In this document: positions 1 to 64,000 of the stretch, piece by piece
How positions within the stretch are numbered: position 1 is the stretch's first letter
Layout of the letters: each line of letters opens with the position of its first letter
IMG/VR virus record: IMGVR_UViG_3300032272_000001
Coordinates: 103,273 to 167,272 of that record
Reading direction: 5' to 3' (one strand)
DNA: 64,000 nucleotides
DNA from: a virus
Lineage: Duplodnaviria > Heunggongvirae > Uroviricota > Caudoviricetes
The notes under the pieces: model-generated
What the model was told of the DNA's origin: nothing
Seen by the model: the letters and a program-made list of their open reading frames with translations, nothing else
Database searches by the model: none
Translations under genes and position numbers: made by a program

Positions 1-2
1 TT

Positions 3-43
3 TACCACCGCGTGATAATGGTAGCGGGTATAAATAGATCCAT
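3..43 (+). repeat. Repeat A copy 1; contains a T4 late-promoter-like TATAAATA at 29..36
   Basis: About 40 bp near-identical to 547..584 (taccaccgcgtgataatggtagcgggtataaatagatccat). Confidence 0.6.
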
Positions 44-136
44 GCCGCGATGGGTAGACCACTTATGCGGGGTAGTGATTTAGTATAGTCAGAGTTTACA
101 CATAATCACAATAAGAAAAAGGTATCGTAGGTGTAT

Positions 137-169
137 CCGTGCCTACAGAATATCCATAGAAATATGGGG
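137..169 (+). repeat. Repeat B copy 1 (ccgtgcct..aatatccatagaaatatgggg)
   Basis: 33-bp segment repeated at 598..630 with 4 mismatches. Confidence 0.55.
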
Positions 170-259
170 TGGCAACCAGAAAAGCTCAACCTAGATCTTT
201 AGATGTTCTAGACCTATTGAACGCTAACTGGATATATAAGCTAACGGTTTATATATTTA

Positions 260-352
260 AAGTTAAGAGCACAGAGCCACCTAAAGGCTCGTAAGCAGGT
301 GTATAGGGCAAATGAGGTTCGACTCCTCACTGTGGTTTAGGTGTGCTCTTAT
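260..352 (+). ncRNA. tRNA-like structured element with a canonical T-arm (tgaggTTCGACTcctca), a closing stem of about 11 bp (ttaagagcaca/tgtgctcttaa) and an internal 5-bp hairpin; it does not fold as a standard cloverleaf
   Basis: Inverted repeats 263..273/341..351, hairpin gagcc-acctaaa-ggctc at 274..290, T-arm at 313..329. There is no ORF in 1..480. Confidence 0.25.
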
Positions 353-546
353 TAAATGCGAGCCTATCCATGGGATTCGGATTGGTGTGGTGCTAAAAAA
401 TGAAGAGCACCGAATAAGTCCAATCGCTCTCTATACTCCAGAGAGTTAAAAATATGATGGAAACAAAGGTGCGAATCCTTTGGCTATTTTAAGTTTTGCA
501 GGTTAGAGAAGCGGTCATATGTTCGAATTCTATACCTACAATCACT

Positions 547-584
547 TACCGCATGATAATGGTAGCGGGTATAAATATATCCAT
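547..584 (+). repeat. Repeat A copy 2; TATAAATA at 570..577
   Basis: Near-identical to 3..43. Confidence 0.6.
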
Positions 585-597
585 TACAGGTCTAGCT

Positions 598-630
598 CCG
601 TGCCTGTTAAATATCCACAGAAATATGGGG
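598..630 (+). repeat. Repeat B copy 2
   Basis: Matches 137..169. Confidence 0.55.
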
Positions 631-880
631 TTATTAATGTATGGTAATAGTTCTTGTCATTCATTGGCCAATGAATGATGCATTTTGTTTGTTTAAATGT
701 GATTTATTATCAGATGTTATGCGCTAACGGACCAACAATTTTATATTATGTTATAATAAAGGAAAAAATACGATCATACTGATGATAATATAAGATTATA
801 TCTACTAAAACATGAATTGTTTATTCGCAAAGAAAAAAATTAAAGAAAAGATTGAAGAAGAAACATAAGAGGGGTAATTA

Positions 881-1306
881 GTGTACATATATAATGTAAC
901 CGTAATAGACGTAATTGATGGTAATACTGTTGAAGTTGACATAGATCTTGGTTTTGGCTTGCATATGAGAAATAAATATGTTAAATTGCATGGTATTGAT
1001 TGTCCAGAATCAAAAACATTGGATGTTGTTGAGAAACGGTTTGGTATTTTGGCTAAAAAAGAAGTCGAAAAATATATGACTGTTGGTAGCAAACAACAAA
1101 TGGTTTCTGTATTACCAAAAAACAAAATTTCTGGTAATATATTGGGCGAGTTTCTGGTAAAAGATCCTAACACACCAGAAACTAGATTTAATCTCAATAG
1201 ACATCTAGTAACAAAACATTTTGCTGTAGCATATGATGGCAGTATTTCAAAAGACAAGCTTATTGAAGAACATCATGAAAATAGAATGAGGTTGATGAAA
1301 TTTTGA
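881..1306 (+). CDS. Staphylococcal-nuclease-like (SNase/thermonuclease fold) protein
   Basis: GTG start with an upstream agagggg RBS. Motif VIDVIDGNTVEV..KYVKLHGIDCPES matches the SNase signature v.DGDT..v.....vRL.GiDaPE. Confidence 0.5.
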   Translation: MYIYNVTVIDVIDGNTVEVDIDLGFGLHMRNKYVKLHGIDCPESKTLDVVEKRFGILAKKEVEKYMTVGSKQQMVSVLPKNKISGNILGEFLVKDPNTPETRFNLNRHLVTKHFAVAYDGSISKDKLIEEHHENRMRLMKF

Positions 1307-1572
1307 AAACAGAAGAGTATAATGAAGTGAGAGAAACAAAACTCACTCAAATTGGTATAGAGTTAGAAAATATAGTTGAAAAATATGATGTCTCTTATAT
1401 GGATGCTGTTATAATGTATTCTGATGAACATGATATCGAATTGGAATTATTGGGTGAGGTTGTTAAAGGACACCAAAAAATAACCAATGAAATTCGTATA
1501 GAAGCAGAAAATCTTAATTATTTAGAAAAGAGTAATACTTTTAGTATACAAGAAATAGGAAATAAGTGTTAA
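1303..1572 (+). CDS. hypothetical protein (acidic)
   Basis: ORF start overlaps the upstream stop (ATGA); 89 aa. Confidence 0.5.
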   Translation: MKTEEYNEVRETKLTQIGIELENIVEKYDVSYMDAVIMYSDEHDIELELLGEVVKGHQKITNEIRIEAENLNYLEKSNTFSIQEIGNKC

Positions 1573-1919
1573 TGGATAGAGAAAAAGAATGGCCTTGGTC
1601 TGAATTTGATAAAAAAGAAGAAAATATCAAACCAAAAATAAAAAAACCTATTAAAATTGAAGAACCACCAAAAAAAGATGGATGGTTTAAGAATATTCTC
1701 AACAAATTAAATATTGTTAAAGAACCAATTGCTATTGAAATACCATCAACAGAAACCAAAATTATATCTGGTGATGATGTAACTTATGAAGTTCCTATCG
1801 AAGCTACAAAAATTGTAGTTCAAATAACGAATGATAGTGGAACTATTAAACAAATATACACCCTAACAAATTACATTTCTATTAAAGGCGGCGACAGAGT
1901 AAGAATTCTGGCCACATGA
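1566..1919 (+). CDS. hypothetical Lys-rich protein
   Basis: ORF of 117 aa in compact overlapping arrangement. Confidence 0.5.
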   Translation: MLMDREKEWPWSEFDKKEENIKPKIKKPIKIEEPPKKDGWFKNILNKLNIVKEPIAIEIPSTETKIISGDDVTYEVPIEATKIVVQITNDSGTIKQIYTLTNYISIKGGDRVRILAT

Positions 1920-2134
1920 TGGAAATATATAATATATCACATATCATTACGATATACGTGATTATAGCATACATAACATTTTTGTTTTTTATGCATAATA
2001 TGATGAACAATCCAGAAGCTATTGCTTTTGACGATAAATCAAAAACCATTTGGATCTTGGTCGCATTTGTATTGGCTTGTTTGTGGCCAATTGGATTGCC
2101 TTTTGTTTTTATTATGTCGATTTATTCGGATTGA
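1916..2134 (+). CDS. small membrane protein (2 predicted TM helices)
   Basis: Hydrophobic segments IITIYVIIAYITFLFF and ILVAFVLACLWPIGLPFVFIM. Confidence 0.45.
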   Translation: MMEIYNISHIITIYVIIAYITFLFFMHNMMNNPEAIAFDDKSKTIWILVAFVLACLWPIGLPFVFIMSIYSD

Positions 2135-2145
2135 TAATAATTCAC

Positions 2146-2153
2146 TATAAATA
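2146..2153 (+). promoter_or_regulatory. T4-type late promoter motif TATAAATA upstream of gene 32
   Basis: Exact TATAAATA about 95 bp upstream of the gp32 start codon. Confidence 0.4.
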
Positions 2154-2245
2154 GTGATACCTAATTAACAGATAATAAGACATCTGTTGATGACTGAATT
2201 AGTGGATAATAATAGATCTGCTAATATATGAAATAGTAAACGTAG

Positions 2246-3169
2246 ATGAAACAAGGAGACTATATGGTAGATTTTAAAGCCATGAAAGCCAATCGACAAA
2301 ATAGATTGGAATCACTAAAACAAGAGCTTGCCAATGCAGGCAAGAAAAAGACGTTCCAGAATGAAGATAATGATCCAACATTTTGGAAATTAGAAGTAGA
2401 TAAAGCAGGGAATGGTTTTGCTGTTATTAGATTTCTTGATAGCGACAAAGAAATTCCTTATGTTACGTATTGGGACCATGGGTTTAAGGGTCCAGGTGGT
2501 TATTATATTGAAAAATCACTTACTTCTATTGGGTTGCCAGATCCCGTTGCAGATTTAAATTCTAAATTATGGAAGTCTGGCGACAAAGACACAGCAAGAG
2601 CGCAGAAGCGTAGATTGCATCATGTGTCAAATATCTTAGTCATTAAGGATTCTAAAAATCCTGATAATGAAGGTAAAGTCTTCAAATTCAAGTATGGTGT
2701 GAAAATCATGGAAAAGCTCAATGAAGCTATGATGCCACCATTTGATGAAGAAGGTCGTTCCCCTGATGATGAAGATTATGATCCAGTGAATGCATTCAAT
2801 CCATTCTGTATTTGGAATGGTGCTGCACTAAAATTGGCCGCCCGCAAGGTCAAGGATTTCCGTAACTATGACTCTTCGGAATTTCAAAAACAGTCTCCAT
2901 TGGCCGCCTCGGAAGAGGAAATGGAAGAAATTATGTCTCAGACATACGATCTGGACGAAATTCTAGATCCTTCTAACTTCAAAACAAGAGAAGAGTTAGA
3001 AGCAAGACTGAACAAGATTTTGGGTAATGAGGTTGTTCAAAATAGTGCTGATAGGGAAACCAAAGAAGCACCATCAAGAAAAACCAAAGAATCGACAAAA
3101 ACATCTATTGATGAAGATGAAGATGAAATTGACCTAGATGCATTAATTGGTTCAATTGAATCTGAATAA
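2246..3169 (+). CDS. 32: gp32-like single-stranded DNA-binding protein (start more likely at 2264, which has an aaggaga RBS)
   Basis: Matches T4 gp32 as I recall it: AGNGFAVIRFL..., HGFK, KVFKFKYGVKIMEKLNEAM and an acidic C-terminal tail (DEDEDEIDLD). It lacks the Zn-binding Cys residues of T4 gp32. Confidence 0.8.
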   Translation: MKQGDYMVDFKAMKANRQNRLESLKQELANAGKKKTFQNEDNDPTFWKLEVDKAGNGFAVIRFLDSDKEIPYVTYWDHGFKGPGGYYIEKSLTSIGLPDPVADLNSKLWKSGDKDTARAQKRRLHHVSNILVIKDSKNPDNEGKVFKFKYGVKIMEKLNEAMMPPFDEEGRSPDDEDYDPVNAFNPFCIWNGAALKLAARKVKDFRNYDSSEFQKQSPLAASEEEMEEIMSQTYDLDEILDPSNFKTREELEARLNKILGNEVVQNSADRETKEAPSRKTKESTKTSIDEDEDEIDLDALIGSIESE

Positions 3170-3186
3170 ATAGCAGAAAATTAGAA

Positions 3187-3213
3187 GAAGGGATTTTTAA
3201 TCCCTTCTTTTTT
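3187..3213 (+). terminator. Rho-independent terminator after gene 32
   Basis: 9-bp stem gaagggatt/aatcccttc, ttt loop, then a T6 run. Confidence 0.7.
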
Positions 3214-3296
3214 ATAAAAACATGGTTAATATAAATATTAGGCAATATGGAATTGACCATCATAGCAATTATTGACTAATTATTAAGGAGAATAAC

Positions 3297-3818
3297 ATGT
3301 CTGAAAGCTTTCCAGAATCTGTGTTTAATCATGATGTAGTGTGGATGTACGATATGCTTAGACGTTTCCATCAGGAAATGGCTAAATCGCAATCTGCACC
3401 AGTAAGTGGAATGATTGTGCCTGATCAGCTTCGGTTTGAGTCGTATTTGGCCCAAATGCGTAGTGCTCTTGAATGGGTACAAAATACACCATTACTCGAT
3501 ATGCCAGAAACACACCCACGTCCATATTCTCTCCCGGCATTTCCGGCTGAAATTAATGTCGAAAACGAATCTATTAATGTTATTTTGCGATTAATTAGAG
3601 CATCTGCTGTTGAATTGACAAATTCACAATCTAGCAGATTTAGTTCTCGTCTCCAGCCATTCGATCAAGAACGCATTGTTGCTGTGATTGATAAGCTTGA
3701 TGCCTTCTTGAATAACTATATTCGTAGTCAAGCGGTTCCTTTGGATCTACCAGAGTCTTCGCCCGAAGAAAGTATTGGTACAGACGGTTTAATGGGTGTT
3801 TTGGGTACAAATAAATAA
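3297..3818 (+). CDS. hypothetical protein
   Basis: ORF of 173 aa with an aaggag RBS. Confidence 0.55.
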   Translation: MSESFPESVFNHDVVWMYDMLRRFHQEMAKSQSAPVSGMIVPDQLRFESYLAQMRSALEWVQNTPLLDMPETHPRPYSLPAFPAEINVENESINVILRLIRASAVELTNSQSSRFSSRLQPFDQERIVAVIDKLDAFLNNYIRSQAVPLDLPESSPEESIGTDGLMGVLGTNK

Positions 3819-3843
3819 TTGAACAACCAAAAAACATAAAAAG

Positions 3844-3867
3844 AAAGGGGGCAATTGCCCCCTTTTT
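3844..3867. terminator. Bidirectional terminator hairpin (aaagGGGGCAATTGCCCCCtttt) between convergent genes
   Basis: Perfect GC-rich palindrome flanked by A/T runs. A near-identical hairpin is at 33808..33830. Confidence 0.7.
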
Positions 3868-4044
3868 ACTTTTCTATATTAAAATTTTTAATATCTCTTG
3901 GATCTTCTTTACCATCCATTCTATATTTCCCGTCTTTTGTCCAATGACAAGGTTTATCATCAAGTGTACCAAAAACTGGAAATGCACCATTATATTTGTT
4001 TTTTGTTTCGATTATAACTATTTGGTTATCTATAGTCTTTAACA

Positions 4045-4731
4045 TTAAGCAACACCAGCAGCAAAATCCTGCGCCATAACTTTAGCATCTTCTAGTGTTT
4101 TTGCTTCCCATTCCCCACGTCCACATTTTACAATAGTATATGGATTTTCTTCATGTATATCAATTTCTTCTAATTCTGAAAGATCCAAATCTGGATCAAC
4201 GACATCATCTAATGAATTAGCCATTGCTATCATCACTGGTGTGTGTAAAATTCGAATTCCAGATCTATCAGGAAGAATTTGGCATTCATCTCTAGCCTGT
4301 TTTTTTCTTTCGGGACTGAGATCCCCCCAAAAATCTTCATGTGCTGTAATAAGATCTTCTGGAGTTGCGCCAACATATGCACAATCACCTTTAACTACAG
4401 AAGAACCAACACCAAAACCAAACATTGCTCTATGCGACCAACCATACCATTTTTGTTCTTTTTCACAAAAACCAATTCTACATTGTTTCCCTTCACCAAC
4501 ATCTGCATCCAATCTTGGTCTTGGTACAATTCCTCGATCATTACAAATATATGCAGTATCAACTACATTACCAATTTTATCACCGCCTGGTGTATAACAA
4601 TAAGTAATTTCTGTTGGTTCTTCTAATTCACTATGCCACCATAGTTCATCATGAATATTATACACGCCTTTAAGTCCAAGACGCTTATTCAAAAGTTTAC
4701 TTTTCATATTTATATCCTTATAGTCTTTCAT
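4045..4731 (-). CDS. hypothetical protein
   Basis: ORF of 228 aa. Antisense ORFs inside it are rejected. Confidence 0.55.
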   Translation of the reverse strand: MKDYKDINMKSKLLNKRLGLKGVYNIHDELWWHSELEEPTEITYCYTPGGDKIGNVVDTAYICNDRGIVPRPRLDADVGEGKQCRIGFCEKEQKWYGWSHRAMFGFGVGSSVVKGDCAYVGATPEDLITAHEDFWGDLSPERKKQARDECQILPDRSGIRILHTPVMIAMANSLDDVVDPDLDLSELEEIDIHEENPYTIVKCGRGEWEAKTLEDAKVMAQDFAAGVA

Positions 4732-4903
4732 TAAGACGTTTTTCTAGAGAATCTAGAAAAGCCCGACGCCAACGTAAAGTTGGTCTTTCATAAAAGTTAA
4801 CATCATCTTTATTAACGTTAGTGATGCTATCAGTTACATCTTTCAGAATTTCAATAATAGATGTTTGTTTATCAAATTCAGTATTAAATTCTTTTTCTGT
4901 CAT
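4718..4903 (-). CDS. hypothetical small protein
   Basis: 61-aa ORF overlapping its neighbours by a few codons. Confidence 0.4.
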   Translation of the reverse strand: MTEKEFNTEFDKQTSIIEILKDVTDSITNVNKDDVNFYERPTLRWRRAFLDSLEKRLNERL

Positions 4904-4924
4904 TTAAAAACCCCTTTAGTTATG

Positions 4925-5335
4925 TTATTGATAGAAATACCCACCCCAATCATTAGTATAAGGTGTTGGGATCAAATTTTTTCTTCCACATTCAGTATAA
5001 TTTTGTGTTCCAATAGGCCAATAACAATAAACATGTTGTGGCACTATTTCTGTTCTGTCTTTATTCCACCATTGAAATCCTTCATCATGTGCACTGTACT
5101 TAAAATGATTAGATGCATAATCACCTTTCTGTCTTTCATGATTTATAAAATAGTTTATAAGCTCACGATTTCCTTTATGCCACCACAAGGCTTTGACAAA
5201 AATAGTTTCATGCTGTTCATTCCAATAAACACAAGCATGATATAAACTTACATCTTTTTCTATGAAAGGTTTTGTCAATTCTGGATTGACCCACCCAAGA
5301 TTAAGCCAATCTTCATATCTTTTAAGTTGTTTCAT
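4925..5335 (-). CDS. hypothetical protein (W/Y-rich)
   Basis: 136 aa ORF. Confidence 0.5.
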   Translation of the reverse strand: MKQLKRYEDWLNLGWVNPELTKPFIEKDVSLYHACVYWNEQHETIFVKALWWHKGNRELINYFINHERQKGDYASNHFKYSAHDEGFQWWNKDRTEIVPQHVYCYWPIGTQNYTECGRKNLIPTPYTNDWGGYFYQ

Positions 5336-5742
5336 TATTCGTCCTCTGATTCAATATAAATTATACGTGATTTTGTATGAATTTGGATGTGATCATTTTC
5401 AAAATAATTTTTAGCGAAAGCCCGCGCTTCTTTTTCTGACGAGAATTTACCTTCACTTCTAGATCCATAAACTATTGGAGATCTGACTTCCCATTCTGTT
5501 ATTTCATCAGCAAAGAATCCAGTAACAGGCAAATCATCATTGGTTTTTGTGTGTTCTTCACGAACAGTCAGTCTTAATGGCGTTTCATTAAAAATAACAC
5601 GCAGAGGGATATCAGGAACTTCCATTGGAAAAGTCAATAAAATACCTCTCACAGGAACTTGATCTTCACCAACAACAATCTCTAAGTCACCAAAAGAATG
5701 AACAACAAGATCGCCATCTTTATATTTAAATTTCTTTGTCAT
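5335..5742 (-). CDS. hypothetical protein
   Basis: 135 aa ORF. Confidence 0.5.
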   Translation of the reverse strand: MTKKFKYKDGDLVVHSFGDLEIVVGEDQVPVRGILLTFPMEVPDIPLRVIFNETPLRLTVREEHTKTNDDLPVTGFFADEITEWEVRSPIVYGSRSEGKFSSEKEARAFAKNYFENDHIQIHTKSRIIYIESEDE

Positions 5743-6076
5743 GCTTAACTCTTTCCTTCATCATGGCGTCAGCAATTCTATATGATTCTTCTGCTGCTGT
5801 GGTCGTAATATACCATTTTCTAGAATACAAACCAGCCAATGCTTGTGCAGCAAAATAATCGCGTAAAGCCATACCATCATCTTTTTTGTCATATAATTTT
5901 TGCATTATATCACATAATCTATTTAATTTATCTTTATTTGTTTTAAGCTTTTCTGAATATAGTTCAAGAGCTTTAACAAAATAATTTGATACCAGCACAA
6001 AAGATAAACAAATCGCAAATGTGCAAATTATAATAACCCAAGAAAGGGTTGATAAATTATTAAATATTTCTAACAT
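5726..6076 (-). CDS. hypothetical protein with an N-terminal TM helix
   Basis: 116 aa; hydrophobic N-terminus LSTLSWVIIICTFAICLSFVLV. Confidence 0.5.
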   Translation of the reverse strand: MLEIFNNLSTLSWVIIICTFAICLSFVLVSNYFVKALELYSEKLKTNKDKLNRLCDIMQKLYDKKDDGMALRDYFAAQALAGLYSRKWYITTTAAEESYRIADAMMKERVKHDKEI

Positions 6077-6163
6077 AATATTCCTTCCATAATATTAACA
6101 CTGTACAGTCATTGGCCACCACAACCTGTTTGTCCACTTACTGGTTGGTTAATCCATTAAGCT

Positions 6164-6484
6164 TCATCTTTTATTCTGTTCATCTACATCCCTATGATTA
6201 AAAGATCCATCACAATAAGCACATTCTTCCCATTGTCTTGTTCGTAACACATTATAACGTGTTTGTCTGGTGCGATGCCCTAGTTTTTCACAAGCCTTTT
6301 CCATCGCAACTCTTTCGGGCATCAGCATTTCCCGCGCGGCTTCTGTTATATCATTAATACGTTTATTGAGATCATTTCGAAATTTTCTAATTTCTTTATG
6401 TGTTTTTAACATAAATCCTCTTTCAATATTATTTGTTCTATTCTGGTATGTATGCCCATTCACAATCAAGCAATTCGTCATCAC
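6164..6484 (-). CDS. hypothetical basic protein
   Basis: 106 aa, Arg/Lys-rich. Confidence 0.45.
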   Translation of the reverse strand: MMTNCLIVNGHTYQNRTNNIERGFMLKTHKEIRKFRNDLNKRINDITEAAREMLMPERVAMEKACEKLGHRTRQTRYNVLRTRQWEECAYCDGSFNHRDVDEQNKR

Positions 6485-6653
6485 TCAACACATCATCTGA
6501 AACATCAGCTAGTAGGGTTTCGGTGTAAAACCAACCAGAAGTGTCTTCATAATCAAACCAATACATGATAGCAGGACAATCCCAATCAGTTGATCTTACC
6601 AATATAGATTTTTTCCTTGGAGCTTCTGTGAAGTCTTTGTTCCAATTATTCAT
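6438..6653 (-). CDS. hypothetical acidic small protein
   Basis: 71 aa. Confidence 0.4.
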   Translation of the reverse strand: MNNWNKDFTEAPRKKSILVRSTDWDCPAIMYWFDYEDTSGWFYTETLLADVSDDVLSDDELLDCEWAYIPE

Positions 6654-6696
6654 TTTATTGTCCTATGAAATTTCATTTCTCCTGATTTCTTCTTCA

Positions 6697-7014
6697 TTAT
6701 GCGGTTAGATGATTGGTAGTAACCAAAACAACGCGTTCAAAACCATCATGAACTATAATTGAAAAATTAGTATATGTTTTTACCCAACAAACACGAAGAT
6801 CTTCTGTACCGATATCTGTTAGATTTGGATCATATCTAATTTTAGCAATACGATATGCTTCGGTATAATTTTCATCTATAACAGCTTGAGCTATATCACC
6901 ATCAAGACACATTCCAGGTATATCGTCACGTGTAGACCATCCAATACCATATCCAGGAGAATATACAATAGCTGTATAACCATTTTTAATTAACTTATTC
7001 ATTTTTTCCTTCAC
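6697..7014 (-). CDS. hypothetical protein
   Basis: 105 aa. Confidence 0.5.
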   Translation of the reverse strand: MKEKMNKLIKNGYTAIVYSPGYGIGWSTRDDIPGMCLDGDIAQAVIDENYTEAYRIAKIRYDPNLTDIGTEDLRVCWVKTYTNFSIIVHDGFERVVLVTTNHLTA

Positions 7015-7751
7015 TTAATTACTTTATTTAATTCTTGTAATGTTCTAATAATGATTAAAGTTTCATCACCTAATTTAGTACCACCTCTTGTCCTAGTCCA
7101 ATGTTCAATTGCTTCTGGGACTGTGAAATACCTGCAACCAGCAATGATTCTATCAATACCATCTTTATCAGGTACAAGAATAAATTCATATCTATCTGAT
7201 CTTTTAATTTGTGGAAACGGTTTTGATACTCTTACATCACCAGATACTACAGCATTACCAGATACTAGAGCATTACCATATACTCTAGCATAGCCAAATA
7301 CTTTAGCATTATCATATACTTTTGCATCCCCATATACTCCAGCATTATCACATACTACAGCATTATCACATACTTTAGCATTACCATATACTACAGCATC
7401 ATCAAATACTTCAGCATCACCAAATACTTGAGCATTGCCAGCTACTACAGCATTATCATATACTCTAGCATCACCATATACTAGAGCATCACCAGATACT
7501 TCAGTATCATCATATACTTGAGCATCACCAAATACTTCAGCATCATCATATACTCTTGTATTACCAAATACTCTAGCATCGCCATATACTCTAGCATCGC
7601 CATATACTCTTGCATTACCAAATACTTTAGCATTATCACATACTTTAGCATTAGGTCCAATATAAGCAGTATCTTCTACATATGCAGTATCTGCAACAAG
7701 ACCACCACCATTGGTATGTTTATGAAATCCTGACATTGTGTGTTCCTTCAC
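7011..7751 (-). CDS. Hexapeptide-repeat family paralog (246 aa) with conserved C-terminal domain
   Basis: N-term MSGFHKHTNGGGLVADTAYV, about 25 V-x-[GD]-[ND]-A-x repeats, C-term SKPFPQIKRSDRYEFILVPDKDGIDRIIAGCRYFTVPEAIEHWT. Confidence 0.75.
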   Translation of the reverse strand: MKEHTMSGFHKHTNGGGLVADTAYVEDTAYIGPNAKVCDNAKVFGNARVYGDARVYGDARVFGNTRVYDDAEVFGDAQVYDDTEVSGDALVYGDARVYDNAVVAGNAQVFGDAEVFDDAVVYGNAKVCDNAVVCDNAGVYGDAKVYDNAKVFGYARVYGNALVSGNAVVSGDVRVSKPFPQIKRSDRYEFILVPDKDGIDRIIAGCRYFTVPEAIEHWTRTRGGTKLGDETLIIIRTLQELNKVIK

Positions 7752-8254
7752 TTAATTACTTTATTTAATTCTTGTAATGTTCTAATAATGATTAAAGTCT
7801 CATTGCATAAACTAGTTCCATATCTTGTTTTTGTCCAATGTTCAATTGCTTCTTCGATACTAAAATACCTGCAACCAACAATGATTCTATCAATACCATT
7901 TTTATCTGGCACAAGAATAAATTCATATCTATCTGATCTTTTAATTTGTGGAAATGGTTTTGATACTCTTGCATCACCATATACTAGAGCATTACCAGAT
8001 ACTACAGCATTATCATATACTTTTGCATCACCATATACTTCAGCATCATCATATACTCTTGCATAACCAAATACTTGAGCATTACCAGATACATGAGCAT
8101 TACCATATACGCTAGCATCACCAGACACTTTAGCATAACCAGACACTTTAGCATTAGGTCCAATATAAGCAGTATCTGCAACAGTTGCAGTATCTGCAAC
8201 AAGACCACCACCATTGGAGTGTCTATGAAATCCTGACATATTATTTTCCTTCAC
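7748..8254 (-). CDS. Hexapeptide-repeat family paralog (168 aa)
   Basis: Same N- and C-terminal modules with fewer repeats. Start overlaps the upstream stop. Confidence 0.75.
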   Translation of the reverse strand: MKENNMSGFHRHSNGGGLVADTATVADTAYIGPNAKVSGYAKVSGDASVYGNAHVSGNAQVFGYARVYDDAEVYGDAKVYDNAVVSGNALVYGDARVSKPFPQIKRSDRYEFILVPDKNGIDRIIVGCRYFSIEEAIEHWTKTRYGTSLCNETLIIIRTLQELNKVIK

Positions 8255-8742
8255 TTAATTTCTTTATTTAATTCTTGTAATGTTCTAATAATTTTTAAGG
8301 TTTCGGTTCCTAGTTTAGTTCCGTATCTTGTTTTTGTCCAATGTTCAATTGCTTCTGGGACTGTAAAGTATCTGCAACCAGCAATTATTCTATCAATACC
8401 ATCTTTATCTGGTACAAGAATAAAATCATATCCATCTGATCTTTTAATTTGTGGAAACGGTTTTGATACTTTAACATCACCATATACACTTACATCACCA
8501 GATACTTTAACATGACCAGATACTCTAGCATTACCATATACATGAGCATTACCAGATATTACAGCTTTACCAAATACTTTAGCATAACCAAATACTAGAG
8601 CATTACCATATACTCTTGCATTACCAAATACTTTAGCATAACCAAATACTTTAGCATCTGGTCCAATAAAAGCAGTATCTTCTACATATGCAGTATCTGC
8701 AACAAGACCACCACCATTGATATGTTTATGAAATCCTGACAT
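8251..8742 (-). CDS. Hexapeptide-repeat family paralog (163 aa)
   Basis: Same architecture. Confidence 0.75.
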   Translation of the reverse strand: MSGFHKHINGGGLVADTAYVEDTAFIGPDAKVFGYAKVFGNARVYGNALVFGYAKVFGKAVISGNAHVYGNARVSGHVKVSGDVSVYGDVKVSKPFPQIKRSDGYDFILVPDKDGIDRIIAGCRYFTVPEAIEHWTKTRYGTKLGTETLKIIRTLQELNKEIK

Positions 8743-8743
8743 A

Positions 8744-8914
8744 TTATTTTCCTTTACTTAATTTTTTGACACAAGAATCATGAGAGGCGCTATACCATTC
8801 ATGTCCCATTTTTTCACATCTCTGACCAAATGTAGCACCACTAGCCAAAATACCAACAAGTAAAATAATAGATAATACCAAAAAAATCACAAATGTTTTA
8901 TAAATTCTATTCAT
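8744..8914 (-). CDS. small membrane protein (likely start at the internal Met at 8914; a longer ORF runs to 8986)
   Basis: TM helix FVIFLVLSIILLVGILASGA. The start at 8914 sits 5 nt after the upstream gene's stop. Confidence 0.4.
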   Translation of the reverse strand: MNRIYKTFVIFLVLSIILLVGILASGATFGQRCEKMGHEWYSASHDSCVKKLSKGK

Positions 8915-9293
8915 GACTACTCCAAACATAATCAGAGACAATAAATCCATAAAATTCAAAATCATCACCAACTTCTTTATATTCATTTATTGTTGCAATA
9001 CCATATGGAATTATTGCAAATTGACATGGCATATCATATAATGACATAAATTCTTTTCCATTAAAATTATCCATAAAAACAAATTCCCCAATCAGATCAT
9101 AATTATGATCCAACCTAAGATTTGTTACTGTTGCACAACGAGTATCATATTGACTAATTGTTTCGAAATAGATAAACAAATTATTATTAATAATCTTATC
9201 ATAAACATCAAAACCAAGAAAATGGTTCTTTCGATAGATTAAACCACCAGTTGTGGAAGATGGTTTATTCAACTCAATTTTAAATTTAGTCAT
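8907..9293 (-). CDS. hypothetical protein
   Basis: 128 aa. Confidence 0.5.
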   Translation of the reverse strand: MTKFKIELNKPSSTTGGLIYRKNHFLGFDVYDKIINNNLFIYFETISQYDTRCATVTNLRLDHNYDLIGEFVFMDNFNGKEFMSLYDMPCQFAIIPYGIATINEYKEVGDDFEFYGFIVSDYVWSSHE

Positions 9294-9480
9294 ATTATTT
9301 CTCCATTAATGTGGTTGATTTGAGTAGGAGTCGAACCTACAATAATCTCATTACGTCGCGCTGTTTGAGATACAGTAGGTTTCACCATGAGCGCGGAAAC
9401 TATTGATTTCGCAATAATCCCATCCATATCGGCTTAGCCCACACTGCTATTTACCAATTTCAGCATCAAATCATATTTAA

Positions 9481-10236
9481 TTATTTTTCCTTAAAATGTG
9501 CTTCTACCATATCCAACCATAATAGAGATTGTTGAGATAATTTAGATCCATCTCCACGCCTATGATTAGTCCAATATTTCCTAGCTTCTAAAATATTTTT
9601 TACTACACAACCAGCATATATTTTAATACCATCATCATTTTTCTGTGCAATATGCTGATAACCGTCTGTTCGTGTCATAATAGGACCAATATTTGTACGA
9701 TAATTACCATCCAAATCATTAAATTTTGTTGATTTTAAATCAGCATTATTAAAATTAGCACTACTTAAATAACAGAAGTTAAATACACAATTCCTCAGAT
9801 CACAATCACTAAAATTAGTTTTGTACATTCCAACATCTATGAATCTACTATCCGAAAAAGAACTACCAGTAAAATCAATAAAATCTAAACACTTATACTT
9901 AAATTTACAATTAAAAAAAATACATTTTTGTGAATTCTGATCAAAAATAATATCAGACAAATCTTTATTAACAAATTCAAGCTGTTGACCTTTAGTATTA
10001 TCATCAAGCCATAGTAGATGTTTTTTGTATTTCTTATCGTATTTCTTCTGAGTAATCTTTTTCATGTTATAATCCTTGGTAACTTCGTAGTAATTTCGTA
10101 GTAACTGAGTAATCTTTTTCATGTTATAATCCTTGGTAATTTCGTAGTAACTTCGTAGTAACTTCGTAGTAACTTCGTAGTAACTTCGTATGTGTTGTAT
10201 TAAACCTAGTGTATATGGATATGCGCGTGTGGTCAA
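9481..10236 (-). CDS. Pentapeptide-repeat protein fused to the same C-terminal domain as the hexapeptide family; its N-terminal region carries internal tandem repeats
   Basis: Central A(D/N)(L/F)xx repeats (CKFKY KCLDF IDFTG SSFSD SRFID ... NADLK STKFN). C-term RTDGYQHIAQKNDDGIKIYAGCVV..EARKYWTNHRRGDGSKL aligns with the family's C-terminal domain. N-terminal start is uncertain. Confidence 0.6.
   Translation of the reverse strand: MTTRAYPYTLGLIQHIRSYYEVTTKLLRSYYEITKDYNMKKITQLLRNYYEVTKDYNMKKITQKKYDKKYKKHLLWLDDNTKGQQLEFVNKDLSDIIFDQNSQKCIFFNCKFKYKCLDFIDFTGSSFSDSRFIDVGMYKTNFSDCDLRNCVFNFCYLSSANFNNADLKSTKFNDLDGNYRTNIGPIMTRTDGYQHIAQKNDDGIKIYAGCVVKNILEARKYWTNHRRGDGSKLSQQSLLWLDMVEAHFKEK
10046..10200. 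repeat. Tandem DNA repeats (about 56-bp duplication plus 10-bp unit cttcgtagta x5) inside the 5' end of the pentapeptide-protein gene
   Basis: gtaatctttttcatgttataatccttggtaa occurs twice; acttcgtagta is iterated. Confidence 0.7.
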
Positions 10237-10237
10237 G

Positions 10238-10327
10238 AAAAAAAAATAAAAAAAAATTACATAGAGACAAGGCTTCTATAGCAGTAGTATAAAAAATAAA
10301 AAAAAATTACATAGAGACAAGGCTTCT
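10238..10327. repeat. Direct repeat (A-rich, about 38 bp x2: aaaaaaataaaaaaaaattacatagagacaaggcttct)
   Basis: Two copies at 10238..10277 and 10291..10327. Confidence 0.65.
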
Positions 10328-10442
10328 TCAATAACATCCCTAGCATAGTTGTATATAAAAGGGGGGGTGTCTTTTTTGCAACACTGTTACCTAAATGTTA
10401 CGTTACCCAAATGCCACAGTTGCTTATATACAACATAGTGTG

Positions 10443-10512
10443 GTGTGGCAATTAAGCCACACCTTTTTGTATTACCAAATACTCTTGCATGTGTGTGACA
10501 ATTAAGTCACAC
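10443..10512. promoter_or_regulatory. Pair of near-identical hairpins sharing the loop AATTAA (gtgtggc-aattaa-gccacac and gtgtgac-aattaa-gtcacac)
   Basis: Stems of 7 bp at 10443..10462 and 10493..10512 in a non-coding gap. The loop resembles the gcAATTgc core of the terminators at 3844 and 33808. Confidence 0.45.
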
Positions 10513-10669
10513 GTATTAAGCCCGGAGAATCCGTCTAATTTCGGCCTTAATTTCTTTATTGCTTGGCTCGCGGCCAAGCCTTGCCGCCAGTTTGTTCCAA
10601 ATTGTTTCGGGGTTATTATTCGTAACCGTGAAATTGACTTGCATTGGATTCATTCCTTATAGTGAGGGT

Positions 10670-10981
10670 TTAAGACAAAGTGATATATTTCCAATCTATC
10701 GCTTTTGATATGTCAGTATCATAGCCAAATATTTCATTTTTGAGGAAATTGAATACTTTATCCTTTTCCCCAATAATATGGTTATAAGTGACTCTTGATG
10801 TTTTTTCAGTTCCCCAATATTCATGTGTCACACGAACATAAAAACCAGCTTTTAGTAGCTTTTTAGTAAAGCGCTCGGCAATCGGCGCAAAAATGTCATA
10901 GCTTGAAAGGTGGATCGTGGTTTCAATCATCAAAGAAGAAGACATAACAGAAGCTCGCTTGTTTGTGTTTCGTCTAACCAT
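10670..10981 (-). CDS. hypothetical early protein
   Basis: 103 aa; preceded by a minus-strand promoter module at 10985..11010. Confidence 0.5.
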   Translation of the reverse strand: MVRRNTNKRASVMSSSLMIETTIHLSSYDIFAPIAERFTKKLLKAGFYVRVTHEYWGTEKTSRVTYNHIIGEKDKVFNFLKNEIFGYDTDISKAIDWKYITLS

Positions 10982-10984
10982 GAA

Positions 10985-11010
10985 TATAAACGAATCTAGC
11001 CTAGAGTCAA
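10985..11010 (-). promoter_or_regulatory. Early sigma70-like promoter module on the minus strand (TTGACT-N16-TTATAT)
   Basis: Reverse complement of agtcaa at 11005..11010 with an AT-rich -10. Confidence 0.45.
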
Positions 11011-11180
11011 CTACACAACCACTGTTTAAAGGTTTTTATTGAAAAATTATCATCGCCCCACACACAATCAATGAACAGTGTGTAGCGATCCCATAGCTTA
11101 TCAGGTGCATCTTGGTGCATGTTCCTTTGGCCTGCTATAAATCGCCTTCTGGCGGCTTCTGTATGGGCTGGAATAGTCAT
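11007..11180 (-). CDS. hypothetical small protein (57 aa, missing from the ORF track because it is under 60 aa)
   Basis: Manual translation MTIPAHTEAARRRFIAGQRNMHQDAPDKLWDRYTLFIDCVWGDDNFSIKTFKQWLCS. Confidence 0.3.
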   Translation of the reverse strand: MTIPAHTEAARRRFIAGQRNMHQDAPDKLWDRYTLFIDCVWGDDNFSIKTFKQWLCS

Positions 11181-11234
11181 ATTAAACCTTTAGAATGATG
11201 AGAGTGTGGTTGTTTGTTACTAATGCCGATAACC

Positions 11235-11408
11235 CTAGAGTCCGTTTTTGGCTGATAGATCGCTGGCAGCCTTGCGGAGCGCCATAGCAGTTAATTGACA
11301 ATCAATCCCTTCCATAATGCCGTTGTCGTCGTGTAATATCAATCTATTGGCTTTGCGTTCATATATTGCGGCCAACTCACGGAGTTTATTCACGGCTTGT
11401 AGAGTCAT
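11235..11408 (-). CDS. hypothetical small protein (57 aa, under the 60-aa track cutoff)
   Basis: Manual translation MTLQAVNKLRELAAIYERKANRLILHDDNGIMEGIDCQLTAMALRKAASDLSAKNGL. Confidence 0.3.
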   Translation of the reverse strand: MTLQAVNKLRELAAIYERKANRLILHDDNGIMEGIDCQLTAMALRKAASDLSAKNGL

Positions 11409-11421
11409 GATGGTTTAACCT

Positions 11422-11718
11422 TTAGGTTTTGGTGCGCAAGCGAAATTGTGGGCGTGTGTCTTGATATCGCCAACCAGCCATTACCCCGCGCGCATGAAAC
11501 ATATAATAATTGTAGCCAGTATCCTTTATTTTGCTGGCAATCTCACGGCCCACCGCTATTTTGTCGTCTACAAAAACAATTTCAATGGTTGATTCCATCC
11601 AATCGCCAGGGTGCATCAAATATATTCCACCCAAATTTGGAGTCTCTGTTTCAAATTGTTCATAATATTGGGCAAAGGTGCAAATACCGTCAATCGCGTC
11701 ACTGTGTGAATATTTCAT
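11422..11718 (-). CDS. hypothetical protein
   Basis: 98 aa ORF. The antisense ORF 11448..11735 is rejected. Confidence 0.45.
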   Translation of the reverse strand: MKYSHSDAIDGICTFAQYYEQFETETPNLGGIYLMHPGDWMESTIEIVFVDDKIAVGREIASKIKDTGYNYYMFHARGVMAGWRYQDTRPQFRLRTKT

Positions 11719-11720
11719 TG

Positions 11721-11969
11721 TTATTCGCCTTTTAACCCTTCCAGCCTTCTGGCGTCATACTCACACGCAATAAAATCCCGCGCGGCAGTCAAAGAAATAC
11801 AGCCCTGTCTTTTACAATAAATTGTATATGCTTCGAAAACATTATCATACGGGCCAAAAATATGGCCAGCAACGCTATTGTGTGCTGAAACAACAATGTA
11901 ATGATTCGAATCGGTTGTATCCTTATAGATAATAAAGGATTTAGTATCAGACTGTAAGGCGGTTTTCAT
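11721..11969 (-). CDS. hypothetical protein
   Basis: 82 aa; minus-strand promoter at 12005..12033 upstream. Confidence 0.5.
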   Translation of the reverse strand: MKTALQSDTKSFIIYKDTTDSNHYIVVSAHNSVAGHIFGPYDNVFEAYTIYCKRQGCISLTAARDFIACEYDARRLEGLKGE

Positions 11970-12004
11970 AGTCTAAACTTTCGTTGCTTGTTTCGTCTAT
12001 CCCT

Positions 12005-12033
12005 GATACTAAAGGAATCTAGGCTAGAGTCAA
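12005..12033 (-). promoter_or_regulatory. Early promoter module, minus strand (TTGACTctagcctagattccttTAGTATC)
   Basis: Shares its core with the modules at 13055, 13424, 13717, 14056 and 14373. Confidence 0.5.
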
Positions 12034-12465
12034 CTAGAATCGACCAGGCGCGGGCGGTAGAGGAGTCCATTCTGTGATATTATCATCACCATATTGCTCG
12101 GATACAAGTTTTTTGATCCCTTCCCTATTGACACATCTACCAATAGCCCAAAATCCGGGCGGCTTTCCTGGATGGCCATCGCTATCAATCCACACAAGAA
12201 TATTCTTATATGAATAAGCCGCTTCTAGTGAGGCGTTAATCATGTCATTATTGTGTTTAATACGGTTAACCGCATGAGTGATATTCCCAGAAGAGCCGCC
12301 AATGATGTTATTTCCGTTCGAATCATACAGCAAGAAACCACCGTAGCATTTTTCAGCCCATCCAATAAACTCACCATCACAATATACAACAATGTGCGTA
12401 TCAAAACGCTTTTTCGGAAGTCTTAGCACTGAATATTCTGAATTTTCTGGTTTTTCTTTAGTCAT
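12034..12465 (-). CDS. hypothetical protein
   Basis: 143 aa. Confidence 0.5.
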   Translation of the reverse strand: MTKEKPENSEYSVLRLPKKRFDTHIVVYCDGEFIGWAEKCYGGFLLYDSNGNNIIGGSSGNITHAVNRIKHNNDMINASLEAAYSYKNILVWIDSDGHPGKPPGFWAIGRCVNREGIKKLVSEQYGDDNITEWTPLPPAPGRF

Positions 12466-12508
12466 AATCTCAACACTTTCGCTTGTTTCTGTTTATGCTG
12501 GCCGCGAT

Positions 12509-13018
12509 TTACCGACAGCTATAGATTAGGCGATCGCCCCCAATCGTTGTTTCGATATAATCACAACTCAAATCAGCCGCAATCGCGTCATAATCGATAT
12601 AATTGGCTAAATGTTCTGGAATATCGCCGAATAGACCATTATCAACCAATTCCTCTGCAAGATCGCGCATACTAGAGCAATGATAGATATCAACTTCAAA
12701 ATCTGATTCAGGATCAACCGAATCAGCATCAAAAGGATAGGAACACTCGCCAACCGCAATAATAAAGATGGTTTTCTCATGATCGGACCATGATACCTCA
12801 CAGTCAATATATTTTTCGATATTGGCCTGATTAATGCCCCATGCTTCCGACAATTCACAATCAATGGTTTCGCCGTCAATAAAATCAATTTCAAATTCTT
12901 CCACCTTGTCGCCATGGCTATTCCGCGCTTTGGACGCCTTTTCTGTGTATTCTTCGAACGTTTCGAAGTAGAATCCAGTGGCAGAAATATCATAAGGATT
13001 TGCGAAAAATTTGGACAT
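12509..13018 (-). CDS. Acidic protein, putative ArdA-like antirestriction (DNA-mimic) protein
   Basis: 169 aa and very acidic. C-terminal NYIDYDAIAADLSCDYIETTIGGDRLIY resembles the ArdA C-terminal motif (nY.DyeA.arDL...) as I recall it. Not verified by search. Confidence 0.4.
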   Translation of the reverse strand: MSKFFANPYDISATGFYFETFEEYTEKASKARNSHGDKVEEFEIDFIDGETIDCELSEAWGINQANIEKYIDCEVSWSDHEKTIFIIAVGECSYPFDADSVDPESDFEVDIYHCSSMRDLAEELVDNGLFGDIPEHLANYIDYDAIAADLSCDYIETTIGGDRLIYSCR

Positions 13019-13054
13019 ATCAGAAGCTCTCTGTGTGTGTTTCGTCTGATTTTG

Positions 13055-13082
13055 ATACTAAAGGAATCTAAGGGAGAGTCAA
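13055..13082 (-). promoter_or_regulatory. Early promoter module, minus strand, driving 12509..13018
   Basis: TTGACTctcccttagattccttTAGTAT read on the minus strand. Confidence 0.5.
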
Positions 13083-13083
13083 A

Positions 13084-13389
13084 TTATTTCTTAGCCATTC
13101 GTGCAGCATTTTGACACACTACGTTATTATATATTTCTGCTACTTTAGTTTCTGCTATCATATTATCTGCATCGCCGCGTAATGCCGCTTCAAGGGCCAG
13201 TTTGTAATGCTTTTCCGCAATGTCACTCAATCGCAGATTATTTGATGTTGTGACTATATTTTGCGCTTCGGCAAAATTGTCATAAGTGCCATAGTATAGC
13301 GCGGAGTAACATCCCATAATGTAGTAAACTTCGATTTCTGAATTATTATCAACATAAACAATTTCAGAGAATTTGACCGGGTTGGACAT
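13084..13389 (-). CDS. hypothetical protein
   Basis: 101 aa. Confidence 0.5.
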   Translation of the reverse strand: MSNPVKFSEIVYVDNNSEIEVYYIMGCYSALYYGTYDNFAEAQNIVTTSNNLRLSDIAEKHYKLALEAALRGDADNMIAETKVAEIYNNVVCQNAARMAKK

Positions 13390-13423
13390 ATCAGAAGCTC
13401 TCTTGTGTGTTTCGTTAAGACTG

Positions 13424-13451
13424 ATACTAAAGAAATTGAATGGAAAGTCAA
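13424..13451 (-). promoter_or_regulatory. Early promoter module, minus strand
   Basis: TTGACTttccattcaatttcttTAGTAT. Confidence 0.5.
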
Positions 13452-13462
13452 TCCCTAATTTG

Positions 13463-13693
13463 TTAGCAATGCGCCAGAACCAACGGATCTAGTGTTTTGA
13501 TGTTTATCAATTCACCCTCGATTCCGCGCTCGATATAAGTACCCGATTTGACCGGCTTGGCCATAATTCGCCATGAATTATCATATTGAGCATTCAAAAA
13601 TTTGTGCATGGCGTCACTAGATTTGAATGCACGCACCTTAACCCTATACTTAAAACCGTTGCCAGTTTTAACATTTTTCCGAATTGAGAACAT
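13463..13693 (-). CDS. hypothetical basic protein
   Basis: 76 aa. Confidence 0.45.
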   Translation of the reverse strand: MFSIRKNVKTGNGFKYRVKVRAFKSSDAMHKFLNAQYDNSWRIMAKPVKSGTYIERGIEGELINIKTLDPLVLAHC

Positions 13694-13716
13694 TTTATTT
13701 CCTTCCGTTAAGGCAG

Positions 13717-13744
13717 ATACTAAGGGAATCTAATGGAGAGTCAA
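13717..13744 (-). promoter_or_regulatory. Early promoter module, minus strand
   Basis: TTGACTctccattagattcccttAGTAT. Confidence 0.5.
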
Positions 13745-14022
13745 GCTCTATTTTCGTTGTGGCGTACTGCCGCATCTAATGCCTCTGCATATTCGCCATA
13801 ATAATTATAACAATGGCCAGAATCAAGGCCAAAGACACACCATTCTTTAAACGAATCATCATATTCAACATAAACGGATTCTTTGATGCCACGTGAAGAA
13901 TGTTCGACTGTAGGTCCAGGTCCAAAATACGCCTTATTAGACACTGTAACATTGCCTAGCCCTCTAACCTTTCTATGCACTCTAGCATTACCGCGAACTA
14001 TGGCAGTGTTATATATTGGCAT
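13741..14022 (-). CDS. hypothetical protein
   Basis: 93 aa. Confidence 0.5.
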   Translation of the reverse strand: MPIYNTAIVRGNARVHRKVRGLGNVTVSNKAYFGPGPTVEHSSRGIKESVYVEYDDSFKEWCVFGLDSGHCYNYYGEYAEALDAAVRHNENRA

Positions 14023-14055
14023 TGGATGTTCCTTAATCGAGTTGCGTTAAGACTG

Positions 14056-14083
14056 ATACTAAAGAAATCTAATGGAGAGTCAA
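14056..14083 (-). promoter_or_regulatory. Early promoter module, minus strand
   Basis: TTGACTctccattagatttctttAGTAT. Confidence 0.5.
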
Positions 14084-14086
14084 TCT

Positions 14087-14341
14087 CTATTCTACCTGAA
14101 ACGCTATTGTTACAGTGTCGCATGATCCAATACCATAGTCCCACGCGTCATGATATCGCATGAATCCTCTGCCCTTATCATCGACCGGGCAAAGGCATCG
14201 AAACATGCCATATTCAGCGGATTCAGCTTGATAAAATGCCTCAATTGCATCTATATCATGCTCTTCGAGACCACTATAATCATCATTGATCAATGCACAA
14301 AGCCAATGTGCTGGCAAAACGTATTCAACAATTCTCATCAA
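14087..14341 (-). CDS. hypothetical acidic protein
   Basis: 84 aa. Confidence 0.5.
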   Translation of the reverse strand: MMRIVEYVLPAHWLCALINDDYSGLEEHDIDAIEAFYQAESAEYGMFRCLCPVDDKGRGFMRYHDAWDYGIGSCDTVTIAFQVE

Positions 14342-14372
14342 ACTAGCCTCAATTGAGTTGCGTTAGAGCCAA

Positions 14373-14399
14373 ATATAAAGAGACGCTGGAACGAGTCAA
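14373..14399 (-). promoter_or_regulatory. Early promoter module, minus strand (TTGACTcgttccagcgtctctTTATAT)
   Basis: First promoter of the leftward early block; it lies at the edge of the divergent region. Confidence 0.45.
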
Positions 14400-14950
14400 G
14401 TCACAAGATTGTGATTAGACAAAAGGACTCAGTTAGTATCTCATTGGTGTAACTATTTTGCCACAAAGGGGTTTGATGCAGAAAAACAACACTATTGTAT
14501 ATATGTCACAGTTGCGTCTATGCAACTGTGTTGTATTATTATCACTGTGTTGCATAATGGTAGCACTGTTGCATTTGTGCGTCTATAGTGATATATAGGA
14601 CACAGAGACATAATGGACACACTATGTTGCATTTATGTCACAGTTGCGTCTATGTTACAGTGTGATATATAGGCCACAGAGACACAAAAATGTCACAGAG
14701 ACACAAAAATGTCATAGAGACACGTGGCCTCATATTACGTTTTTTCGATTATTCTACATTCCCCAAAATATCTGATATTTTATCTAATATAAGATTTTAA
14801 TTTTTCATACTATATTATTCCACTATATGGACATTACTATAATTCTAGTACAATAGTAATATACTATGTAATTGAGTTACAATAGAGCTAAAATCTCAAT
14901 TTCAAACAAAAATAGTTTGAAACTACAGATTAGTAGGTATATAACCACGC
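14400..14950. repeat. Non-coding divergent control region rich in palindromes and tandem motifs (cacagttgcgtctatgcaactgtg; cacagagacacaaaaatgt x3), followed by an AT-rich stretch. It separates the leftward and rightward early blocks. Candidate origin or regulatory hub
   Basis: No ORF of 60 aa or more. Contains the perfect inverted repeat cacagttgc..gcaactgtg at about 14505..14530 and a degenerate copy at about 14640..14665; tandem gtcacagagacacaaaaat at 14682..14730; more than 80% AT over 14750..14940. Confidence 0.5.
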
Positions 14951-15267
14951 TAGTTACTACACAATAACTTTTCAATAAGATCAATGATAAATTGAGGCTC
15001 ATTTGATGTAATATCACCACGATTAACTCCCATAACATAACTCAATTTATAGTTACCCGAATTATTAAACATAAGCACCATACTATCATTCCAAGCAAAA
15101 TAAAATGAGCCATAATTATCTAATTCAAGAATAGGATGTTTTGTTGTATTAATACCATGATCAATCATTTTTAACATTGCATTAAGAGAATTATCATTAA
15201 TACTAATATTGTTTTTTTGTGCTAATGTTATAATATCTTTAATAGACGTATCAAAATCAATAATCAT
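14950..15267 (-). CDS. hypothetical protein; paralog of 15288..15614 and 20705..21025
   Basis: Shared pattern ..SL.a....G.L...W.d...........; 105 aa. Confidence 0.5.
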   Translation of the reverse strand: MIIDFDTSIKDIITLAQKNNISINDNSLNAMLKMIDHGINTTKHPILELDNYGSFYFAWNDSMVLMFNNSGNYKLSYVMGVNRGDITSNEPQFIIDLIEKLLCSN

Positions 15268-15287
15268 AATGTCTTTCCTCTGTTTTA

Positions 15288-15614
15288 TTATATTGCAGAT
15301 TCTGCTTTCACTACTGTTAATTTTTGCAATAATGGCTCGATTGTGGTAATAATGAAATCAAGATCACTTGTTGTAATATCACCATAGCAATCCTTAAAAT
15401 CAAAGGATAAATTAAATTCTTTATAATCTACTTGATCTACATCAGAAAATACAATAATGATGGAATCATCATCCCAATTTGCAGATAATACACCATCATC
15501 ATTCCTATTTACTATAAAATCATTCTCTGAATCAAATTTCCGAAGAAGAAATTTTGACAGTGCACTAAGAGACGATTCATTGATAATGTCGCCTTTTTCA
15601 AAGATTTTACACAT
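15288..15614 (-). CDS. hypothetical protein; paralog of 14950..15267
   Basis: 108 aa. Confidence 0.5.
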   Translation of the reverse strand: MCKIFEKGDIINESSLSALSKFLLRKFDSENDFIVNRNDDGVLSANWDDDSIIIVFSDVDQVDYKEFNLSFDFKDCYGDITTSDLDFIITTIEPLLQKLTVVKAESAI

Positions 15615-15689
15615 TGTATGACGCCTTCCGAGGTTGCTGATCTGCTATCCCTAGCAACTATGAAATGTTGTGTCAAGTGAAAATAATTG

Positions 15690-15717
15690 TTGACATCACT
15701 CTAGAATCCACTATGAT
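15690..15717 (+). promoter_or_regulatory. Early promoter module (TTGACA-N16-TATGAT), first of a repeated series on the + strand
   Basis: ttgacatcactctagaatccactatgat followed by a conserved leader (ccagatatcagataacaaagggaacataatATG). Confidence 0.55.
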
Positions 15718-15747
15718 CCAGATATCAGATAACAAAGGGAACATAAT

Positions 15748-16168
15748 ATGTCAGAATTTCATAAACACTCCAATGGTGGTGGATTAGTAGAGTCTACTGC
15801 AACAGTATCTGATACTGCTTTTATTGGACCTAATGTTATAGTATGTGATAATGCAAGAGTATCTGGTACTGCTCTAGTATGTGATAATGCAAGAGTATCT
15901 GATGATGTTCTAGTATTTGGTGATGCAAGAGTATCTGATGATATTAAAGTATATGATAATGCTATAGTATCTGATGATGTTCTAGTATTTGGTGATGCAA
16001 GAGTATCTGGTCATGCAAAAGTATTTGGTGATGCTAAAGTAGCTGGCTATGCTATAGTATGATAATGCAAGAGTATCTATTGGACAGAAACGAGATATGG
16101 AACTAAATTAGGTGATGAAACACTTGAAATTATTTCTATGCTACAGAAATTAAAGTCAATTATGGATT
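15748..16168 (+). pseudogene. Decayed hexapeptide-family copy: intact N-terminus and 104 codons, then in-frame TGA TAA, then the last 26 codons of the C-terminal domain in the same frame (an internal deletion)
   Basis: gtatgataatgc here versus gtatgtgataatgc in intact copies (2-bp loss). The segment encoding SKPFP...EAIEH is missing and the sequence resumes at YWTETRYGTKLGDETLEIISMLQKLKSIMD*. Confidence 0.6.
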
Positions 16169-16194
16169 GACATCCCTCTAGAATCCACTATGAT
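16167..16194 (+). promoter_or_regulatory. Early promoter module
   Basis: ttgacatccctctagaatccactatgat. Confidence 0.55.
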
Positions 16195-16225
16195 ACAAGA
16201 TATCAGATAACAAAAGGAACATAAT

Positions 16226-16897
16226 ATGACAAAATTTCATAGACACTCCAATGGTGGTGGTCTTGTTGCAGATACTGCAAGAGTATCTGATACTGCTTTT
16301 ATTGGACCTAATGCAAGAGTATTTGGTAATGCTGAAGTATATGGTAATGCTATAGTATTTGGTAATGCTGTAATATCTGGTGATGCTGTAGTATATGGTA
16401 ATGCTAAAGTGTCTGGTAATGCTAGAGTATACAACAATGCTAAAGTATCTGATGATGCTAGAGTATACAGCAATGCTAAAGTATATGGTAATGCTAGAGT
16501 ATGTGATAATGCTGTAGTATGTGATAATGCTATAGTATCTGGTGATGCAAGAGTATATGGTGATGCAAGAGTATTTGATAATGCTGTAGTATGTGATAAT
16601 GCTTCAGTATCTGATGATGCTATAGTATGTGATCATGCAAGAGTATTTGGTGATGCAAAAGTATTTGGTGATGCTCTAGTATCAAAACCATTTCCAAAAA
16701 TCACCAGATCAGATAGATATGATTTTATTCTTGTGCCAGATAAAGATGGAGTCGATAGAATCATTGCTGGTTGCAGGTATTTTAGTATCGAAGAAGCAAT
16801 TGAACATTGGACAGAAACAAGAGGTGGAACTAAACTAGGAACCGAAACCTTAAAAATTATTGATATGTTACAAGAATTAAAGTCAATTATTGATTGA
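16226..16897 (+). CDS. Hexapeptide-repeat family paralog (223 aa)
   Basis: Conserved N/C modules and about 21 repeats. Confidence 0.75.
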   Translation: MTKFHRHSNGGGLVADTARVSDTAFIGPNARVFGNAEVYGNAIVFGNAVISGDAVVYGNAKVSGNARVYNNAKVSDDARVYSNAKVYGNARVCDNAVVCDNAIVSGDARVYGDARVFDNAVVCDNASVSDDAIVCDHARVFGDAKVFGDALVSKPFPKITRSDRYDFILVPDKDGVDRIIAGCRYFSIEEAIEHWTETRGGTKLGTETLKIIDMLQELKSIID

Positions 16898-16921
16898 CAA
16901 CACCATAGATTGGTGTATGAT
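16894..16921 (+). promoter_or_regulatory. Early promoter module (overlaps the stop codon of the upstream gene)
   Basis: ttgacaacaccatagattggtgtatgat. Confidence 0.55.
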
Positions 16922-16951
16922 CCAGATATCAGATAACAAAAGGAACATAAT

Positions 16952-17533
16952 ATGTCAGAATTTCATAGACACTCCAATGGTGGTGGATTAGTAGAGTCTA
17001 CTGCTAGTGTTGCTGATACTGCTTATATTGGACCTAATGCTGTAGTAGCTGGTAATGCTGTAGTAGAGGGCAATGCTATAGTAGATGGCAATGCTAAAGT
17101 ATTTGATAATGCTAGAGTAACTGGTCATGCTCTAGTATCTGGTAATGCTCAAATATTTGGTAATGCTCAATTATATGGTTATGCTATGGTATATGGTGAT
17201 GCTAAAGTATTTGATAAGGTTATAGTATCTGGTACTGCAAGAGTATTTGGTGATGCTGAAGTATATGATAATGCTGTAGTATCTGGTGATGCTGTAGTAT
17301 CTGGTGATGCTCTAGTATCAAAACCGTTTCCAAAAATTACTAGATCAGATGGATATGATTTTATTCTTGTACCAGATAAAGATGGTATTGATGTAATAAT
17401 TGCTGGTTGCAGATACTTTAGTATCGAAGAAGCAATTGAACATTGGACAGAAACAAGATATGGAACTAAATTAGGTGATGAAACTATGTTGATTATTGAA
17501 ACATTGCAGAAATTAAAGTCAATTATGGATTGA
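16952..17533 (+). CDS. Hexapeptide-repeat family paralog (193 aa)
   Basis: Same architecture. Confidence 0.75.
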   Translation: MSEFHRHSNGGGLVESTASVADTAYIGPNAVVAGNAVVEGNAIVDGNAKVFDNARVTGHALVSGNAQIFGNAQLYGYAMVYGDAKVFDKVIVSGTARVFGDAEVYDNAVVSGDAVVSGDALVSKPFPKITRSDGYDFILVPDKDGIDVIIAGCRYFSIEEAIEHWTETRYGTKLGDETMLIIETLQKLKSIMD

Positions 17534-17557
17534 CAACACCATAGATTGCTGTATGAT
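17530..17557 (+). promoter_or_regulatory. Early promoter module
   Basis: ttgacaacaccatagattgctgtatgat. Confidence 0.55.
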
Positions 17558-17585
17558 CCAGATATAGAAACAAAGGGAAAATGAT

Positions 17586-18221
17586 ATGTCAGGATTTCAT
17601 AGACATCCAAATGGTGGTGGTCTAGTAGAGTCTACTGCATATGTAGAAGATACTGCTTTTATTGGACCAGATGCTAGAGTAACTGGTGATGCTGAAGTAA
17701 CTGGTAATGCTCAAGTATTTGGTAATGCAAGAGTATCTGGTAATGCTAAAGTATTTGATAAGGTTATGGTATATGGTCATGCTTTAGTATCTGGTAATGC
17801 TATGGTATATGGTCATGCTTTAGTATCTGGTAATGCTATGATATCTGATAATGCTGAAGTATTTGATGATGCTAGAGTATATGGCTATGCTCATGTATTT
17901 GGTAATGCTCAAATATTTGGTAATGCTGTAATATTTGGTAATGTAAAAGTAGCTGGTAAAGCTGTAATATCTGGTAATGCAAGAGTATATGGTAATGCTG
18001 TAGTATCAAAACCATTTCCACGCATTCCTAGATCAGATGGATATGATTTTATTCTTGTACCTGATAAAGATGGTATTGATAGAATCATTGCTGGATGTAG
18101 ATATTTCACAGTCCCAGAAGCAATTGAACATTGGACAGAAACGAGATATGGAACCAAATTAGGAAGCGAGACTATGTTGATTATTGAAACATTGCAGAAA
18201 TTAAAGTCAATTATTGATTGA
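17586..18221 (+). CDS. Hexapeptide-repeat family paralog (211 aa)
   Basis: Same architecture. Confidence 0.75.
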   Translation: MSGFHRHPNGGGLVESTAYVEDTAFIGPDARVTGDAEVTGNAQVFGNARVSGNAKVFDKVMVYGHALVSGNAMVYGHALVSGNAMISDNAEVFDDARVYGYAHVFGNAQIFGNAVIFGNVKVAGKAVISGNARVYGNAVVSKPFPRIPRSDGYDFILVPDKDGIDRIIAGCRYFTVPEAIEHWTETRYGTKLGSETMLIIETLQKLKSIID

Positions 18222-18275
18222 CAACAACATAGAATCCACTATGATCAAGATATCAGATAACAAAGGGAACATACC

Positions 18276-18515
18276 ATGGATTTTGATGCTTTAAGAGAAT
18301 TAAAATCGGATTTGAATCATATTGTAACAAGATATGATCGTAAACAAGAAAATAAAAAATGTTATAATCATTATGCGCTTGGCATATATATGATTGCGGT
18401 TGATAATGCGATTAATGATATTGATAATGGTGCGAAGACAATTGATGCCATTAACAATAGATTCAATGACAGATTGCTTGCATTTATTTTGAAGAATTTA
18501 GATATAAAGGATTGA
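18276..18515 (+). CDS. hypothetical small protein (unrelated insert within the array)
   Basis: 79 aa; promoter module at 18228..18255. Confidence 0.5.
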   Translation: MDFDALRELKSDLNHIVTRYDRKQENKKCYNHYALGIYMIAVDNAINDIDNGAKTIDAINNRFNDRLLAFILKNLDIKD

Positions 18516-18521
18516 CATAAT

Positions 18522-19103
18522 ATGTCAGAATTTCATAAACATCCTAATGGTGGTGGATTAGTAGAGTCTACTGCAACAGTATCTGATACTGCTTATATTG
18601 GTCCTAATGCTGTAGTAGCTGGTAATGCTGCGGTACTTGGTAATGCTATAGTATCTAATAATGCTATAGTATCTAATAATGCAAGAGTATCTAATAATGC
18701 TCAAGTATATGGCGATGCTAAAGTGTCTGGTAATGCTCAAGTATTTGATAATGCTGAAGTATATGGTGATGCTCAAGTATTTGATAAGGTTATGGTATAT
18801 GGTACTGCTAGAGTATATGATAATGCTGTAGTATCTGGTAAAGCTGTAATATCTGGTGATGCTGTAGTATCTGGTGATGCTGTAGTATCAAAACCGTTTC
18901 CAAAAATTACTAGATCAGATGGATATGATTTTATTATTGTACCTGATTTATCTGGTAGTGATAGAATCATTGCTGGCTGTAGATATTTTAGTATCGAAGA
19001 AGCAATTGAACATTGGACAGAAACAAGATATGGAACTAAACTAGGCGATGAAACACTTGAAATTATTTCTATGCTACAGAAATTAAAGTCAATTATGGAT
19101 TGA
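18522..19103 (+). CDS. Hexapeptide-repeat family paralog (193 aa)
   Basis: Only a truncated upstream module survives here (ttgacataatATG). Confidence 0.75.
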   Translation: MSEFHKHPNGGGLVESTATVSDTAYIGPNAVVAGNAAVLGNAIVSNNAIVSNNARVSNNAQVYGDAKVSGNAQVFDNAEVYGDAQVFDKVMVYGTARVYDNAVVSGKAVISGDAVVSGDAVVSKPFPKITRSDGYDFIIVPDLSGSDRIIAGCRYFSIEEAIEHWTETRYGTKLGDETLEIISMLQKLKSIMD

Positions 19104-19158
19104 CATACCTCTAGAATCCACTATGATCAAGATATCAGATAACAAAGGAATAACTCAA

Positions 19159-19566
19159 ATGAAAAAATCAGATTTTGTTAGTGGTTTTATTGAGGCCGCA
19201 CTATGGTCATCTACATATGAACATGATGATTGCGAGGATTGTGTGGAAGGTTGTTGCAATCCCAATTGTGATGATGGCAAACATGAATTGTCACATAAAG
19301 CACGAAAAATGTTGACTGAGATTGCAGAAACATTTTTCGATAAGCACAATGCTCTATTCACTAATGATAATCTCATTCGACCATTAGTATGTTCTGTGTC
19401 CGAATACGCTGGCCATGATTTTTGGTTAACCAGCCAAGGACATGGTTGCGGGTTTTGGGATGGCGATTGGAATGAACCGGCTTCAACCATACTGACAGAG
19501 GCTAGCAAATGTGTAGGAGAAAAGCATTTTTATGTCAATTCTAATGGCGAATTTGATATAGAATAG
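19159..19566 (+). CDS. hypothetical Cys-rich protein (start at internal Met; the track ORF begins at 19123 inside the promoter)
   Basis: CEDCVEGCCNPNCDDGKHELSH motif; RBS aaaggaata. Confidence 0.5.
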   Translation: MKKSDFVSGFIEAALWSSTYEHDDCEDCVEGCCNPNCDDGKHELSHKARKMLTEIAETFFDKHNALFTNDNLIRPLVCSVSEYAGHDFWLTSQGHGCGFWDGDWNEPASTILTEASKCVGEKHFYVNSNGEFDIE

Positions 19567-19622
19567 TTGACATACATATAGAATCTGATATGATCCAGAT
19601 ATAGAAACAAAGGGAACATAAT

Positions 19623-20420
19623 ATGTCAGAATTTCATAAACATATCAATGGTGGTGGATTAGTAGAGTCTACTGCAACAGTTGCAGTATCTGCTTATATT
19701 GGACCTAATGCTAAAGTATTTGGTAATGCTAAAGTGTTTGGTTATGCTCTAGTATGTGATTATGCTGTAATATCTGGTGATGCTGTAATATCTGGTTATG
19801 CTAAAGTATATGATAATGCTGTAATATCTGGTGATGCTGTAGTATGTGATAATGCTAGAGTATCTGGCTATGCTCAAATATTTGGTAATGCTCAAGTATA
19901 TGGTAATGCTCTAGCATTTGATAAGGTTATGGTATATGGTGATGCAAGAGTATTTGGTAATGCTCAAGTATATGATGATGCTAGAGTATACAGCAATGCT
20001 AGAGTATCTGGTGATGCAAGAGTATTTGGTGATGCTGTAGTATTTGATAATGCTCTAGTATTTGATAAGGTTATGGTATATGGTACTGCAAGAGTATATG
20101 GTGATGCAAAAGTATATGATAATGCTATAGTAACTGGTAATGCTATAGTAACTGGTAATGCTATAGTATATGGCAATGTTCAAGTATCTGGTGATGCTAG
20201 AGTATCAAAACCATTTCCACAAATTAAAAGATCAGATAGATATGATTTCATTCTTGTGCCAGATAAAAATGGTACTGAAATAATAATTGCTGGTTGCAGA
20301 TACTTTACAGTTCCAGAAGCTATTGAACATTGGACAGAAACAAGAGGTGGAACCAAATTAGGTGATGAGACTATGCTGATTATCGAAACATTGCAGAAAT
20401 TAAAGTCAATTATTGATTGA
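19623..20420 (+). CDS. Hexapeptide-repeat family paralog (265 aa, the longest)
   Basis: About 28 repeats; promoter module at 19567..19594. Confidence 0.75.
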   Translation: MSEFHKHINGGGLVESTATVAVSAYIGPNAKVFGNAKVFGYALVCDYAVISGDAVISGYAKVYDNAVISGDAVVCDNARVSGYAQIFGNAQVYGNALAFDKVMVYGDARVFGNAQVYDDARVYSNARVSGDARVFGDAVVFDNALVFDKVMVYGTARVYGDAKVYDNAIVTGNAIVTGNAIVYGNVQVSGDARVSKPFPQIKRSDRYDFILVPDKNGTEIIIAGCRYFTVPEAIEHWTETRGGTKLGDETMLIIETLQKLKSIID

Positions 20421-20472
20421 CATCACTCTAGAATCTGATATAATCAAGATATAGAAACAAAGGGAACGTACA

Positions 20473-20673
20473 ATGTCTAATATGTCATACTGCCGTTGGG
20501 AAAATACCTCAAAAGATCTAATGGATTGTGTTGAAGATTTTGGAGAATTTGTTGAAGATGGCGGAACACTTGATGAATATCTTGAAAAGCTATCATCAAG
20601 CGAACGGCGCGCATTTAATAAGATCATAAACGAGTGTAATTTGTTTATGTCACTATACGAAGATTCTGAATAA
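20473..20673 (+). CDS. hypothetical small acidic protein
   Basis: 66 aa; promoter module at about 20417. Confidence 0.5.
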   Translation: MSNMSYCRWENTSKDLMDCVEDFGEFVEDGGTLDEYLEKLSSSERRAFNKIINECNLFMSLYEDSE

Positions 20674-20704
20674 ATATCGCCGCGTAACTATTCAAGGGGA
20701 TGTA

Positions 20705-21025
20705 ATGACTTGTATCTTGAAACCAATGATAAGAGATTTGAAAATACATGCAAAATACAATGGTATTAAGATCAATGAAACATCACTGAAAGGAGCGATT
20801 GCCTTTCTTGAGAAGAATGAATTGATTCATGCTCCAACATTATTTGTTTCTGATAATGGCGTTTTGACTTTACAGTGGGATAATAAGCAATTATATTTCA
20901 CAGTAGAGTTTAAGGATGATCAATTCACATATGATTGTCATGTTTATAATAGCAACATCAAAGGAACCGGAACTACTAGACGACTAGCAGATATCACGAA
21001 AATAGTCAAAACAATAAGGATATAA
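20705..21025 (+). CDS. hypothetical protein, third member of the small paralog family (14950, 15288)
   Basis: INETSLKGAIAFL...DNGVLTLQWDNKQLYF is similar to the two minus-strand paralogs. Confidence 0.5.
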   Translation: MTCILKPMIRDLKIHAKYNGIKINETSLKGAIAFLEKNELIHAPTLFVSDNGVLTLQWDNKQLYFTVEFKDDQFTYDCHVYNSNIKGTGTTRRLADITKIVKTIRI

Positions 21026-21249
21026 TGATGTTAGAGAAACAATATGTTACACATATTGATGAAGTTTCGTATAGGATAAGAGCAAATCCAGATGCGCTGC
21101 CGAGCCATACTGCGCAGTATGGCATTGTTCTGGAATATAAGAATGCTGATCAACAGGAATGGAATATCGGAATTTTCATTGAACCAGAAGCTATCAGTGA
21201 TATCATTGAAGCAATGGTTCTATTAATTGGCGATAAGAAAGAAAACTGA
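21025..21249 (+). CDS. hypothetical protein
   Basis: 74 aa; its ATG overlaps the upstream stop. Confidence 0.45.
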   Translation: MMLEKQYVTHIDEVSYRIRANPDALPSHTAQYGIVLEYKNADQQEWNIGIFIEPEAISDIIEAMVLLIGDKKEN

Positions 21250-21306
21250 TTGACATACCACTAGAATCTGCTATGATTAGATCATCGACAACAAAGGAAC
21301 ATTATT

Positions 21307-21648
21307 ATGAAGCCCATTAGTAAAGTTATCATGCTTTCAGATGAACGTAATGGTATCGCAGCACCGAAAAAAGCAATGGGTTGTATTGATTGGTCGGATA
21401 TCAATATCGTGAATCTTAAAGAAACACTTACCAAAGATATTCTTATTGTTTCTACGTTTAATATTAATTGCGATGGTGCTGATTCGGAATCGTATTGGGA
21501 ATCATGGCAGTATATTTGCGAGAATGCCGTTCTGGAATATAAACCAACCGGACAAAGATTCACTGTATATCAGGATGGTGATGTTTGGTTGATTGATCAG
21601 ACCGCAGTAGTTGGTATTGATCACGAATTGTGGGAATCTGACGATTAA
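21307..21648 (+). CDS. hypothetical protein
   Basis: 113 aa; promoter module at about 21247. Confidence 0.5.
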   Translation: MKPISKVIMLSDERNGIAAPKKAMGCIDWSDINIVNLKETLTKDILIVSTFNINCDGADSESYWESWQYICENAVLEYKPTGQRFTVYQDGDVWLIDQTAVVGIDHELWESDD

Positions 21649-21663
21649 ACCGAAAGGAATGAT

Positions 21664-21912
21664 GTGATGTTTGCAGTAATTCAATATGGATATAATATTT
21701 GTGGCGTTGGAGAAGATGAAGATTCTGCCTTAGAAATGGCTGCGGAATATTGTGATTTGCCAGATAACATAAAAACAATGCCAATGACAGATGGTGATAT
21801 TATTATCGTTGGAGCAACCAAAGAATTGTGTGATCATGTTATAAAATGTGGTGGTGATGTGAAATACACTATTAGTGGTGGTGTTGCTGATATTTGTTTG
21901 ACGCCAGAATAG
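21664..21912 (+). CDS. hypothetical protein
   Basis: 82 aa. Confidence 0.45.
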   Translation: MMFAVIQYGYNICGVGEDEDSALEMAAEYCDLPDNIKTMPMTDGDIIIVGATKELCDHVIKCGGDVKYTISGGVADICLTPE

Positions 21913-21952
21913 AATCTGCTATAATCAGAATATAGAAACAGAAAGAAACACA

Positions 21953-22375
21953 ATGTCTTATTGGTCAAATACAGGCAAATATCAAAAAGAATATTTCAAT
22001 TTTTATGATGAATTGGTTCCCTCTAGAGGAAAAGCAGAATTGCTTGGCGGGGAAATTTTGCGAGCCGTTTCTAAAATTTCATATGATTATTATAACAATG
22101 GGAGTTGCAATAATACGTCTGGGGCATGGAATTTTCTTAACGAATTTTTTATGTGTCGTGTTCCTGATAAAGATATGATAGAAGCGCTGAACTGCCTAGA
22201 TTCTATCAAACATATCGTCAACACTGGCGGATATTCTGATTTGACGGATAACCAAGAAGAAAAATTGAATCGTCTAACTGATCTTGTGGTTGAATTTATT
22301 ATGAATCATCCTGAAGCAAGATATTGTAATGATAGAGATATGTTTGATCTACAGGATGCAGATGATTGGATTTGA
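21953..22375 (+). CDS. hypothetical protein
   Basis: 140 aa. Confidence 0.5.
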   Translation: MSYWSNTGKYQKEYFNFYDELVPSRGKAELLGGEILRAVSKISYDYYNNGSCNNTSGAWNFLNEFFMCRVPDKDMIEALNCLDSIKHIVNTGGYSDLTDNQEEKLNRLTDLVVEFIMNHPEARYCNDRDMFDLQDADDWI

Positions 22376-22443
22376 AGTAATTATTGATTGACAACACCAT
22401 AGATTGTTATATGATAAAGATATAGAAACAAAAGGAACATGAT

Positions 22444-23025
22444 ATGTCAGAATTTCATAAACACTCCAATGGTGGTGGATTAGTAGAGTCTACTGCAACA
22501 GTATCTGATACTGCTTATATTGGACCTAATGCTAGAGTATCTGGCTATGCTCAAGTATTTGGTAATGCTAGAGTATCTGGTTATGCTAGAGTATTTGGTA
22601 ATGCTCTAGTATTTGGTAATGCTATAGTATCTGATGATGCTGTAGTATCTGGTACTGCTAGAGTATATGGTGATGCTCAAGTATATGATGATGCTATAGT
22701 ATGTGATGATGCAAGAGTATATGGTTATGCTGTAATATCTGGTTGTGCTCAAGTATATGGTAATGCTGTAATATCTGGCAATGCTAGAGTATATGGTGAT
22801 GCAAGAGTATCAAAACCGTTTCCACAAATTAAAAGATCAGATAGCTATGATTTTATTCTTGTACCAGATAAAGATGGTATTGATGTAATAATTGCTGGAT
22901 GTAGATATTTCACAGTCACAGCAGCAATTGGACATTGGACAGAAACAAGAGGTGGAACCAAATTAGGTGATGAAACCTTAAAAATTATTGATATGTTACA
23001 AGAATTAAAGTCAATTATGGATTGA
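22444..23025 (+). CDS. Hexapeptide-repeat family paralog (193 aa)
   Basis: Same architecture; promoter module at about 22387. Confidence 0.75.
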   Translation: MSEFHKHSNGGGLVESTATVSDTAYIGPNARVSGYAQVFGNARVSGYARVFGNALVFGNAIVSDDAVVSGTARVYGDAQVYDDAIVCDDARVYGYAVISGCAQVYGNAVISGNARVYGDARVSKPFPQIKRSDSYDFILVPDKDGIDVIIAGCRYFTVTAAIGHWTETRGGTKLGDETLKIIDMLQELKSIMD

Positions 23026-23080
23026 CAACACCATAGATTGCTGTATGATACAAGATATCAGATAACAAAGGAATGATACA

Positions 23081-23806
23081 ATGTCAGAATTTCATAACCA
23101 CTCCAATGGTGGTGGTCTTGTTGCAGATACTGCAAGAGTATCTGATACTGCTTATATTGGTCCATCTGCTAGAGTATTTGATAATGCTGTAGTATGTGAT
23201 AATGCTAAAGTATATGGTAATGCTGTAGTATTTGATTATGCTAAAGTATTTGATTATGCTAAAGTATATGGTAATGCTAAAGTATATGGTAATGCTGAAG
23301 TATTTGGTAATGCTCTAGTATGTGGTAATGCTGTAGTATATGGTAATGCTGTAGTATATGATAATGCTCAAGTATGTGATCATGTAAGAGTATCTGGTCA
23401 TGCAAGAGTATATGGTAATGCTGTAGTATACAGCAATGCTGCATTATCTGATAATGCTCTAGTATTTGGTAATGCTCAAGTATGTGATCATGCTAGAGTA
23501 TATGGTAATGCTATAGTATGTGATAATGCAAGAGTATTTGATAATGCAAGAGTATCTGGTAATGCTGTAGTATCTGGTGATGTAAGAGTATCAAAACCAT
23601 TTCCACAAATTAAAAGATCAGATAGATATGATTTTATTCTTGTGCCAGATAAAAATGGAGTCGATAGAATCATTGCTGGTTGCAGGTATTTCACAGTCCC
23701 AGAAGCAATTGGACATTGGACAAAAACAAGATATGGAACTAAATTAGGTGATGAAACACTTGAAATTATTTCTATGCTACAGAAATTAAAGTCAATTATG
23801 GATTGA
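23081..23806 (+). CDS. Hexapeptide-repeat family paralog (241 aa)
   Basis: Same architecture; promoter module at about 23024. Confidence 0.75.
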   Translation: MSEFHNHSNGGGLVADTARVSDTAYIGPSARVFDNAVVCDNAKVYGNAVVFDYAKVFDYAKVYGNAKVYGNAEVFGNALVCGNAVVYGNAVVYDNAQVCDHVRVSGHARVYGNAVVYSNAALSDNALVFGNAQVCDHARVYGNAIVCDNARVFDNARVSGNAVVSGDVRVSKPFPQIKRSDRYDFILVPDKNGVDRIIAGCRYFTVPEAIGHWTKTRYGTKLGDETLEIISMLQKLKSIMD

Positions 23807-23861
23807 CAACACCATAGATTGCTGTATGATACAAGATATCAAACAACAGAGGAATGATGTA

Positions 23862-24386
23862 ATGAACAAAATTGAAGACGCTCCAATCGATACTCCACTT
23901 CTTGTGTGGGTAAATGATTTTGGACCTCATAAAAAGCCGTGTGGTTGGATGAGTGGATGTTGTCTTGAAAATGTAAATGGTGATAGGCGATTGGTCGCGA
24001 ACGGGCTTCTTGGTGATTGGGATATCTCAACATGGCATGAATACCCAGACGATCCAAGCAAAGAAGAAAAAACCAAAAAACCAGTCGATATTCATGTATG
24101 GGTTAAGCATATCGAAAATAAAATCAATGAATACAATGAAGAATGTGGTTATAATTGGAAGATTTTTTTGAAGGTATTGAGCGGAAGAAAATACCATAAG
24201 ATCGTGACTGGGCGCGTGGGTACTGGCGATAGTAGTGTTTATTGCTTTGTTGAAAAGGAAACAGGCGATATCTACAAATCAGCATCATATAAAGCTCCGG
24301 CAAAGCATGTCAGAGGCAACATAGCCGATCATGATGGCGGTTGGGGATCATGCCTAAATTCTTATGGTGCTGCCTATTTGAGATAG
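23862..24386 (+). CDS. hypothetical protein (start at internal Met; the track ORF begins at 23826 inside the promoter)
   Basis: 174 aa; promoter module at about 23797. Confidence 0.5.
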   Translation: MNKIEDAPIDTPLLVWVNDFGPHKKPCGWMSGCCLENVNGDRRLVANGLLGDWDISTWHEYPDDPSKEEKTKKPVDIHVWVKHIENKINEYNEECGYNWKIFLKVLSGRKYHKIVTGRVGTGDSSVYCFVEKETGDIYKSASYKAPAKHVRGNIADHDGGWGSCLNSYGAAYLR

Positions 24387-24446
24387 GTGTTGACAACAAC
24401 ATAGAATCTGCTATGTTCAGAATATAGAAACACAGAGGAACACACA

Positions 24447-24704
24447 ATGGCTAAGAAAACTGATCTTGAATTTATTACAGATGGTTATTATGTTACTCTG
24501 TTCGCCAATACAGAAGGCGGTGAATATATTTGGAATGAAATCGCAGAAGCATTCGATGGCTATGCTAGATTTCCTGATCATATGTTTGCAAGCATCAAAT
24601 ACCAAATCAAAAAAGCTGGATATACTATCCGCCAATCACGTAAACCAAGTGAAAATAGCATCAAAAAATTGATGGAAGACTTAGAAAAAAGTAGATTGGT
24701 ATAA
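24447..24704 (+). CDS. hypothetical protein
   Basis: 85 aa; promoter ttgacaacaacatagaatctgctatgtt upstream. Confidence 0.5.
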   Translation: MAKKTDLEFITDGYYVTLFANTEGGEYIWNEIAEAFDGYARFPDHMFASIKYQIKKAGYTIRQSRKPSENSIKKLMEDLEKSRLV

Positions 24705-24708
24705 TAGA

Positions 24709-25017
24709 ATGAACACCTTAGTTAAAAATATGCGCAAAAAAGTTGAAGAGCTTGAAGACAAAATCATCGAACATCGATTAAAAATTACTGATATCTATAG
24801 AGAGATTGAAAACCTAGAAGAATTGATTGACGAACAGGAAGATGTTAATCACAAACGATGGTGGTTATTTTCTGGCGCTACAAAAAACAATCCTAATAAT
24901 TATGTTTTTATTGATAGCTATGAAACTTATGATGAACTCATTCAAGCCAAAAAAACCATTGATTGTTGTTGGTTTGACGTGTATGATAATGAAAAGTTTT
25001 CGATGGATAGAATTTAA
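24709..25017 (+). CDS. hypothetical coiled-coil protein
   Basis: 102 aa with a heptad-like EEL/EDK-rich N-terminus. Confidence 0.45.
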   Translation: MNTLVKNMRKKVEELEDKIIEHRLKITDIYREIENLEELIDEQEDVNHKRWWLFSGATKNNPNNYVFIDSYETYDELIQAKKTIDCCWFDVYDNEKFSMDRI

Positions 25018-25035
25018 TAACCAAAGGAATATATT

Positions 25036-25434
25036 ATGTCAGTACAAAAACTATTTGAAGATGCCATTATTCCTGTTATTGAACAAGGAGGACCGTCATA
25101 TTTTAGGGTATTTATCAATTCATGCAGATACCGTGGTCCTAATGGAAGAAAATGTGCTATCGGTCATTTGATTCCAGACGAACTATATAATGAAAAAATT
25201 GAAGACAAAAGGGCATTTATGCTGCCTGCTAATATTAAAAATTATATCATATTAAAATATGATTTGGAAGATGAAGATATTATTGATTATGTTCAAAAGA
25301 TTCATGATGACTTGACTAATAATAATAATGAAATCATTCATGATAATGTTTTCTTACATGATTTCATCAAAAAAGCATATGAAGGCTGTAAAAATCATAA
25401 CGTAAATCCATCATTTTTAGACAAATACACTTGA
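25036..25434 (+). CDS. hypothetical protein
   Basis: 132 aa. Confidence 0.5.
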   Translation: MSVQKLFEDAIIPVIEQGGPSYFRVFINSCRYRGPNGRKCAIGHLIPDELYNEKIEDKRAFMLPANIKNYIILKYDLEDEDIIDYVQKIHDDLTNNNNEIIHDNVFLHDFIKKAYEGCKNHNVNPSFLDKYT

Positions 25435-25467
25435 CATACATGTAGATTCATCTAAGATATAATTATC
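25411..25467 (+). repeat. 57-bp perfect direct repeat, copy 1 (contains an early promoter ttgacatacatgtagattcatctaagatataat)
   Basis: Identical to 25921..25977. Confidence 0.8.
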
Positions 25468-25487
25468 AAAACAAATGGACCATTCAA

Positions 25488-25745
25488 ATGACGAAACATG
25501 TTGATATTGAGGTTGAATTTGATGTGGATGTTGAAGCGGTAGACGATTTCGTGCGTTTTGCGGCGAATTGTAGGATTTTCGCGAAAGTTCATCGAATTCA
25601 CGGTTCCGAAATTCCTGTTGTCACGTTGCGCGCATCGCCCGAAAAATTGATTGACTTTTCGATAAACGTTTGGCGTGTTAATGCCGATGGCGACAAATCG
25701 CGCGCAGTAGATTTTTGCGCGATACATCCGCTTCGATCCCGTTAG
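25488..25745 (+). CDS. hypothetical protein inside the repeat-bracketed GC-richer cassette
   Basis: 85 aa. The local GC is clearly higher than in the flanks (many gcgcg/cgcc runs). Confidence 0.45.
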   Translation: MTKHVDIEVEFDVDVEAVDDFVRFAANCRIFAKVHRIHGSEIPVVTLRASPEKLIDFSINVWRVNADGDKSRAVDFCAIHPLRSR

Positions 25746-25920
25746 TGGAAGCGCAAAAGTATTTTAATCACAAAAGAAATGGTCCGTGTGACTGTTTCTT
25801 TTAAAAGGACCAAAGTCTAATTGGAGGGAAGACCTCTAGAAAAGTATCTAAGCAGAGATAGGTTTAAAACTTGAATCACATCCATGATTGAAACTTATTT
25901 TTGTTGCAATGTCTTTCCAT

Positions 25921-25977
25921 TTTAGACAAATACACTTGACATACATGTAGATTCATCTAAGATATAATTATCAAAAC
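25921..25977 (+). repeat. 57-bp perfect direct repeat, copy 2 (promoter for 25991..26359)
   Basis: Identical to 25411..25467. Confidence 0.8.
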
Positions 25978-25990
25978 AGAGGAACATACA

Positions 25991-26359
25991 ATGTACACAG
26001 TAATGACAGCAAAAACACCAACACAACGCCGCAATGCAGTAAATCTATCAAATGCTTCTGGTAATGTTAGACGATCATTAGCATTTAAAGATGAAGGTTT
26101 AAATGGGCCGATTGAATCTGAATTGAATAAAGGTGGATTGGTTTCTGCTATTAAAGAAGCATTAGAAACTAATCGCGTTAAGCGAGTATCTATTGCTATT
26201 GTTGATACTGATATCGGCACGGCGGTTTGGGTTTCTCCATTGAATATGGACCAATCATATAAAGTCGATTTTGTTATGGATTATATTGGTTTTAAAACAC
26301 CAAACGGATTTCATTGGTATCTGTTAGATGATATGAAAAAAGAAGGGTTTTCGCTATGA
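25991..26359 (+). CDS. hypothetical protein
   Basis: 122 aa. Confidence 0.5.
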   Translation: MYTVMTAKTPTQRRNAVNLSNASGNVRRSLAFKDEGLNGPIESELNKGGLVSAIKEALETNRVKRVSIAIVDTDIGTAVWVSPLNMDQSYKVDFVMDYIGFKTPNGFHWYLLDDMKKEGFSL

Positions 26360-26547
26360 ACGAATCATTTGAATTAGAAAGGAAGATTGACGAACTATGG
26401 TTTGCAGCAAATATTCATAGTTTGGAAATGATGGGTGAATTTGTTGATCATGAAATTGATCATGGAACAGAAAAAGTACCAGATCGACCAAAAGATAAAA
26501 TCGAAACGATTCAAAAAATCATTCAATATCTAAAGGAATCTATCTAA
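26356..26547 (+). CDS. hypothetical small protein
   Basis: 63 aa; ATGA overlap. Confidence 0.45.
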   Translation: MNESFELERKIDELWFAANIHSLEMMGEFVDHEIDHGTEKVPDRPKDKIETIQKIIQYLKESI

Positions 26548-26762
26548 TGGGTAAAATTTCAGAAAATTGTGCAGACGATATCATTAGAACAAGTGTGGGA
26601 ACAACCAACATTCCACATCCTAGTAAAGACGGCATGAGAATTGTTGGTTGGGTTGTTCCTGAAAAGGAAGCTCAGCTTAGCGTTGGTTTAATCGCCCTAG
26701 ATGATATTGCAGAATGTTGGAAAAAATCAAGAAAACCAAAATATTTTAGAGACAATTATTGA
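26547..26762 (+). CDS. hypothetical small protein
   Basis: 71 aa. Confidence 0.45.
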   Translation: MGKISENCADDIIRTSVGTTNIPHPSKDGMRIVGWVVPEKEAQLSVGLIALDDIAECWKKSRKPKYFRDNY

Positions 26763-26834
26763 TTGACAACACCATTATGTATAACAAACTTCCTGCTAAA
26801 GGCGCTCCACTTTAATCCAATTTATGGAAAGATC

Positions 26835-27044
26835 ATGACAAAAAAAGTTTATTTAGTAGATACATCATATGGTCAAACTATCAGATGCTATGATGAAAAA
26901 AATCATTACGAACAATGTTGTTATGAAATTGGTAATGAAAACATTGTTCGTATTAGTTTGGCAACTATAGCTGATATATCTTGGACTATAGCTATGGGAG
27001 GAAGAGTCCCAATAGAAGCACAAAAAATGTATGATGAAAGATAA
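26835..27044 (+). CDS. hypothetical small protein (start at internal Met, after the promoter module at 26763)
   Basis: MTKKVYLVDTSYGQTIRCYDEKNHYEQCCYEIG... Confidence 0.45.
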   Translation: MTKKVYLVDTSYGQTIRCYDEKNHYEQCCYEIGNENIVRISLATIADISWTIAMGGRVPIEAQKMYDER

Positions 27045-27056
27045 CAGGAAAATAAA

Positions 27057-27236
27057 ATGATCAAGAGTGTTGCTTATATCACATATATTGTGGTATATCT
27101 TTTAGTTATGTTATCGTCTAATTGGTTTTACGAATTTGATTCTGAGGCGGTAACGATTAGATTATCTGTGTTTTGTGGTATTTTACTTGGTATAATTGTG
27201 GCAGAATATATTAATTGGGTTTTAAAACATGATTGA
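27057..27236 (+). CDS. small membrane protein (59 aa, under the track cutoff)
   Basis: Manual translation MIKSVAYITYIVVYLLVMLSSNWFYEFDSEAVTIRLSVFCGILLGIIVAEYINWVLKHD. Confidence 0.4.
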   Translation: MIKSVAYITYIVVYLLVMLSSNWFYEFDSEAVTIRLSVFCGILLGIIVAEYINWVLKHD

Positions 27237-27432
27237 TGCTGCTACAGTAGAGTTTAAGGATCATTTATTGGTTGTTTCTTTTTATAAGAGCGGACCAATA
27301 AATGATATTAAATGTGAACCGTTCGCATATGAATTGGACGATGTTGATGTGACATATAAACATCTAAAAGAAAAATTTGGTCGAGAATATATCAATGAAG
27401 TTATTGATGATGCCATTTATTATCTTGATTGA
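27229..27432 (+). CDS. hypothetical small protein
   Basis: 67 aa. Confidence 0.45.
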   Translation: MIDAATVEFKDHLLVVSFYKSGPINDIKCEPFAYELDDVDVTYKHLKEKFGREYINEVIDDAIYYLD

Positions 27433-27448
27433 TTGAAAGGAACATAAT

Positions 27449-28192
27449 ATGATAGGATTTCATAAACATCCAAATGGTGGTGGTCTAGTAGAGTCTACTG
27501 CAACTGTTGCAGATACTGCTTTTATTGGACCAGATGCTGTAGTATCTGGTAATGCTCAAGTATATGATAATGCTCAAGTATTTGGTGATGCTCAAGTATT
27601 TGGTGATGCTCTAGTATCTGGTAATGCTAGAGTATCTGGCTATGCTAGAATATATGATACTGCTCTAGTATCTGGTACTGCTCTAGTATCTGGCTATGCT
27701 AGAATATATGGTAATGCTGTAGTATCTGGTACTGCTCTAGTATATGGCAATGCTATAGTATCTAATAATGCAAGAGTGACTGGTGATGCTGTAGTATGTG
27801 GTGATGCTCAAGTATATGATAATGCTCAAGTATCTGGTGATGCTATAGTATATGGTTATGCTCATGTATTTGGTGATGCTAGAGTATCTGGTAATGTAAG
27901 AGTATCTGGTGATGCTCAAGTATTTGGTAATGCTATGGTATTTGGTAATGCTAGAGTAGCTGGTAATGCTGTAGTATCAAAACCATTTCCAAAAATTACT
28001 AGATCAGATAGCTATGATTTTATTCTTGTACCTGATAAAGATGGTATTGATAGAATCATTGCTGGTTGCAGATATTTCACGGTTCCAGAAGCAATTGGAC
28101 ATTGGACTAGGACAAGAGGTGGTACTAAATTAGGAACCGAAACCTTAAAAATTATTGATATGTTACAAGAATTAAAGTCAATTATTGATTGA
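27449..28192 (+). CDS. Hexapeptide-repeat family paralog (247 aa)
   Basis: Same architecture. Confidence 0.75.
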   Translation: MIGFHKHPNGGGLVESTATVADTAFIGPDAVVSGNAQVYDNAQVFGDAQVFGDALVSGNARVSGYARIYDTALVSGTALVSGYARIYGNAVVSGTALVYGNAIVSNNARVTGDAVVCGDAQVYDNAQVSGDAIVYGYAHVFGDARVSGNVRVSGDAQVFGNAMVFGNARVAGNAVVSKPFPKITRSDSYDFILVPDKDGIDRIIAGCRYFTVPEAIGHWTRTRGGTKLGTETLKIIDMLQELKSIID

Positions 28193-28240
28193 CAAGAAAC
28201 CACAATATAGTATGATCAAGACATCAGAACAAAGGATATC

Positions 28241-28477
28241 GTGATGTATAAAGCATTCTATACTGAAAATACCATCATTCCTACAGTCTATGATATAGGA
28301 ACTTTTTGTACTCTTGAAACTGCTGCGGAGGAATGTGTAAAACACGCAACAAAACATAAACGATATGATCATATCGTTGCATATGAATTTGAAGAAGACG
28401 GTAGCGGTTATGATATGGCAGCTGCGATTGGTGGTGATATCAGAATTTACACTGTGAATAGGAAATATAATGTATAG
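28241..28477 (+). CDS. hypothetical protein
   Basis: 78 aa; promoter module at about 28190. Confidence 0.5.
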   Translation: MMYKAFYTENTIIPTVYDIGTFCTLETAAEECVKHATKHKRYDHIVAYEFEEDGSGYDMAAAIGGDIRIYTVNRKYNV

Positions 28478-28892
28478 AGCATATTTTCGAATGATTGGAT
28501 TTAATGTTGAATTAGATATTGGGGTGTTCAATAAGTTTGGAGAAGCTGTTGATAAATGTGTTGTTCATGCTAAAGAAAACAAATATTTCGAAAGAATCAT
28601 TAAAGACTATTACACAAAAGATGAATATCATTTATTAGTAATAAATGATGGTTATTTAATATTGTATGCAATAGTTGAAACAGAAGGAAAAGAAACAAAA
28701 ATGACTGATGAAGAACATGTACAAAGAATCAAAGACGCCATTGATATTCTTGTCGATGCTACTGATGCTGCCATGGCGGCTGGGCTTATGATAGATTATT
28801 TTGTAAATTCAAATCACAAAATACAAGACGAAAAAAGTAATTTGACTGCATTAGTGAAACCAACGATTAATGTATCAAGATCTTACACATAA
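28470..28892 (+). CDS. hypothetical protein
   Basis: 140 aa. Confidence 0.5.
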   Translation: MYRAYFRMIGFNVELDIGVFNKFGEAVDKCVVHAKENKYFERIIKDYYTKDEYHLLVINDGYLILYAIVETEGKETKMTDEEHVQRIKDAIDILVDATDAAMAAGLMIDYFVNSNHKIQDEKSNLTALVKPTINVSRSYT

Positions 28893-28925
28893 TATTACCT
28901 TAATGGTTCTGTAGATCAATAAAAA

Positions 28926-29006
28926 GGAAGAGATGGCAAATGGGGAGCCCCACAGCTCATAACTGTGTGTTTAAAAACCGAGTTGGTTCGATTCCGACCT
29001 CTTCTA
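28926..29006 (+). tRNA. Probable tRNA-Met/fMet (CAT) with an unusually long (about 14 nt) variable region; CCA encoded
   Basis: Acceptor ggaagag/ctcttct, anticodon arm cacag-ctCATaa-ctgtg, T-arm gttgg-ttcgatt-ccgac, then a-cca. The variable-loop length is atypical. Confidence 0.5.
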
Positions 29007-29013
29007 CCATTAT

Positions 29014-29086
29014 AGTTCCATAGCTCAGCGGAAAGAGCAATTGTCTTCTAAACAATAGGTCGTAGGTTCAAATCCTACTGGAACTA
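29014..29086 (+). tRNA. tRNA-Arg (anticodon TCT); CCA encoded
   Basis: Acceptor agttcca/tggaact, D-arm gctcagcggaaagagc, anticodon arm attgt-ctTCTaa-acaat, T-arm gtagg-ttcaaat-cctac, discriminator a, then cca. Confidence 0.75.
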
Positions 29087-29108
29087 CCAAACAACAAAGG
29101 AACATATC

Positions 29109-29318
29109 ATGAAAAAAAATGACTATCACGTAAAGGCGAAGGTTACTGTAGAAGTAGAAATGTGTGTTGTTGCTGAAAGTCGTAATGACGCAAAAAGAAT
29201 TGTTGATGATCATATCATAATGACAGCAATTCTTATTGATGTACCATCAAAAGAATATGATGTGTATGAAGACACTATTTCAGATGTTGATTATAGGGGT
29301 ATTGAACCAATCAGTTAG
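29109..29318 (+). CDS. hypothetical small protein
   Basis: 69 aa; RBS aaaggaac. Confidence 0.5.
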   Translation: MKKNDYHVKAKVTVEVEMCVVAESRNDAKRIVDDHIIMTAILIDVPSKEYDVYEDTISDVDYRGIEPIS

Positions 29319-29327
29319 GAGTATTAC

Positions 29328-29501
29328 ATGTATGAAATTGTGTATTCTCATAGTGATCGAGAACCAGACACAAAAAAGACAATAAACAAAGCTAAACAAA
29401 AAGCAGAAAGGATTAATGAACCAGCTGCAATTAGGTCTCCAATGGGATATATAGTTGCTATATATTTTGGTGCTGATGTTGGTTGGATAACAATTCATTA
29501 A
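29328..29501 (+). CDS. hypothetical small protein (57 aa, under the track cutoff)
   Basis: Manual translation MYEIVYSHSDREPDTKKTINKAKQKAERINEPAAIRSPMGYIVAIYFGADVGWITIH. Confidence 0.35.
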   Translation: MYEIVYSHSDREPDTKKTINKAKQKAERINEPAAIRSPMGYIVAIYFGADVGWITIH

Positions 29502-29513
29502 AATTATTATTAT

Positions 29514-29688
29514 GAGACACTTTTTTAATTTTATGGTTATGTTTATGTTGTTTTTTATTATGTGCATAGTGATAAGTATGCACACCACAATCAATAATCA
29601 TATTAATACGCTAAAGAATGATAAGATGACTATGCAAGAAATAAATGAAGAAGAGCAAGAAAAAGCTCTTGCAAAGAAAGTTGAATAA
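29514..29688 (+). CDS. small membrane protein (57 aa, under the track cutoff)
   Basis: Manual translation MRHFFNFMVMFMLFFIMCIVISMHTTINNHINTLKNDKMTMQEINEEEQEKALAKKVE. Confidence 0.35.
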
Positions 29689-29785
29689 ATGAAACCAGAA
29701 CCAATTACATTATATGAAGTGTTGTTTTGGATAACATTAATTATTCTTGCTGGTTTATATGCTTTTACAAGAACAGGAACATAAT

Positions 29786-30493
29786 ATGATAGGATTTCAT
29801 AAACATCCAAATGGTGGTGGTCTAGTAGAGTCTACTGCAACTGTTGCAGATACTGCTTTTATTGGACCTAATGCTAGAGTATATGGTAATGCTCAAGTAT
29901 TAGGTTATGCTCAAGTATCTGGCAATGCTAAAGTATTTGATAATGCTAGAGTATTTGATAATGCTGTAATATTTGGTGATGCTCAAGTATGTGATCATGC
30001 AAGAGTATATGGCAATGCTGTAGTACATGGTGATGCTCTAGTATATGTTAATGCTATAGTATGTGATCATGCAAGAGTATCTGGTAATACTCATGTATAT
30101 GGTAATGCTCATGTGTATGATAATGCTGCATTATCTGATAATGCTCTAGTATATGGAAATGCTCAAGTATGTGATAATGCAAGAGTATATGATAATGCTC
30201 AAGTATTTGGTGATGCTATAGTATGTGATAATGCAAGAGTATCTGGTAATGCAAGAGTATATGGTAATGCTGTAGTGTCAAAACCATTTCCAAAAATCAC
30301 TAGATCAGATAGATATGATTTCATTCTTGTACCTGATAAAGATGGTATTGATAGAATCATTGCTGGTTGTAGATATTTTACAGTTCCAGAAGCTATTGAA
30401 CATTGGACAAAAACAAGATATGGAACTAGTTTAGGCAATGAGACTTTAATCATTATTAGAACATTACAAGAATTAAAGTCAATTATGGATTGA
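29786..30493 (+). CDS. Hexapeptide-repeat family paralog (236 aa, counted from the conserved MIGFHKHPNGGG start)
   Basis: The track ORF begins upstream at 29747. The conserved family N-terminus and RBS point to 29786. Confidence 0.75.
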   Translation: MIGFHKHPNGGGLVESTATVADTAFIGPNARVYGNAQVLGYAQVSGNAKVFDNARVFDNAVIFGDAQVCDHARVYGNAVVHGDALVYVNAIVCDHARVSGNTHVYGNAHVYDNAALSDNALVYGNAQVCDNARVYDNAQVFGDAIVCDNARVSGNARVYGNAVVSKPFPKITRSDRYDFILVPDKDGIDRIIAGCRYFTVPEAIEHWTKTRYGTSLGNETLIIIRTLQELKSIMD

Positions 30494-30544
30494 CAGCAAC
30501 ATAGATTGCTGTCAATCCATATATAGAAACAAAGGGAACATAAT

Positions 30545-31252
30545 ATGACAGAATTTCATAAACATCCTAATGGTGGTGGATTAGTAGAATCTACTGCTAG
30601 TGTTGCTGATACTGCTTTTATTGGAATTAATGCTAGAGTATATGGTAATGCTAGAGTATCTGGTGATGCTATAGTATCTGGCTATGCTCAAATATTTGGT
30701 GATACTAGAGTATATGGTGATGCTAAAGTATGTGATCATGCAAGAGTATATGGAAATGCTAAAGTATGTGATAATGCTATAGTATATGGTCATGCTCATG
30801 TATATGATAATGCTGTAGTATCTGGTTATGCTGTAGTATCTGGTTATGCTCAAGTATCTGATGATGCTCAAGTATTTGGTCATTCTAGCGTATCTGGTAA
30901 TGCTCTAGTATTTGGTCATTCTAGAGTATATGATGATGCAAGAGTATCTGGTACTGCTCTAGTATCTGGTACTGCTCTAGTATATGGTGATGCAAGAGTA
31001 TCTGGTGATGTAAGTGTATATGGTGATGCTAAAGTATCAAAACCGTTTCCACAAATTAAAAGATCAGATGGATATGATTTTATTATTGTACCAGAGTTAT
31101 CAGGTAATGATAGAATAATTGCTGGTTGCAGATATTTCACAGTCCCAGAAGCTATTGAACATTGGACAGAAACAAGAGGTGGAACCAAATTAGGTGATGA
31201 GACTATGCTGATTATCGAAACACTTCAACGAATGAAAGAGATTTATGGATGA
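30545..31252 (+). CDS. Hexapeptide-repeat family paralog (235 aa)
   Basis: Same architecture; C-term ends ...LQRMKEIYG. Promoter module at about 30490. Confidence 0.75.
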   Translation: MTEFHKHPNGGGLVESTASVADTAFIGINARVYGNARVSGDAIVSGYAQIFGDTRVYGDAKVCDHARVYGNAKVCDNAIVYGHAHVYDNAVVSGYAVVSGYAQVSDDAQVFGHSSVSGNALVFGHSRVYDDARVSGTALVSGTALVYGDARVSGDVSVYGDAKVSKPFPQIKRSDGYDFIIVPELSGNDRIIAGCRYFTVPEAIEHWTETRGGTKLGDETMLIIETLQRMKEIYG

Positions 31253-31536
31253 ATGTATTGTTAATGGATCGTATAATTAGTGGTGAATTTAGAGAACCAG
31301 GTTTTGATCCAAATCAGGTTCAGATTTATGACTATTATAAAAGAGTAGTCATTCGAGATTTTAATATTACTCCAACGACGGATAACCCGTTACGTATAGT
31401 TTGGATTAAACAATATGTCACTGAATATGGAGGAAATGAATATGGATTAGCACTTAAAGAAGCAGAAAAAGCGTGTTTTCTAATTAAAACACATTATATG
31501 ATTATGGTTTATAACAAAGAGGTAAAAAATGTTTAA
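31249..31536 (+). CDS. hypothetical protein
   Basis: 95 aa; ATGA overlap. Confidence 0.5.
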   Translation: MNVLLMDRIISGEFREPGFDPNQVQIYDYYKRVVIRDFNITPTTDNPLRIVWIKQYVTEYGGNEYGLALKEAEKACFLIKTHYMIMVYNKEVKNV

Positions 31537-32479
31537 TATGAAACGTCTGGGAATCATCTCAGCACTAATTGCATCTATTGGACTAGCAGGTTGCAGCGGC
31601 GAGTATGCAGAAGTGCCGCTTGCTTATGTGGGTAAGATTAAAACAAAGGATGGTATTAAGCCAGGCTTGATTAATCCATCACAGTTCCGTCTACCACTAT
31701 GTTGGTACTATTGTGATAAATTGTTACTTGCAGAAACTTCAGACTTCAAAAGTAAAGAATCATTCCGTGGTAAGAATAACTCCCTATATATGCCAAAGTC
31801 TGATTTGATGATGGAATTCGATGTTCGAGGAACATTTGCTGTTGCCCGCGATGATCAGCGTCTTGAACGTGTGTTCGCAAACATTCCGGTAGAAGCAACG
31901 GACTTTCCTGGTTCATCTGGCGTAATTACTGCGGATAACATCTATAAGACCTACGCTGTACCGATTATTCGTGATGTAGTTAGGAGAGTGGTGGTAAATT
32001 ATAGCATAACGGAAATCAATTCAAATCGAGCTATCGCGAACGCGGTACTGAATAGAGAATTGCTAAAAGAATTTAAGTCAGGTAAAATACCAATCGATAT
32101 TAAACGCTTTGGTCTTGCTGATATTAGATTTCCACCAATGATCGTTCAGCAAAAGCAAGTCGCCGCTGAACGTAGGATTGCAATTGAACAGGAAGAAGCT
32201 AATAAGCAAGTTGCTTTGGTCAAGCTTGAAACTGAACTTGAAACCGCTAAAGCCAAACGCGCTATTAAACGAGAATTGGCGCAAGCTGCGGCAGAAGAGA
32301 ATAAAATTCTTGCTGACTCTGTAACACCTAAGTATCTTGCTTATAAGGATCGTGAGATTCTTGAGAAGTTAACTACAAGCAATAACACAAAATGGATCTC
32401 GCCTGATATTCTAGGCACCATGGCAGGTAAAATTGCAGTAGGTAATGGAATTGGTAATGAACATCGACGGAAACATTAA
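31529..32479 (+). CDS. SPFH/band-7 (prohibitin/HflC-like) domain lipoprotein
   Basis: Signal peptide with lipobox LAGC at residues 20-23, then an SPFH-like core and a coiled-coil (QEEANKQVALVKLETELETAKAKRAIKRELAQAAAEENK). Confidence 0.55.
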   Translation: MFNMKRLGIISALIASIGLAGCSGEYAEVPLAYVGKIKTKDGIKPGLINPSQFRLPLCWYYCDKLLLAETSDFKSKESFRGKNNSLYMPKSDLMMEFDVRGTFAVARDDQRLERVFANIPVEATDFPGSSGVITADNIYKTYAVPIIRDVVRRVVVNYSITEINSNRAIANAVLNRELLKEFKSGKIPIDIKRFGLADIRFPPMIVQQKQVAAERRIAIEQEEANKQVALVKLETELETAKAKRAIKRELAQAAAEENKILADSVTPKYLAYKDREILEKLTTSNNTKWISPDILGTMAGKIAVGNGIGNEHRRKH

Positions 32480-32491
32480 TCAATAAACAAC

Positions 32492-32517
32492 TTGAGGTCG
32501 CAATTTGCGACCTCAAC
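32492..32517 (+). terminator. Stem-loop terminator candidate (ttgaggtcgcaa-tt-tgcgacctcaa)
   Basis: 12-bp perfect stem after the SPFH gene. The T-tract is weak. Confidence 0.4.
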
Positions 32518-32537
32518 AATCAACAAAGGAGTGTATT

Positions 32538-32927
32538 ATGAATGAATTTGCATTAGCATATGATGTTATTAGATTGGTTCTATTTGGTATTGTATTGTTG
32601 TGGTTTGTGCGGTTGGTATATTCAACAAGCAATGTATTGCTAGAGGTAGATTTTCTCACTAAATTAACTGACAAAGAAAAAGATATAATTAATAACATTA
32701 AAAAACAATGGTTCTATTCATTGATTGGTATTCTTGCTATTCTTACCATTATGAGCTATTTGATACCATCAATGCCAAAGATGAGTACCAGACAGGTTGC
32801 TCCACCAGCTGCTATTGTCGATATTGGAAAGCTTAAAATGACGCCAACAATAAAAAGAACATTGTCTGATAGTGAACGACTCGAAAGAAATCAAAAACTA
32901 TATGATAGTAATAAAATTAAGGAATAA
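32538..32927 (+). CDS. membrane protein with 2 TM helices (start at internal Met with RBS aaggag)
   Basis: VIRLVLFGIVLLWFVRLV and FYSLIGILAILTIMSYLI. Confidence 0.5.
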   Translation: MNEFALAYDVIRLVLFGIVLLWFVRLVYSTSNVLLEVDFLTKLTDKEKDIINNIKKQWFYSLIGILAILTIMSYLIPSMPKMSTRQVAPPAAIVDIGKLKMTPTIKRTLSDSERLERNQKLYDSNKIKE

Positions 32928-32931
32928 CAAT

Positions 32932-33096
32932 ATGACCGATGGAGAATTAGCGAGTATTGTATATTCTAGAGCAAAAAATTTTACAAAAGAAAATATAGAT
33001 ATTGATGATGACGCAAAAAAATTAGCATATGCTATTGTGTTTTTTAATGATAAATATTTTAGATTATTAAAAACACGAGAGGAAAATTTATGTTAA
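32932..33096 (+). CDS. hypothetical small protein
   Basis: RBS aaggaataacaatATG. Confidence 0.4.
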   Translation: MTDGELASIVYSRAKNFTKENIDIDDDAKKLAYAIVFFNDKYFRLLKTREENLC

Positions 33097-33674
33097 ATAA
33101 AAATGTGTGTTATTCTGGTGGATCTAAAGGATCTGATGAATTGTTCGGCAAAATGGCTGAATCATGTGGTCATTATGCAATTCACTGGTCTTTTCAAATG
33201 CATAAGAGTATGGGGACAAAAGAAAATACTCGTATTTTACCAGCATTTAAACTCGCCATTGCTAATGATCATTTAAATATAGCAAACAAATATCTTAAAA
33301 GAAAATTTCCTAGTAAATCAGAATATGTCAACAATCTTTTGAGAAGAAATTATTATCAAATATTATATTCTGAAAGAATATATGCTGTATGTGAGTTTGA
33401 TAATAATATGGCCCCACTTGGCGGTACAGCTTGGGCTATAATAATGGGAATTAATATTGGAATTGATGAAATATATGTATATGAAACAACAAGAAATAGT
33501 TGGATAACGTTCAAAAGAAAACATTTCAATGACATAAATAGATATGCCGAAGAATGGGAACATATCGATTATGATGTTATACCTAAACCTCATGGTCATT
33601 ATGCTGGTATTGGCAAATCAGAACTTTCTGGTGATGGTAAACAAGCCATCATATCATTATATGAAAAGGAATGA
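33090..33674 (+). CDS. Putative Rossmann-fold SLOG/DprA-like nucleotide-binding protein
   Basis: N-terminal CYSGGSKGSDELFGKMAESCGHYAIH resembles the DprA/LOG motif (SGgArGiD..aH..AL). Weak evidence. Confidence 0.3.
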   Translation: MLNKNVCYSGGSKGSDELFGKMAESCGHYAIHWSFQMHKSMGTKENTRILPAFKLAIANDHLNIANKYLKRKFPSKSEYVNNLLRRNYYQILYSERIYAVCEFDNNMAPLGGTAWAIIMGINIGIDEIYVYETTRNSWITFKRKHFNDINRYAEEWEHIDYDVIPKPHGHYAGIGKSELSGDGKQAIISLYEKE

Positions 33675-33678
33675 ATAA

Positions 33679-33801
33679 ATGGATAATAACACTAAAATTC
33701 TAGTCGCTGTAGTTGTTGTTGTGGCTCTTGCTGCATTGACATTGTTTGGTGGTGATGCCGGTTTTATGAATTGGGATCAAATTAGTCAAGACGGACCATA
33801 A
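33679..33801 (+). CDS. small hydrophobic peptide (40 aa)
   Basis: Manual translation MDNNTKILVAVVVVVALAALTLFGGDAGFMNWDQISQDGP. Confidence 0.35.
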   Translation: MDNNTKILVAVVVVVALAALTLFGGDAGFMNWDQISQDGP

Positions 33802-33807
33802 AAAATA

Positions 33808-33830
33808 GAAAGGGGGCAATTTGCCCCCTT
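33808..33830. terminator. Bidirectional terminator hairpin (aaaGGGGGCAAtTTGCCCCCtt) between convergent genes
   Basis: Near-identical to the hairpin at 3844..3867. Confidence 0.7.
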
Positions 33831-33837
33831 ATTCGTA

Positions 33838-36800
33838 TCAAACCCAACATTGGCCTGATTGACCCCCACCACCACCATAACCAGAGGAACTTTCGCTCGG
33901 CATTTCTTGTTCTGGTCTATTAACACCAACACCACTAGAATTATTCACATTCTCATTAGATTTTTTATCTTGTTTTGGTTTACTTCCTGCTGATTTTTCT
34001 TCAAGAACTTTCTTTTCGATCTTATGTTCAACTTCCATAGAATCAGTTATTTGTTCCTTTTCAGTTCTAGGAGCTTTAATTTCTGGTTCTGGCACAATCA
34101 TTGGTTTTTCAACAATAGAACCTTCCATTCCAGAATCATCTACAGATTTCTTTATATTTTCTATTGGCTCAGAAGTTTTTTGTTTTGCTTGTACTGTTGG
34201 TCCAGATATGGTTGCGTCTGGCTGCACAACATATTCTGGTTTTTGTACAGGAGAAGCAACGCCTCTAATTCTTGAAAGCTCTTTTGCAGCTTCTGTTGTA
34301 TCAGGAATTTCATTTTGTTGCTGTATATTATTTAAAGCATCATTAAGATTAAATTTTCTGCTTTCTTTTCTTCCTTGTCTCCATGCATGAGCATAATCTC
34401 CAGTCATGCCACCGCCCCAAGTAGCAGAAGTACCAAAACCAACATGAAGACGACCATCACCCATATAGCCGCCATTTCTACCAGTACCAACACCAGTAGC
34501 TCCAGCTTTGGTAGATGCACGGATAAATGCAGCGATCTTGATTCTATCTTTTGAATTAGATGATTTTAATCTTCTTCTTCTACCATTTTCATTAACATAT
34601 AAATCAAGATCAGCAGCATTGCCTAAATCATGGCGGGTTGATCCTTTTCTTTTACCTCCAGATCCTCTTTTGGCTTGACCACCAGACCAAACATCAACTT
34701 CAACACCAGCTTCACCAGCTGCATATTCTAATACACTATTTAATTTATTTGATAATTTTCTTTTTCGAATACCAGCATGTTTCATTTGTTTTTGGCGAAC
34801 AGTACCAAGTTTAATTTCTTTGTTGGTATCACCAAAATTATTTTTTATGTTTGGTTTCATTTCATCAACAAATGCTGATTGTGTTAATTTTTGTTCGTTA
34901 GTTTCTTTTGGTTTATACGATTTCAATTCTTTTTGTGTTTTATTTACCCAATCTTGAGTGTTTCTTACAGTACCTATACCATGTTGTCTTGCACCAGACA
35001 TTTTATCCTTACGAGATAAAGTTTCGCCAGTAGAAGTCATGTGTGTTATTGTTTGTGATCGTCTAGCAGATGCTGCAACATGAGCAGATGAATTTTGTGT
35101 TGCTAATTTACTATAATTAGAACCACGCAAAACTTCATTATGTGCACTATCCAATCGAGCGAATAAATGAGGATCTTTTTTAAGTTTGGCAAGATAGTTT
35201 TTATAATTTTGATATCCACCAGTATTTGTTCGTAATGGTTCGTAATATGCAGCTGTAAGATTTTGTGTTATATGTTTATCTTTTTCTGTCATACCACGAT
35301 TATATGGAGTTTCCATTAATGCAGCAAGATCTTGTTTTGTTGCTCTTGGCCCAATTTCTGCTAATGTTAAAGCATAAAAATGTAATTTTTGATCGCGACT
35401 TAGTTTATTACCACCAAGTTGCATTCTTTGTTTGGTTAATGGATGTTTATCGTCTGGTATACTGCCAGGAGAACCGCTCATGTTCATGCCAATATTTGGT
35501 GCTTCGCCTGGACTAACACTATATTGTTGCGAGCCAGCATAATTAGAACCACTTGAAGCAAAATTAGAGCCAGAATAGCCAGAATAGCCAGAAGATCCAG
35601 CTTGGCCGCCAAATGGCATAGCACCACCAGCAGCTACAGCACTAGGTTTTCCTAGTATGCCACGATTGCCAGCAATATGTTCAAAACCTGATGGTAAAGC
35701 ACCAAATTTCATAAATTGAGCCATTTGTTGTTGTTCAGCAAATTGTTGTGGTGATTGATGCCATTTGTTAGTGGCACCGACATACATTTTACCACCTTTA
35801 CCGCCAAAATTATAAGCACCAGTGGATCTACCACCATGACCAGTCATAACATCACTACCTGTACGCATACCGCCTTGACGCTCTTCTTTACGGATTGTGC
35901 GACCAACATCAACTCGGGTTGATTGATCATCAATTTTTCCAGAACCAGAAAATTGTTTCATATAATCTTTTGTTTCTGGTTTTTTTATTGATTGTGTTTT
36001 TGACTGTACTTTGGTTATTTTTGTTCTTGCTTTGTTTCTATCAAGAATTTGTGTAGCAGCTTTTGGTATTTTATTAATAATATCATTTTTTTGAAAATTA
36101 TTCAAATTATATGAATTCAATTCAACCATGAAACTATTAATCAAATTTGTACGTTCTACTGGATCATGTGTTTTGAAATAAGAATTTTTAAGTTCAGATA
36201 CAGCAACCAACGCTTTTTCATGATCATCAAGATTTTTATCTTTTTTGATTTCTGCCAAAACTTTAGCATTATTGGAGACGGTTGATTTGCTTCCTAATTG
36301 TATTCTATTCCTTAATCTAGTGAGAGCATCATGCTTTTCTTTTTTTGTTTTTGCATTCTTTATATCAGCAGCATCATTTTTTATATCATTCTTATTGTCA
36401 TTAGACAACAAAAATGCTAGGACAGCATATGGTGCAGCAGCTTTTGGGAATGCATGAGTCAATAATGTTTTTAATATATTTTTAGCACCACCAGCGAGCC
36501 AAGCCCCAGCAAGACCAGCAAAAACACTAGCAGATAAAGAAGGAACTATAGATGGTGTGGATTTTTGTTTATTATCAAATTTTGGTTTATTAAATTCTTC
36601 TTCACCAGATTTTCTTTTAATTTCATTCCATAGTCGCTGATATTCTTTTTTATTTGTTCTGTTATAATCATGAATATTACTAACAAGAAGTTGCATACGA
36701 TTGCCATACCGCGACACTCTATCTTCTACATTACCAATAGCTCTACGTGTAGCAATAAATCTTTCATCAACACTCTTTTTATTATCTGTCATTATACGAT

Positions 36801-36981
36801 ATTGTGAATTGATATCACTATTAATCATAATATCAGTCGCCATATCACGCCGCAAATTATCAATATTCAATTGCGGTGGTTGTGCTGAATTGTTTTTATT
36901 TGTTGGTAAAGAAGAGTTTTTAGTGTCCTTAGCTATATTATTGCGAGGGACTTTACCAACCATAAATTTATTTATTTTCAT
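33838..36981 (-). CDS. Large (1047 aa) protein with a peptidase M15-like (LAS zinc D,D-/L-Ala-D-Glu peptidase) motif and Gly/Ser/Gln low-complexity regions. Candidate virion-associated cell-wall hydrolase, tail hub or tape-measure-like
   Basis: GSTRHDLGNAADLDLY matches S.H..G.A.D, and the downstream GDGRLHVGF supplies the second His. Poly-G/S tracts (SGYSGYSGSNFASSGSNYAGS; GYGGGGGQSGQ). It is adjacent to tail genes. Confidence 0.5.
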   Translation of the reverse strand: MKINKFMVGKVPRNNIAKDTKNSSLPTNKNNSAQPPQLNIDNLRRDMATDIMINSDINSQYRIMTDNKKSVDERFIATRRAIGNVEDRVSRYGNRMQLLVSNIHDYNRTNKKEYQRLWNEIKRKSGEEEFNKPKFDNKQKSTPSIVPSLSASVFAGLAGAWLAGGAKNILKTLLTHAFPKAAAPYAVLAFLLSNDNKNDIKNDAADIKNAKTKKEKHDALTRLRNRIQLGSKSTVSNNAKVLAEIKKDKNLDDHEKALVAVSELKNSYFKTHDPVERTNLINSFMVELNSYNLNNFQKNDIINKIPKAATQILDRNKARTKITKVQSKTQSIKKPETKDYMKQFSGSGKIDDQSTRVDVGRTIRKEERQGGMRTGSDVMTGHGGRSTGAYNFGGKGGKMYVGATNKWHQSPQQFAEQQQMAQFMKFGALPSGFEHIAGNRGILGKPSAVAAGGAMPFGGQAGSSGYSGYSGSNFASSGSNYAGSQQYSVSPGEAPNIGMNMSGSPGSIPDDKHPLTKQRMQLGGNKLSRDQKLHFYALTLAEIGPRATKQDLAALMETPYNRGMTEKDKHITQNLTAAYYEPLRTNTGGYQNYKNYLAKLKKDPHLFARLDSAHNEVLRGSNYSKLATQNSSAHVAASARRSQTITHMTSTGETLSRKDKMSGARQHGIGTVRNTQDWVNKTQKELKSYKPKETNEQKLTQSAFVDEMKPNIKNNFGDTNKEIKLGTVRQKQMKHAGIRKRKLSNKLNSVLEYAAGEAGVEVDVWSGGQAKRGSGGKRKGSTRHDLGNAADLDLYVNENGRRRRLKSSNSKDRIKIAAFIRASTKAGATGVGTGRNGGYMGDGRLHVGFGTSATWGGGMTGDYAHAWRQGRKESRKFNLNDALNNIQQQNEIPDTTEAAKELSRIRGVASPVQKPEYVVQPDATISGPTVQAKQKTSEPIENIKKSVDDSGMEGSIVEKPMIVPEPEIKAPRTEKEQITDSMEVEHKIEKKVLEEKSAGSKPKQDKKSNENVNNSSGVGVNRPEQEMPSESSSGYGGGGGQSGQCWV

Positions 36982-37190
36982 TAGTATCCCAATTCTCGCC
37001 TAGCTTTTTCTAAAGACGCTTCTTGATTTTCTGCATCAGATAATTTCTTTGCGTGTTCTTGTAGCATTAAAGAATACACATCTAATTCAAATGGTATCAT
37101 ATTTTCATATTCAGTAATTGTGCAAAAATTATTCAGATGACAGAAATTGAAAGCATTGCTATACCATGCCTCCAATGTATGTTCTGCCAT
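36981..37190 (-). CDS. hypothetical small protein
   Basis: 69 aa; ATGA overlap with its neighbours. Confidence 0.45.
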   Translation of the reverse strand: MAEHTLEAWYSNAFNFCHLNNFCTITEYENMIPFELDVYSLMLQEHAKKLSDAENQEASLEKARRELGY

Positions 37191-37903
37191 CAGATAAGAA
37201 AAAAATCATATAACGATGATAGTTCAATTTTATGTTCTTCTCCTTCAGAATCTTTATATGATCCAGAATGTTTAAATGATGGAGCAGAATTAAGATAATT
37301 TTCAATTTTTTCGTATACTGGAGCAGGAAGACTATTAATCCATTCGTTTAATTCGTTTTTGTCCATTGCAGATAGATCAATATTTCCAGATTCTTGCTTT
37401 AATGTCACAACAGAAAATAACATCATCAAACCCATATATTTGCCTTGATTAAATACTTCTTCTGACATTATATCATCATATTCTTTTGTCATATAAGCAT
37501 AAACAGGAACATCTCGAAGAACTAATGAAGTAGATTCATTAATAGAAATTTCATTAGATCTTTTTGTTGTTTTGGGAGCATCTATTTGATCAAGATCAAT
37601 GACGTATCTTCCACCATTATCATATTCCAAAGCAATTTTATTTGATACTGATTGTGACCGTAATTTAATAAGAATAGATGTTAAATCATACATTGTCATG
37701 TCATCAATATCTGTGCTGGTACGAACAACACAATTTGATATAATTTGATGTATTGCTTTAAGTATGTCACTTGCAGATTCTGATGTTTTCGCCATCAAAA
37801 GAATTTTTTGTTCTTTGATAGTCATTGGACGCATTTCTAATTGAGTTTTCTTTGATACGATATCTGCTTTAAATGTTGGCATATCAAATTTTGGTAAATT
37901 CAT
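37190..37903 (-). CDS. putative baseplate/tail structural protein
   Basis: 237 aa; placement inside the tail module. Confidence 0.4.
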   Translation of the reverse strand: MNLPKFDMPTFKADIVSKKTQLEMRPMTIKEQKILLMAKTSESASDILKAIHQIISNCVVRTSTDIDDMTMYDLTSILIKLRSQSVSNKIALEYDNGGRYVIDLDQIDAPKTTKRSNEISINESTSLVLRDVPVYAYMTKEYDDIMSEEVFNQGKYMGLMMLFSVVTLKQESGNIDLSAMDKNELNEWINSLPAPVYEKIENYLNSAPSFKHSGSYKDSEGEEHKIELSSLYDFFLI

Positions 37904-37914
37904 GTTTAAATTCC

Positions 37915-38559
37915 TTAGAGTAATCCAGCACCAGTAAGTGCTTGTTGTTGTGGTTGATTTGGTTGACTTTCAGATTTATTTATTTGCTCGCTCCAATCCA
38001 AATATTCAATGAATACTGTGAATTGAGATATTTGATTTTGATCAGCCCATGATAATTGAATTAAATTAACATTACTTGGAAATGCTTCTCTTAAAAAAAC
38101 TTCTTTAATCTGAAAACCGTCTTCTGACATAACCTTTATATTCATATCAACAGCATAATCTTTTTTGTATGCTATTTCGTATGGCTTACCAACACTAAAT
38201 TCTGAATTATTATCCATGTTAGCACCATCATGAGGTATAATGGTTTGCATCCAATCATTGAAATAATTCCATGTATCAAAATCACCATCAACATTGAATA
38301 CTAATTGTACTTGTTGGAAATTTGGACTAAATGGTCTTACTTCATTGGTTCCATAGGTATGTCTTCTGACATTACCAGTCATTATCTGATATCCAGGAAG
38401 AACAGCATCAGAACAATAAAATTTCAAATCTCTGGCTATTTCTCCACCTATCTTTGGTATGATGGTAGGAACAGGTATATTTATTTCAAATTTATTTGTT
38501 CTTGCATAACCATTTCTTTCGTTTATTTTACTAGTAAATTCTGATACATTGAATGACAT
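37915..38559 (-). CDS. Tail tube protein family (T4 gp19/gp54-like)
   Basis: SEFTSKINERNGYARTNKFEINIP / LKFYCSDAVLPG / IKEVFLREAFPSNVNLIQLSWADQNQISQFTVFIEYLDWSE parallel T4 gp19 FESGDFARPNLFQVEIS / FQCKATALPAG / IEIKGLWPTNVGELQLDWDSNNEIQTFEVTLALDYWE. Confidence 0.65.
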   Translation of the reverse strand: MSFNVSEFTSKINERNGYARTNKFEINIPVPTIIPKIGGEIARDLKFYCSDAVLPGYQIMTGNVRRHTYGTNEVRPFSPNFQQVQLVFNVDGDFDTWNYFNDWMQTIIPHDGANMDNNSEFSVGKPYEIAYKKDYAVDMNIKVMSEDGFQIKEVFLREAFPSNVNLIQLSWADQNQISQFTVFIEYLDWSEQINKSESQPNQPQQQALTGAGLL

Positions 38560-39287
38560 TAAGAATTCCTTGCACTTTCTGCATGTACAAATGCTTCGCT
38601 CTTTTTCTCAAATCTAGCAATATCAAGAAAAATAACATTTTCCCATTCAAAGCCAGGTATTTTAATAAGATTTGGTGACACTACATGATCTTTACGATAC
38701 ATTTTAATAGCTGGTTTGAACTGCCTATGCGAAGCAGCTCCTTTCAAAACTTCATATGTTATTCTGGAATATAGATTTGGATCATAATTTTGATGTGTTT
38801 CATCGAAACCATTACGCATCAATCTATCATTTATAGCATCCATTAAGAGTGCTCTTTGTCTGGGATATAGATAATGAAGATTGAGACCAAGAAAATGATC
38901 ATTGCTTGGCTTTCCTTTAATCATAGCATTATTGCTTATCAAAAAAATTAAAGGGTATCTATCCCAATATGGTAATTTATCACGCCATTTGGCTTTGTAT
39001 ATGAATAAATACAATCCACCAATATTGGTTTTTGAAATATTTGTTTTGCCAACTGTTTCTGCTTTACTAGCAACGTTTGTTATTGCAGCAGTTGAAGCGC
39101 CTCTACCTCGGGGAGCATTACTTTGTTCGTGGAATGCACGAAGGAATCTATTGCGCTCTACCCTATCACGATTACCAGTGGCCATGTCTACCCAAGCAGC
39201 CATAGCATCGCGGGCTTGATTTAGCCATCGTCCTGCTACAGAAGCACGACTTCTGAATATTTGAGTAAATGATTGTCGTCTAGCCAT
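38559..39287 (-). CDS. putative baseplate/tail structural protein (gp48-like by position)
   Basis: 242 aa; a minus-strand late-promoter TATAAATA lies upstream at 39323..39330. Confidence 0.4.
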   Translation of the reverse strand: MARRQSFTQIFRSRASVAGRWLNQARDAMAAWVDMATGNRDRVERNRFLRAFHEQSNAPRGRGASTAAITNVASKAETVGKTNISKTNIGGLYLFIYKAKWRDKLPYWDRYPLIFLISNNAMIKGKPSNDHFLGLNLHYLYPRQRALLMDAINDRLMRNGFDETHQNYDPNLYSRITYEVLKGAASHRQFKPAIKMYRKDHVVSPNLIKIPGFEWENVIFLDIARFEKKSEAFVHAESARNS

Positions 39288-39322
39288 GTATTGAAATAAC
39301 CCCTACATTTGTTTTTATGTAG

Positions 39323-39330
39323 TATTTATA
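39323..39330 (-). promoter_or_regulatory. T4-type late promoter (TATAAATA on the minus strand) upstream of 38559..39287
   Basis: Exact motif 36 nt upstream of the ATG. Confidence 0.5.
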
Positions 39331-39494
39331 GAGGTTGTATTTTAGATCTGTTGTCCGTCGCACATGGAAACGTGGAAACGGAGAACGGACAACAGATCAT
39401 TAGAGGAACAAGAAAGTGTTACATCGGTTATATGCGTTCTTTCTTGGGCTCTAACCAACACCAATAACCGTTGTGTTGGGATTTTCTAGCATAC

Positions 39495-39866
39495 TCAGCT
39501 AGAATTGGTATTTATATCATTCATAAAATCACACCAAACATTTCTGCATTGACGAAACAAATAATTTCCGCTTTCATTAAGAGAAATTGTTTTCAATCTA
39601 GAATCAGAAGAATTTTTGGTGATATTTAATATATTTTTTGTTTCTAGTCTACGAATATTGGTTGAAAGTGTTGAACGATCAATATCCAATTTTTTTGATA
39701 AATTTGAAATTGTTGTTGTTTTGTTTTCATGTATAACCATAATAATCGAAAATTGACCATTTGTCAATCCAAATGGGCGTAAAAGATCATCAAATTTTCG
39801 TGAAATTATTCTTGCCTTTTTTTGTTGTTCTAGACATTTACACATATCAGAGTCTTTTACCAACAT
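39495..39866 (-). CDS. MarR-family winged-helix transcriptional regulator
   Basis: LTNGQFSIIMVIHENKTTTISNLSKKLDIDRSTLSTNIRRLETKNIL shows the typical MarR wHTH pattern. Confidence 0.6.
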   Translation of the reverse strand: MLVKDSDMCKCLEQQKKARIISRKFDDLLRPFGLTNGQFSIIMVIHENKTTTISNLSKKLDIDRSTLSTNIRRLETKNILNITKNSSDSRLKTISLNESGNYLFRQCRNVWCDFMNDINTNSS

Positions 39867-40069
39867 TATTTCGTATCCTTCGGCATAATAGTATATTTTT
39901 TATTGTTTTTGATCACACCAGTAATAATAGAATCTGTTTCATTTTGATGAGCAGCAAGCATGGATAATGAAAAAGTTGTTGAATCATACCACAAGGCAAG
40001 CAAAGCAAAATTTAAATACACACGAAAATTGACCAATCGTTGTTTAAGTTCTGTCATTATAATCTCCAT
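39866..40069 (-). CDS. hypothetical small protein co-transcribed with the MarR gene
   Basis: 67 aa; ATGA overlap. Confidence 0.4.
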   Translation of the reverse strand: MEIIMTELKQRLVNFRVYLNFALLALWYDSTTFSLSMLAAHQNETDSIITGVIKNNKKYTIMPKDTK

Positions 40070-40157
40070 TTATGTTATAATCACATTACTATAGTAGATC
40101 ATTGGTGTCAACCGCATAATTAAAATAATTTTTTTTTCAAAAAGTTGATTTTTTTAG

Positions 40158-40188
40158 TTGACATCAAATTATAATTGATCTATAAATA
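40158..40188 (+). promoter_or_regulatory. Overlapping sigma70-like (TTGACA-N17-TATAAA) and late-type TATAAATA promoter for the secreted-protein gene
   Basis: ttgacatcaaattataattgatctataaata. Confidence 0.5.
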
Positions 40189-40245
40189 CGTATCACTTCA
40201 ATGATGAGGTGCTTTTTTAACCGAAAACAAGATAGGAAAACTAAA

Positions 40246-40500
40246 ATGAAAAATCTTATTATCGCTGCTGTTGTGTCTCTTGCTATGGCAACATCTGCTA
40301 TTGCTGCTGGTAACGATGGAGATGAATTTGTTGATGCTAAGTTCCCACCGGCATCTATCGGAACATCCTTTGATCCATCAACAGTAGCGCCTCCACAAGA
40401 ATCGAGCGATTGTGATGGTCTTTCTGGTGTGTCATGGAAAGAATGTTATCATTCACTTCCAATCGAATCCGCAGAAGATGTCAAAAGCGCATCCAATTAA
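40246..40500 (+). CDS. small secreted protein (signal peptide MKNLIIAAVVSLAMATSAIAAG)
   Basis: Start at the internal Met with RBS aggaaaa. The track ORF begins upstream at 40201. Confidence 0.55.
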   Translation: MKNLIIAAVVSLAMATSAIAAGNDGDEFVDAKFPPASIGTSFDPSTVAPPQESSDCDGLSGVSWKECYHSLPIESAEDVKSASN

Positions 40501-40530
40501 TCGTTGGAACAAATAACTTTATAGAACAGA

Positions 40531-40557
40531 AAAAAGGCGGTTTTACCCGCCTTTTTT
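40531..40557. terminator. Strong bidirectional rho-independent terminator (aaaaaggcgg-ttttac-ccgccttttt)
   Basis: GC stem flanked by A5 and T6 runs between convergent genes. Confidence 0.8.
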
Positions 40558-40560
40558 AAT

Positions 40561-41238
40561 TTATAGAACTTCTACAAAAGAATTATATGCAGAAACGATA
40601 TCTTCTTGTGCTGTAATCGGCCTCCCAACAACAATATAATCTACCCCTTGTTCTTTAGCAAATTCTGGTGTAAATACATTAGTTTTATCATGACAATTTA
40701 TATCATCACCTTCATGTCTAATTGCTGGAGATATACAAATCATATCTGGATATGTTGATTTGATGCTAGATACATAATTTGCAGGACAAACTACACCATC
40801 CAAATCATAAAAATCGCAAAGTGCTGGCAAATCAACAATATTTCTGTCTGGTAATTTATTGTTAGTTGTTATACCAACAATAATAATTTTTGTTTTTGGT
40901 GGTTTTGATTTTTGTTTTTCATATATCTCTTTTGCCTTTTTGGCTCCAGATAAAATATTTCTATCAAGGGCACAAATAGTCAACATATCAACATCATTAC
41001 GCATAACATTAAGAACTGTTTTTATGATGGTGTCTTCAATATCATACAATTTTAAATCAAGAAATATATTACAGTTATTTTTTTGTAATTCATTAACAAA
41101 TTTCATCCCAGAGCCAACAAACAGTTCTAGACCAATTTTATACCATATTGTTTGATCTAAATCTTCCAAAGATTCTATCGCATAATCATATGCAAGGGTA
41201 TCATTAGGATAATCCAAAGCAACTATAAGTTCTGTCAT
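40561..41238 (-). CDS. pyrF: Orotidine 5'-phosphate decarboxylase
   Basis: LIVALDYPN, KIGLELF, FLDLKLYDIEDT and C-terminal IVVGRPIT motifs match OMPdecase. There is a Lys-rich insertion KQKSKPPKTK. Confidence 0.75.
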   Translation of the reverse strand: MTELIVALDYPNDTLAYDYAIESLEDLDQTIWYKIGLELFVGSGMKFVNELQKNNCNIFLDLKLYDIEDTIIKTVLNVMRNDVDMLTICALDRNILSGAKKAKEIYEKQKSKPPKTKIIIVGITTNNKLPDRNIVDLPALCDFYDLDGVVCPANYVSSIKSTYPDMICISPAIRHEGDDINCHDKTNVFTPEFAKEQGVDYIVVGRPITAQEDIVSAYNSFVEVL

Positions 41239-41588
41239 TTAATGGTTCCCCATAATCTCCACATAGATTGAAGTAATAATTTAGTATCTCTATCTTTGAC
41301 ACAACGACAGCCACCATTTGTATGCATACCTTTTGCTGGACCTGTGATAAGACAAAAGCCATCAGAACAACCATCAAGGGTTTTAATGGTGCGTTCACAA
41401 TTTTCTTTGGCTGCTGTAAAATCAGACACTTCTTCAAGCCGAACACCAGGAGTGTTTATAAGATCACCATATGCAAATGTTTGTGTGTTATTTCCAATCA
41501 CATATTCACCTTTATGTGTTCTATAACAACGATGTGCTCTATCATCAAAATTTGGATGATTTTTAACCCTATAATAATTTTTCTTCAT
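41235..41588 (-). CDS. Cys-rich hypothetical protein (start at the internal Met with RBS aaggaaaaa)
   Basis: CERTIKTLDGCSDGFC...GGCRCV. The longer track ORF would overlap its upstream neighbour by 110 nt. Confidence 0.45.
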   Translation of the reverse strand: MKKNYYRVKNHPNFDDRAHRCYRTHKGEYVIGNNTQTFAYGDLINTPGVRLEEVSDFTAAKENCERTIKTLDGCSDGFCLITGPAKGMHTNGGCRCVKDRDTKLLLQSMWRLWGTIK

Positions 41589-41601
41589 AATATTTTTTTC
41601 C

Positions 41602-41859
41602 TTATTGGACAGTCGCATCTCGTTGGATACGTTCTGTCCTTTTACTTTGAAAATAAGAATCTGGTTGTGTTGGGCCATCAAGCCCAACAACTTCCCATGG
41701 ATCAGAATCACCTTTAAGATAAACGAATTTACCTATAGCAACCTTAACACCATTTGTTCCTTTTTCTGGAATCCAGATACATTGTTCACTATAACCAGAT
41801 CCGTCTTGAAGTTTTCGTTTTAATCTTGTCTGAATATAATTCAATTTATTTTTCTCCAT
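41602..41859 (-). CDS. hypothetical protein
   Basis: 85 aa. Confidence 0.45.
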   Translation of the reverse strand: MEKNKLNYIQTRLKRKLQDGSGYSEQCIWIPEKGTNGVKVAIGKFVYLKGDSDPWEVVGLDGPTQPDSYFQSKRTERIQRDATVQ

Positions 41860-42220
41860 ATAATGATGGTATGTTGATATATTCCATCAAAATTTCTTCT
41901 GGGTTATAGAATATATATTCTGGTTCGGTTGCAATTCCACCAAGATCAAGAAAATTTGCAATATTTAATATTTCCTTAATATCATAAAATTCTGTTTTTG
42001 GTGAAATAAGGCGGGTTTCAGATAAAAGTGCAATAATTTCATTACACCACATTACATGATTATAATATGGTGTAGTTTTTCTATAATCATCTAAATAATC
42101 CACCACTGTTTTTACTATAGAAACAGATGGATCAATAAACAGTAAACCTTCATCGTTTGTTTTTACATCTACATCATCGATGATGTAATTCAATTTTTTT
42201 AAAAAAATTTCATTATTCAT
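41846..42220 (-). CDS. hypothetical acidic protein
   Basis: 124 aa. Confidence 0.5.
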   Translation of the reverse strand: MNNEIFLKKLNYIIDDVDVKTNDEGLLFIDPSVSIVKTVVDYLDDYRKTTPYYNHVMWCNEIIALLSETRLISPKTEFYDIKEILNIANFLDLGGIATEPEYIFYNPEEILMEYINIPSLYGEK

Positions 42221-42225
42221 TGTTA

Positions 42226-43152
42226 TTACCTCGGACCATATAAGGAAGACACTTCACAATATGGCATATCATCATATTCATGAATAAGAGGTTGAGCAAA
42301 TTCTATAGTGTATTCAGCTTTTAGAGCACGGGCTTTAGCAGTAACTGAAACTTGTTCAATGCTGATTGCCATATCTGGTAATGGTTCTGGTTCTCCGATA
42401 GGTGGAACACGATACACATATTCTGGCTCTATTGTATCAACATCTATATTACTTTCAAGAACAGTTTTCATACGTTCAAGCGTAGTGATTAAATGATCTG
42501 TTTTCGCGCGATTTTCATCGAAAATCGCAAGGAATTCGTTACACCAACCATTAAGTCTTTTATTTGTCAAATTTTTATCAATAAATTGTTTTAGATAATT
42601 TTTAATGATTATAGAATTGCTAGAATCTTTAAATAATAGGTAATTATATGTGTTTAAAAATGACACAGCACTATCAATACTTTGCAAATAAACTTCTTCG
42701 CTTATCAATACTGCTTTATAATCGTTTTCAGACACATTTTTAATACATTGTTCCCAATTCATGGTGTTTTCTTTTTCTTTATAATACTTATATTCTGGAG
42801 AGATAAGTTTAAAAGTAGTTAATGCAATCATTTCTGCATATTCTACATACCTAAGAGCCTCTAAGAAGGTATCATCTTGTCGATTTATATCCAAATCATT
42901 AGAAAAATATGCAATCAATTCATTACACCATGCAATATTATGTTTTTTTGTATCTTGTGTTTCATCATCTAAGTGATTTAGATAATTCAGATAACATTTC
43001 AGATAAAACTTTATGTTTTTACCATCATGAGATCCGCTGCGCCAGTGACACATGCCGGTATTGTGTCTTTTTAGAGCTGTTTTAAAATACGCAAGAGATT
43101 CATAATATCCTTCTGCCATCACATATTCATTAGCGTCATATTCATCCATCAT
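42226..43152 (-). CDS. hypothetical protein
   Basis: 308 aa. Shares the CNE(I/F)IA(I/Y)(L/F)S motif with 41846..42220 (CNEIIALLS / CNELIAYFS / CNEFLAIFD), so the two may be distant paralogs. Confidence 0.5.
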   Translation of the reverse strand: MMDEYDANEYVMAEGYYESLAYFKTALKRHNTGMCHWRSGSHDGKNIKFYLKCYLNYLNHLDDETQDTKKHNIAWCNELIAYFSNDLDINRQDDTFLEALRYVEYAEMIALTTFKLISPEYKYYKEKENTMNWEQCIKNVSENDYKAVLISEEVYLQSIDSAVSFLNTYNYLLFKDSSNSIIIKNYLKQFIDKNLTNKRLNGWCNEFLAIFDENRAKTDHLITTLERMKTVLESNIDVDTIEPEYVYRVPPIGEPEPLPDMAISIEQVSVTAKARALKAEYTIEFAQPLIHEYDDMPYCEVSSLYGPR

Positions 43153-43613
43153 TTTTTCTTATCCTTAAATAATTCATTTTCAGTTATTATAGTAAAGTCT
43201 ATTTTTCTATCTGCACACCATTCTTTGGCCGCTCGCCATTTCGCAGAATTGATCATGAAAGTGGCGTGTTCCTGTATCATCCGTTTGGATGGCGGCCCCT
43301 TTTTCTTCCGAGTTGGTCGAATGGTTTCTTTGTAAGGTTTAATTTCTATCAGAGTTGTGGTTACTTGTCCAGTCTTTTTTTTCATTTTGACAAGAAAATC
43401 TGGGTGGTAATTATGCCACTTATGATCAACCGGACTGTAATATGGTATTTTGATGTCTTCGCTCACCCACATTAGAACGTTTTCATTTCTATCACAAAAT
43501 TTACAAAATTCTAATTCCCATAATGACCTCCATACAATTTTGTTTATATCACCTTTATATTTTTTTGGGTTTTCGGGATGATATCTACCCTTATTTTTGC
43601 TTCTTGCTGGCAT
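43149..43613 (-). CDS. PD-(D/E)XK-family nuclease-like protein
   Basis: YHPDFLV ... TTLIEIKP matches the D-x(n)-E-x-K core. Basic N- and C-termini. Confidence 0.45.
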   Translation of the reverse strand: MPARSKNKGRYHPENPKKYKGDINKIVWRSLWELEFCKFCDRNENVLMWVSEDIKIPYYSPVDHKWHNYHPDFLVKMKKKTGQVTTTLIEIKPYKETIRPTRKKKGPPSKRMIQEHATFMINSAKWRAAKEWCADRKIDFTIITENELFKDKKK

Positions 43614-43623
43614 ATTTTATTCC

Positions 43624-43649
43624 TATAAATACTACTGAATATATTTATA
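43624..43649. promoter_or_regulatory. Divergent late promoters (TATAAATA on + at 43624..43631 and on - at 43642..43649)
   Basis: Both motifs are exact, in the 50-bp gap between divergent genes. Confidence 0.5.
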
Positions 43650-43665
43650 GAAGGATATACTACTA

Positions 43666-44658
43666 ATGGCAGAACCAGATCTTGGTTTAACTGGTATAGG
43701 AAACTTTATAACAACAGCAGGAAGCTCTGGTGCGTCTGCTGTTGTTGGTAGTGCCACAAGTGTTCCTGGTTTTGTGGCAGGAGGCGGTGCAGCAGCCACT
43801 AAGGCATTAAGAAATGTTGGTCGTAATCCAGCACAAGTCATTAATAATGGTGGTTCTGCTAGTGCATTATCAAAAACGGCTTCATACACATATCCAGTTG
43901 ATCTTCCACCAGTACATTTAAATATTGTTGAAGCAGATATTAAAATATCTACAAATATAAACAAACCCGGAAATATAATAACTACTGATCATATGTATAG
44001 ATTGCCTTTACCCTTACAGATGACAGATAATCAAGAAGTTGCATATAATGATAATATGAGTTATTTACAAGCTGCGGCAACAGCTGCTACTTCTATAGGT
44101 GGTGCTGCAACAGCTGCACTTGCAGGCGCAGCTAGTGCTGCTGCACAACTAGGTGGAGCGTTGAGCGGTGTTGTTGTTAATACATTAAAAGGTGTTGCTC
44201 TTGAACAACCAATGTTCAAGAAACACCAAATGTCGTGGAAACTGTCACCAAAAACAGCAGAAGAATCCGCGCGGATTCAAAGAATTATAACTAAAATGAA
44301 AATTGGCGCTTTACCACATCAAGATAAAAATTTTGGTAGAGGTATTTTACATTTTCCCAAAATCTTCATTCCATATTTTTATCCAAATGTAAAATTTATG
44401 TATAAATTCAAACCATGCGTGATGACAAATATTGAAGTTGATTATATTGGTGGCAATCAAGCTCCAGCATTTTTTGCACAAACAAATGCTCCAGAATCAT
44501 TAATTCTAAAAATAACATTATTAGAAATAGAATACTGGATGAGAGAAGATATGAGAGAAGAAAAATTGGATGCAGCTGGATTGCCTAGCGGTGATTTTCA
44601 AGATCCTTTCAATTTTGTAAAAGTTGTTAATCTTTCAGGAGTAGACATAAACTCATGA
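43666..44658 (+). CDS. putative baseplate/tail structural protein
   Basis: 330 aa with a Gly/Ala/Ser-rich N-terminus; first gene of the late structural operon. Confidence 0.45.
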   Translation: MAEPDLGLTGIGNFITTAGSSGASAVVGSATSVPGFVAGGGAAATKALRNVGRNPAQVINNGGSASALSKTASYTYPVDLPPVHLNIVEADIKISTNINKPGNIITTDHMYRLPLPLQMTDNQEVAYNDNMSYLQAAATAATSIGGAATAALAGAASAAAQLGGALSGVVVNTLKGVALEQPMFKKHQMSWKLSPKTAEESARIQRIITKMKIGALPHQDKNFGRGILHFPKIFIPYFYPNVKFMYKFKPCVMTNIEVDYIGGNQAPAFFAQTNAPESLILKITLLEIEYWMREDMREEKLDAAGLPSGDFQDPFNFVKVVNLSGVDINS

Positions 44659-45572
44659 GCGAAAAATATTTTGATAATTTTCCAAATCTTTTATATGGTA
44701 ATACTCTTTGCAAAGACATTACACGAAGATCTATCATAACTGCTAATAATGCTTCACCATATGAATATTATCCATACGAAATAGAAAATCATTTGAGATC
44801 AGATCATATTGCAGAATATTATTATGGTGATGGTATGCTTGAATGGATGGTTCAAATAGCCAACGAAAACATCGACCCATACTATGGTTGGTATAATGAT
44901 GATGATACATTTTTAGAATTGATCAGAGAAAAATACGGCACTATAGAAAATGCACAATTGAAAATTAAACATTATATTAATAATTGGGCAGATGATGACA
45001 CTATAATCACAAAATCATTTTATGACAATACCCTTGAAGAAGAGCTAAGAAAATATTGGGAACCATTATATAGTGAAGGTTTAACTATAATTGGATATCA
45101 AAGAAAAAAAGAAGATACTGTACAAAATACAAACCAAATATGGCAATATACTATTCAAGCAAATAATAATGGAATTGCGTTTGAAGTTGGAGAATTGATT
45201 GATATTAAAGTCACAGGTTCTGATGTTGTTGTTGGTCGCGGCGAACTTGAAATGGCCAATTCTTCTGTGTTCAGAATAAAAAATGTAAGCGACAATGTAT
45301 CTGCTAATTCTACAGATGTCAAGGACTTTGTTGGTAAAACAACAACAGCGAATGTGTCTTCAGCAGATGGCCAGAATTGGTTCTACAACATATCAAATAC
45401 AGAATTTGTGCAATATAGTGCAGTATCATTTTGGGATTGGGAACAAGAAGTGAACGAACAAAAGAAGAACATAGTTCTTGTTGGTGATGGTGTCCAGGCA
45501 CAAGTATCACAAACATTCGAGGATCTTATGAAAGCTGATGTAGATCCAGAAACAGGATTATCAACAGGATAA
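44655..45572 (+). CDS. putative structural protein
   Basis: 305 aa; translationally coupled (ATGA). Confidence 0.45.
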   Translation: MSEKYFDNFPNLLYGNTLCKDITRRSIITANNASPYEYYPYEIENHLRSDHIAEYYYGDGMLEWMVQIANENIDPYYGWYNDDDTFLELIREKYGTIENAQLKIKHYINNWADDDTIITKSFYDNTLEEELRKYWEPLYSEGLTIIGYQRKKEDTVQNTNQIWQYTIQANNNGIAFEVGELIDIKVTGSDVVVGRGELEMANSSVFRIKNVSDNVSANSTDVKDFVGKTTTANVSSADGQNWFYNISNTEFVQYSAVSFWDWEQEVNEQKKNIVLVGDGVQAQVSQTFEDLMKADVDPETGLSTG

Positions 45573-46894
45573 TGGCAGTAATCGAAGCAGGCCAATGCAG
45601 CCTCAATTTATGTTTGATAAATGATATACCTTCCATTGCTGTGAATGGTGAAGTGAATTTTGTTGTGCGTGATATCAAAATATTTGAAGATCATTGCAAA
45701 CCATATTTTACAGCACAATTGACAATAGAAACGTATCAACATGCCCATGATTATTTTATTTTTCCTACAGCAGAAGTTATTATTGATATGACTAGTCATA
45801 GTTCAGATTCAACATTCACTAGTGCTAATTATAAGGAACGTTTTAGAATATTCTCGCATGATACAAAAGAATCTAGAGATAATGAATTTTCTATTAGACA
45901 TATACATACACTATCATTGATTGGTCAAGAATATTATAATGATAAACATAACAATATAATTAAAATGGATTCAAACATAACAGGAACAGCAGCAGCTGCA
46001 AAAATACATAATCAATACATTCAAAGAAATGATGTCGGATCATTAAGCGTTAAGGTTCCTAGTCGAGGTATGATTGGATCTAACCGTATGCCGCATAGTT
46101 CAATGAATGTAAAACCATTCAAAGCTATCAATGATATTCTGGCTAAATGTACGTGGTCACAATATAAAACTTGTGCTCCAGTATATTTTAGAAATAAACG
46201 TGGTCATGTAATTGCTCCATTACAATCATTGCTCGAAGCAGGAACTATTGGTTTGAATTTTGTTGAAAACCAAACCCAAGGCAATCAAGCAATGAAATAT
46301 ATGGGAACAAGCATTGGGTATCAAGCAATACTTTCTATTAAGCCTCTAGCACCATCTGGTGAGGCCAGTTCTGGCGTAAAAGCGTCAGAGATTAGTGGAT
46401 TGATGAAAAGCGTTAGTTATTTCGAATCTAAATCAGGACAATTTAATAATGTTGGTAATAGAATAAATTCTGTATTGAAAAATTTTGGTAGTGTTCCGGG
46501 ATTACAAGCAAAAATAAAACCTATGCTACAAGAAGCATATAAAGGTAATCGTGGTGGTGGTCAAATGTTTGGTATAATCAATGAAATTATGCAAAACAGA
46601 GCAATCGCCAAAGATGGTCCTGGTGGTTATAAAGTGGCTCAAGAAGCTCTTGTAACCGCTTTAACTTATGCTGATAAGTACTGGGTAACAGTCCCTGGGC
46701 AGAGTGGGTTGAAGGTGACGTGTGGTGATAAAATTAATGTCACATACCAAATGGTAAAAAATGGTAAATCTGTTGATGTAAAAAGAAAATTATATGTGGC
46801 AAGACTTATACATAACATAAAATTTGTTGATGGTGAAGGACGAAAACCTGTTGCTGATAATGCAGTAACAGAAATGTATGGAGTTTCATGGTGA
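45572..46894 (+). CDS. putative baseplate structural protein
   Basis: 440 aa. Confidence 0.45.
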   Translation: MAVIEAGQCSLNLCLINDIPSIAVNGEVNFVVRDIKIFEDHCKPYFTAQLTIETYQHAHDYFIFPTAEVIIDMTSHSSDSTFTSANYKERFRIFSHDTKESRDNEFSIRHIHTLSLIGQEYYNDKHNNIIKMDSNITGTAAAAKIHNQYIQRNDVGSLSVKVPSRGMIGSNRMPHSSMNVKPFKAINDILAKCTWSQYKTCAPVYFRNKRGHVIAPLQSLLEAGTIGLNFVENQTQGNQAMKYMGTSIGYQAILSIKPLAPSGEASSGVKASEISGLMKSVSYFESKSGQFNNVGNRINSVLKNFGSVPGLQAKIKPMLQEAYKGNRGGGQMFGIINEIMQNRAIAKDGPGGYKVAQEALVTALTYADKYWVTVPGQSGLKVTCGDKINVTYQMVKNGKSVDVKRKLYVARLIHNIKFVDGEGRKPVADNAVTEMYGVSW

Positions 46895-47871
46895 ATTATA
46901 AATTAGCAACAATCGTTGCACAAAAACCAAAAGAAGGTCAACAATCTGGTAGATATCAATTACAGTTTGTGCAGGCACAGGATTCAGGAACAACAAACCC
47001 AGAACAAACTTCTGAAGCAGTATATCCAAAAAAAGATGCGCCATTTTATGGTATTGGTAAAACTGGTGCTGATTTTATTAATGGACAAACAGTATATGTT
47101 CAAATAGATGAAGGTGGACAAGAACCAGTAATTGTTGGAGCATTACCAAATGCTATTGATAATGATAAAAAAGGTGATGTTACACAAAATGCTTCTTGGG
47201 CGACTGGATTATCACAATGGCTTAGTAGAGTTGGGACAGATCCAAAAACATTATCAAAAACATATAAAGAAACCTTTAGCAGTATTCTTGGTAATGTCAA
47301 TACATTTCAAGATTTAAAACCAAATAATGTAATTAAACTCAGATCAGAATTAGAAGGCGCTATAAAGAGAGCGACTAGATCTGGTAAAGATCCAATCGAA
47401 GATATTAAAGGTACTGTAAGAGCAGCACTTGAAGGTGGTATTGAAAAAGGTAGATATGCCGCAATAGGAAAGAATATAAATAAATCAATTGGTTCATTTG
47501 CATTCAAAAAATCTGATATGAAAGATCCAGTCAAATATATACAGAATACTTTAGGCAAAAAGGGTGAATTGATACCCAATGCAATGCAAATGATTCAAAA
47601 TTTAAAAGCTACTGTAAAATCAGGAAGTCCTACATCAATGATAAGTTCTGTTGGTGGTTCTGAATTAATCAACAAAGCATTAGCTGGTATTAATATGATA
47701 AGATCAGAAAGAGCCAATAATGAAGTTGATCTAATGGATTATCTTTGTGAACTGTATGAAGAATTGTTTCCAGGTCTAGAATGTAAAATAAATAATGAAT
47801 TCACTCCTGGTTTTTTGAAATGGAAAAAAGAGTATTTACTTGCTCTTAGAACAGAACAGGGACTCATATAA
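46888..47871 (+). CDS. putative baseplate structural protein
   Basis: 327 aa. Confidence 0.45.
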   Translation: MVNYKLATIVAQKPKEGQQSGRYQLQFVQAQDSGTTNPEQTSEAVYPKKDAPFYGIGKTGADFINGQTVYVQIDEGGQEPVIVGALPNAIDNDKKGDVTQNASWATGLSQWLSRVGTDPKTLSKTYKETFSSILGNVNTFQDLKPNNVIKLRSELEGAIKRATRSGKDPIEDIKGTVRAALEGGIEKGRYAAIGKNINKSIGSFAFKKSDMKDPVKYIQNTLGKKGELIPNAMQMIQNLKATVKSGSPTSMISSVGGSELINKALAGINMIRSERANNEVDLMDYLCELYEELFPGLECKINNEFTPGFLKWKKEYLLALRTEQGLI

Positions 47872-48446
47872 TGGTTGGCGAGAAAAAAGAAGGCGATAGA
47901 CACCAAGAAAAAGCACCAGAAGCTGCTAATGCGCCATATATGCATTATGAGGTTAGGGAAAATGGTTCTGTCTATGCGTACAGCACTGAAGCAACAAACA
48001 GAATGGAGGCGTGGTTTCAAGGCGGAACAGGCGCATTCAGAGTTATAAATAATGATGGTTCTAAATCAGAATCTTTTCCAGGTGATAGTCGTGTTGAATA
48101 TGAAGGTATGTCTGTTTCAATAACAAACAATCTTGATCAACATGTTGGTGGCCATATGACCATCAAGACAAAAGGTGGTGCCGAAGTAGAAATATCTGGT
48201 GATGGGGCTATCACTATCGGTGGGGCTGCTATGATAAATATATTAGGAGATGCAGGAATAGCTGTAAAAGGAAATGCAAAAATCATGGCCGCACAGCAAT
48301 TAGATTTAGATGCTGCGGGCGATTTGAATATTAAAGCGGCTGGGGCAATGAATTTGGGTTCTGGTGGAGCGATAAATATACAAGCAGGCGGTGGAGTTAA
48401 AATACAAAAAGCTGGTTCAGGAACCAGCGGATATGATAGTACATAA
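47871..48446 (+). CDS. gp5-like beta-helical spike protein (C-terminal needle-like repeats)
   Basis: Repetitive GxAxIxxxG beta-helix pattern (EVEISGDGAITIGGAAMINILGDAGIAVKGNAKIMAAQQLDLDAAGDLNIKAAGAMNLGSGGAINIQAGGGVKIQ). Confidence 0.5.
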   Translation: MVGEKKEGDRHQEKAPEAANAPYMHYEVRENGSVYAYSTEATNRMEAWFQGGTGAFRVINNDGSKSESFPGDSRVEYEGMSVSITNNLDQHVGGHMTIKTKGGAEVEISGDGAITIGGAAMINILGDAGIAVKGNAKIMAAQQLDLDAAGDLNIKAAGAMNLGSGGAINIQAGGGVKIQKAGSGTSGYDST

Positions 48447-48456
48447 GGATTATTTA

Positions 48457-49011
48457 ATGAATACGTTAGAAAAATACAAAATCACAGAAGATGATATTTT
48501 AATTATGGCTGATTTGTTCGAAACAAATCAAGGTTATATTGAACTTTTGCTTCTGGCCAATGAAACAAAAAGAGATTCAGAAGGAACCAACCTTACTGGT
48601 TCTGAAGTAATAGACATATGGTCTGGATATTATGAAAAATTACCTGTCCGTAATGATTCTTATGAAAAATTAAAAGAATCATATAATTCCATGACAGAAG
48701 TCCAACAAAAATTCGAAGATTCTATTATAGAATCAGAAGCAGCTACATATTTCAAAGAAATAATGATACCAAAAACAGCAGAAAAATTTGGTGTTACTGC
48801 TGAACTTGTTTTGGATTGTAAATGTATTAGTAATTGTGGCGATTCTTTTTATATTTTGATGAATTGGTTGGACGAACACAATCCAAAATTGAAACCAAGT
48901 CTAATTGAAGTTATTGAACTTTATATGTTTATGTATACTCATACAATTAAACAACCTCATCTATTACCAAAAGGGCTTGAAAAATATGCCAAAAGCTCAC
49001 AGAAACGATGA
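48457..49011 (+). CDS. hypothetical protein between spike and PAAR genes (start at the internal Met with RBS aagga)
   Basis: 185 aa. Confidence 0.45.
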   Translation: MNTLEKYKITEDDILIMADLFETNQGYIELLLLANETKRDSEGTNLTGSEVIDIWSGYYEKLPVRNDSYEKLKESYNSMTEVQQKFEDSIIESEAATYFKEIMIPKTAEKFGVTAELVLDCKCISNCGDSFYILMNWLDEHNPKLKPSLIEVIELYMFMYTHTIKQPHLLPKGLEKYAKSSQKR

Positions 49012-49264
49012 TCTTCGGAATTGCACATCAAAAACCATAGTTTCCAATCAAAGTTCAGTAACTATTGAAGGAGAATTGTGGGCAGTAGAAGGCGATGAAA
49101 ATGATCATGGTGGTGGTGAATTAATTAGTATTGTTGGTAGTGATGTCACCATTGAAGGAAAATTAGTTATTGTTGTTGGTGATACAGCATCACCAGATGA
49201 TTTGTTACATGAACCACCACTAGTAGATCCATCTACAGGATCGGATTCAGTTTCTTGTTACTAA
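48986..49264 (+). CDS. PAAR-repeat spike-tip protein (T4 gp5.4-like)
   Basis: MPKAHRNDDLRNCTS...IEGELWAVEGDENDHGGGELI...VTIEGKLVIVVGDTASPDDLLHEPP is a PAAR-like pattern. Start at the internal Met. Confidence 0.5.
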   Translation: MPKAHRNDDLRNCTSKTIVSNQSSVTIEGELWAVEGDENDHGGGELISIVGSDVTIEGKLVIVVGDTASPDDLLHEPPLVDPSTGSDSVSCY

Positions 49265-49273
49265 AGGAAAAAA

Positions 49274-49693
49274 ATGTCTAGAAGTGACCGCTTCACACTA
49301 AAACAAAAACAGAAAATTGTATATAGCGATTTCACGACAAATTTCGATAGAAATCCACATACAGGTTATCTTAATATAGTAACCAATGAAAATTCTGTTA
49401 AACAGATGTTAAAATCTCTCTTTCTTACAGATGAGGGAGAAAGATTTGGTAATGCTGATTATGGTGGTGGTATTAAACACGCATTATTTGAAAATATAGA
49501 TGGTGGTACAGGAGAATTATTAAAATTCGAAATGTCTAATATGATTAATGCGTATTTACCTATGGTTGATATTCAAGAAATTCAAGTAATTACACCAACT
49601 GATGCTAATGTGTTGGATATTAGGCTCGTATATCGAATAGAAAATATTATTGATGTACAAACATTAGATTTAAATATAAAAAGGGTGCGGTGA
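49274..49693 (+). CDS. 25: Baseplate wedge protein gp25-like (GPW/gp25 family)
   Basis: 139 aa; LKSLFLTDEGERFGNADYGGGI is the gp25 signature region. Located just before the gp6-like gene. Confidence 0.6.
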   Translation: MSRSDRFTLKQKQKIVYSDFTTNFDRNPHTGYLNIVTNENSVKQMLKSLFLTDEGERFGNADYGGGIKHALFENIDGGTGELLKFEMSNMINAYLPMVDIQEIQVITPTDANVLDIRLVYRIENIIDVQTLDLNIKRVR

Positions 49694-51492
49694 TGGCTAA
49701 CACGTCTATCGAAGTAGTTAATCTCGATTTTGATGCTATTAAAAACAGTTTAAAAAACTTTATGCGAGATCATGATCAATTCAAGGATCTTGATTATGAA
49801 GCATCTAATATCAACATACTATTAGAGCTTTTAGCTGTCAATGGTTATCGCACAGCTTTTTATCAAAATATGGTTCTTAATGAATCGTTTTTAGATTCTG
49901 CGGTATTGAGAAATTCTGTGTTGTCGCGATCCAAAGAACTAAATTATCTTCCTATTTCTGCCAAATCATCCAAAGCAAGAATAAAAGTTTCTTTTGAAGC
50001 AGATGGATCTAATGCGCCATACAATATCCCAAAGGGTTCGCAACTCACATCTCTTGTTAAGAACGATTCATATACATTCACAATTCCTGATTTAATTGTT
50101 GCATCATCTGCAAATAATTCATTTGAATTCGAAACAGATATTTTTGAAGGATATTATGTTAATGACACATATACATTCCTATCAGATGATAGCACACAAT
50201 TATTTAATATTACTAACAGAAATGTTGATATAAGCTCATTAACAGTTAAAGTATATGAAGATGGTAATTCCATTGGAGATACATATACGCTATCAACAAC
50301 TTTATTAGATTTAGATAATACATCAAAAGTTTTCTTTTTACAACCATCTGGTGTTGGTTATTATGAGGTTTTGTTTGGTGATGGTAATCTTGGACGGAAA
50401 CCAAAAACAAATTCTACTATTGTATTGAATTATAGAATATCTTCTGGTGTTGTTGCTGATGGTGCCAGAGAGTTTGTTCTTGATTTTGATCCTACTGGTA
50501 ATGATGAATTAACATCTTCTGTTACAATAAACACTCTCCAAAATGCAATAGATGGTTCTGATGAAGAATCTATTTCTTCAATTAAATATAATGCGCCAAG
50601 GCATTTTCAAACCCAAGAAAGAGCAGTAACATCTTCTGATTATAAATCTCTTCTTAAAGACAAATTTTCAGAAATCAACGCTATTCATGCATATGGTGGA
50701 GAAGATCTTGATCCACCAAGATATGGTAAAGTTTTTATATCAATAGATATAAAAAATGTTGATGGATTTCCAATATCAAAAAAACAAGAATATAAAAATT
50801 ATATAAAATCAAGGACAACGTTTGGTATTACTCCAGAATTTGTTAATCCAGATTTCACATATATTAAAGTTAATTCAACAATACGTTATAATATCAATAT
50901 CACAGCATTGCCAACAGAAACTGTAAAATCAATCGCCAAAGACGCAATTATTGCATATCGTGATGAATTTCTTGATGATTTTGATGTTATTTTTAGACAA
51001 TCAAAATTGAATGATGTTATTGATCAAATTGATCCTTCTGTGATATCAACCATTAGTGATTATACCATATACAAAAAAATAAATCCATCTCTTAATGTGT
51101 TGGAAAATCATAGATTAAATTTTGGTGTTTCTTTGAGAAACGACTTACGGGTTGAACGTGGTCCAAGACATCCAGCAAATATTATATCCGCAGTTCAATC
51201 ATCGAATTTTTACTATAAATCAGAACTCAGCACTATGGATGATGATGGCGCAGGAAACATTCGTATAATGAAAATTGTTGGTGATTTTCATGAAAAAAGC
51301 GCGGATATTGGTACAATCAATTATGATACAGGAGTTATATCGATTAACGATTTAAAAGTTGATAGTTATATTGGTTCTTCTATAAGATTTTTTGTTAGGC
51401 CACAAGATCCAGATATTGTTTCTGCTTTAAATAATATTATTTCTATAGAAGAAAATGAAATTGAAATAATACCAGAGCAGGTTCGTGTTTAA
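49690..51492 (+). CDS. 6: Baseplate wedge protein gp6-like (Baseplate_J family)
   Basis: 600 aa; N-terminal ...LKNFMRDHDQFKDLDYEASNINILLELLAVNGYRTAFYQN... is typical of gpJ/gp6. Synteny with gp25. Confidence 0.55.
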   Translation: MMANTSIEVVNLDFDAIKNSLKNFMRDHDQFKDLDYEASNINILLELLAVNGYRTAFYQNMVLNESFLDSAVLRNSVLSRSKELNYLPISAKSSKARIKVSFEADGSNAPYNIPKGSQLTSLVKNDSYTFTIPDLIVASSANNSFEFETDIFEGYYVNDTYTFLSDDSTQLFNITNRNVDISSLTVKVYEDGNSIGDTYTLSTTLLDLDNTSKVFFLQPSGVGYYEVLFGDGNLGRKPKTNSTIVLNYRISSGVVADGAREFVLDFDPTGNDELTSSVTINTLQNAIDGSDEESISSIKYNAPRHFQTQERAVTSSDYKSLLKDKFSEINAIHAYGGEDLDPPRYGKVFISIDIKNVDGFPISKKQEYKNYIKSRTTFGITPEFVNPDFTYIKVNSTIRYNINITALPTETVKSIAKDAIIAYRDEFLDDFDVIFRQSKLNDVIDQIDPSVISTISDYTIYKKINPSLNVLENHRLNFGVSLRNDLRVERGPRHPANIISAVQSSNFYYKSELSTMDDDGAGNIRIMKIVGDFHEKSADIGTINYDTGVISINDLKVDSYIGSSIRFFVRPQDPDIVSALNNIISIEENEIEIIPEQVRV

Positions 51493-54236
51493 TGACAGAC
51501 ACAAAAAAAATATCAGGATTAGTAAAAACACAATTTCCTTCATTTTATAAAGATGAAGGGCAGTTTTTTATTGATTTTGTTTCTGCATATTATGATTGGA
51601 TGGAATCCAAAACATATGCGCGGAAAGAATATATCAAAAAACACAAATCAACATTAGCCATAGTATATGGATCTGCTAATGTTGTTGGTAATAACACATC
51701 ATTTGATACTAATTTTTCTAATGGTGATATGATTGCTATTTCTAGAGATGAAGATGATTATGAAATTTTTACAATCAATACGATTTCAAATTCTTCATTT
51801 TTAGTTTTATCTACAGATAAGTTGCCGTCATTCGCTCATATTAATGCATCTTATGGTAATGTTCATTTAGCAGAAAATCCTGGTTATTATGTCAGAAGAA
51901 CACAAGATGTTGTTGATATAGATGAAACAACAGATGATTTTATTGTATTTTTTAAAGAAACATATTTAAAAAATATACAATTTTCTTCTGTTACAGACAC
52001 ACAAACAATGATTAAAAATTCATTAGATTTGTATCGCTCTAAGGGCACACCAAGATCTGTAGATTTACTATTCAAAGCAACGTTTGGTATACCAGCAGAA
52101 ATATATTATCCTGCAACAGATATATTTACATTATCTTCTGGTGAATGGACAATACCGACATATCTAGAATTATCATTAAATGAAAAATCTATTGAATTTG
52201 TTGGTAAACAAATTAATGGTATAAAATCTGGCGCAACAGCTTTTTGTGACAACATAATCAGAAGAAATGTTAATGGTAAACTATTAGATGTTGCATATAT
52301 ATCAGCAATATCAGGAAATTTTGAAACAGGAGAAAAAATCAATGCCACAGTTGGGGGCATTGATATCGAAACAGCACCATTTATAATTGGTTCATTAAAT
52401 GAATTAACAATTATTGATGGAGGTTCTGGTTTTTCGATTGGTGATTTTGTGTCCGTAACATCAAATAATGGTGTTCAAGGACGTGCGCGTGTAGCAAATA
52501 CAACAAATTCTACTGGCGCTATAGCCACCACGTTGATAGATGGTGGCTATGGATTTTCTGCTGCTGCTAATGTTTATATATCAGAAAGCATTCTACAAAT
52601 CGAAGATCTTCGTGCTAATTCTACCCTTGTCAATACATATTTTAATGAAGAATCTTTTGAAAAAATCTATCAACCAACAGCAAATATAACATACGAATCT
52701 GGCACAGGAACATTCAATACTGGAGATGATATATTCACATACCATGCAAATGGTGATGTGAATGGTATTGGAGCTATTTTATCCATAGTATCTCTCAACT
52801 CAACTTTTGGTGAATTAACAGCAAAAGTTTTATCTGGAAGTATGGATGAAGCTGACATATACACTACAGCAAACGCAATCACAGCAGCAGTTAATACATA
52901 TGCAAATACAACTGCATATGCTAATGTCATTGGTAATTATTCAAATGTAGTATTGCAAATATCAAACATAACAGGAACCTTTACAACTGGAGAATTAATA
53001 ACAACACCATTAGTTGGCAATGGTTCTCTTAGTCGCGTATCAAATACTCTTGGTTCTAATGGAACCATGTTTGTTTCTAATGCTACAGGTGTGTATCATT
53101 ATTCAAATGTCATTACAGGACAAACATCGGGTGCTACAGCTACGATCGATAAGGTAGATCTTCAAATTGGTGTTATTGGTACGAATAATACGTTTCAAAT
53201 ATTAAGTAATAATTATATGTACAGTGAAGAATGGAATGTGAATGGCTCAATAACATTTATTTCTTCTGGATCTGGTTTTAATTTTTCTGTATCAAACAAT
53301 TTTTTATATCCAGAATATATTAATTATGCAACAGATTTATTAACAACAAACGCCACGCATTTTATACCAATAGCTCTTGATGCTGTTGCATATGGGTTGT
53401 CTGGTGATCCGGCTGCAAACCTAACAAGCAATACAATTGAAAATAGCTTAACATCAGTCAATACAGAAATAGGCAAAATACAAACATTAATAAATTTTTC
53501 TCCTGGTAGTAACTACAACAGACTTCCTATTGTTGTAATAAAAGATAATATTACATCGACATATAGAATAGAAGATGAGCAAATATTAGATATTAGCAAC
53601 ACAACATCATCATTTTCTGTTGGTGAACTGATAACACAAGAATCTACTGGATATAGAGGATTTGTCAAAGCAGCAAATAATTCAGAACTAAGAGTACAAA
53701 AAACACATTTCTATACTGATAATAATGTTATTTTAACAGTCAATGCAACAACATTAATTTCTGGTGAAGATACTGGCGCTACGGCAAATGTTGATTTCAT
53801 AACAGCAAATGCATTTTCACCATTTATTGGTAGAGATGCTGTTATCGATTCTGTTGCGAGTATTGTTAATGGTGCCATAACTTTATTGGATGTTACTGAT
53901 TCTGGATTTGGATATTTACATAACGAAACAGTAACTTTCGATAATGACGGATCTGCAATAGCAAATCTATACACACATGGCACAGCTGCTGGTTATTATA
54001 GATCAGAAGATGGATTTGCTTCTAGCAACAAGAAAATACATGACGGGGAATATTGGCAATCTCATTCATATGAAGTTAGGGCTGCTGCAACATTAGATAA
54101 ATACCATGATATGCTTAAACAAGTTGTTCATGTTGCAGGAACCAAAATGTTCGGTAATCTTGTACATACTTCAACAACATCAGTAACTTCAAAATTGACA
54201 CCAAACACCGGAACAAATACTGTTATTTCTACTTGA
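51492..54236 (+). CDS. Large baseplate wedge/fiber protein (gp7-like by synteny)
   Basis: 914 aa, N/S/T-rich. Confidence 0.4.
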   Translation: MTDTKKISGLVKTQFPSFYKDEGQFFIDFVSAYYDWMESKTYARKEYIKKHKSTLAIVYGSANVVGNNTSFDTNFSNGDMIAISRDEDDYEIFTINTISNSSFLVLSTDKLPSFAHINASYGNVHLAENPGYYVRRTQDVVDIDETTDDFIVFFKETYLKNIQFSSVTDTQTMIKNSLDLYRSKGTPRSVDLLFKATFGIPAEIYYPATDIFTLSSGEWTIPTYLELSLNEKSIEFVGKQINGIKSGATAFCDNIIRRNVNGKLLDVAYISAISGNFETGEKINATVGGIDIETAPFIIGSLNELTIIDGGSGFSIGDFVSVTSNNGVQGRARVANTTNSTGAIATTLIDGGYGFSAAANVYISESILQIEDLRANSTLVNTYFNEESFEKIYQPTANITYESGTGTFNTGDDIFTYHANGDVNGIGAILSIVSLNSTFGELTAKVLSGSMDEADIYTTANAITAAVNTYANTTAYANVIGNYSNVVLQISNITGTFTTGELITTPLVGNGSLSRVSNTLGSNGTMFVSNATGVYHYSNVITGQTSGATATIDKVDLQIGVIGTNNTFQILSNNYMYSEEWNVNGSITFISSGSGFNFSVSNNFLYPEYINYATDLLTTNATHFIPIALDAVAYGLSGDPAANLTSNTIENSLTSVNTEIGKIQTLINFSPGSNYNRLPIVVIKDNITSTYRIEDEQILDISNTTSSFSVGELITQESTGYRGFVKAANNSELRVQKTHFYTDNNVILTVNATTLISGEDTGATANVDFITANAFSPFIGRDAVIDSVASIVNGAITLLDVTDSGFGYLHNETVTFDNDGSAIANLYTHGTAAGYYRSEDGFASSNKKIHDGEYWQSHSYEVRAAATLDKYHDMLKQVVHVAGTKMFGNLVHTSTTSVTSKLTPNTGTNTVIST

Positions 54237-54262
54237 TATATGAGGAACATAAGAAAAAATAA

Positions 54263-56305
54263 ATGACAAAAATTGTAACATCTGTATTCAATACACATTT
54301 AATTGATCAGCTACAAGAATCTATTTCAGAAACAGCTAATAGTGTATACTATCTTTATGTTGCTGAACATGTTGAGCGTTCTTCAAATACAATACCTACG
54401 CCGATAGATAAAGTAAGCACTACATATATAGATGCTTATAGAAATATGTTATTTGGTAAAAGAATTGCTGCAAACAATTTTTCTAAAATGGTAAATAAAA
54501 ATATTTGGACATCAGGAGAAACATACGAAATGTATGATGATACATCTGATGATCTTTTAGAAAATGCAAATTTTTATGTTGTGGTAGACGAAACAAGTTT
54601 TCTTCACGTTTATAAATGTTTAGATAATAATATGAATGCTGAATCTACTTCACAACCAACATTTTCCCATATAACTGGGTCTAATTCTTCTTTGTATCAA
54701 ACAGCTGATGGTTATCGTTGGAAATACATGTATTCTTTTTCCGATACTGAAGACGATGCGTTTTCAACACAATCATTTATACCAATAATTGCTAATACTT
54801 CAGTTTCTGATTTCGCAACACAAGGTTCTATTGATATTGTTAAAATAGAAGAAGCTGGTAAAAATTACAATAATTATTTGACTGATACCTTTTCTGGTTC
54901 TGAACTAAGAATTGGTGGTAATTCTATTTTGTACGAAATATCAAACACAATAGCAAGCCCAACAAATGGATATTATACAGACTGTATTTTTTATATAAGT
55001 TCTGGTAACGGAGCAGGTGAATACAAAACAGTTTCTGATTATTTTGTAAATTCAACTGGATCTTATATCACGGTAAATAATTCTTTTACTGTTGCGCCAC
55101 AAAATGGTTCTGTGTATGAAATTAATCCAAAACTTGTTGTTAGTGGTGATAGTACAGAAACAACAGAAGCTGTTGGTCGAGCATTAATAAATAATCTTTC
55201 TACTAACAGTATATACAGAATAGAAATGTTAAATACTGGTGAAAATTATTCTTACCATACAGCAAACATTTCTGCAAACGCAGTTGTTGGCGTCACAACA
55301 ACTGCTTCTGTTCGTCCAATATATTCTCCTTTTGGTGGGCATGGTAGCAATCAAGAAGAAGAACTTGGAGCAAGAAGATTTTGTATTGGTATCAATTTGG
55401 CTAATACCGAAAACGATACAATACCAGCTCTAAATACATATCAAAAAATTGGTATATTAAAAGATCCTAAATTTTCAAATGTTGTTTTTTCTATATTTGA
55501 TGGATTTGGGTCTTTTGCTGATAATGAAATAGTACACAAAATTAATCCAAAAAAGGTTGACAGCAATGCTTCTATCAATGCGACTTCTAATGCTGTGTCT
55601 TCTAACACAGGTGACTATGCAAATCAATTTGGTGTTGGGGATTATGTATATTTAAAATCTTCTAATGGCTCGTCTCATATGATAGCTACAGTAAATACAA
55701 TAACTAATGCTACTCATATGACATTATCATCTAATGGTAAATTTGCATGTACAGAAACATTTGTTTATTTGGCCAATGTGACATCAAACGCTATTGTAAG
55801 TAGTACAACAAACGCTACGCATATGGTGTTTAATAATGTTAGTGGAATATTTGAATATAATGATTCTTATATTGGAATGAATTCTGGAGCAAAAGCGACC
55901 ACAAACACCATAACAAGAAATGATGTCATTAAAGATTTTAACACGTTTGTACAAATGCATAAATACACAGGATCAATGACTTCAGGAACATTTTCATTAG
56001 ATGAAAATGTATTTCAAGGAATTGATCTAGACACATCAACAGCAAACGCTTCTTTACATTCAGCAAATATTTCTGGTGGTGTGGTTACTATATATACTAC
56101 TAATCAGATAGGTTCTTTTGCCACATCATCTACCATGGAAGGTGATACTTCTGGAGCAACAGCAACACTTTCTGAAAAATATGCTCCTGAATTAAATCAT
56201 GGATCTGGAAAAATATTATCAATGGAAAATGTGCAGACTATTACAAGAGCAAACACCACAACGGAATCTTTCAAAATAATTTTTGAATTTGATTTAAATG
56301 AATAG
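54263..56305 (+). CDS. Large structural (baseplate/fiber) protein
   Basis: 680 aa. Confidence 0.4.
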   Translation: MTKIVTSVFNTHLIDQLQESISETANSVYYLYVAEHVERSSNTIPTPIDKVSTTYIDAYRNMLFGKRIAANNFSKMVNKNIWTSGETYEMYDDTSDDLLENANFYVVVDETSFLHVYKCLDNNMNAESTSQPTFSHITGSNSSLYQTADGYRWKYMYSFSDTEDDAFSTQSFIPIIANTSVSDFATQGSIDIVKIEEAGKNYNNYLTDTFSGSELRIGGNSILYEISNTIASPTNGYYTDCIFYISSGNGAGEYKTVSDYFVNSTGSYITVNNSFTVAPQNGSVYEINPKLVVSGDSTETTEAVGRALINNLSTNSIYRIEMLNTGENYSYHTANISANAVVGVTTTASVRPIYSPFGGHGSNQEEELGARRFCIGINLANTENDTIPALNTYQKIGILKDPKFSNVVFSIFDGFGSFADNEIVHKINPKKVDSNASINATSNAVSSNTGDYANQFGVGDYVYLKSSNGSSHMIATVNTITNATHMTLSSNGKFACTETFVYLANVTSNAIVSSTTNATHMVFNNVSGIFEYNDSYIGMNSGAKATTNTITRNDVIKDFNTFVQMHKYTGSMTSGTFSLDENVFQGIDLDTSTANASLHSANISGGVVTIYTTNQIGSFATSSTMEGDTSGATATLSEKYAPELNHGSGKILSMENVQTITRANTTTESFKIIFEFDLNE

Positions 56306-56313
56306 GGATACAA

Positions 56314-59300
56314 ATGCCTGAACAAACTAATCTTAATGTAGCACCATATCATAATGATTATGATCCTGAGAAAGATTATTACAAAATTCTTTTTCAGCCT
56401 GGTGTATCTGTACAGACTCGGGAATTAAATAATCTCCAATCAATTCTTCAAAAACAAGTGGAGAGATTTGGTGATAATATTTTTGTGCGGGGCACAATTC
56501 TTGAAGGTTGTAATTTTATTCATTATAACCCAACACCATATATTAAAATAACTGATGTTCAAGCAGATGGTATATCTGCTGTTGTTCCTAGTTCATACCA
56601 AGATTTACATATTTCATCGTCTTCTAGCGGCCTTAAAGCTATGGTGCATGATTATGTTGATGGATTTGAATCTTCTGATCCAGATCTAAAAACATTATAT
56701 CTTGGTTATATTAATTCTGGAGATAATAATAATACCTTTGTTTTTACTTCTGGCGAAACATTAGATGTATATAGTTATCAAAGACCTATTGATGGTGTTA
56801 CTATCACTAATGGTGGTGTAGGATTTGCTAATTCTGATTCTGTAATTGTATCATCTGCGATTGTTGTTAATGTTGTTTCAGGTACATTTGCAAATGCTGG
56901 ATACATCAATGATGGTGCTTTGGCAAATGTACAGATTGTTGGTATTGATACCACAACACTTGCTTCTTCTGGTCAAGAAATTTGGAGCATTAAGCCTAGA
57001 ACAGAAGACCTTGCAAATTCTTCTGTTACTTCAACTGCATGGACAATAGCAAATAATGCTGCTATAGCAGATTCTGGAGCAACAGCAACAGCAACAGTAG
57101 AAAAAATATTAGGTTCTGGTCTTGAAGCATTGCTTCGTACTAATTCAACTGGCAGAATAACAAGCATAACACCATCAAATGGTGGTGAAGGCTATACTAC
57201 TATACCTCAAATTACAGTACAATCAGCAGATAATTCTTCTGGTATTTCTGCTTTAGATTTAACAGCAAAAAACTTTGCGGCACAGATCATAGTATCTAGT
57301 GTAGCAGAATCTGTTGGTAATGGATATGTTTTTGGTGTCACTGAAGGTGTTATTTATCAAAAGGGCTATATGCTTCGTGTTGATTCACAAAGAATTGTAG
57401 TTGAAAAATATAACCAACTTCCAAATGCAGTATCTGTTGGTTTTGGTACAAGAGAAGAAATAATCAATTCGTCGATAGATACTGATTTGTTGGATAATGC
57501 TACTGGAGAGAAAAATTATTTAGCTCCTGGTGCTGATAGGCTTAAACTAATTCCAGAATTAAAAGTTATTGCTACCGATACTGCTAGTGAAGATAGTGAA
57601 TTTTTCACTCTTGTTGAATTTTCTGAAGGTAGACCATTTCGTCAAAACAAAACAACACAATATAATAAAATCAACGACGAGATGGCAAGACGTACAAAAG
57701 ATGAAAGCGGGAATTATGTAATTGATAAATTCATTTTATCTACTGCAAGCCCAGCTAATACAATGCAAGAAGCAAACGTATTTTCTCTTAAGATAGATCC
57801 TGGTACAGCATATGTTGATGGATATCGAATCAAAACAGATGGCACATATTCAACAGATATTTCAAGAACTACAGAAACAAGAACATCAACACAAAATATA
57901 TCATTAAATTATGGTAATTATGTTGTTGTGAATGAAGTTGGTGGTTTATTTCAATATTCGACTGGTGATGTTATTGATTTATACGACTCTGCTACTGGAT
58001 TTATCTCCAACACAACACATATATCTACAGGAAATATTACTCCGGTTGGTAATATTATTGGTACTGCTAGAATTCGTTCAATGGTTCCTGTAAACAATAT
58101 ATCTCCAGAAAATTCACAGATTGGTGTCGGTGATTCAAAATATAGATTATATTTGTTTGATATTAATATGACCTCTGGTAGAAATTTTTCTGACACTAGA
58201 GGTGTTCATTATTCTGCTGGAACATACGAAGGTATTGCTGATGTTGTTACTGTAACTCAAGGAACTACAAACAACGAAATTGCTGAATTGGCAGACAGAC
58301 AAAAAAGAAATCTTTTGTTTTATTCTGGTGTGCAGTCTATTCATAATGCAAATGCTATATCATACACATACCGCACGATTGATGAAACAACTGCGATGTC
58401 TAATAATGGCATTTTGACAAAATCAATAGCAGCAACACCAAACGAATTCTATGTTACTACTGGTGCATTATCAAATAGTGAATTGATGAAGATTTATGCG
58501 TCTCCAATCGCAGCTGATCTTATTGCTGCTGACAATTTGACAGGAACCGTAAATCTCGGTACAGGATCTAATGTTGTTACTGGCACAGGCACAACATTCC
58601 TTACGGAATTGGTTGCTGGTGACTATGTTTCGATATTCGCTAACTCTACTGGTGGTTCCCAATTAGCACGTATTGATAAGGTTGTTAATTCTACATCTGT
58701 ACAAATAGATTCTGTTGGTGATTATGCCAATAGTGTAGCAACATTTCGAAGAACATTCCCCAAACATGTACCTATTCCATTCGGTATTCGTGATGGATTG
58801 ACTGGCGCTGTTGATGCTAATGGTAATATTTTAACATTAACGATGCAATACGAAAACGCAAACGATTTTAATATTGATTCTGGAACATCTGTCAATACTG
58901 CGCTTGGTGTTAATATCAGTCGCACAGATGCTGATAGAAAAACAAAAACACCTAATCGCACAAGATATGTCAAAATCGACACATCAAACAATGCTGGTGG
59001 TGTTATTGGACCATGGTGTCTTGGTGTTCCTGATGCATTCCGGCTTCGAAATGTATATCAATCAGGAAATTCCACTATAACTACAAGCTCCAATTCTGTA
59101 CTTAATCAGTTCTATATTGATCACAACCAAAACTCTGATTATTATGGATTATCATATCTATATCTAAGACCAAAAAACAATCTTACTGTTAGTTCTGGTA
59201 ATTATTTCTTAGTGGAATTTGATCATTTTACACAATCTGGTACAGGTGGTTTCTTTGATGCTATATCTTATGTTAGTGCCAACACAACACAAAGAATTTT

Positions 59301-60867
59301 AGTTGATAGTCAACCGTTAGAAAATGTCGTATCAACGATACATTCATTTGAAATACCACAAATGGTTGGTGATGATGGTATTAATTATGATTTGATCAAT
59401 CAATTCGATTTCAGACCATATGCAAACAATACAGCAACTCCTAATACTGCACATGGCAACGCTCCTATCAATCCAGGGACAACTATTAGCTTTGGCAATA
59501 CAGCCGATCCGGCAAATGATAAGAAATTCCCATTACCAGACTCTATAATGTCTACAACAATTTCGCAATTTCTTGCTCGTATTGACAGTGTGTTTTTGGA
59601 TCGTTTAGGAACATTTAATATTGTTACTGGTAAAACTGGTTCTAATACATTAAATACATCACCACCAGATGTACCTGAAGGGGTGTTAAAATTATTTGAT
59701 GTATATATTCCACCATATCCAAATACACCAATTTCGAAATCAGCACAATTTAAAGAGATTATCAATACAAAAGTTGCTAATATACGTTATTTGTATAATA
59801 GATTTGCTGAACGTACAATTGAACGTGTTAAATCATATAATACATCAACACAATATACACAACCAACAAGATTTACACAAGCAGATATTGGTAAATTGGA
59901 AAAAAGAATTTCTGATCTTGAATTTTATATGGGTCTTTCCTTACTAGAAACAGATGTTAAAGATCGTATAATCCCATCATCAAATGATCCAAATCTTAAT
60001 AGATTTAAATTTGGTTTCTTTGTTGATGATTTCAGCAACTATGATCGTCTAGATACAGCAAATCCAAGATTTAGTGCTATGATCGAACAAGACGATTTAA
60101 TCCCAGAAAAAATGCAATGGATATCTTATTTTGACGAATCTACAAATTCTCGTGGAGAATATATCGATGAAGTTTTGATTGCTCAATTGAATTCATCAGA
60201 TCCTGTTGATGCTATAGAACCAGCATGTTTGCCAAACACTCAAATAGCAAACACATTTGCTTATAGAACCAAATTTAATGCAACACAAGTAGGAAACACA
60301 GTTTCTTCGTTTGTTGATAATTTGTCTCTTACTTTTGCTGCTGGTGCTCAAGAAGTAAGTCCTGGCAATGTTCAGTTCGTAAATTCTTCGGCAACAGTAT
60401 TTTATTATAACTACGATAAAAACACAAAAATTGAAGTATATCAAGGAACTACTCTTTTAGCATCTACTGCTAATGGTGTTGTAATGACTTCGGCTGAAAA
60501 AACTCTATTAACTTCAGATGAAGCAGCACAATGGTTTAATGATGATTTCTCTACGTTTGGTATAGATACTACGATCAATACTGATTACGCAACACACATG
60601 GGGAAAATAGAATTCACACATAATCCAAATCTTGGTCGGAACTATACCATCAGAACATATAAAGGTGATGGTTCATGGCGTTGGAGATATGCTATAAGAT
60701 ACCCAATCGATAGATCTACTGTTGGTTGCCCACCACCACCTCCTGGTGCTCCTGGTGCTCCTGGTGCTCCTGGTGTCCCAGCAAGACAACCAGCACCAGC
60801 ACCAGCAACTAATTGGCAATGGGATCAAGATCAAGGAGATTCTGGAGATGCTGGTGCAGAACCATAG
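56314..60867 (+). CDS. Giant structural fiber-like protein (1517 aa) with a collagen-like Pro-rich C-terminus
   Basis: C-term GCPPPPPGAPGAPGAPGVPARQPAPAPA; N/T/S-rich. Confidence 0.45.
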   Translation: MPEQTNLNVAPYHNDYDPEKDYYKILFQPGVSVQTRELNNLQSILQKQVERFGDNIFVRGTILEGCNFIHYNPTPYIKITDVQADGISAVVPSSYQDLHISSSSSGLKAMVHDYVDGFESSDPDLKTLYLGYINSGDNNNTFVFTSGETLDVYSYQRPIDGVTITNGGVGFANSDSVIVSSAIVVNVVSGTFANAGYINDGALANVQIVGIDTTTLASSGQEIWSIKPRTEDLANSSVTSTAWTIANNAAIADSGATATATVEKILGSGLEALLRTNSTGRITSITPSNGGEGYTTIPQITVQSADNSSGISALDLTAKNFAAQIIVSSVAESVGNGYVFGVTEGVIYQKGYMLRVDSQRIVVEKYNQLPNAVSVGFGTREEIINSSIDTDLLDNATGEKNYLAPGADRLKLIPELKVIATDTASEDSEFFTLVEFSEGRPFRQNKTTQYNKINDEMARRTKDESGNYVIDKFILSTASPANTMQEANVFSLKIDPGTAYVDGYRIKTDGTYSTDISRTTETRTSTQNISLNYGNYVVVNEVGGLFQYSTGDVIDLYDSATGFISNTTHISTGNITPVGNIIGTARIRSMVPVNNISPENSQIGVGDSKYRLYLFDINMTSGRNFSDTRGVHYSAGTYEGIADVVTVTQGTTNNEIAELADRQKRNLLFYSGVQSIHNANAISYTYRTIDETTAMSNNGILTKSIAATPNEFYVTTGALSNSELMKIYASPIAADLIAADNLTGTVNLGTGSNVVTGTGTTFLTELVAGDYVSIFANSTGGSQLARIDKVVNSTSVQIDSVGDYANSVATFRRTFPKHVPIPFGIRDGLTGAVDANGNILTLTMQYENANDFNIDSGTSVNTALGVNISRTDADRKTKTPNRTRYVKIDTSNNAGGVIGPWCLGVPDAFRLRNVYQSGNSTITTSSNSVLNQFYIDHNQNSDYYGLSYLYLRPKNNLTVSSGNYFLVEFDHFTQSGTGGFFDAISYVSANTTQRILVDSQPLENVVSTIHSFEIPQMVGDDGINYDLINQFDFRPYANNTATPNTAHGNAPINPGTTISFGNTADPANDKKFPLPDSIMSTTISQFLARIDSVFLDRLGTFNIVTGKTGSNTLNTSPPDVPEGVLKLFDVYIPPYPNTPISKSAQFKEIINTKVANIRYLYNRFAERTIERVKSYNTSTQYTQPTRFTQADIGKLEKRISDLEFYMGLSLLETDVKDRIIPSSNDPNLNRFKFGFFVDDFSNYDRLDTANPRFSAMIEQDDLIPEKMQWISYFDESTNSRGEYIDEVLIAQLNSSDPVDAIEPACLPNTQIANTFAYRTKFNATQVGNTVSSFVDNLSLTFAAGAQEVSPGNVQFVNSSATVFYYNYDKNTKIEVYQGTTLLASTANGVVMTSAEKTLLTSDEAAQWFNDDFSTFGIDTTINTDYATHMGKIEFTHNPNLGRNYTIRTYKGDGSWRWRYAIRYPIDRSTVGCPPPPPGAPGAPGAPGVPARQPAPAPATNWQWDQDQGDSGDAGAEP

Positions 60868-60878
60868 GAGATAAATAA

Positions 60879-61316
60879 ATGACTAGTCTATCAAACAATG
60901 CATTAAATATCGTAAGAACACAAAATCATTTTTATGAATTTAATGTTGCTGGTCTTACGCCAAACACAAAACACACAATAATGATTGATGAGGTTGACCA
61001 TTCATGGGCAACCAAACAATTCGGGAAAGATTTTGGTGCGGATATGATTTCGGATAATGATGGTAAAATGAAAATAGGTATTCTGTTCGAATTACCATTT
61101 CCAAGAGATCAAAATTTTGAATTGCCAAGAACAAACACGCTACAATTTCAAAACGAACAACTTTCAAGCGGAACAAGACAGGATTTGAATATAGTATCAA
61201 ATATTCGCGTACTAGAACTCAAAACAGCAGATGGTAGTGTAAAGGCACAATTTATGTTGAATTTACCAACTATCTTATCTGCTGGCACTGTCTCCACACT
61301 TTTCCCAATAGAATAG
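60879..61316 (+). CDS. structural protein
   Basis: 145 aa. Confidence 0.4.
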   Translation: MTSLSNNALNIVRTQNHFYEFNVAGLTPNTKHTIMIDEVDHSWATKQFGKDFGADMISDNDGKMKIGILFELPFPRDQNFELPRTNTLQFQNEQLSSGTRQDLNIVSNIRVLELKTADGSVKAQFMLNLPTILSAGTVSTLFPIE

Positions 61317-61326
61317 AAAGAAACAA

Positions 61327-63963
61327 ATGGCTCTAATTACTAAAACATTTAATGGTGCACATACTTTTTATGTAGATCCATCAATTGTAGATGGCAAAAG
61401 AACGGCGGACATTTCTGCTATAAATTTATATTTTAAACACAAACCAGACATGTTTCTAAACACCAATGATGGTGCTAAAGCTGGTGTCACTATCTCTATA
61501 GCAGAGACAATGTATGATGTTCCAAGAATAACAAGAGATTCTGGTATTTTTACTGGTAGAGTTGCAAAATTAGAGCTTTCTGAAATTTTAACATCATCAG
61601 ATGCTACAGTACCATCAACATTTAGATTTGCGCAACCTATTACTGTTGAAACAGACAAATCATATTCTTTTATTATTGAATATGATTTGTCCAGTGATTT
61701 TATTCCTTGGACTTCGGTCCAAGGTGATGTTCTGACAGGATCAACAAACATTTCTCCTGGACCATCAAACAAATTTATTGGTAAATATTATGATTTTGTT
61801 TCATTGTTTGCTGCTGCTGATGATACAAATTTGGATGAATACATAAAATCATGGAGACCAGTTTCAGACACTTCATTGAAATTTGATATTTTAATTGCTA
61901 GATATTCTCATGGTGGTGTACCAGTTACGGCAAATGGTACTATAGATACAGATGATATCATTTCAGTTACGCCTTTATCTAATGTTACTGCAAATTCTAC
62001 TGGTAAAAATTTCGATGTTAATTTTGGTTCATATGAATTTATGTCATTCAATGAAAATCGATCTACAAAATCAACTTATGTTGGTGGTATGATGGCATAT
62101 CAAAATACAGTATTTTATCCTGGTGGTTTTGCAGGTTCAAATACATATGTTCAATTAACTACTATTGCTGGAAATTCCACAATTACTGCAAATACACAAT
62201 TGCCTGATGGTACTAATTTTAATTGGAATACTATATTTCCTGCTGTAAATCCAGAGAATCGTATTGTTATTACCGATGGAACAACTGTCAACATAAGAAC
62301 GATAGGAACTATCGTTTCGAATACAATTCTTACGGTTACAGAAGATTGTACGTTTTCAAACACAGATACGAAGTTGATGGTGACTCCAACTGGTCGGGTT
62401 TCATCGCTCAATAAATCATCTCCATTTGGTATTAATGATGCCTTTATCATGCTGGCTAATAGTTCAGCAAATTCGACTGTGCGATTTGTTAATAATCAAA
62501 TTGTAGCAACAACAATAACGGATGGAGGAACAGGATATAACAATGCTGATGTTTTCTATGTTAAAGGGTTTGAGTCTGTTAGTGGTGCTGTTGATGGCGG
62601 GTATGTTGCTGTTGCCAATCTTGTTACTAATAGCACTGGTGGGATCACTTCTCTATATTTTTCGAATCTTGGTTGCGGATTTGTAAATACTGCGGCTATT
62701 GATGTTGCGGTAGCAAATTCTACTGAAGTAGGCAATACTTCAGCAAATACTACTGCTGGTTCTGGAGCAACATTCACATATACTGTTGGTGCTGATGTTA
62801 AAACAGAATACGGAACAACTAGCCTTAGAGATGTTATTGTTCGTAATATTGATATGGGGGAATTTATACCGTATCATAGAATCGATACCCCGCCTGGTAT
62901 CGATTATACTCTAAAATTAGAGACAAATTACATCAAAAAATCTAATTCATCAACTCTTTCTGGCGAAGCATATTATGTTAATGATGGCGTATCAAACAAT
63001 CAATTGTCTGTCATCATGTATGATTTAAATTCTACTGATTATCTAGAAGAGATTCCATTGATACCATCAAAATCAAATGAATTTCATATGTTGTATGAAA
63101 ACGGTGATCCTAATGATAAAGTATCGAATTCGGCATCAAGATCTTCACAATCACTTGTTCTGAAAACAGATATTAGTTCTAATTCAGATTGGGCAACGGT
63201 TCGTATGAGCAGACCTTCTGTTCAATTCAGCAAATATATTATTAATAACGATTATACTGATGAACATACTGATAGTGGTAATGCATATTCGAAAGGCATT
63301 ACAAATACTGTTGATTTCAAAAGAACATCAGAAGATATTCGATTGTTCTTAACAGCATACAAACCAGCAAATACAGATATTAAAGTGTATGCAAGAATAT
63401 ACAAGAACGAAGATCCAGAAGCATTTGATGATAAAAATTGGACAGAACTTGAATTGAAAGATGGTGATGGTCTTGTATCATCTTCTGCCGATGCACTTGA
63501 TTATATTCAATTAGAATATGGTTTTTATCAAGTTCCTCAAGACAGAACAGCGTTAACTGGTTCTGTTCAAGTTGCTACTGGTGATGAAACAATCACTGGT
63601 TCTGGTACAGATTTTGTTACTGATCTAGCTGTTGGTGATTTAGTTTATATGTATCAACCGCTATTTGTTGAAAATCATCTTATTGCTGCTGTATCTTCGA
63701 TAACAAACACTACATCATTTGAAATGGATACAACAACAGCAAATTCATCAATTCTTGCTGAAGGTATGCAAATAGAAAAAATCACATACCCCGAACAAGC
63801 GTTCAATAATAAACAAAACAGTAATGTTGTTAGATACTATAATGGATCTACATCAAAATTTGATGGGTATGAGCATGTCGCTCTTAAAATAGTCCATCTA
63901 TCATCAAGTCCGCACAAAATACCAAGAGTCGATGATTATGAAGTCGTTTCTGTGTCGGCCTAA
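61327..63963 (+). CDS. Large structural fiber-like protein (878 aa)
   Basis: N/S/T-rich. Confidence 0.4.
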   Translation: MALITKTFNGAHTFYVDPSIVDGKRTADISAINLYFKHKPDMFLNTNDGAKAGVTISIAETMYDVPRITRDSGIFTGRVAKLELSEILTSSDATVPSTFRFAQPITVETDKSYSFIIEYDLSSDFIPWTSVQGDVLTGSTNISPGPSNKFIGKYYDFVSLFAAADDTNLDEYIKSWRPVSDTSLKFDILIARYSHGGVPVTANGTIDTDDIISVTPLSNVTANSTGKNFDVNFGSYEFMSFNENRSTKSTYVGGMMAYQNTVFYPGGFAGSNTYVQLTTIAGNSTITANTQLPDGTNFNWNTIFPAVNPENRIVITDGTTVNIRTIGTIVSNTILTVTEDCTFSNTDTKLMVTPTGRVSSLNKSSPFGINDAFIMLANSSANSTVRFVNNQIVATTITDGGTGYNNADVFYVKGFESVSGAVDGGYVAVANLVTNSTGGITSLYFSNLGCGFVNTAAIDVAVANSTEVGNTSANTTAGSGATFTYTVGADVKTEYGTTSLRDVIVRNIDMGEFIPYHRIDTPPGIDYTLKLETNYIKKSNSSTLSGEAYYVNDGVSNNQLSVIMYDLNSTDYLEEIPLIPSKSNEFHMLYENGDPNDKVSNSASRSSQSLVLKTDISSNSDWATVRMSRPSVQFSKYIINNDYTDEHTDSGNAYSKGITNTVDFKRTSEDIRLFLTAYKPANTDIKVYARIYKNEDPEAFDDKNWTELELKDGDGLVSSSADALDYIQLEYGFYQVPQDRTALTGSVQVATGDETITGSGTDFVTDLAVGDLVYMYQPLFVENHLIAAVSSITNTTSFEMDTTTANSSILAEGMQIEKITYPEQAFNNKQNSNVVRYYNGSTSKFDGYEHVALKIVHLSSSPHKIPRVDDYEVVSVSA

Positions 63964-64000
63964 TATTAGAAAGATAAATAATGACAGATAAAGACATGAT

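Follow-up and report, generated by a model that had tools for sequence, protein, structure and literature searches.

A tandem family of hexad-repeat proteins with a common C-terminal domain in the early region of a T4-like phage

Why does a single phage carry thirteen intact versions of one small repeat-rod gene, and which part of the encoded protein is held constant? The question is raised by a T4-like phage contig of 176,125 bp from a metagenome, of which we analysed a stretch of 64,000 nucleotides, hereafter called the window. Here, the 13 intact paralogues, together with a decayed copy and a relative built on pentapeptide repeats, have a combined footprint of 9.5 kb, or 5.4% of the contig. 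We tentatively explain the whole as a lineage-specific family of small cytoplasmic early proteins that was amplified in tandem and then diverged, and give this explanation a little less than an even chance.

A hexad rod between a short leader and a common tail

An HMM of the C-terminal domain (the tail) detects exactly 14 tails and no further one across the whole window; E values of the 13 copies run from 1e-40 to 1e-42. The pentapeptide relative was included when the HMM was built, and its own HMM score is thus non-independent. On the minus strand, c03 (8251..8742) and c02 (7748..8239), each of 163 aa with 13 hexads and identical to database proteins P0003 and P0004, respectively, are followed by c01 (7011..7736; 241 aa, 26 hexads; tail E 9e-42). 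Both c02 and c01 directly abut the preceding copy, so that the three look like an operon. The plus strand carries c04 (16226..16897; 223 aa, 23 hexads), c05 (16952..17533; 193 aa, 18 hexads), c06 (17586..18221; 211 aa, 21 hexads), c07 (18522..19103; 193 aa, 18 hexads), the longest copy c08 (19623..20420; 265 aa, 30 hexads), c09 (22444..23025; 193 aa, 18 hexads), c10 (23081..23806; 241 aa, 26 hexads), c11 (27449..28192; 247 aa, 27 hexads), c12 (29786..30493; 235 aa, 25 hexads) and c13 (30545..31252; 235 aa, 25 hexads), whose tail is the most diverged of all copies.

An earlier note on this DNA had listed the same 13 genes, all of which are present at the positions it gave, together with a decayed copy and a pentapeptide-type member, both of which we also find; its wording of the leader motif and of the tail consensus matches ours as well. 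Its protein lengths need partial correction. Counted from the conserved ATG, the copies measure 163 (two), 193 (three), 211, 223, 235 (two), 241 (two), 247 and 265 aa. The listed values of 168, 246 and 236 aa are not reproduced in this way, although the others are; those of 168 and 246 aa correspond to ORFs beginning at upstream GTG codons. Length differences that had been described as mostly multiples of 6 aa are indeed multiples of 6, and without exception among the intact copies.

Each intact protein consists of a 16-aa leader, a run of 13–30 hexads whose register is never broken, and a tail of 71 aa. The leader (H.H.NGGG.V..TA.V) is conserved in distant relatives too. The rod is built of YdcK-type hexads (x-A-x-V/I-x-G/D) without insertions, which match Pfam PF18836 (YdcK beta-solenoid) at 73–93 bits against a cut-off of 30. 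The earlier note had proposed a beta-solenoid and structure prediction as a check on it, and a full-length AF2 model of c05 as a monomer shows solenoid-like repeats with strict six-residue strand periodicity (pLDDT 70–83) and a confident tail. These scores and this periodicity establish the hexads as a beta-solenoid repeat.

Two readings take the rod itself to be the active part. One is that the proteins are hexapeptide acyltransferases or enzymes of the gamma-carbonic-anhydrase type. Pfam Hexapep is reached slightly above its cut-off (33.1 and 28.2 versus 27 bits), and there are weak NCBIfam matches to LpxA, LpxD, GlmU, CysE, PaaY and gamma-CA. However, these family scores of 13–34 bits fall far under cut-offs of 150–718, the rods are uninterrupted consensus hexads without loop insertions or substrate-binding domains, and the tail is unlike any acyltransferase C-terminal domain, so this reading is largely refuted and highly improbable. 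The other takes them for a bactofilin-like polymer scaffold, whose filaments would organise sites of replication or assembly and whose rod length would set lattice properties. Indeed, c08 reaches the Pfam Bactofilin cut-off (30.0 versus 27.9 bits) and relatives in GenBank bear the annotation ‘polymer-forming cytoskeletal protein’, but c04 and c03 stay below that cut-off (21.4 and 18.3 bits) and PF18836 scores far higher. A conserved, non-repeat leader and globular tail at the two ends of the solenoid would be expected to oppose open-ended stacking, and a filament would need no thirteen variants. A scaffold role is therefore quite unlikely.

Duplication, exchange and upkeep of the copies

Repeat arrays invite the suspicion that one or a few genes were mis-assembled as many. 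The contig comes from a short-read metagenome assembly (a k141 contig), and a second contig of this phage, assembled independently from a different run, stops precisely at the c01 boundary, a place where assemblers evidently struggle. Several observations nevertheless make an artefact extremely improbable. Nucleotide identity between tails is 73–89% with no identical pair, the longest exact repeat between copies (94 nt) is shorter than the final k used by the assembler (141), copies are set apart by two tRNAs and by unique genes, and each copy keeps an intact reading frame and exact hexad register. With copies this diverged and repeats this short, the array is real and not a collapsed repeat gene, an outcome that the earlier note had said would make the family ordinary.

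The unit of duplication can be read from the promoters. A sigma-70-type box, TTGACA-N16-TATGAT, lies upstream of the decayed copy (15690..15717, plus strand, as are all boxes given here), c04 (16167..16194), c05 (16894..16921), c06 (17530..17557), c08 (19567..19594), c09 (22388..22415) and c10 (23022..23049). The −35 element of the c04 box shares bases with the stop codon that ends the decayed copy (GAT TGA CA), and those of c05, c06 and c10 overlap the stop codons of c04, c05 and c09, respectively. The duplication unit is thus a whole promoter–leader–gene cassette, with its −35 box overlapping the stop codon of the previous copy. The earlier view that each gene of the family is served by an early promoter of its own holds for six of the 13 intact copies and fails for the other seven: the box is absent upstream of c03, c07, c11, c12 and c13, and c01 and c02 abut their neighbours. 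At the would-be promoter site of c13, a perfect 17-bp inverted repeat (30484..30521) is found, with TTGACA kept and the −10 box absent. Promoters of this type stand in front of many unrelated genes nearby as well, and such boxes are spread all through the region, that is, an early-type setting.

Change within the array proceeds in several ways. Rod length shifts in whole hexads. The decayed copy (15748..16165, plus strand) retains the leader, about 14 hexads and the last 28 tail codons, with a 2-nt frameshift near 16060 and an internal deletion. The leaders of c11 and c12 are 99% identical in nucleotide sequence and their tails only 86%, and the tail blocks QIK/KIT and TVPE/SIEE occur in all four combinations. 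Because leader and tail identity matrices disagree and every block combination is present, the copies are mosaics whose segments were exchanged by recombination.

The copies are also old, diverged and individually maintained (tail dS about 0.45). The earlier note had proposed dN/dS per domain as a check, and values of 0.33 for the tail and 0.40 for the leader indicate purifying selection; the tail is under such selection. A candidate signal of positive selection on hexad surfaces (pN/pS above 1) vanished under a register-shift control and proved to be a repeat artefact, and the diversifying selection predicted by an arms-race model is therefore unsupported. Local tails share 70–90% protein identity with one another and at most 63% with outsiders. 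This phage holds 14 tails, whereas 32 other loci have a single one each in the sequence fetched for them. Expansion to 14 copies is peculiar to this phage. Selection, whether for dosage or for a set of variants, would have driven the gene amplification behind it.

The tail domain and its carriers

The tail is a domain of 65–70 residues with an alpha/beta fold, four strands followed by two helices, which AF2 models with a pLDDT of 96 when given the tail only. Searches of curated domain libraries gave no match to the tail, none of the solved structures searched matched it (YdcK included, if in that library), and sequence and structure searches together detected no relative of known function. The earlier note had asked whether the domain belongs to a well-characterised family such as an acyltransferase tail; profile and structure searches found no such family, and the tail matches none of the acyltransferase C-terminal domains. 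It had also looked to marine T4-like phages for relatives, but neither this phage nor that group has the tail to itself. An exhaustive search places the family in 618 clusters at 50% identity, and its carriers include siphoviruses, prophages of Alphaproteobacteria and other T4-like phages. The tail is almost always C-terminal, and in BFVD the same fold stands C-terminal on phage solenoid proteins (TMq 0.7–0.87). Among 119 representatives, 57 carry it on pentapeptide repeats and 33 on YdcK hexads.

One such pentapeptide-repeat protein lies in the window (9481..10122, minus strand; 213 aa, P0121; pI 9.1). Its diverged tail is related to the family in pairwise BLASTP, which is independent of the HMM (E 5e-10), and is 39% identical to the tail of c04. 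The architecture of the ‘pentapeptide chimera’ described earlier is real. With a tail only 39% identical to local tails and roughly equidistant from all tails elsewhere, the protein is an old, independent lineage and no product of local recombination.

That one tail joins two kinds of solenoid elsewhere agrees with the earlier description, in which a solenoid of variable length presents a constant module. What is conserved and selectable in the family is the tail, which would bind a conserved ligand or a macromolecule of host or phage. The solenoid would serve as an interchangeable rigid spacer of about 2–5 nm, probably oligomerising, with variable surface residues. Invariant residues R9, D11, Y13, C31, R32, H42, W43 and R47 and a GGT loop point to a specific site and to more than a cap, although capping the solenoid or mediating oligomerisation could be the main job of the tail. 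Alternatively, the tail may be a nucleic-acid binder, a small beta4-alpha module that binds single strands like those of PC4, PUR or Whirly, with which the proteins would coat or tether ssDNA or RNA early in infection; we judge this unlikely.

The prevalence of pentapeptide carriers bears on a different alternative, in which the solenoid imitates a DNA duplex and the tail helps it to dimerise or dock. The pentapeptide-repeat proteins Qnr and MfpA mimic DNA for gyrase, and ArdA and Ocr do so for restriction enzymes. The class on which the tail is most often found is hence one that holds known DNA mimics, the pentapeptide relative in the window has weak Qnr and MfpA HMM matches, and the distance to an ArdA gene is 2.4 kb. 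However, those matches reach 21–36 bits, far under cut-offs of 240–500, and that relative is basic (+9). The hexad solenoids carry a net charge of just −0.6 to −7.8 per 100 aa, c03 being net positive, and left-handed hexapeptide helices are not known to act as DNA mimics. With charge so weak and inconsistent across copies, the mimic idea of the earlier note is unsupported and DNA mimicry is improbable.

Genomic setting and known systems

The array shares its early block with a homologue of Tad6-type Thoeris inhibitors (4045..4731, minus strand; PF25188, E 7e-37) and with the ArdA antirestriction homologue (12509..13018, minus strand; PF07275, 35.5 bits, cut-off 27), neither of which belongs to the family; most genes in the surrounding early region are unknown. 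In other T4-like phages, relatives lie near gp32/gp59 or rIIA/rIIB. Neighbours at other loci include Lar restriction alleviation (twice), DUF932 (three times), RecT/Rad52/SSB and NADAR with NMNAT-NUDIX, and prophage homologues adjoin repressor and integrase genes or recombination genes, with no neighbour conserved across the compared loci.

Tail fibres and spikes often contain beta-helical rods, and rods of variable length are typical of fibres. Together with weak PHROG matches to tail fibre (E 0.002) and tail proteins (E 0.0009), this would agree with virion or fibre accessory proteins whose variable copies alter host range. However, the genes occupy an early region with sigma-70-type promoters and the structural module begins only at about 43 kb, the proteins are small (163–265 aa), and the prophage homologues keep the non-structural company just described, all of which makes a virion role very unlikely. 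The proteins would do their work at an early stage of infection, taking over the host or countering its defences. The earlier note had suggested such roles, and the presence of Tad6 and ArdA in the same early region strengthens the context for them; counter-defence or host takeover is our best guess, by guilt by association. ArdA and Tad6 are also small early proteins, but have no sequence or fold kinship with the family, and their association with it is positional only.

YdcK of Escherichia coli and Salmonella shares the PF18836 hexad repeat with the window proteins, and its N-terminal region has counterparts in the tail-bearing relatives P0014, P0097 and P0041. The window proteins differ in their short leader, in reaching 48 bits against a cut-off of 350 for the NCBIfam YdcK equivalog, and in their C-terminal tail without a solved-structure match. 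Pentapeptide-repeat proteins such as the gyrase-protecting DNA mimics Qnr, MfpA and AlbG are likewise small cytoplasmic repeat rods, and it is on pentapeptide solenoids that the tail most often occurs. Pentapeptide and hexad helices nevertheless differ in geometry, and the window hexad proteins have the other repeat type, are insufficiently acidic and do not reach the Qnr and MfpA HMM cut-offs; Qnr and MfpA are not known to have a tail of this kind. Bactofilins (PF04519) resemble the family in their short beta-helical repeat core and give borderline HMM matches, but the scores are inconsistent and mostly below cut-off, and the window proteins have capped termini.

Among phages, Lactobacillus phage LfeInf (Herelleviridae) encodes at least four YdcK-type hexad proteins, three of them in tandem, and Streptococcus phages (Sfi19 orf229 and Javan prophages) encode others, in both cases in non-structural regions; unlike the family described here, these lack the tail domain and occur in far fewer copies. 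No homing endonuclease was found linked to the array. Amplification of anti-defence loci has been documented experimentally in T-even phages (PMC13096335), and such segmental amplification (SegB, PMC13096335), like the ‘gene accordions’ of poxviruses, also multiplies cassettes in tandem against host immunity. Amplified copies of that sort are recent, almost identical to one another and unstable, whereas the copies in this phage have aged and diverged and are maintained one by one.

A gene family of leader, hexad rod and tail

ORF listing and translation of the window yield 13 intact paralogues at the positions where the earlier note had seen an expanded family of solenoid proteins. The family itself is thereby confirmed, with corrections to its protein lengths, its promoters and the status of a pentapeptide 'chimera'. 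The copies, numbered by position, run from c01 (7011–7736) to c13 (30545–31252), with c01–c03 on the minus strand and c04–c13 on the plus strand. Every copy comprises a 16-residue leader (M-[ST]-[EG]-F-H-[KR]-H-x-N-G-G-G-L-V-[AE]-[DS]), 13–30 hexads in perfect register and a 71-residue tail beginning SKPFP. Counted from the conserved ATG, the proteins measure 163, 163, 193 (three copies), 211, 223, 235 (two), 241 (two), 247 and 265 residues, such that all length differences, and not just most as first described, are exact multiples of six.

A tail profile search finds exactly 14 tails in the 64 kb: those of the 13 copies, all C-terminal (E = 1e-40 to 1e-42), and that of a pentapeptide relative, a 213-residue protein encoded at 9481–10122 (minus strand), which gives a pairwise BLASTP E value of 5e-10. 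A fifteenth copy, at 15748–16165, is decayed, with a 2-nt frameshift plus an internal deletion; of its tail, only the last 28 codons remain. The family takes up 9.5 kb (5.4%) of the 176,125-bp source contig, and no further copies occur in the 7.7 kb to the left of the window.

An array mis-built by the assembler from one or a few genes was rejected on copy divergence and repeat lengths. Tail nucleotide identity among the copies is 73–89%, with no identical pair, and the longest exact repeat common to any two copies (94 nt) is shorter than 141, the last k used in assembly. Between the copies lie unique genes and two tRNAs. A contig of the same phage from another sequencing run ends at the edge of the first copy, indicating that short-read assemblers struggle at the array.

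Profile matches assign the rod to a known repeat family, the YdcK beta-solenoid repeat (PF18836, Pfam gathering cut-off 30 bits), with scores of 73.4 bits for c04, 93.3 for c08 and 43.3 for the decayed copy; the shortest copy, c03, falls just under the cut-off (28.5 bits). Of 270 hexads, 93% have Ala at position 2, 99% have V or I at position 4 and 91% have G or D at position 6, with positions 1, 3 and 5 variable, and the hexad runs are uninterrupted, with zero indels across all copies. The full-length AlphaFold (AF2) monomer of c05 has two-residue strands every six residues (pLDDT 70–83), followed by a confidently predicted tail. A left-handed beta-helix has three hexads per turn and a rise of about 4.8 Å; by this general geometry, 13–30 hexads would form rods roughly 2–5 nm long.

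None of the full-length family models tested is matched at its cut-off. The matches that overlap PF18836, to Hexapep and Bactofilin, are weaker; for Bactofilin (PF04519, cut-off 27.9 bits) the scores are 30.0 for c08, 21.4 for c04 and 18.3 for c03, always far below those for PF18836. The YdcK equivalog NF040481 (NCBIfam) reaches 48.1 bits against a cut-off of 350. A hexapeptide acyltransferase or gamma-carbonic anhydrase is very unlikely: LpxA, LpxD, GlmU, CysE, PaaY and gamma-carbonic anhydrase models give at most 34 bits against cut-offs of 150–718, and only consensus hexads lie between leader and tail, without inserted loops or substrate-binding domains. Separately, a 93-residue ORF at 13741–14022 (minus strand) has an N-terminus, AIVRGNARVHRKVRGLGNVTVSNKAYFGPGP, that resembles a few degenerate hexads; this could be a distant or degraded family member that lacks the tail.

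The tail domain and its spread

The tail is an undescribed but widespread domain. By itself it has no match in Pfam, PHROGs, NCBIfam, PADLOC or PDB sequences, even as a 58-member profile; the sole recurring curated signal is a faint one to DUF7196 in 6 of the 58 tails (best E 0.03), and phrog_20532, of unknown function, spans the last hexads and the tail. No solved structure matching the tail was found. AlphaFold predicts it confidently as a compact domain. The tail family as defined here is recognised by the motifs R-S-D-G-Y, A-G-C-R-x-F and H-W-x-x-T-R-G-G-T-x-L-G-x-E. The conserved columns (R9, D11, Y13, F15, A29-G30-C31-R32, F34, H42-W43, T46-R47-G48-G49-T50, L52-G53 and E55) are mostly polar or aromatic and sit either in loops or where secondary-structure elements begin or end, a pattern more suggestive of a specific binding site than of a plain cap.

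A profile search run exhaustively over 1.84 billion representatives returned 618 tail clusters with E ≤ 1e-3, of which 275 have E ≤ 1e-10. The tail is nearly always C-terminal in proteins of 50–300 residues, with a median of 5 residues beyond it, and its scaffold among 119 representatives is most often pentapeptide repeats (57) or YdcK hexads (33). Structures in BFVD likewise place the fold at the end of both pentapeptide and hexapeptide proteins (TM-scores 0.7–0.87), from uncultured Caudovirales and from Bacillus, Listeria and Achromobacter phages. GenBank carriers are gp1 of EBPR siphovirus 2 and the 'pentapeptide repeat family protein' of Caulobacter phages GB2A, RW, RLK and KcrB. Matches in bacterial genomes are prophage-like and all from Alphaproteobacteria, in a search pattern that favours close relatives. 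Distant hexad-type relatives keep the leader as well (H.H.NGGG.V..TA.V). There is good support for regarding the tail as a conserved and autonomous functional module, carried by a rigid repeat rod that is interchangeable.

Stand-alone tails do not serve as proof of that autonomy. Although 14 of 251 tails appear to stand alone, this count is an overestimate, because one of the two that were checked, P0039 (65 residues; locus L031, 1681–2247), is a gene-calling truncation whose full ORF encodes leader, hexads and tail. Since gene-calling software apparently passes over the repeat region, short database entries of the family should be treated with caution. The other, P0001 (69 residues; within region 637–2710 of locus L032), looks like a true stand-alone tail; its gene begins 22 nt past a type IIG restriction-modification gene (HSDR_N_2, N6_Mtase, Eco57I), and a gene for an HTH protein comes next. 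In a Pseudolabrys sp. MAG, two loci 62 kb apart on one contig (L026 and L027) have identical listed ORFs over 2813–9548, including a 230-residue leader-hexad-tail gene, which suggests a duplicated prophage or element.

Divergence, exchange and promoters in the array

Each of 32 independent loci elsewhere has one tail gene within the sequence fetched, and relative to these the multi-copy expansion is specific to the source phage. Two of the 32 are other T4-like contigs, with the tail gene near gp32/gp59/ligase or rIIA/rIIB. The 13 local tails share 70–90% protein identity with one another and at most 63% with any outsider. Leader and tail are under purifying selection (dN/dS 0.40 and 0.33, respectively; tail dS about 0.45). 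Their identity matrices conflict, as in c11 and c12, whose leaders are 99% and tails 86% identical, and the tail blocks QIK/KIT and TVPE/SIEE occur in every one of their four possible pairings. These two patterns indicate recombination or gene conversion among copies.

Positive selection on the hexad surface was rejected. A first-pass pN/pS of 3–6 at hexad positions 1, 3 and 5 proved to be a repeat artefact, because shifting the register by 1–4 hexads leaves identity, pN and pS unchanged. Any hexad has about 75–79% DNA identity to any other; hexads are thus not alignable positionally between copies, which makes the values of 3–6 meaningless.

The pentapeptide relative matches PF00805 with 35.1 bits (cut-off 20.2), and its tail is about equally far from all other tails (39–46% identity). 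It therefore represents an old separate lineage, and the local chimeric origin first proposed for it is rejected. At the 5′ end of this gene (10048–10201), a 57-nt tandem duplication takes in the start region, and a run of about six 11-nt repeats (GTAACTTCGTA, plus strand) encodes the repeated 'YYEVT/LRSYYE' peptide in the long ORF. Just upstream, a 42-nt A-rich direct repeat occurs in two copies that are 95% identical (10236–10277 and 10286–10327). A second group of paralogues, a trio of small proteins of about 105 residues that are far more diverged, is interleaved with the solenoid genes at 14950–15267 (minus strand), 15288–15614 (minus strand) and 20705–21025 (plus strand); pairwise BLASTP gives E values of 4e-4 and 8e-5, and the two members scanned have no Pfam match.

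What was duplicated in the tandem runs is a whole cassette: promoter-like box, conserved leader, ribosome-binding site and gene. The box, TTGACA-N16-TATGAT, has a −35 element that overlaps the stop codon of the preceding copy (GAT TGA CA). It lies upstream of 6 of the 13 intact copies and of the decayed copy, and thus the proposal that every copy has its own promoter holds for those six and fails for the remaining intact copies. Fourteen promoter-like boxes that match at least 11 of the 12 consensus positions occur at 15690–28216 (plus strand; 17 kb), 12 of them being TTGACA-N16-TATGAT. Seven precede unrelated small genes (18218, 19100, 20417, 21250, 21898, 23803 and 28189), and several run into the stop codon of the gene before them. 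Because the same box stands before many unrelated neighbours, the whole block is promoter-dense and the family is not special in this respect. Upstream of c13, a perfect 17-bp inverted repeat (30484–30521) with TTGACA in both arms takes the place of the −10 part of the cassette. Directly after c10, a gene with its own promoter box encodes a 186-residue DUF7717 protein (23826–24386, plus strand; E 3e-18).

Genomic setting and possible function

Among the T4-core genes of the window are those for gp32 and for gp6/7/8-type baseplate wedge proteins, and no close DNA relative was found among deposited phages. Its gp6 has only about 34% identity to its best matches, all from phages of Alphaproteobacteria (Caulobacter Cr30, Sinorhizobium phiM12 and Pelagibacter HTVC008M), and the G+C content is about 33%. 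These findings make the phage a deep-branching T4-like myovirus, for which an alphaproteobacterial host is plausible. Genes for tRNA-Met (CAT) and tRNA-Arg (TCT) lie between c11 and c12 (28926–29089, plus strand). Just left of the window (locus L029, 1–3212), PrkA, DUF444 (YeaH-like) and SpoVR genes stand in a row upstream of gp32 and resemble a stress or starvation operon of host type that has been taken into the phage genome.

The early block of the family also encodes a homologue of the Tad6-type Thoeris inhibitor (4045–4731, minus strand; PF25188, E 7e-37) and one of the ArdA antirestriction protein (12509–13018, minus strand; PF07275, 35.5 bits, cut-off 27). At other loci, most genes within 3.5 kb of a tail gene have no known function; those identified include Lar restriction-alleviation proteins (two loci), DUF932 (three), RecT/Rad52/SSB, and NADAR with NMNAT-NUDIX (one locus). 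In three phage contigs that are unrelated in other respects (L004, 10625–11581; L007, 6147–7103; L021, 8020–9174), the DUF932 gene is no more than about 1.5 kb from the tail gene. Beyond DUF932, Lar and recombination genes, no gene neighbourhood is conserved across loci, and the family protein thus probably acts alone. PADLOC, which models defence systems, gives no match; the AntiDefenseFinder paper makes no mention of a pentapeptide, hexapeptide or solenoid family; and our literature search found no characterization of the solenoid-plus-tail architecture.

DNA mimicry, also put forward in the earlier note, was rejected on charge. The solenoids are mildly acidic (net charge −0.6 to −7.8 per 100 residues), with c03 at +3, and the pentapeptide relative carries a charge of +9 (pI 9.1); this lack of strong, consistent acidity argues against a mimic of the Ocr/ArdA/Qnr/MfpA class. 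Qnr and MfpA family HMMs score 21–36 bits against cut-offs of 240–500.

The best reading of the genomic context, at slightly less than even odds, is that these proteins work early in infection, in host takeover or counter-defence, and that the family became fixed once its gene had been amplified. A more ambitious reading, which we consider rather unlikely as a whole, is that a new ligand- or target-binding tail fold defines a widespread phage counter-defence (or host-takeover) family, with the solenoid as an interchangeable rigid oligomerizing ruler. The 13 length and surface variants and the pentapeptide relative would then be a standing panel against variants of one host system, a diverged and fixed 'gene accordion'.

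If the tail proves to be a binding or inhibitory module, many 'hypothetical' solenoid proteins would gain a function; current annotation frequently miscalls them acyltransferases, glycerol kinases or cytoskeletal proteins. The source phage offers a natural study case, as 13 diverged copies that make up about 5% of its genome have been maintained by selection beside known anti-defence genes, and single-copy homologues in culturable Caulobacter phages make the question directly testable.

The array of 13 copies plus the pentapeptide relative is unusual, and it is a clean example of an old, diverged gene amplification in a T4-like genome in which rod length varies by whole hexads. Amplification of anti-defence loci is documented in T-even phages (PMC13096335). 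Lactobacillus phage LfeInf (locus L033, 19021–23807) has at least four YdcK-type hexad genes, three of them in tandem beside RecA; unlike those of the source phage, all are without the tail, and they provide a modest precedent for clusters of solenoid genes.

Follow-up and report, generated by a model that had tools for sequence, protein, structure and literature searches.

The locus described here raises the question of why a phage should carry, beside an array of hexapeptide-repeat genes, one pentapeptide-repeat gene whose product ends in the same C-terminal domain, and whether the repeat solenoid or that domain is the functional part of such a protein. Throughout, the window is the whole 64,000-nt stretch that we analysed (positions 103,273 to 167,272 of IMG/VR record IMGVR_UViG_3300032272_000001), whose G+C content is 29-40% across 2-kb segments. 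The gene lies on the minus strand at 9481..10122, beginning at an ATG at 10122, ending in a stop codon at 9481-9483 and encoding 213 aa; this form is the protein called in ENA/JGI (P0001), with an exact match on ENA contig k141_5634585. The longer ORF at 9481..10236 (-) begins at a TTG at 10236 that is merely the first start codon past the upstream stop and only lengthens the ORF. An alternative in-frame ATG at 10065 gives a form of 194 aa (9481-10065, -), and an AAGGA Shine-Dalgarno sequence precedes both ATGs because a 57-bp tandem duplication has copied the ribosome-binding site, the ATG and the first six codons. This duplication belongs to a 5′ repeat region (10048..10201, -) that also holds five to seven copies of an 11-bp unit, TACGAAGTTAC. 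A 42-nt direct repeat in two copies, an A/T run followed by TTACATAGAGACAAGGCTTCT, lies further 5′ (10236..10327, -), and a putative sigma-70-like element (TTGACC-17-TACACT), a match to the consensus only, is found at 10236-10208 (-). A search of this unusual 5′ intergenic region against Rfam returned no match.

The repeats of the protein are of the classical pentapeptide type. The earlier note had described about 13 of them, and we find 14 consecutive in-register units at aa 48-117 of the 194-aa form (nt 9715-9924), in the order CIFFN, CKFKY, KCLDF, IDFTG, SSFSD, SRFID, VGMYK, TNFSD, CDLRN, CVFNF, CYLSS, ANFNN, ADLKS and TKFND, with F, L or M at the centre and C, S, A, T, V or I at i-2. Two more units, KDLSD and IIFDQ (aa 34-43), lie upstream in a shifted register, and the solenoid as delimited by its PF00805 match and by register analysis spans 9715..9966 (-). 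The score against Pfam PF00805 (E 4.4e-9, 36.2 bits) is above the gathering cutoff of 20.2, as is that against PF13576 (29.6 bits, cutoff 27), while PF13599 stays below its own (36.2, cutoff 38). The repeats probably wind into a pentapeptide-repeat helix of about 3.5-4 coils. In the AF2 model of the full-length protein the solenoid part is of low confidence (pLDDT 46-77), and Foldseek searches with that model retrieved pentapeptide-repeat proteins at a weak level only (NP275, E 0.027, TM 0.23) and nothing in the PDB at E ≤ 0.001. The Lys-rich N-terminus, read from the sequence (aa 1-28 of the 194-aa form; 9982..10065, -; net charge +6, pI 9.9), carries an H-L-L-W-L cap motif; H-x-x-W-L ... L is the usual N-terminal motif of pentapeptide-repeat proteins and recurs in P0048, P0068, P0123 and a Listeria phage protein. 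We note that the presence of this usual pentapeptide-type motif was counted against a swap within this genome. Searched as nucleotide and as protein against 50,697 GenBank phages, the gene found no match, and in a word-indexed search of 5.8 billion proteins its product matched itself only.

Directly after the last repeat begins the C-terminal domain of some 65 residues (aa 124-194; 9484..9696, -), delimited by HMM matches and by an AF2 domain model. The claim that one homologous C-terminal module is borne by both solenoid types holds: an HMM built from the C-termini of the 13 hexapeptide copies and searched against the 614 window ORFs of at least 40 aa found the pentapeptide ORF at E 1.1e-7 (27 bits) over 59 of 71 positions, with the runner-up ORF at E 0.06. 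Against HMMs built without it, the C-terminus of the pentapeptide protein scored 49.7 bits with pentapeptide-associated domains from elsewhere, 44.7 with external hexapeptide-associated domains, 44.3 with stand-alone domains and 30.8 with the window paralogs. The family consensus reads RSDGYxF ... AGCRYFT ... EAxxHW ... TRGGTxLGxE, for which the window pentapeptide copy has R-T-D-G-Y, A-G-C, E-A-x-x-Y-W and R-R-G-D-G-S. Of the 22 positions with at least 75% conservation in the family, this copy keeps 13, among them R, D, G, Y, A, G, C, A, W, R, G and L; the nine substitutions are F to H, R to V (AGCR to AGCV), F to K, H to Y (HW to YW), T to R, T to S, G to S, E to Q and I to W (with LGxE becoming LSxQ). 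Judged from its sequence, it is a divergent member of this domain family.

Modelled alone, the domain is predicted with good confidence (pLDDT 88.7, pTM 0.77) as four strands followed by two helices (E2-8, E14-20, E23-28, E31-34, H35-44, H52-70). A search of BFVD with this model returned phage proteins labelled ‘pentapeptide repeat’ of 213-215 aa (E 7e-6, TM 0.88) as well as phage hexapeptide or beta-solenoid proteins, the TM scores for the C-terminal parts of phage pentapeptide proteins being 0.81-0.88. The pentapeptide protein of a P100-like Listeria phage (C-terminus ITGCFQGTLDEL) is similar in fold in BFVD but has no significant sequence match and was left uncounted as a family member. The four-strand-plus-helix folds of the PUR repeat, Whirly, PC4 and SsgA may be among the closest known systems for the domain. 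No characterised homolog was found through Pfam (E up to 10), NCBIfam, PHROGs or PADLOC, none of which holds a model for the domain, or through PDB sequences or the literature; PADLOC models gave no match at E ≤ 0.01 to six family members, and literature queries on pentapeptides with phage and anti-defence or DNA mimicry, the YdcK solenoid, orf229 and the motif strings found nothing on it. The PDB sequence matches of two domain profiles (18 and 50 sequences), to eL39, a choline-binding protein and BMPR1B, were at chance level.

The window holds 13 full hexapeptide (YdcK-type) solenoid copies with the C-terminal domain, just as the earlier note had counted, and besides them one truncated copy of 104 aa that lacks it (15748..16062, +). 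Three tandem paralogs with the canonical domain (7011-7751, 7748-8254 and 8251-8742, all -) are co-directional with the pentapeptide gene and downstream of it. The remaining full copies are on the plus strand: five at 16226-16897, 16952-17533, 17586-18221, 18522-19103 and 19623-20420, two at 22444-23025 and 23081-23806, one at 27449..28192, and two at 29747-30493 and 30545-31252. The number of hexapeptide units among the window paralogs ranges from about 11 to 28. Readings of these paralogs as acyltransferases or bactofilins were rejected, as the scores are under the family cutoffs. Three genes from the pentapeptide gene lies a homolog of the ArdA antirestriction family (12509..13018, -; PF07275, 35.5 bits, cutoff 27), which identifies its surroundings as an early or anti-defence region. 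We note the early-region context of the pentapeptide gene within the window: a 430-bp intergenic gap precedes it, it is co-oriented with three hexapeptide copies, and ArdA is close by.

Beyond the window, the protein belongs to an uncharacterised family of accessory proteins that is widespread in phages. Among 1.84 billion representatives, 972 clusters, counted at 50% identity, contain the domain at E ≤ 1e-3, and 370 do so at E ≤ 1e-10. The earlier note had suggested looking in other phages for the same domain on other scaffolds, and it is there: of 86 scanned, 47 have the domain after pentapeptide, 19 after YdcK-type hexapeptide and 8 after decapeptide repeats, the other partners being GGTIx repeats, CSxCSx repeats and non-repeat N-termini. 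The pairing of pentapeptide repeats with this domain is common elsewhere and is found in gp016 of the Caulobacter phages RW, RLK, KcrB and GB2A, in EBPR siphovirus 1 gp3 and in A0A6J5NJK4 and A0A6J5RFV7 of uncultured Caudovirales. These proteins are all phage-borne, are annotated only as pentapeptide or hypothetical, and share with the window protein the N-terminal motif, the pentapeptide solenoid and the RSDGY/AGC/HW/TRGGT domain; the window protein is nevertheless a sequence orphan, with a domain identity of at most 40%, a Lys-rich N-terminus, several near-invariant domain residues missing, and repeats that are F/L/C-rich and A/T-biased rather than of their A-D/N-L-S-G type. YdcK-type proteins with the same domain include, besides the 13 window paralogs, orf229 of Streptococcus phage Sfi19 and proteins of Javan prophages, Bacillus phages Bp8p and phiAGATE and Lactobacillus phage LfeInf. 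They resemble the window protein in their homologous domain, early or replication-proximal position and variable repeat number, but differ in having a left-handed-type hexapeptide helix (PF18836/PF00132) where the window protein has a pentapeptide one (PF00805), and in their N-terminal motif, H-x-H-x-N-G-G-G-[LW]-V-x-[DS]-T-A.

The family is associated with phages and lies in early or replication-proximal regions. At 46 IMG/VR loci with the domain, genes resembling those for primase/helicase, SSB, RecT and exonuclease recur as neighbours (identified by eye from sequence or from their records rather than by family searches), and in phage Sfi19 orf229 directly follows cro, ahead of gam, sak4 and helicase genes. 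A contig scan with canonical family members gave 19 loci, mostly in Alphaproteobacteria, and on two phage contigs (L005 and L017) a hexapeptide and a pentapeptide copy lie side by side. Clustering of neighbours over 52 loci identified no obligatory partner gene.

We tentatively favour a reading, plausible if still somewhat short of probable, in which the gene encodes a two-module phage accessory protein that acts early in host takeover or against host defences, its functional part being the C-terminal domain and its solenoid a rod. The first module would be a capped beta-solenoid of interchangeable type and fast-changing length, here a pentapeptide one with the H-x-x-W-L motif, serving as a stiff, length-adjustable rod with which other proteins are blocked or contacted. 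The second would be the domain of about 65 aa, four beta-strands plus two helices, with near-invariant polar residues, namely R-S-D-G-Y (first hairpin), A-G-C-R (third turn), H-W (helix 1) and T-R-G-G-T-x-L-G-x-E (where helix 2 begins); going by the model topology, these residues should cluster at one end of the sheet. The domain would bind a conserved ligand, of which a nucleic acid or another phosphate-bearing molecule may be the likeliest, although generic nucleic-acid binding is not favoured, since the C-terminal domains across the family are not generally basic (median pI about 7). It probably pairs as a tail-to-tail dimer. As several near-universal residues are replaced in the window copy, its ligand specificity may differ from that of the 13 hexapeptide paralogs and, lacking nine of the 22 conserved positions, it may not share the activity of the family. 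From the position of the gene we would expect the protein to be made early in infection. In a bolder form of this two-module reading, possible but to our minds doubtful, activity in a new class of early effectors would reside in the domain, a ligand- or nucleic-acid-binding dimer core with solenoid arms of any repeat type, the arm length being tuned by repeat gain and loss and the gene being amplified into arrays (14 copies here) in large phages engaged in an arms race with host defences.

The suggestion in the earlier note that the solenoid is a scaffold or spacer and the C-terminal domain the functional constant fits what we see across the family, in which length is plastic (11-28 units among the window hexapeptide paralogs) and the domain constant. 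Two family members, L040 and L042, are near-identical but for a 96-aa indel of pure repeats (16 repeats). Solenoids can be as short as about one repeat and as long as 55 repeats in the pentapeptide type or 28 in the hexapeptide type, the domain also stands alone in proteins of 58-90 aa (P0005, P0007, P0012, P0044 and P0062, on contigs of several kb), and about a dozen of its polar or charged residues reach 95-99% conservation whatever the scaffold. These same observations bear on the alternative that the domain is purely structural, capping the open C-terminal edge of the solenoid, mediating dimerisation or both, while the solenoid surface is what functions. Against it, stand-alone domain proteins exist, the domain stays as it is when the solenoid shrinks to one or two repeats, and conservation of so many polar residues over differing cross-sections goes beyond what a cap needs; we therefore think this alternative unlikely.

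Another alternative, taken up from the earlier note, is that the pentapeptide solenoid and the family mimic B-form DNA in the manner of Qnr and MfpA, titrating DNA-binding host enzymes such as gyrase or the nucleases of restriction and defence; the C-terminal domain would then be an effector or dimeriser. The repeats are indeed pentapeptide repeats, an ArdA gene is nearby, and the protein shows a weak likeness to the NCBIfam Qnr and MfpA models that arises from its repeats, but the scores are 21-36 bits against cutoffs of 240-500. In Qnr and MfpA the C-terminal element mediates tail-to-tail dimerisation, as is known for pentapeptide gyrase protectors (PMC10886550), and a pentapeptide protein of a P100-like Listeria phage has been likened to gyrase inhibitors by HHpred (PMC12282133). 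Qnr, MfpA and AlbG, which protect topoisomerases, share with the window protein both the repeats and a C-terminal element after the helix, although theirs is a short helix and not a 65-aa globular domain. The solenoid of MfpA has about 8 coils, roughly twice the length of the one found here. The window protein is basic where those proteins are acidic (pI 8.95, net charge +7), its solenoid has a net charge of only -2 over 95 aa by a simple count of charges, and the solenoid parts across the family have a median net charge of 0. ArdA and Ocr resemble it as early accessory proteins of phages and mobile elements but are of unrelated folds and strongly acidic, the nearby ArdA homolog, which serves as an example of a true mimic in the window, having a net charge of -30 and a pI of 4.05; the Pfam scan found no ArdA match in the pentapeptide protein itself. 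Moreover, solenoids as unlike in geometry as the hexapeptide, decapeptide and GGTIx types carry the same domain, and a DNA-like shape is therefore not a property that the family shares. DNA mimicry is thus unsupported, and we consider it improbable.

It is equally improbable, in our judgement, that the pentapeptide copy now lacks a function, as a paralog that is decaying or evolving neutrally. The substitution of nine of 22 family-conserved positions, among them those in AGCR and HW, the want of any close relative among the billions of proteins searched and the tandem duplications that disturb the 5′ end would all be expected of such a gene. Against this, a frame of 194-213 codons remains intact in DNA of 29-40% G+C, a Shine-Dalgarno sequence is kept at both possible starts, all 14 repeat units stay in one register, the domain still has the invariant R, D, G, Y, A-G-C, W and R, and its AF2 model is confident.

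Lastly, the earlier note had called the gene a domain-swap chimera, which holds in so far as two solenoid types carry one homologous C-terminal domain, but not in the sense of a swap inside this genome. That the 3′ end of a hexapeptide paralog recently recombined here with an unrelated pentapeptide gene is scarcely credible and is contradicted by the sequence comparisons, even though fourteen homologous 3′ modules within one 25-kb stretch offer chances for recombination: the C-terminus of the pentapeptide copy shares only 29-37% identity with the local hexapeptide copies, against about 77% among those copies themselves, it is closer to pentapeptide-associated domains elsewhere than to its neighbours (49.7 against 30.8 bits), and its architecture is frequent in other phages. 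Across the family the C-terminal domains cluster by scaffold type, with a nearest-neighbour concordance of 93% as against 52% when shuffled, and solenoid swaps are therefore old and rare.

The C-terminal module of about 65 residues is a widespread and apparently undescribed phage domain. Phage penta- and hexapeptide proteins are usually annotated by their repeats, as ‘pentapeptide repeat’, ‘acyltransferase’, ‘bactofilin’ or even ‘glycerol kinase’, and some of the pentapeptide proteins are read as Qnr-like resistance genes; in a large set of such proteins the informative part is instead the unannotated C-terminal domain that is common to unrelated solenoid types. Defining this domain would correct many annotations, and caution is called for with Qnr-like ‘quinolone resistance’ labels on phage pentapeptide proteins that carry it. 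With its 65 aa and dozen invariant polar residues, the domain would offer a tractable target for finding the role of a group of common early phage genes, and the family provides a clear natural case of one functional domain carried on interchangeable repeat scaffolds of quickly changing length.

We have found that the pentapeptide-repeat protein encoded on the minus strand at 9481..10122 ends in the same C-terminal module as the hexapeptide-solenoid proteins of the window. The window holds 13 full hexapeptide-solenoid genes whose 71-aa C-termini are near-identical. One further copy is truncated (104 aa; 15748-16062, plus strand): it ends before this domain and lies a short way upstream of the first full copy on that strand. 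When an HMM of the 13 C-termini was run against all 614 window ORFs, the pentapeptide ORF scored 27 bits (E 1.1e-7) and the runner-up had an E-value of 0.06; profiles built without the pentapeptide protein score its module at 44-50 bits. The shared module proposed in an earlier note is therefore real. That note's count of about 13 pentapeptide repeats is also correct, since the protein contains 14 unbroken five-residue units in one register, from CIFFN to TKFND with F, L or M at the centre, and two additional units upstream; its middle portion matches Pfam PF00805 (E 4.4e-9, 36.2 bits against a cutoff of 20.2).

The module is widespread. Searched against 1.84 billion representative proteins, its profile matches 972 clusters at E<=1e-3 and 370 at E<=1e-10. 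We surveyed scaffolds in 86 of the best 150 matches, chosen for their N-terminal extension: 47 carry Pfam Pentapeptide, 19 a YdcK beta-solenoid repeat and 8 a Decapeptide repeat, and the rest include GGTIx repeats, CSxCSx repeats and non-repeat N-termini, so that other scaffolds, which the earlier note had suggested looking for, do exist. Module-only proteins of 58-90 aa also occur. We note that at one locus (L003, 3296-5369) a stand-alone module gene (P0007, 69 aa) begins 23 bp past a gene for a 613-aa protein with matches to Pfam HSDR_N_2, N6_Mtase and Eco57I, and is followed by an HTH gene. Pfam-A (2025), NCBIfam 20, PHROGs v4, PADLOC and the PDB sequence set contain neither a model nor a relative of the module, and a full-text literature search with its motif strings gave no match; neither the shared domain nor its spread over several solenoid classes is described in these sources. 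In a comparison with predicted viral structures, the module comes closest to the C-termini of phage 'pentapeptide repeat' proteins of 213-215 aa (E 7e-6, TM 0.88) and of phage proteins named 'beta solenoid repeat', 'hexapeptide repeat ... transferase-like' and 'polymer-forming cytoskeletal'. The gene thus adds a new and divergent member to a family whose proteins already stand in databases, named after their repeats or as 'hypothetical'. We regard this classification as near certain: the gene encodes a protein of two modules that belongs to a large phage family, with a constant C-terminal domain rich in polar residues, a variable solenoid and an early-region context.

AlphaFold2 modelling of the module alone (18-sequence alignment; pLDDT 88.7, pTM 0.77) gave four antiparallel strands followed by a 10-residue and a 19-residue helix. 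The top conserved motifs across 218 distinct domains, R-S-D-G-Y-x-F, A-G-C-R-x-F-T, E-A-x-x-H-W and T-R-G-G-T-x-L-G-x-E (86-99% each), map in this model to the first and third beta-turns, helix 1 and the beginning of helix 2. The topology would place these residues together at one end of the sheet and thus hints at a binding site rather than a core. Because of three conserved arginines, a Gly-rich turn at the helix start and weak matches to the PUR repeat, Whirly, PC4 and SsgA folds, we propose that the module would bind a conserved ligand, and that this is most likely a nucleic acid or some other molecule bearing phosphate. It may also pair into a dimer, by analogy with these fold relatives and with pentapeptide proteins, which dimerise via their C-termini (PMC10886550), and the solenoid would be a rigid arm whose length can be adjusted. 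The earlier note took the solenoid for a scaffold and the module for the part that stays constant. This is consistent with the stand-alone modules and with a variable repeat number: in the window, paralogs with almost identical modules have about 11 to 28 hexapeptide units, and the pentapeptide members of the family have anywhere from about 2 to about 55 repeats. The IMG/VR proteins encoded at L040 (5803-6207) and L042 (4284-4952; also L044 and L045) are near-identical save for a 96-aa block of 16 hexapeptide repeats, which is direct evidence of rapid repeat gain or loss. Many IMG/VR contigs start or stop within the repeat-coding DNA (for example L010-L012, L014, L016, L019, L025, L028, L039, L043 and L049), probably because assemblies break at repeats or paralogs. 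Classification and mechanism together form our best explanation, which we hold tentatively, the mechanism being its weak part. A module acting purely as a structural cap or dimeriser seems to us unlikely.

It is more doubtful still that the protein is a DNA mimic, as the earlier note had supposed. The protein is basic (pI 8.95, net charge +7), with a near-neutral solenoid (net -2 over 95 residues) and an N-terminal 28 residues of net +6, whereas the ArdA-family antirestriction homolog of the window (12509-13018, minus strand; PF07275, 35.5 bits), three genes upstream, has a pI of 4.05 and a net charge of -30. Across the family the median net charge per residue of the solenoid parts, pentapeptide and hexapeptide alike, is 0, and the Qnr and MfpA models of NCBIfam reach 21-36 bits where their cutoffs lie at 240-500. 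Moreover, the module is found on solenoids of differing cross-sections, so a DNA-like shape cannot be their common property. We consider it just as improbable that the pentapeptide copy is a decaying paralog. This copy is an outlier, carrying substitutions at 9 of 22 conserved positions (among them AGCR to AGCV, HW to YW and LGxE to LSxQ), and neither a protein database search nor the 218-module comparison found a close relative.

A recent chimera, in which the pentapeptide gene and the module recombined within this genome, can practically be set aside: the module shares 29-37% identity with the hexapeptide copies of the window, which share about 77% with one another; it scores 30.8 bits with the local profile versus 49.7 with the external pentapeptide-associated and 44.7 with the external hexapeptide-associated profile; the protein's N-terminal motif KKHLLWLDDNTKGQQLEF is also found in other pentapeptide members (DHELWLEGKGGKCANF in P0123, a family protein, and NHGKWLFNEGGDRADL in a Listeria phage protein); and the layout of pentapeptide repeats plus module is common, including in cultured phages (Caulobacter RW, RLK, KcrB and GB2A gp016; EBPR siphovirus gp3). 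In 93% of cases a module's nearest neighbour sits on a scaffold of its own type, versus 52% with shuffled labels (218 modules). Scaffold exchange in the family has occurred, rarely and long ago.

The ORF at 9481..10236 (minus strand) opens at a TTG that is merely the first start codon past the upstream stop; in-frame ATGs can be read at 10122 and 10065. Both are preceded by AAGGATTATAAC, since the ribosome-binding site (Shine-Dalgarno), the ATG and the first six codons are copied in a tandem duplication of 57 bp; together with 5-7 copies of an 11-bp unit, TACGAAGTTAC, this duplication occupies 10048-10201 (minus strand). Public assemblies call the 213-aa form (P0001), and the 194-aa form is equally plausible. 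Upstream, a 42-nt direct repeat (10236-10327; two copies 50 nt apart, an A/T run then TTACATAGAGACAAGGCTTCT), with no further copies in the window, may be a candidate promoter or regulatory element of the gene. The gene follows an intergenic gap of 430 bp. In it lie two G+C-rich hairpins that resemble each other and have a TTAATT loop (10442-10463 and about 10493-10512), adjoined by a 42-codon ORF (about 10517-10645, minus strand). The hairpin at 10442-10463 is terminator-like on the plus strand; an Rfam search of 9000-11200 gave no match.

The window lies within a 176-kb metagenomic contig (ENA ERZ27251236). Its gp32-type single-strand DNA-binding protein (2246-3169, plus strand) is 44% identical to Prochlorococcus and Synechococcus myophage homologues, so the phage is a distant T4-like myovirus. 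On the same strand, the pentapeptide gene is followed by two small ORFs and three hexapeptide copies; the ten others lie on the opposite strand at 16.2-31.3 kb, amid small ORFs and two tRNA genes (tRNA-Met (CAT) and tRNA-Arg (TCT), 28926-29089, plus strand). Loci L005 (2724-3266, 6454-6963) and L017 (3807-4289, 4415-4762) likewise place a hexapeptide member near a pentapeptide member, the latter with a divergent C-terminal domain, RIRAGCRDF[ST]I..EAR.HWGE. At 46 IMG/VR loci the family genes neighbour primase/helicase-, SSB-, RecT-, exonuclease- and polymerase-like genes (assigned by eye from sequence), with no constant partner across the IMG/VR loci; in Sfi19 the family gene is the first sizeable gene past cro, and of 19 loci sampled from bacterial genomes most are alphaproteobacterial. 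These positions point to a predicted early expression and accessory role. In a P100-like Listeria phage a pentapeptide gene lies within a terminal-repeat operon (PMC12282133). The C-terminus of its product is similar in fold to the module in BFVD, although sequence similarity is not significant, and this domain may be a remote superfamily relative in well-studied phages; in Listeria phage 805405-1 (L070, 2501-2971) it carries the motif ITGCFQGTLDEL.

A role in host takeover or counter-defence would be consistent with the 14 copies, the variation in repeat number and the nearby antirestriction gene. The pentapeptide gene is neither a unique chimera nor evidence of nucleic-acid mimicry; its module is a domain family that merits definition and testing.

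Follow-up and report, generated by a model that had tools for sequence, protein, structure and literature searches.

An ArdA-family gene behind a promoter-like cassette in a compositional island of a T4-like phage

The DNA analyzed here, called the window, is a 64,000-nucleotide stretch of a Caudoviricetes genome (positions 103,273 to 167,272 of IMG/VR record IMGVR_UViG_3300032272_000001), and all coordinates refer to it. The ardA coding sequence occupies 12509..13018 on the minus strand, where it runs uninterrupted from an ATG start to a TAA stop and encodes 169 amino acids (aa). The product comprises domain 1 (aa 1–49; 13018–12872), domain 2 (aa 50–107; 12871–12698), and domain 3 (aa 108–169; 12697–12512), all read from the minus strand. 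A 128-aa ORF that overlaps ardA in another frame is unsupported; the homologues back the 169-aa frame, and more than 1100 of them align from residue 1.

The preliminary description of this DNA, made from its letters, had spoken of a strongly acidic protein of 169 aa, and the composition of the product bears this out. The translation contains 20 Asp and 20 Glu residues versus 6 Lys and 4 Arg, which gives a computed net charge of −30 and a pI of 4.05. All three domains are negative (−6, −13, and −11 for domains 1, 2, and 3), and the protein has the highest acidity among 13 minus-strand ORFs nearby. ArdA-family proteins have a length of approximately 160–177 aa with a pI of about 4 (PMC2731889, PMC13091555); the size, pI, and Asp/Glu density (40 acidic residues) of the phage protein all fall within the family values.

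Profile and database searches placed the protein in the ArdA family. The match to Pfam PF07275 (ArdA) scored 35.5 bits (E 1.9e-8), above the gathering score of 27, and aligned residues 36–159 with profile positions 39–150 of 155. PHROG 2059 and 14321, both annotated 'anti-restriction protein', matched at E ~1e-6, and a search of NCBIfam gave no ArdA model match and just one weak spurious match. A large protein database returned 1107 matches, including the exact protein on a 176,134-bp contig. The best homologues are approximately 168 aa long and 57–67% identical over 96–100% of their length; hundreds of full-length homologues with E values of 1e-58 to 1e-65 are annotated ArdA, and the sources that give the top homologues this name are NCBI, UniRef, and JGI. 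Homologues named ArdA were found in Alphaproteobacteria, Rhodobacteraceae included; they come from Yoonia, Phaeobacter, Tateyamaria, Sulfitobacter, Agrobacterium, Zavarzinia, and Sphingomonadales, and among the matches listed, 119 of 120 homologues carried a precomputed PF07275 assignment. A Logan contig (L001) considered as an independent relative was dropped, because it was 100% identical to the window. In an alignment of 34 family members the phage protein had the conserved residue in 30 of 30 invariant columns, as it must by construction, being one of the 34 sequences. Its mean identity to the others was 0.60, compared with 0.63 for the others among themselves, and in a neighbor-joining tree it nested within the diversity of the family, not outside it.

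The best sequence match in the PDB was the ArdA protein ORF18 of Tn916 (2w82), which was detected in domain 3 only, with an E value of 6e-4 for the single sequence and 5.6e-6 for the family profile. The direct score against Pfam was modest, and by sequence the protein is linked to a solved ArdA through domain 3 only; over the full length, the link to that structure depends on a predicted structure. An AlphaFold2 model of the protein, built on the family alignment, had a mean pLDDT of 96.1 and a pTM of 0.87. When this model was compared with the PDB using Foldseek, the sole significant matches were the two chains 2w82_A and 2w82_B (probability 1.00), with TM scores of 0.57–0.62 over the full length and 180–187 aligned columns; the next PDB match had an E value of 1.5. 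The predicted fold thus uniquely matches ArdA and is not an unrelated one.

The ArdA crystal structure is elongated and consists of a domain 1 with a three-stranded sheet and one helix, a domain 2 formed by a four-helix bundle, and a domain 3 with a three-stranded sheet and three helices (PMC2731889). In the model, domain 1 contains three predicted strands and one helix (E3–8, E16–18, H21–30, and E42–48), domain 2 contains four helices (H51–60, H67–76, H79–91, and H103–106), and domain 3 contains three strands and three helices (E109–112, H117–126, H135–140, H143–150, E155–159, and E162–168). The predicted order of elements is the same as that described for the three domains of the crystal.

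A resemblance between the C-terminus and a conserved ArdA motif had been remarked on earlier, with the string ANYIDYDAIAADLSCDYIETTIGGDRLIY quoted; this string corresponds to residues 138–166, and the resemblance proved to be real. In ORF18 ArdA, residues 126–140 (ALGEVPASLQNYIDY) form the anti-restriction motif at the dimer interface, in which Y137 and I138 are genetically essential (PMC2731889). HMMER alignment to 2w82 placed the counterpart of this Belogurov-Delver motif at residues 129–143 of the phage protein (LFGDIPEHLANYIDY; 12590..12634, minus strand), with identity at 8 of 15 positions. The essential pair is retained as Y140 and I141, the contact residue L134 as L137, and the hydrogen-bond partners D139 and D146 as D142 and D149, the last encoded at 12574–12572 on the minus strand. 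Residues G131, P134, Y140, and D142 are invariant in the 34 family members. ORF18 also has an essential VF motif (I160-F161), and F91 where domains 2 and 3 meet (PMC2731889). The HMMER alignment is unreliable at the extreme C-terminus because the length of the hairpin turn differs; it is plausible that the family-conserved residues L164-I165-Y166, with Y166 invariant, are the counterpart of the VF motif. With the Pfam match, the predicted fold, and the C-terminal motif in agreement, the ArdA-like identity proposed earlier for 12509–13018 is supported.

The region upstream of ardA contains a sigma-70-like promoter cassette at 13055..13082 on the minus strand, with a −35 sequence TTGACT (13082–13077), a conserved 16-nt spacer, and a −10 sequence TAGTAT (13060–13055). 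This promoter-like element lies 36 nt 5′ of the ATG and abuts the stop codon that ends the gene upstream. Pattern searches and alignment of the intergenic regions revealed further minus-strand copies preceding ORFs of 82 aa (12006..12033), 101 aa (13424..13451), 76 aa (13717..13744), and 93 aa (14056..14083). A promoter scan with alignment added a variant, TTGACT-N16-TATATT, preceding an acidic 84-aa DUF6926-like ORF (14372..14399, minus strand) and a 91-aa ORF with its ATG at 10945 (10983..11010, minus strand). In total, the cassette, with its conserved spacer and approximately 15 conserved nt downstream, stands before seven small ORFs in the region from 10.9 to 14.4 kb. The 5′ leader and translation-initiation region of ardA (…ACGAAACACACACAGAGAGCTTCTGAT-ATGTCC; 13019..13054, minus strand; repeat families D6 and D11) is nearly identical to those of the 101-aa ORF (13389) and the 91-aa ORF (10945), through the start codon and 'ATGTC'.

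The exact pattern TTGACT-N16-TAGTAT was observed five times, versus 0.18 expected. The preliminary description had placed the gene in an early block of individually promoted genes; the individual promoters are borne out to the extent that promoter-like cassettes precede ardA and its neighbours, at the level of matches to a consensus sequence, and the timing of ardA expression would be early as judged from promoter type only. A looser signature, TTGAC-N7-TAGAWTYC, occurred 21 times genome-wide versus 0.52 expected, nearly always before small genes; its copies occupy the plus strand between 15.7 and 30.5 kb and the minus strand within the compositional island described below. Because this signature recurs before small genes, the cassette appears to be a local variant of the phage's own early-promoter class. 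The cassette pattern was absent from IMG/VR.

Downstream of ardA by 43 nt is an ORFan of 143 aa (12034..12465, minus strand) that has no cassette of its own; none was found between the two genes (12509 to 12465). For this reason, ardA and the 143-aa ORF are probably co-transcribed as one message. The 143-aa protein matched only itself among 5.8 billion clusters and gave no matches in Pfam or PHROG, and its AlphaFold2 model had a pLDDT of 39. It was also considered as a conserved partner of ArdA, and this was rejected because the ORF that follows ardA in a bacterial locus (L008) shows no relation to it.

Composition profiles and per-gene GC3 values showed that ardA and approximately 11 small ORFs lie in a compositional island of about 4.4 kb (10300..14750). 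The GC content of the island is 0.38–0.47 and its GC3 0.28–0.48, versus a GC of approximately 0.33 and a GC3 of 0.07–0.21 in the backbone. Every ORF between 10670 and 14341 has a GC3 of 0.28–0.48, with 0.376 for ardA, and in a 300-nt profile the GC content jumps near 10,300 and drops near 14,750. The upstream edge (14495..14722) is non-coding and dense in repeats, containing TGTCTCTRTGACATTTTT twice, ATAGACGCAACTGTGACAT twice, and a 9-bp hairpin; the downstream edge (10252..10445) contains degenerate copies of both repeat families. When the whole window was scanned, the two families were confined to these edges, matching the boundaries of composition. An Rfam scan of the island, including 14495..14722, detected no families. 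Ten neighbours of ardA in the island have no Pfam or PHROG family apart from one sub-threshold match to DUF6926, and one island ORF is weakly similar to the solenoid family of the backbone.

At the DNA level, ardA is 64–72% identical to bacterial ardA loci, with the similarity confined to the ORF and no homology in the flanks. Because the homology ends at the ends of the ORF, ardA would have been captured as a single gene. Comparison with six bacterial copies gave dN values of 0.32–0.37 and saturated synonymous sites, which point to long-standing purifying selection and argue against recent transfer from any sampled donor. The phage-class promoters and the weak solenoid similarity suggest that the island was derived from a related phage of higher GC and not directly from a bacterium. 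For ardA itself we infer a direction of transfer into this array, since its subfamily is otherwise found on alphaproteobacterial conjugative elements; it may have been captured as a single ORF into the promoter-cassette array of an island of foreign composition. A more specific proposal, which we advance tentatively and regard as rather doubtful, is that the island is a cassette-based gene-capture array, in which promoter-plus-leader modules lacking the stem-loop of PeSL (promoter-early stem-loop) cassettes would serve as recombination points, so that single foreign ORFs, including an ardA from an alphaproteobacterial conjugative element, would be expressed early as soon as they were gained. 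On this proposal, the repeats at the two edges of the island could delimit a unit that passes from phage to phage. If this were so, the ORFans near ardA, including the 143-aa and acidic DUF6926-like proteins, would be candidates for new anti-defence genes.

Also encoded in the window are gp32, gp6-, gp7-, gp8-, and gp53-type baseplate proteins, a T4 baseplate protein, and a gp23-like fragment. The gp6 homologue shares no more than 35% identity with those of Caulobacter phage Cr30, phages of the Sinorhizobium phiM12 type, and Pelagibacter phage HTVC008M, and relatives of gp32 in metagenomes reach an identity of at most 50%. These low values place the carrier, as judged by its genes, in a deep-branching lineage of T4-like myoviruses that has been poorly sampled. 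Its host may plausibly be an alphaproteobacterium. Placement of the phage was possible through gp6 only: against 50,697 deposited phage genomes, megablast with 3 kb around ardA, tblastn with ArdA (E 1e-5), and tblastn with a 1047-aa ORF each gave no matches. ArdA, Tad6, the solenoid family, and the promoter signature were all absent from 80 T4-like gp32 loci of marine or freshwater origin (859 kb). Near ardA are 15 beta-solenoid paralogues and a pentapeptide-repeat protein, and the flanking pentapeptide gene had no relatives in viral or metagenome contigs. A Tad6 gene lies on the same early arm as ardA.

The close bacterial relatives of ardA sit in conjugative or integrative elements. One such locus (L002) has genes for a relaxase, a TraG-type coupling protein, and resolvases near ardA; another (L008) has a complete Trb/VirB type IV secretion system (T4SS; TrbC, VirB3, VirB4, TrbL, VirB8, CagX, and TrbI) with TraG, TraD, and MobA; in a third (L007), a resolvase accompanies a reverse transcriptase with SLATT. 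Scanning 2.9 million viral contigs with a pattern-based profile yielded 18 loci with ArdA relatives, the best of them 52% identical. All full-length matches on viral contigs were on contigs of at most 46 kb, and the nearest copies were 51–52% identical. The two best viral matches are on real phages: a metagenomic T7-like contig (L016) encodes an integrase and a T7-type RNA polymerase just downstream of ardA, and the other (L017) encodes a tail-fibre chaperone domain. Annotated phage antirestriction or ArdA-like proteins in BFVD are 12–24% identical to the phage protein.

We think it quite probable that the ORF encodes a full-length, three-domain ArdA that most likely blocks host type I restriction-modification (R-M) early in infection by DNA mimicry. 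The ArdA dimer imitates the stretch of DNA, approximately 42 bp, that a type I enzyme covers, and it binds the methyltransferase core (PMC2731889), and diverse ArdA proteins from across phyla bind M.EcoKI (PMC3969726). By analogy with these proteins, the phage ArdA would inhibit type I R-M as a dimer. Soon after infection, host RNA polymerase in its unmodified form would transcribe the gene from a sigma-70-type early promoter of its own, probably into a two-gene message that includes the 143-aa ORFan. The product would form a head-to-head homodimer through the helix carrying LANYIDY, with a carboxylate-studded surface that would imitate approximately 42 bp of bent B-form DNA. Such a dimer could fill the DNA-binding groove of the type I enzyme, occupying the M2S1 core and reaching the HsdR contacts; unmodified phage DNA would thereby be spared cleavage, and modification perhaps would also be blocked. 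Possession of such a gene suggests that the host carries type I R-M. ColIb-P9 ArdA blocked EcoKI yet did not inhibit BREX (PMC7261183), so the breadth of T7 Ocr should not be assumed for the phage ArdA. A T4-like phage delivers its genome quickly, and ArdA made after entry would therefore guard the incoming DNA less surely than does T7 Ocr.

Possession of the ArdA fold does not fix the target, because the ArdA-like protein gp119 of a Fletchervirus inhibits endonuclease V (PMC13091555). The phage protein might accordingly be a DNA mimic aimed mainly at something other than type I R-M, such as a DNA-repair nuclease, a DNA-sensing defence, or a nucleoid or transcription protein. Titles cited in PMC7261183 connect ArdA, Arn, and Ocr with H-NS-dependent transcription, one paper title indicates that the range of regulated genes is not the same for different ardA genes, and the early proteins nearby (the pentapeptide-repeat protein and 15 beta-solenoid proteins) are unusual. 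However, gp119 resembles only domains 2 and 3 and only at the level of structure, whereas the phage ArdA is approximately 60% identical to the conjugative-element subfamily across three domains and keeps every invariant residue. Type I systems are the target of each full-length ArdA with assay results among those cited (PMC2731889, PMC3969726), and the ColIb-P9 protein affected EcoKI but not BREX (PMC7261183). We therefore judge a different main target to be unlikely.

It is also conceivable that ardA is a neutral or decaying passenger of the acquired island that brings no benefit to the phage. It lies among ORFans in DNA of foreign composition, and its presence in 0 of 80 related T4-like loci indicates that it does not belong to the core of the lineage. 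Against this, the ORF is intact and full-length with 30 of 30 family-invariant positions kept, dN is low while dS is saturated, the AlphaFold2 model is confident, and the gene has its own promoter-like cassette and a translation-initiation region common to neighbouring genes. Passenger status is consequently very unlikely. Nor is there any real prospect that the ORF is not ArdA and merely resembles it in acidic composition. The profile search of the PDB did return designed helical-repeat proteins at a similar E value, and leucine-rich repeat (LRR) proteins were among the weak phmmer matches; but the Pfam score above the gathering cut-off, the hundreds of full-length homologues at E 1e-58 to 1e-65, the unique structural match to 2w82, and the residue-by-residue conservation of the motif effectively refute this explanation.

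ArdA is well known, and phage-borne ArdA-like genes have already been catalogued; the phage copy leaves the understanding of how ArdA works unchanged. The notable points are its deep-branching T4-like carrier, its membership in a conjugative-element subfamily, and its location in a cassette-driven island of foreign composition near Tad6. It also provides a confident functional label for one gene of an almost unannotatable phage lineage. An ArdA of the conjugative-element type behind a putative phage early promoter gives direct evidence of a common pool of anti-restriction genes on which plasmids or integrative and conjugative elements (ICEs) and virulent-type phages draw. Together, ardA and Tad6 mark the early region as an anti-defence locus, and because both lie on one arm, the surrounding ORFans are reasonable candidates for counter-defence screens.

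The arrangement of cassettes before ardA and its neighbours is most like the PeSL cassettes of T4-type phages, which combine a promoter with a stem-loop (Arbiol et al. 2010, PMC2839356; Comeau et al. 2014, PMC4122927). In both, a conserved sigma-70-like early promoter recurs ahead of small genes, most of them ORFans, within a variable part of the genome. They differ in that no stem-loop terminator was detected here: folding of five cassette regions gave no significant stem-loop (z-scores of −0.79 to +1.09), and a terminator scan found none in the cassettes. Strict classification as PeSL was rejected for this reason. In addition, the −35 box here abuts the upstream stop codon, and in three copies the repeat continues across the leader and start codon.

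Among ArdA proteins, those of alphaproteobacterial conjugative elements (approximately 168 aa; for example P0012, P0018, P0020, and P0023) are the closest, with 57–67% identity, the same invariant residues, and charges ranging from −21 to −34. Their genes adjoin those for a relaxase, a type IV coupling protein (T4CP), and a T4SS, whereas the phage copy lies in an array of putative early genes behind a phage-type promoter; their GC3 is 0.40–0.56, compared with a lower 0.38 in the phage gene. The Tn916 ORF18 ArdA (2w82; McMahon et al. 2009, PMC2731889) is similar in length (165 aa versus 169 aa), in its pI of approximately 4, in domain order and secondary structure, and in the Tyr-Ile interface motif. 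It differs in that identity is only 18–20% in the structural alignment, sequence similarity is detectable in domain 3 only, and its carrier is a Gram-positive conjugative transposon, whereas the carrier here is a virulent-type T4-like phage.

T7 Ocr (gp0.3) would be similar in its probable role, as a DNA mimic that is expressed early, is dimeric and highly acidic, and blocks type I R-M, although its fold and sequence are unrelated to those of ArdA and it inhibits BREX, which ColIb-P9 ArdA does not (PMC7261183). The catalogued phage ArdA-like proteins (PHROG 2059 and 14321, and, in BFVD, those of Escherichia phage vB_EcoM_4HA13, Pantoea phage vB_PagM_SSEM1, and Streptomyces phages Zeigle and BRock) share fold, annotation, and carriage by phages, but are just 12–24% identical to the protein described here. 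Fletchervirus NCTC 12673 gp119 is likewise an acidic, ArdA-like phage protein (PMC13091555); it corresponds to ArdA domains 2 and 3 only and was matched through structure, whereas the phage ArdA described here has all three domains and a canonical family sequence.

The motif TTGAC-N7-TAGAWTYC occurred 21 times in the window against an expected 0.52, with the copies lying at 15690–30509 on the plus strand and 10991–14083 on the minus strand. The motif is a putative early-promoter signature specific to this genome. Copies in the lower-GC3 backbone read TTGACA…TAGAATC(C/T), and those in the GC-rich island that holds ardA read TTGACT…TAGATTCC. Conservation of the spacer suggests selection on something besides recognition of the sigma-70 hexamers.

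Fifteen ORFs at 7011–10236 (minus strand) and 15748–31252 (plus strand) encode β-solenoid repeat proteins that form a single paralogous family, and most of them are preceded by their own predicted early promoter. Their profile matches were to PF18836 (YdcK), Hexapep and bactofilin-like families, and the genes themselves contain DNA repeats with an 18-nt period. The family was not found in the 80 related T4-like loci used as background; expansion of early solenoid proteins to this extent is unusual. One member (9481–10236) scores as a pentapeptide repeat, a class of proteins for which DNA mimicry has been proposed (PMC7261183). Close to the 5′ end of this ORF, positions 10048–10201 contain a tandem duplication of 57 nt that includes a Shine-Dalgarno-like sequence and an ATG, and an 11-nt repeat, GTAACTTCGTA, occurs in runs within the same interval. 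The TTG start annotated at 10236 is probably not the true one.

Both edges of the island carry repeat-dense non-coding stretches (14400–14760 and 10250–10520) containing TGTCTCTRTGACATTTTT, ATAGACGCAACTGTGACAT and GCAACTGTG hairpins. These motifs had no copies elsewhere in the 64 kb, and a comparison of the edge stretches with Rfam matched no family. The repeats may act as operators, iterons or terminators, or may be scars of recombination. Within the island, the N-terminus (amino acids 3–44) of a 93-aa ORF on the minus strand (13741–14022) resembles solenoid genes that lie in the backbone at about 20.1 and 23.5 kb, with approximately 40% identity and E values of 0.001–0.003; this weak similarity hints that the island derives from a related phage. 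Just beyond the island lie two neighboring paralogous acidic ORFs of 105 and 108 aa (14950–15267 and 15288–15614, minus strand), with low GC3 as in the backbone. No relatives of this pair were found among the background T4-like loci.

The minus-strand early arm that carries ardA also carries a second counter-defense gene, a 228-aa ORF (4045–4731, minus strand) matching Tad6, an inhibitor of type I Thoeris (Pfam PF25188, 127 bits). A strongly acidic 84-aa ORF at 14087–14341 on the minus strand (net charge −11, pI 4.3), with its own variant promoter cassette, is possibly a further small counter-defense protein; its match to DUF6926 was below threshold (25.7 bits; threshold 27).

An orotidine-5′-phosphate decarboxylase gene (40561–41238, minus strand; PF00215, 101 bits), located amid structural genes, may act in pyrimidine synthesis as an auxiliary metabolic gene. 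The plus-strand early region contains a gene for an SPFH/Band-7 domain protein (31529–32479) and adjacent genes for tRNA-Met(CAT) and tRNA-Arg(TCT) (28926–29089).

A relative of the window ArdA, with 52% identity, is encoded at 8001–8504 of L016, a metagenomic viral contig of 45.7 kb, where genes for an integrase and a T7-type RNA polymerase (10453–14406) lie approximately 2 kb downstream of the ArdA gene.

Follow-up and report, generated by a model that had tools for sequence, protein, structure and literature searches.

A repeat-rich non-coding spacer in the early region of a distant T4-like phage: a candidate cis-acting array and possible replication origin

The early region of a distant T4-like myophage, analysed here over a 64-kb window (the whole stretch of DNA studied, part of a 176-kb source contig), contains a 608-bp spacer at positions 14342-14949 that is most likely a non-coding, cis-acting array of candidate binding sites for a sequence-specific factor. 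The spacer belongs to a familiar class, the phage intergenic control region with repeats and AT-rich DNA, while its actual sequence is unique. Since its architecture matches features of T4 origins, we tentatively favour an early T4-type replication origin over any other single reading. The preliminary description of this DNA had claimed an origin or a master regulatory region. What stood of this claim are the clustered repeats beside meltable AT-rich DNA, which are non-random; the divergent location did not stand, and no initiator, DnaA box or canonical promoter was found in or beside the spacer. An origin or a regulator is a plausible hypothesis for this locus.

Genomic context of the spacer

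The T4-like affiliation of the phage is seen in its baseplate and tail genes (gp6-, gp5-, gp2- and gp48/53-like) at 37-64 kb, in gp32 at 2246-3169, and in T4-type late promoters (TATAAATA) upstream of the structural genes. Its distance from described phages is considerable: the gp6 homologue has a best phage match of only 35% identity (Caulobacter Cr30, Sinorhizobium phiM12, Pelagibacter HTVC008M), and no nucleotide match to the window was found among 50,697 phage records. The small early genes are grouped in two blocks between 4 and 33 kb and include those for ArdA, Tad6, a pentapeptide-repeat protein and at least 12 YdcK beta-solenoid paralogues. They are served by two clear families of early cassettes with one promoter per gene, which we delineated by regular expressions, cassette listing and nhmmer: the leftward L-type (TTGACTCTCCATTAGATTCCTTTAGTAT, minus strand, seven copies within 11010-14399) and the rightward R-type (TTGACAnnnCnnTAGAATCnnnTATGAT, plus strand, from 15690 onwards). 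The CcrM site GANTC is neither avoided nor enriched (193 observed versus 192 expected).

Apart from the tRNA region, the spacer is the largest non-coding gap in the window. The preliminary description had put it at about 550 bp without ORFs, and the full gap indeed holds no credible one: no ORF exceeds 46 aa and none is protein-like. Small protein genes were considered and rejected, as these ORFs of up to 46 aa translate into Cys-rich nonsense and have no ribosome-binding sites. The locus has only one other copy, on a 5.4-kb Logan contig that is 100% identical, where the gene calls likewise leave the spacer empty.

To the right of the spacer a leftward two-gene operon comes to its end, and on the left the next leftward block begins with its first promoter. 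The operon consists of two paralogous acidic ORFan genes of 105 and 108 aa (14950-15267 and 15288-15614) with good ribosome-binding sites, both on the minus strand, where a rightward block after 14950 had been described before. Because the gene sets on both sides run leftward, the spacer is not the divergent control region that it had been taken for; the true divergent promoter zone is found at 15615-15747, with an R-type promoter (15690-15717) pointing rightward and a TTGACA box (15675-15670) pointing leftward. On the other side of the spacer, promoter scan, regular expression and nhmmer agree on the first leftward early promoter of a higher-GC cassette (14372-14399, minus strand, TTGACT-N16-TATATT). 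This is a weaker member of the L-type (the L profile of nhmmer matches 14402-14328, E=3.6e-13) and is predicted to drive the DUF6926 gene at 14338-14087 on the minus strand. Cumulative GC skew, named in the preliminary description as a check on an origin, has its minimum in the window at about 15.65-15.75 kb, hence just outside the spacer and in the divergence zone. Both this minimum and the switch of transcription strand lie 0.7-1.3 kb from the spacer, and as the two coincide, the minimum is not independent evidence for an origin; it is accounted for by transcription direction alone.

Repeats, promoter-like boxes and AT-rich DNA

The repeats fall into three degenerate units of approximately 66 nt, all read on the plus strand. 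Unit M0 (14495-14563) holds a perfect 9+6+9 palindrome at 14507-14530 (CACAGTTGC-GTCTAT-GCAACTGTG), in agreement with the inverted repeat reported earlier at about 14505-14530, and continues into a T-rich tail (TTGTATTATTAT), the two together making up a terminator-like hairpin on the plus strand (RNA fold -15.9 kcal/mol, z=-3.8). Unit M1 (14564-14619) is composed of CACTGTTGCAT, TGCGTCTAT and a 26-nt module, GTGATATATAGGACACAGAGACATAA (14588-14613). It resembles unit M2 minus both palindrome arms, and a profile built from M1 as a single sequence matches M2 with E=2.5e-4. Unit M2 (14620-14690) comprises a degenerate palindrome, TGCGTCTAT and a second 26-nt module (14662-14687). The degenerate palindrome, which had been located at about 14640-14665, was recovered at 14639-14662; its left arm and spacer are exact, its right arm (GTTACAGTG) is complementary at 6/9 positions, and the hairpin is weaker (-9.5 kcal/mol). 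Beyond the palindromes, a 21-nt stretch is identical between 14502-14522 and 14634-14654, TGCGTCTAT occurs three times in the spacer at spacings of 65 and 67 nt, and the 26-nt module, of consensus GTGATATATAGGNCACAGAGACA, occurs twice (14588 and 14662).

The tail of the repeat unit is amplified into an iteron array, which TRF delimits at 14675-14723 on the plus strand (CACAGAGACACAAAAATGT, 19-nt period, 2.6 head-to-tail copies, 96% match). The array had been described as three tandem copies at 14682-14730; the array itself stands, and its position is really about 7 nt further to the left. In its extended form the iteron reads AAAAAT-KW-CAYAGAGACA, two copies hold an internal TGTC-N5-GACA dyad, and the whole array is bracketed by an inverted repeat, GGCCAC (14672-14677) and GTGGCC (14724-14729). 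A core, G-Y-CACA-S, is common to the spacer motifs. This clustering is far from random, with 41 shared 9-mer pairs in 14483-14735 versus 0.57 in dinucleotide shuffles, none of 1000 of which reached 41. Taken singly, perfect palindromes with 9-bp arms are ordinary in the window (approximately 38 distinct ones, mostly terminators).

Two weak promoter-like modules are embedded in the repeats on the plus strand, TTGCAT-N17-(TGa)TATATA at 14569-14597 in M1 and TTGCGT-N16-(TGa)TATATA at 14644-14671 in M2. Each has an upstream TG and both point into the AT-rich DNA. Their hexamers fail a sigma-70 scan because the -7 T is absent, and they do not match the promoter profiles of the phage itself. As there is no ORF downstream, any transcript from these modules would be non-coding. 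No late promoter was detected in 14342-14949. We also considered the spacer as a set of degenerate copies of the phage's own promoter cassettes and rejected this possibility, since nhmmer searches with the L and R cassette profiles recovered all known cassettes (E down to 1e-20) and nothing in 14403-14949.

The repeats give way to an AT-rich, easily melted segment (14735-14891, GC approximately 0.22), as defined by composition and nearest-neighbour free energy. It is less extreme than the 190 bp or so of more than 80% AT that had been claimed, 14740-14930 being 78.0% AT, and the coding DNA to its right is nearly as AT-rich (GC 0.21-0.23 at 15150-15300). By nearest-neighbour free energy, 14767-14866 are the least stable 100 bp of the 64-kb window, by a small margin. 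In a simplified single-bubble model of supercoiling this stretch opens in preference to all others in its own 5-kb domain (p approximately 0.7); in domains of 12-22 kb another site, 9870-9977, usually opens instead, and sites comparable in opening occur roughly once per 5 kb. The segment ends at a minus-strand hairpin followed by a U-rich tail (14892-14931, fold -16 kcal/mol, z=-3.6), which from its sequence is probably the intrinsic terminator of the leftward two-gene operon 15614-14950. Terminator-like hairpins, one per strand and facing inward, thus flank the centre of the spacer, and the two would keep transcription from either side out of its central 350 bp.

A second spacer with the same motifs and a higher-GC cassette

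The motifs are shared with a second spacer, igA (10237-10669), the second-largest of the window. Five motif patterns have 18 occurrences in the 64 kb, of which 15 fall in the spacer 14342-14949, 3 in igA and none elsewhere, and the core G[TC]CACA[GC] has 9 of its 14 window sites within one or the other. In a random sequence of the size of igA, CACWGTTGC is expected with p=0.0033 and CAYAGAGACA with p=0.0019; both together appeared in 0 of 20000 shuffles (approximately 6e-6 as the product of the single-motif frequencies). At 10236-10327 on the plus strand, igA carries two copies of an A-tract plus iteron, AAAAATTACATAGAGACA (10252-10269 and 10302-10319), inside a 37-nt perfect direct repeat. 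The units lie directly upstream (15 nt) of a leftward promoter-like sequence, TTGACC-N17-TACACT (10236-10208). The border-proximal iteron of the spacer (CATAGAGACA, 14713) shares a T variant with these copies. Further along, nhmmer and folding delimit at 10403-10463 (plus strand) an imperfect palindrome with the shared half-site, CCACAGTTGC-TTATATA-CAACATAGTGTG, so that the earlier observation of CACAGTTGC recurring near 10405 was correct, with the exact position at 10415. An nhmmer profile of the palindrome finds three copies only in the window, two in the spacer and this one. It is adjoined by a strong hairpin, GGTGTGGC-AATTAA-GCCACACC, followed by T5, and igA has twin palindromes of the form GTGTGRC-AATTAA-GYCACAC, a strong plus-strand intrinsic terminator (10442-10468) with no plus-strand ORF upstream, and a fragment of a beta-solenoid gene. 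An 11-nt tandem array lies close by, at 10079-10190.

The two spacers bracket a higher-GC block (10330-14735, GC 0.40 versus 0.33 for the genome) that carries ardA. The compositional borders, at approximately 10330 and 14735, fall at the iterons, and the repeat-rich half of the spacer (14342-14735, GC 0.39) lies on the side of the block. The nearest homologues of ardA are 60-65% identical and belong to integrative and conjugative elements (ICEs) of Rhodobacteraceae, which are high-GC alphaproteobacterial elements. A 45-aa gene within igA (10516-10653, minus strand) has its nearest homologues in P22-like podophage contigs (68-79% identity). The ICEs and podophage contigs that hold these homologues have no other gene in common with the phage, and the spacer motifs were not found in them. 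The 45-aa protein is conserved and has a strand-helix-helix sequence pattern with a G-R-E-P-T turn; its AlphaFold model (pLDDT 85) consists of two helices and an unstructured N-terminus. It has no Pfam or PDB match and the model gave no significant structural match. A ribbon-helix-helix (RHH) identity was not established, as no significant fold or Pfam match was obtained; the assignment is therefore only a lead, and we regard the protein as a candidate binding protein.

Searches for relatives of the spacer returned little. No similar sequence was recovered from phages or plasmids by megablast or distant blastn, motif scans of IMG/VR gave nothing relevant (a single match lies inside a coding sequence and is attributed to chance), a metagenome motif scan was empty, and a scan with the promoter consensus yielded single-copy random matches only. 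Beyond the identical Logan contig, no related sequence, and with it no evidence of conservation, was found in any collection searched (phage, plasmid, IMG/VR, metagenome, GTDB). The neighbours are of little help in this respect: the 105-aa gene is an ORFan and offers no synteny anchor, the homologues of DUF6926 are on non-syntenic contigs without the spacer motifs, and the homologues of the beta-solenoid genes are not close relatives. Known families were not recognised either. The DnaA box TTATCCACA is absent from 14342-14949 and 10237-10669 with up to one mismatch allowed, no covariance model of Rfam 15 matched 9000-17000 at the gathering threshold or with an E-value below 0.39, and comparison of the flanking ORFs with PHROG, Pfam and NCBIfam gave no repEA/repEB-like gene. 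A DNA-binding early protein had been put forward as something to look for; no initiator, Rep, RepE-like or other recognisable gene of this sort was seen within approximately 5 kb.

Several known kinds of element were set aside. A mimic of CRISPR repeats was rejected, as none of 185,579 GTDB species genomes uses the palindrome as a CRISPR repeat; the palindrome pattern occurs there at 14 single-site loci and in no arrays, with approximately 9-17 estimated by chance. Transposon ends of the Tn7 or Mu type were rejected because the iterons at 10252, 10302, 14686 and 14705 all read along the plus strand, in direct rather than inverted orientation; no transposase or integrase domain was found in 10670-14341. 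A plasmid leading-region single-stranded DNA promoter (Frpo) or an oriT captured together with ardA is not supported: the DNA upstream of the ICE ardA genes shows no sequence similarity to the spacer, the single-stranded fold of the spacer is unremarkable (z=-2.4) with no single long hairpin, and T4-like phages inject double-stranded DNA.

Candidate functions and their meaning

If the spacer is an origin, nucleation at the repeats would involve a protein, a short transcript, or both, with the weak promoter-like modules (14569-14597 and 14644-14671) as possible starts of the transcript; opening of the neighbouring AT-rich DNA (14735-14891) would follow, by analogy with T4 oriF/oriG or oriE. We infer protein binding, transcription from these modules and any replication activity from the arrangement of the elements, in which the short motif cores look conserved and could be recognition sites. 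The five T4 origins have no common motif, and three of the more active ones, oriE, oriF and oriG, lie near switches of transcription and skew (PMC3016281). OriF and oriG need only a promoter and an AT-rich unwinding element (PMC3016281). Similarly, the meltable segment of the spacer lies just downstream of promoter-like elements without an ORF and near a strand and skew switch, and 14767-14866 has the properties of such an unwinding element, if not a dominant one in the larger domains. Yet in T4 these promoters are of the middle class, depend on MotA and have a canonical -10, whereas the hexamers of the spacer are weak and non-canonical, and 60-130 bp of repeats separate them from the AT-rich DNA. 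OriE combines evenly spaced direct repeats of 12 nt, whose role is unproven, with an early promoter (PMC3016281). The spacer resembles it in that direct repeats cluster close to a transcription switch within the early region of a T4-like genome, but consists of a 19-nt array (2.6 copies) and three units of approximately 66 nt instead of 12-nt repeats, and no repE-like gene was detected beside it; the 11-nt array at 10079-10190 is closer to the oriE repeats than the array of the spacer. Another point of comparison is the iteron origin of lambda or plasmid type, in which about four 19-bp iterons and an AT-rich region are bound by O or Rep. The spacer has tandem iterons within the 17-22 bp range, with A-tracts, directly beside AT-rich DNA (14675-14723, AT-rich from 14735), but in only 2.6 copies, with no adjoining initiator gene and no DnaA boxes. 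The origin reading is weakened by the AT-rich segment, which is only 78% AT, near the composition of its right-hand neighbours and in part a terminator. Furthermore, the motifs mark the other border of the higher-GC cassette too, so that a cassette-related role fits as well as an origin.

Somewhat less probable, in our view, is an upstream transcriptional control array, in which operator or activator sites, possibly with UP-like A-tracts, tune the leftward early units. The targets could be the promoter at 14399-14372, ahead of the ardA block, and that at 10236-10208, ahead of the pentapeptide-repeat gene, and the factor could come from the host or be a small protein of the phage. The same motifs indeed occur at two places, each upstream of leftward units: in igA the A-tract and iteron units are 15 nt from the promoter-like sequence, and in the spacer the first L-type promoter follows 100-330 bp downstream of the repeats. 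In their geometry, both the 9+6+9 palindrome and the twin palindromes match sites for a dimeric protein, and a candidate for the factor, the conserved 45-aa protein, is encoded in igA. Against such a role, no recognisable transcription factor was found, the podophage contigs with 45-aa homologues lack the motifs, the other six L-type promoters have no such arrays, and early genes of T4-like phages are normally constitutive sigma-70 units. Alternatively, and this we consider unlikely, the spacer could be a recombination junction or scar, the repeat-rich half having arrived with the block 10330-14735; the motifs shared by the borders would then have no function today, being what an exchange, or local tandem duplication followed by decay, left behind. 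The compositional boundaries exactly at the iterons, the igA-type T variant in the border-proximal iteron, the decay of the units through indels (M1 versus M2), the beta-solenoid gene fragment in igA and the origin of the nearest ardA and 45-aa homologues in high-GC alphaproteobacterial ICEs and podophages all point in this direction. Phage genomes, though, rarely keep 600 bp of junk, and the short cores are exact in four sequence contexts with differing flanks, which suggests selection. The block also has no integrase or transposase, and the motif copies are direct, not inverted. Hyperplastic regions of T4-like phages do shuffle by recombination at repeated promoter/stem-loop (PeSL) cassettes (PMC2839356, PMC4122927), and the spacer likewise belongs to an early region of this hyperplastic type, where it borders on a block that was apparently swapped; it is, however, about ten times longer than a PeSL cassette and unlike the phage's own promoter cassettes in profile searches.

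A small non-coding RNA locus seems improbable. It would produce a purine-rich RNA of approximately 70 nt that starts at about 14678 after a TGaTATATA box, contains the three 19-nt repeats inside a GGCCAC/GUGGCC stem and ends at a weak hairpin with U6 (14722-14746), while in igA the strong terminator 10442-10468 would close a second, similar RNA. Such RNAs might serve in antisense control, as a sponge or as an anti-defence decoy. The plus-strand promoter-like boxes without a downstream ORF, the strong igA terminator without an ORF ahead of it, and a neighbourhood rich in anti-defence genes (ArdA, Tad6, the pentapeptide-repeat protein) agree with this idea, and plus-strand 14480-14760 folds better than shuffles (z=-3.7). 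That score is explained by the inverted repeats at the DNA level, and for the proposed 77-nt RNA itself folding is no stronger than in shuffles (z=-1.0). Non-canonical promoter boxes, a 3' hairpin with just two G-C pairs and the absence of any Rfam match also speak against such a locus, and the palindrome is no CRISPR repeat. The ToxI repeat of type III antitoxin RNAs is approximately 36 nt long; the 19-nt period is below this length, and no toxin gene is adjacent. More improbable still is that both spacers form a matched pair of cis sites, serving as recombination and control sites of a self-contained, mobile anti-defence cassette of T4-like phages (10330-14735) that was acquired laterally. 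They share the 18-nt core AAAAAT-KW-CAYAGAGACA in direct orientation at the compositional borders, and a palindrome with the half-site CACAGTTGC lies just inside each border; the cassette-encoded 45-aa protein might be what recognises these sites. If true, defence-evasion genes would pass between unrelated phages by a new mechanism.

Returning to the origin as the preferred reading, replication origins are, to our knowledge, poorly defined even in T4, and essentially none have been defined in the distant T4-like phages of marine alphaproteobacteria. If the spacer is an origin, it would provide a compact, testable element in a lineage without a cultured relative in the databases searched. Should it instead mark the limits of a swapped anti-restriction cassette, it would reveal how phages exchange cassettes of this kind. 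The evidence being architectural, the practical value of the spacer is that of a well-delimited target for experiments.

Promoter cassettes and gene families of the early blocks

Nearly every small early gene is preceded by its own highly conserved promoter cassette, with a leftward family (L-type, TTGACTCTCCATTAGATTCCTTTAGTAT) present in 7 copies on the minus strand at 11010-14399 and a rightward one (R-type, TTGACAnnnCnnTAGAATCnnnTATGAT) on the plus strand at 15690-30560, in 13 exact-pattern copies or 18 by profile. Each cassette of either type includes a conserved short leader, a trait that it has in common with PeSL cassettes. The motif GANTC is found inside the L-type -35 element (GACTC) and in most cassette spacers (GATTC or GAATC). 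This is the CcrM methylation motif of alphaproteobacteria, and its overall frequency is as expected.

Both early blocks are filled by a YdcK-type beta-solenoid/hexapeptide-repeat family of at least 12 paralogous genes (7011-8742, minus; 15748-31252, plus), whose 18-nt coding periodicity dominates the repeat statistics of the window. Two paralogous acidic ORFans of 105 and 108 aa (14950-15614, minus; pI 4.1-4.6) share 32% identity, and a search of 5.8 billion proteins yielded no homologue of the 105-aa one. A 1047-aa ORF (33838-36981, minus) had no match in Pfam, in PHROG or, by tblastn, in 50,697 phage genomes.

Repeats and a conserved small ORF in and around the 10237-10669 spacer

About nine copies of an 11-nt tandem repeat, GTAACTTCGTA, lie at 10048-10190, where the pentapeptide-repeat gene has its ATG and ribosome-binding site within a 57-nt duplication. 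These evenly spaced repeats are adjoined by long A-tracts (10238-10257 and 10288-10307), a combination closer to the 12-nt iterons of T4 oriE than is the repeat-rich non-coding region at 14342-14949. In the same repeat region, TAACTTCGTA matches 10 nt of a loxP arm, probably by chance.

The second-largest spacer (igA, 10237-10669) carries a perfect 37-nt direct repeat (10241-10277 and 10291-10327), a fragment of roughly 25 nt of a beta-solenoid gene (10465-10491) and twin palindromes. One of these, GGTGTGGC-AATTAA-GCCACACC followed by T5, forms a strong plus-strand terminator, upstream of which there is no plus-strand ORF; the other reads GTGTGAC-AATTAA-GTCACAC.

The spacer also encodes a conserved 45-aa ORF (10516-10653, minus), with 68-79% identity to homologues on P22-like podophage contigs of high GC content (0.56-0.60). 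Its product, in which the motif TxTNNNP...LGREP is invariant, follows a strand-helix-helix pattern in sequence and was modeled by AlphaFold at a pLDDT of 85; comparisons with Pfam, the PDB and known folds gave no match. Two unrelated podophage contigs carrying a homologue, L216 and L219, show dense clusters of their own, made of ATGGTCA/TGACCAT repeats, direct and inverted and in part with an 8-nt period, in their divergent early control region (L216, 8780-9200; L219, 1640-1890).

Anti-defence genes and the ArdA homologue

A Tad6-like Thoeris inhibitor domain (4045-4731, minus; E=7e-37) and a pentapeptide-repeat protein, possibly a DNA mimic (9481-10124, minus), are encoded in the same early block, and this locus is therefore an anti-defence island. 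An ArdA anti-restriction homologue (12509-13018, minus) lies within a block (10330-14735) with a GC content of 0.40, versus 0.33 for the genome. The ArdA homologue is closest, at 60-65% identity, to relatives that marine Rhodobacteraceae (Yoonia, Phaeobacter, Sulfitobacter) carry on conjugative elements. This is a hint that the host is a marine alphaproteobacterium and that genes were captured from integrative conjugative elements.
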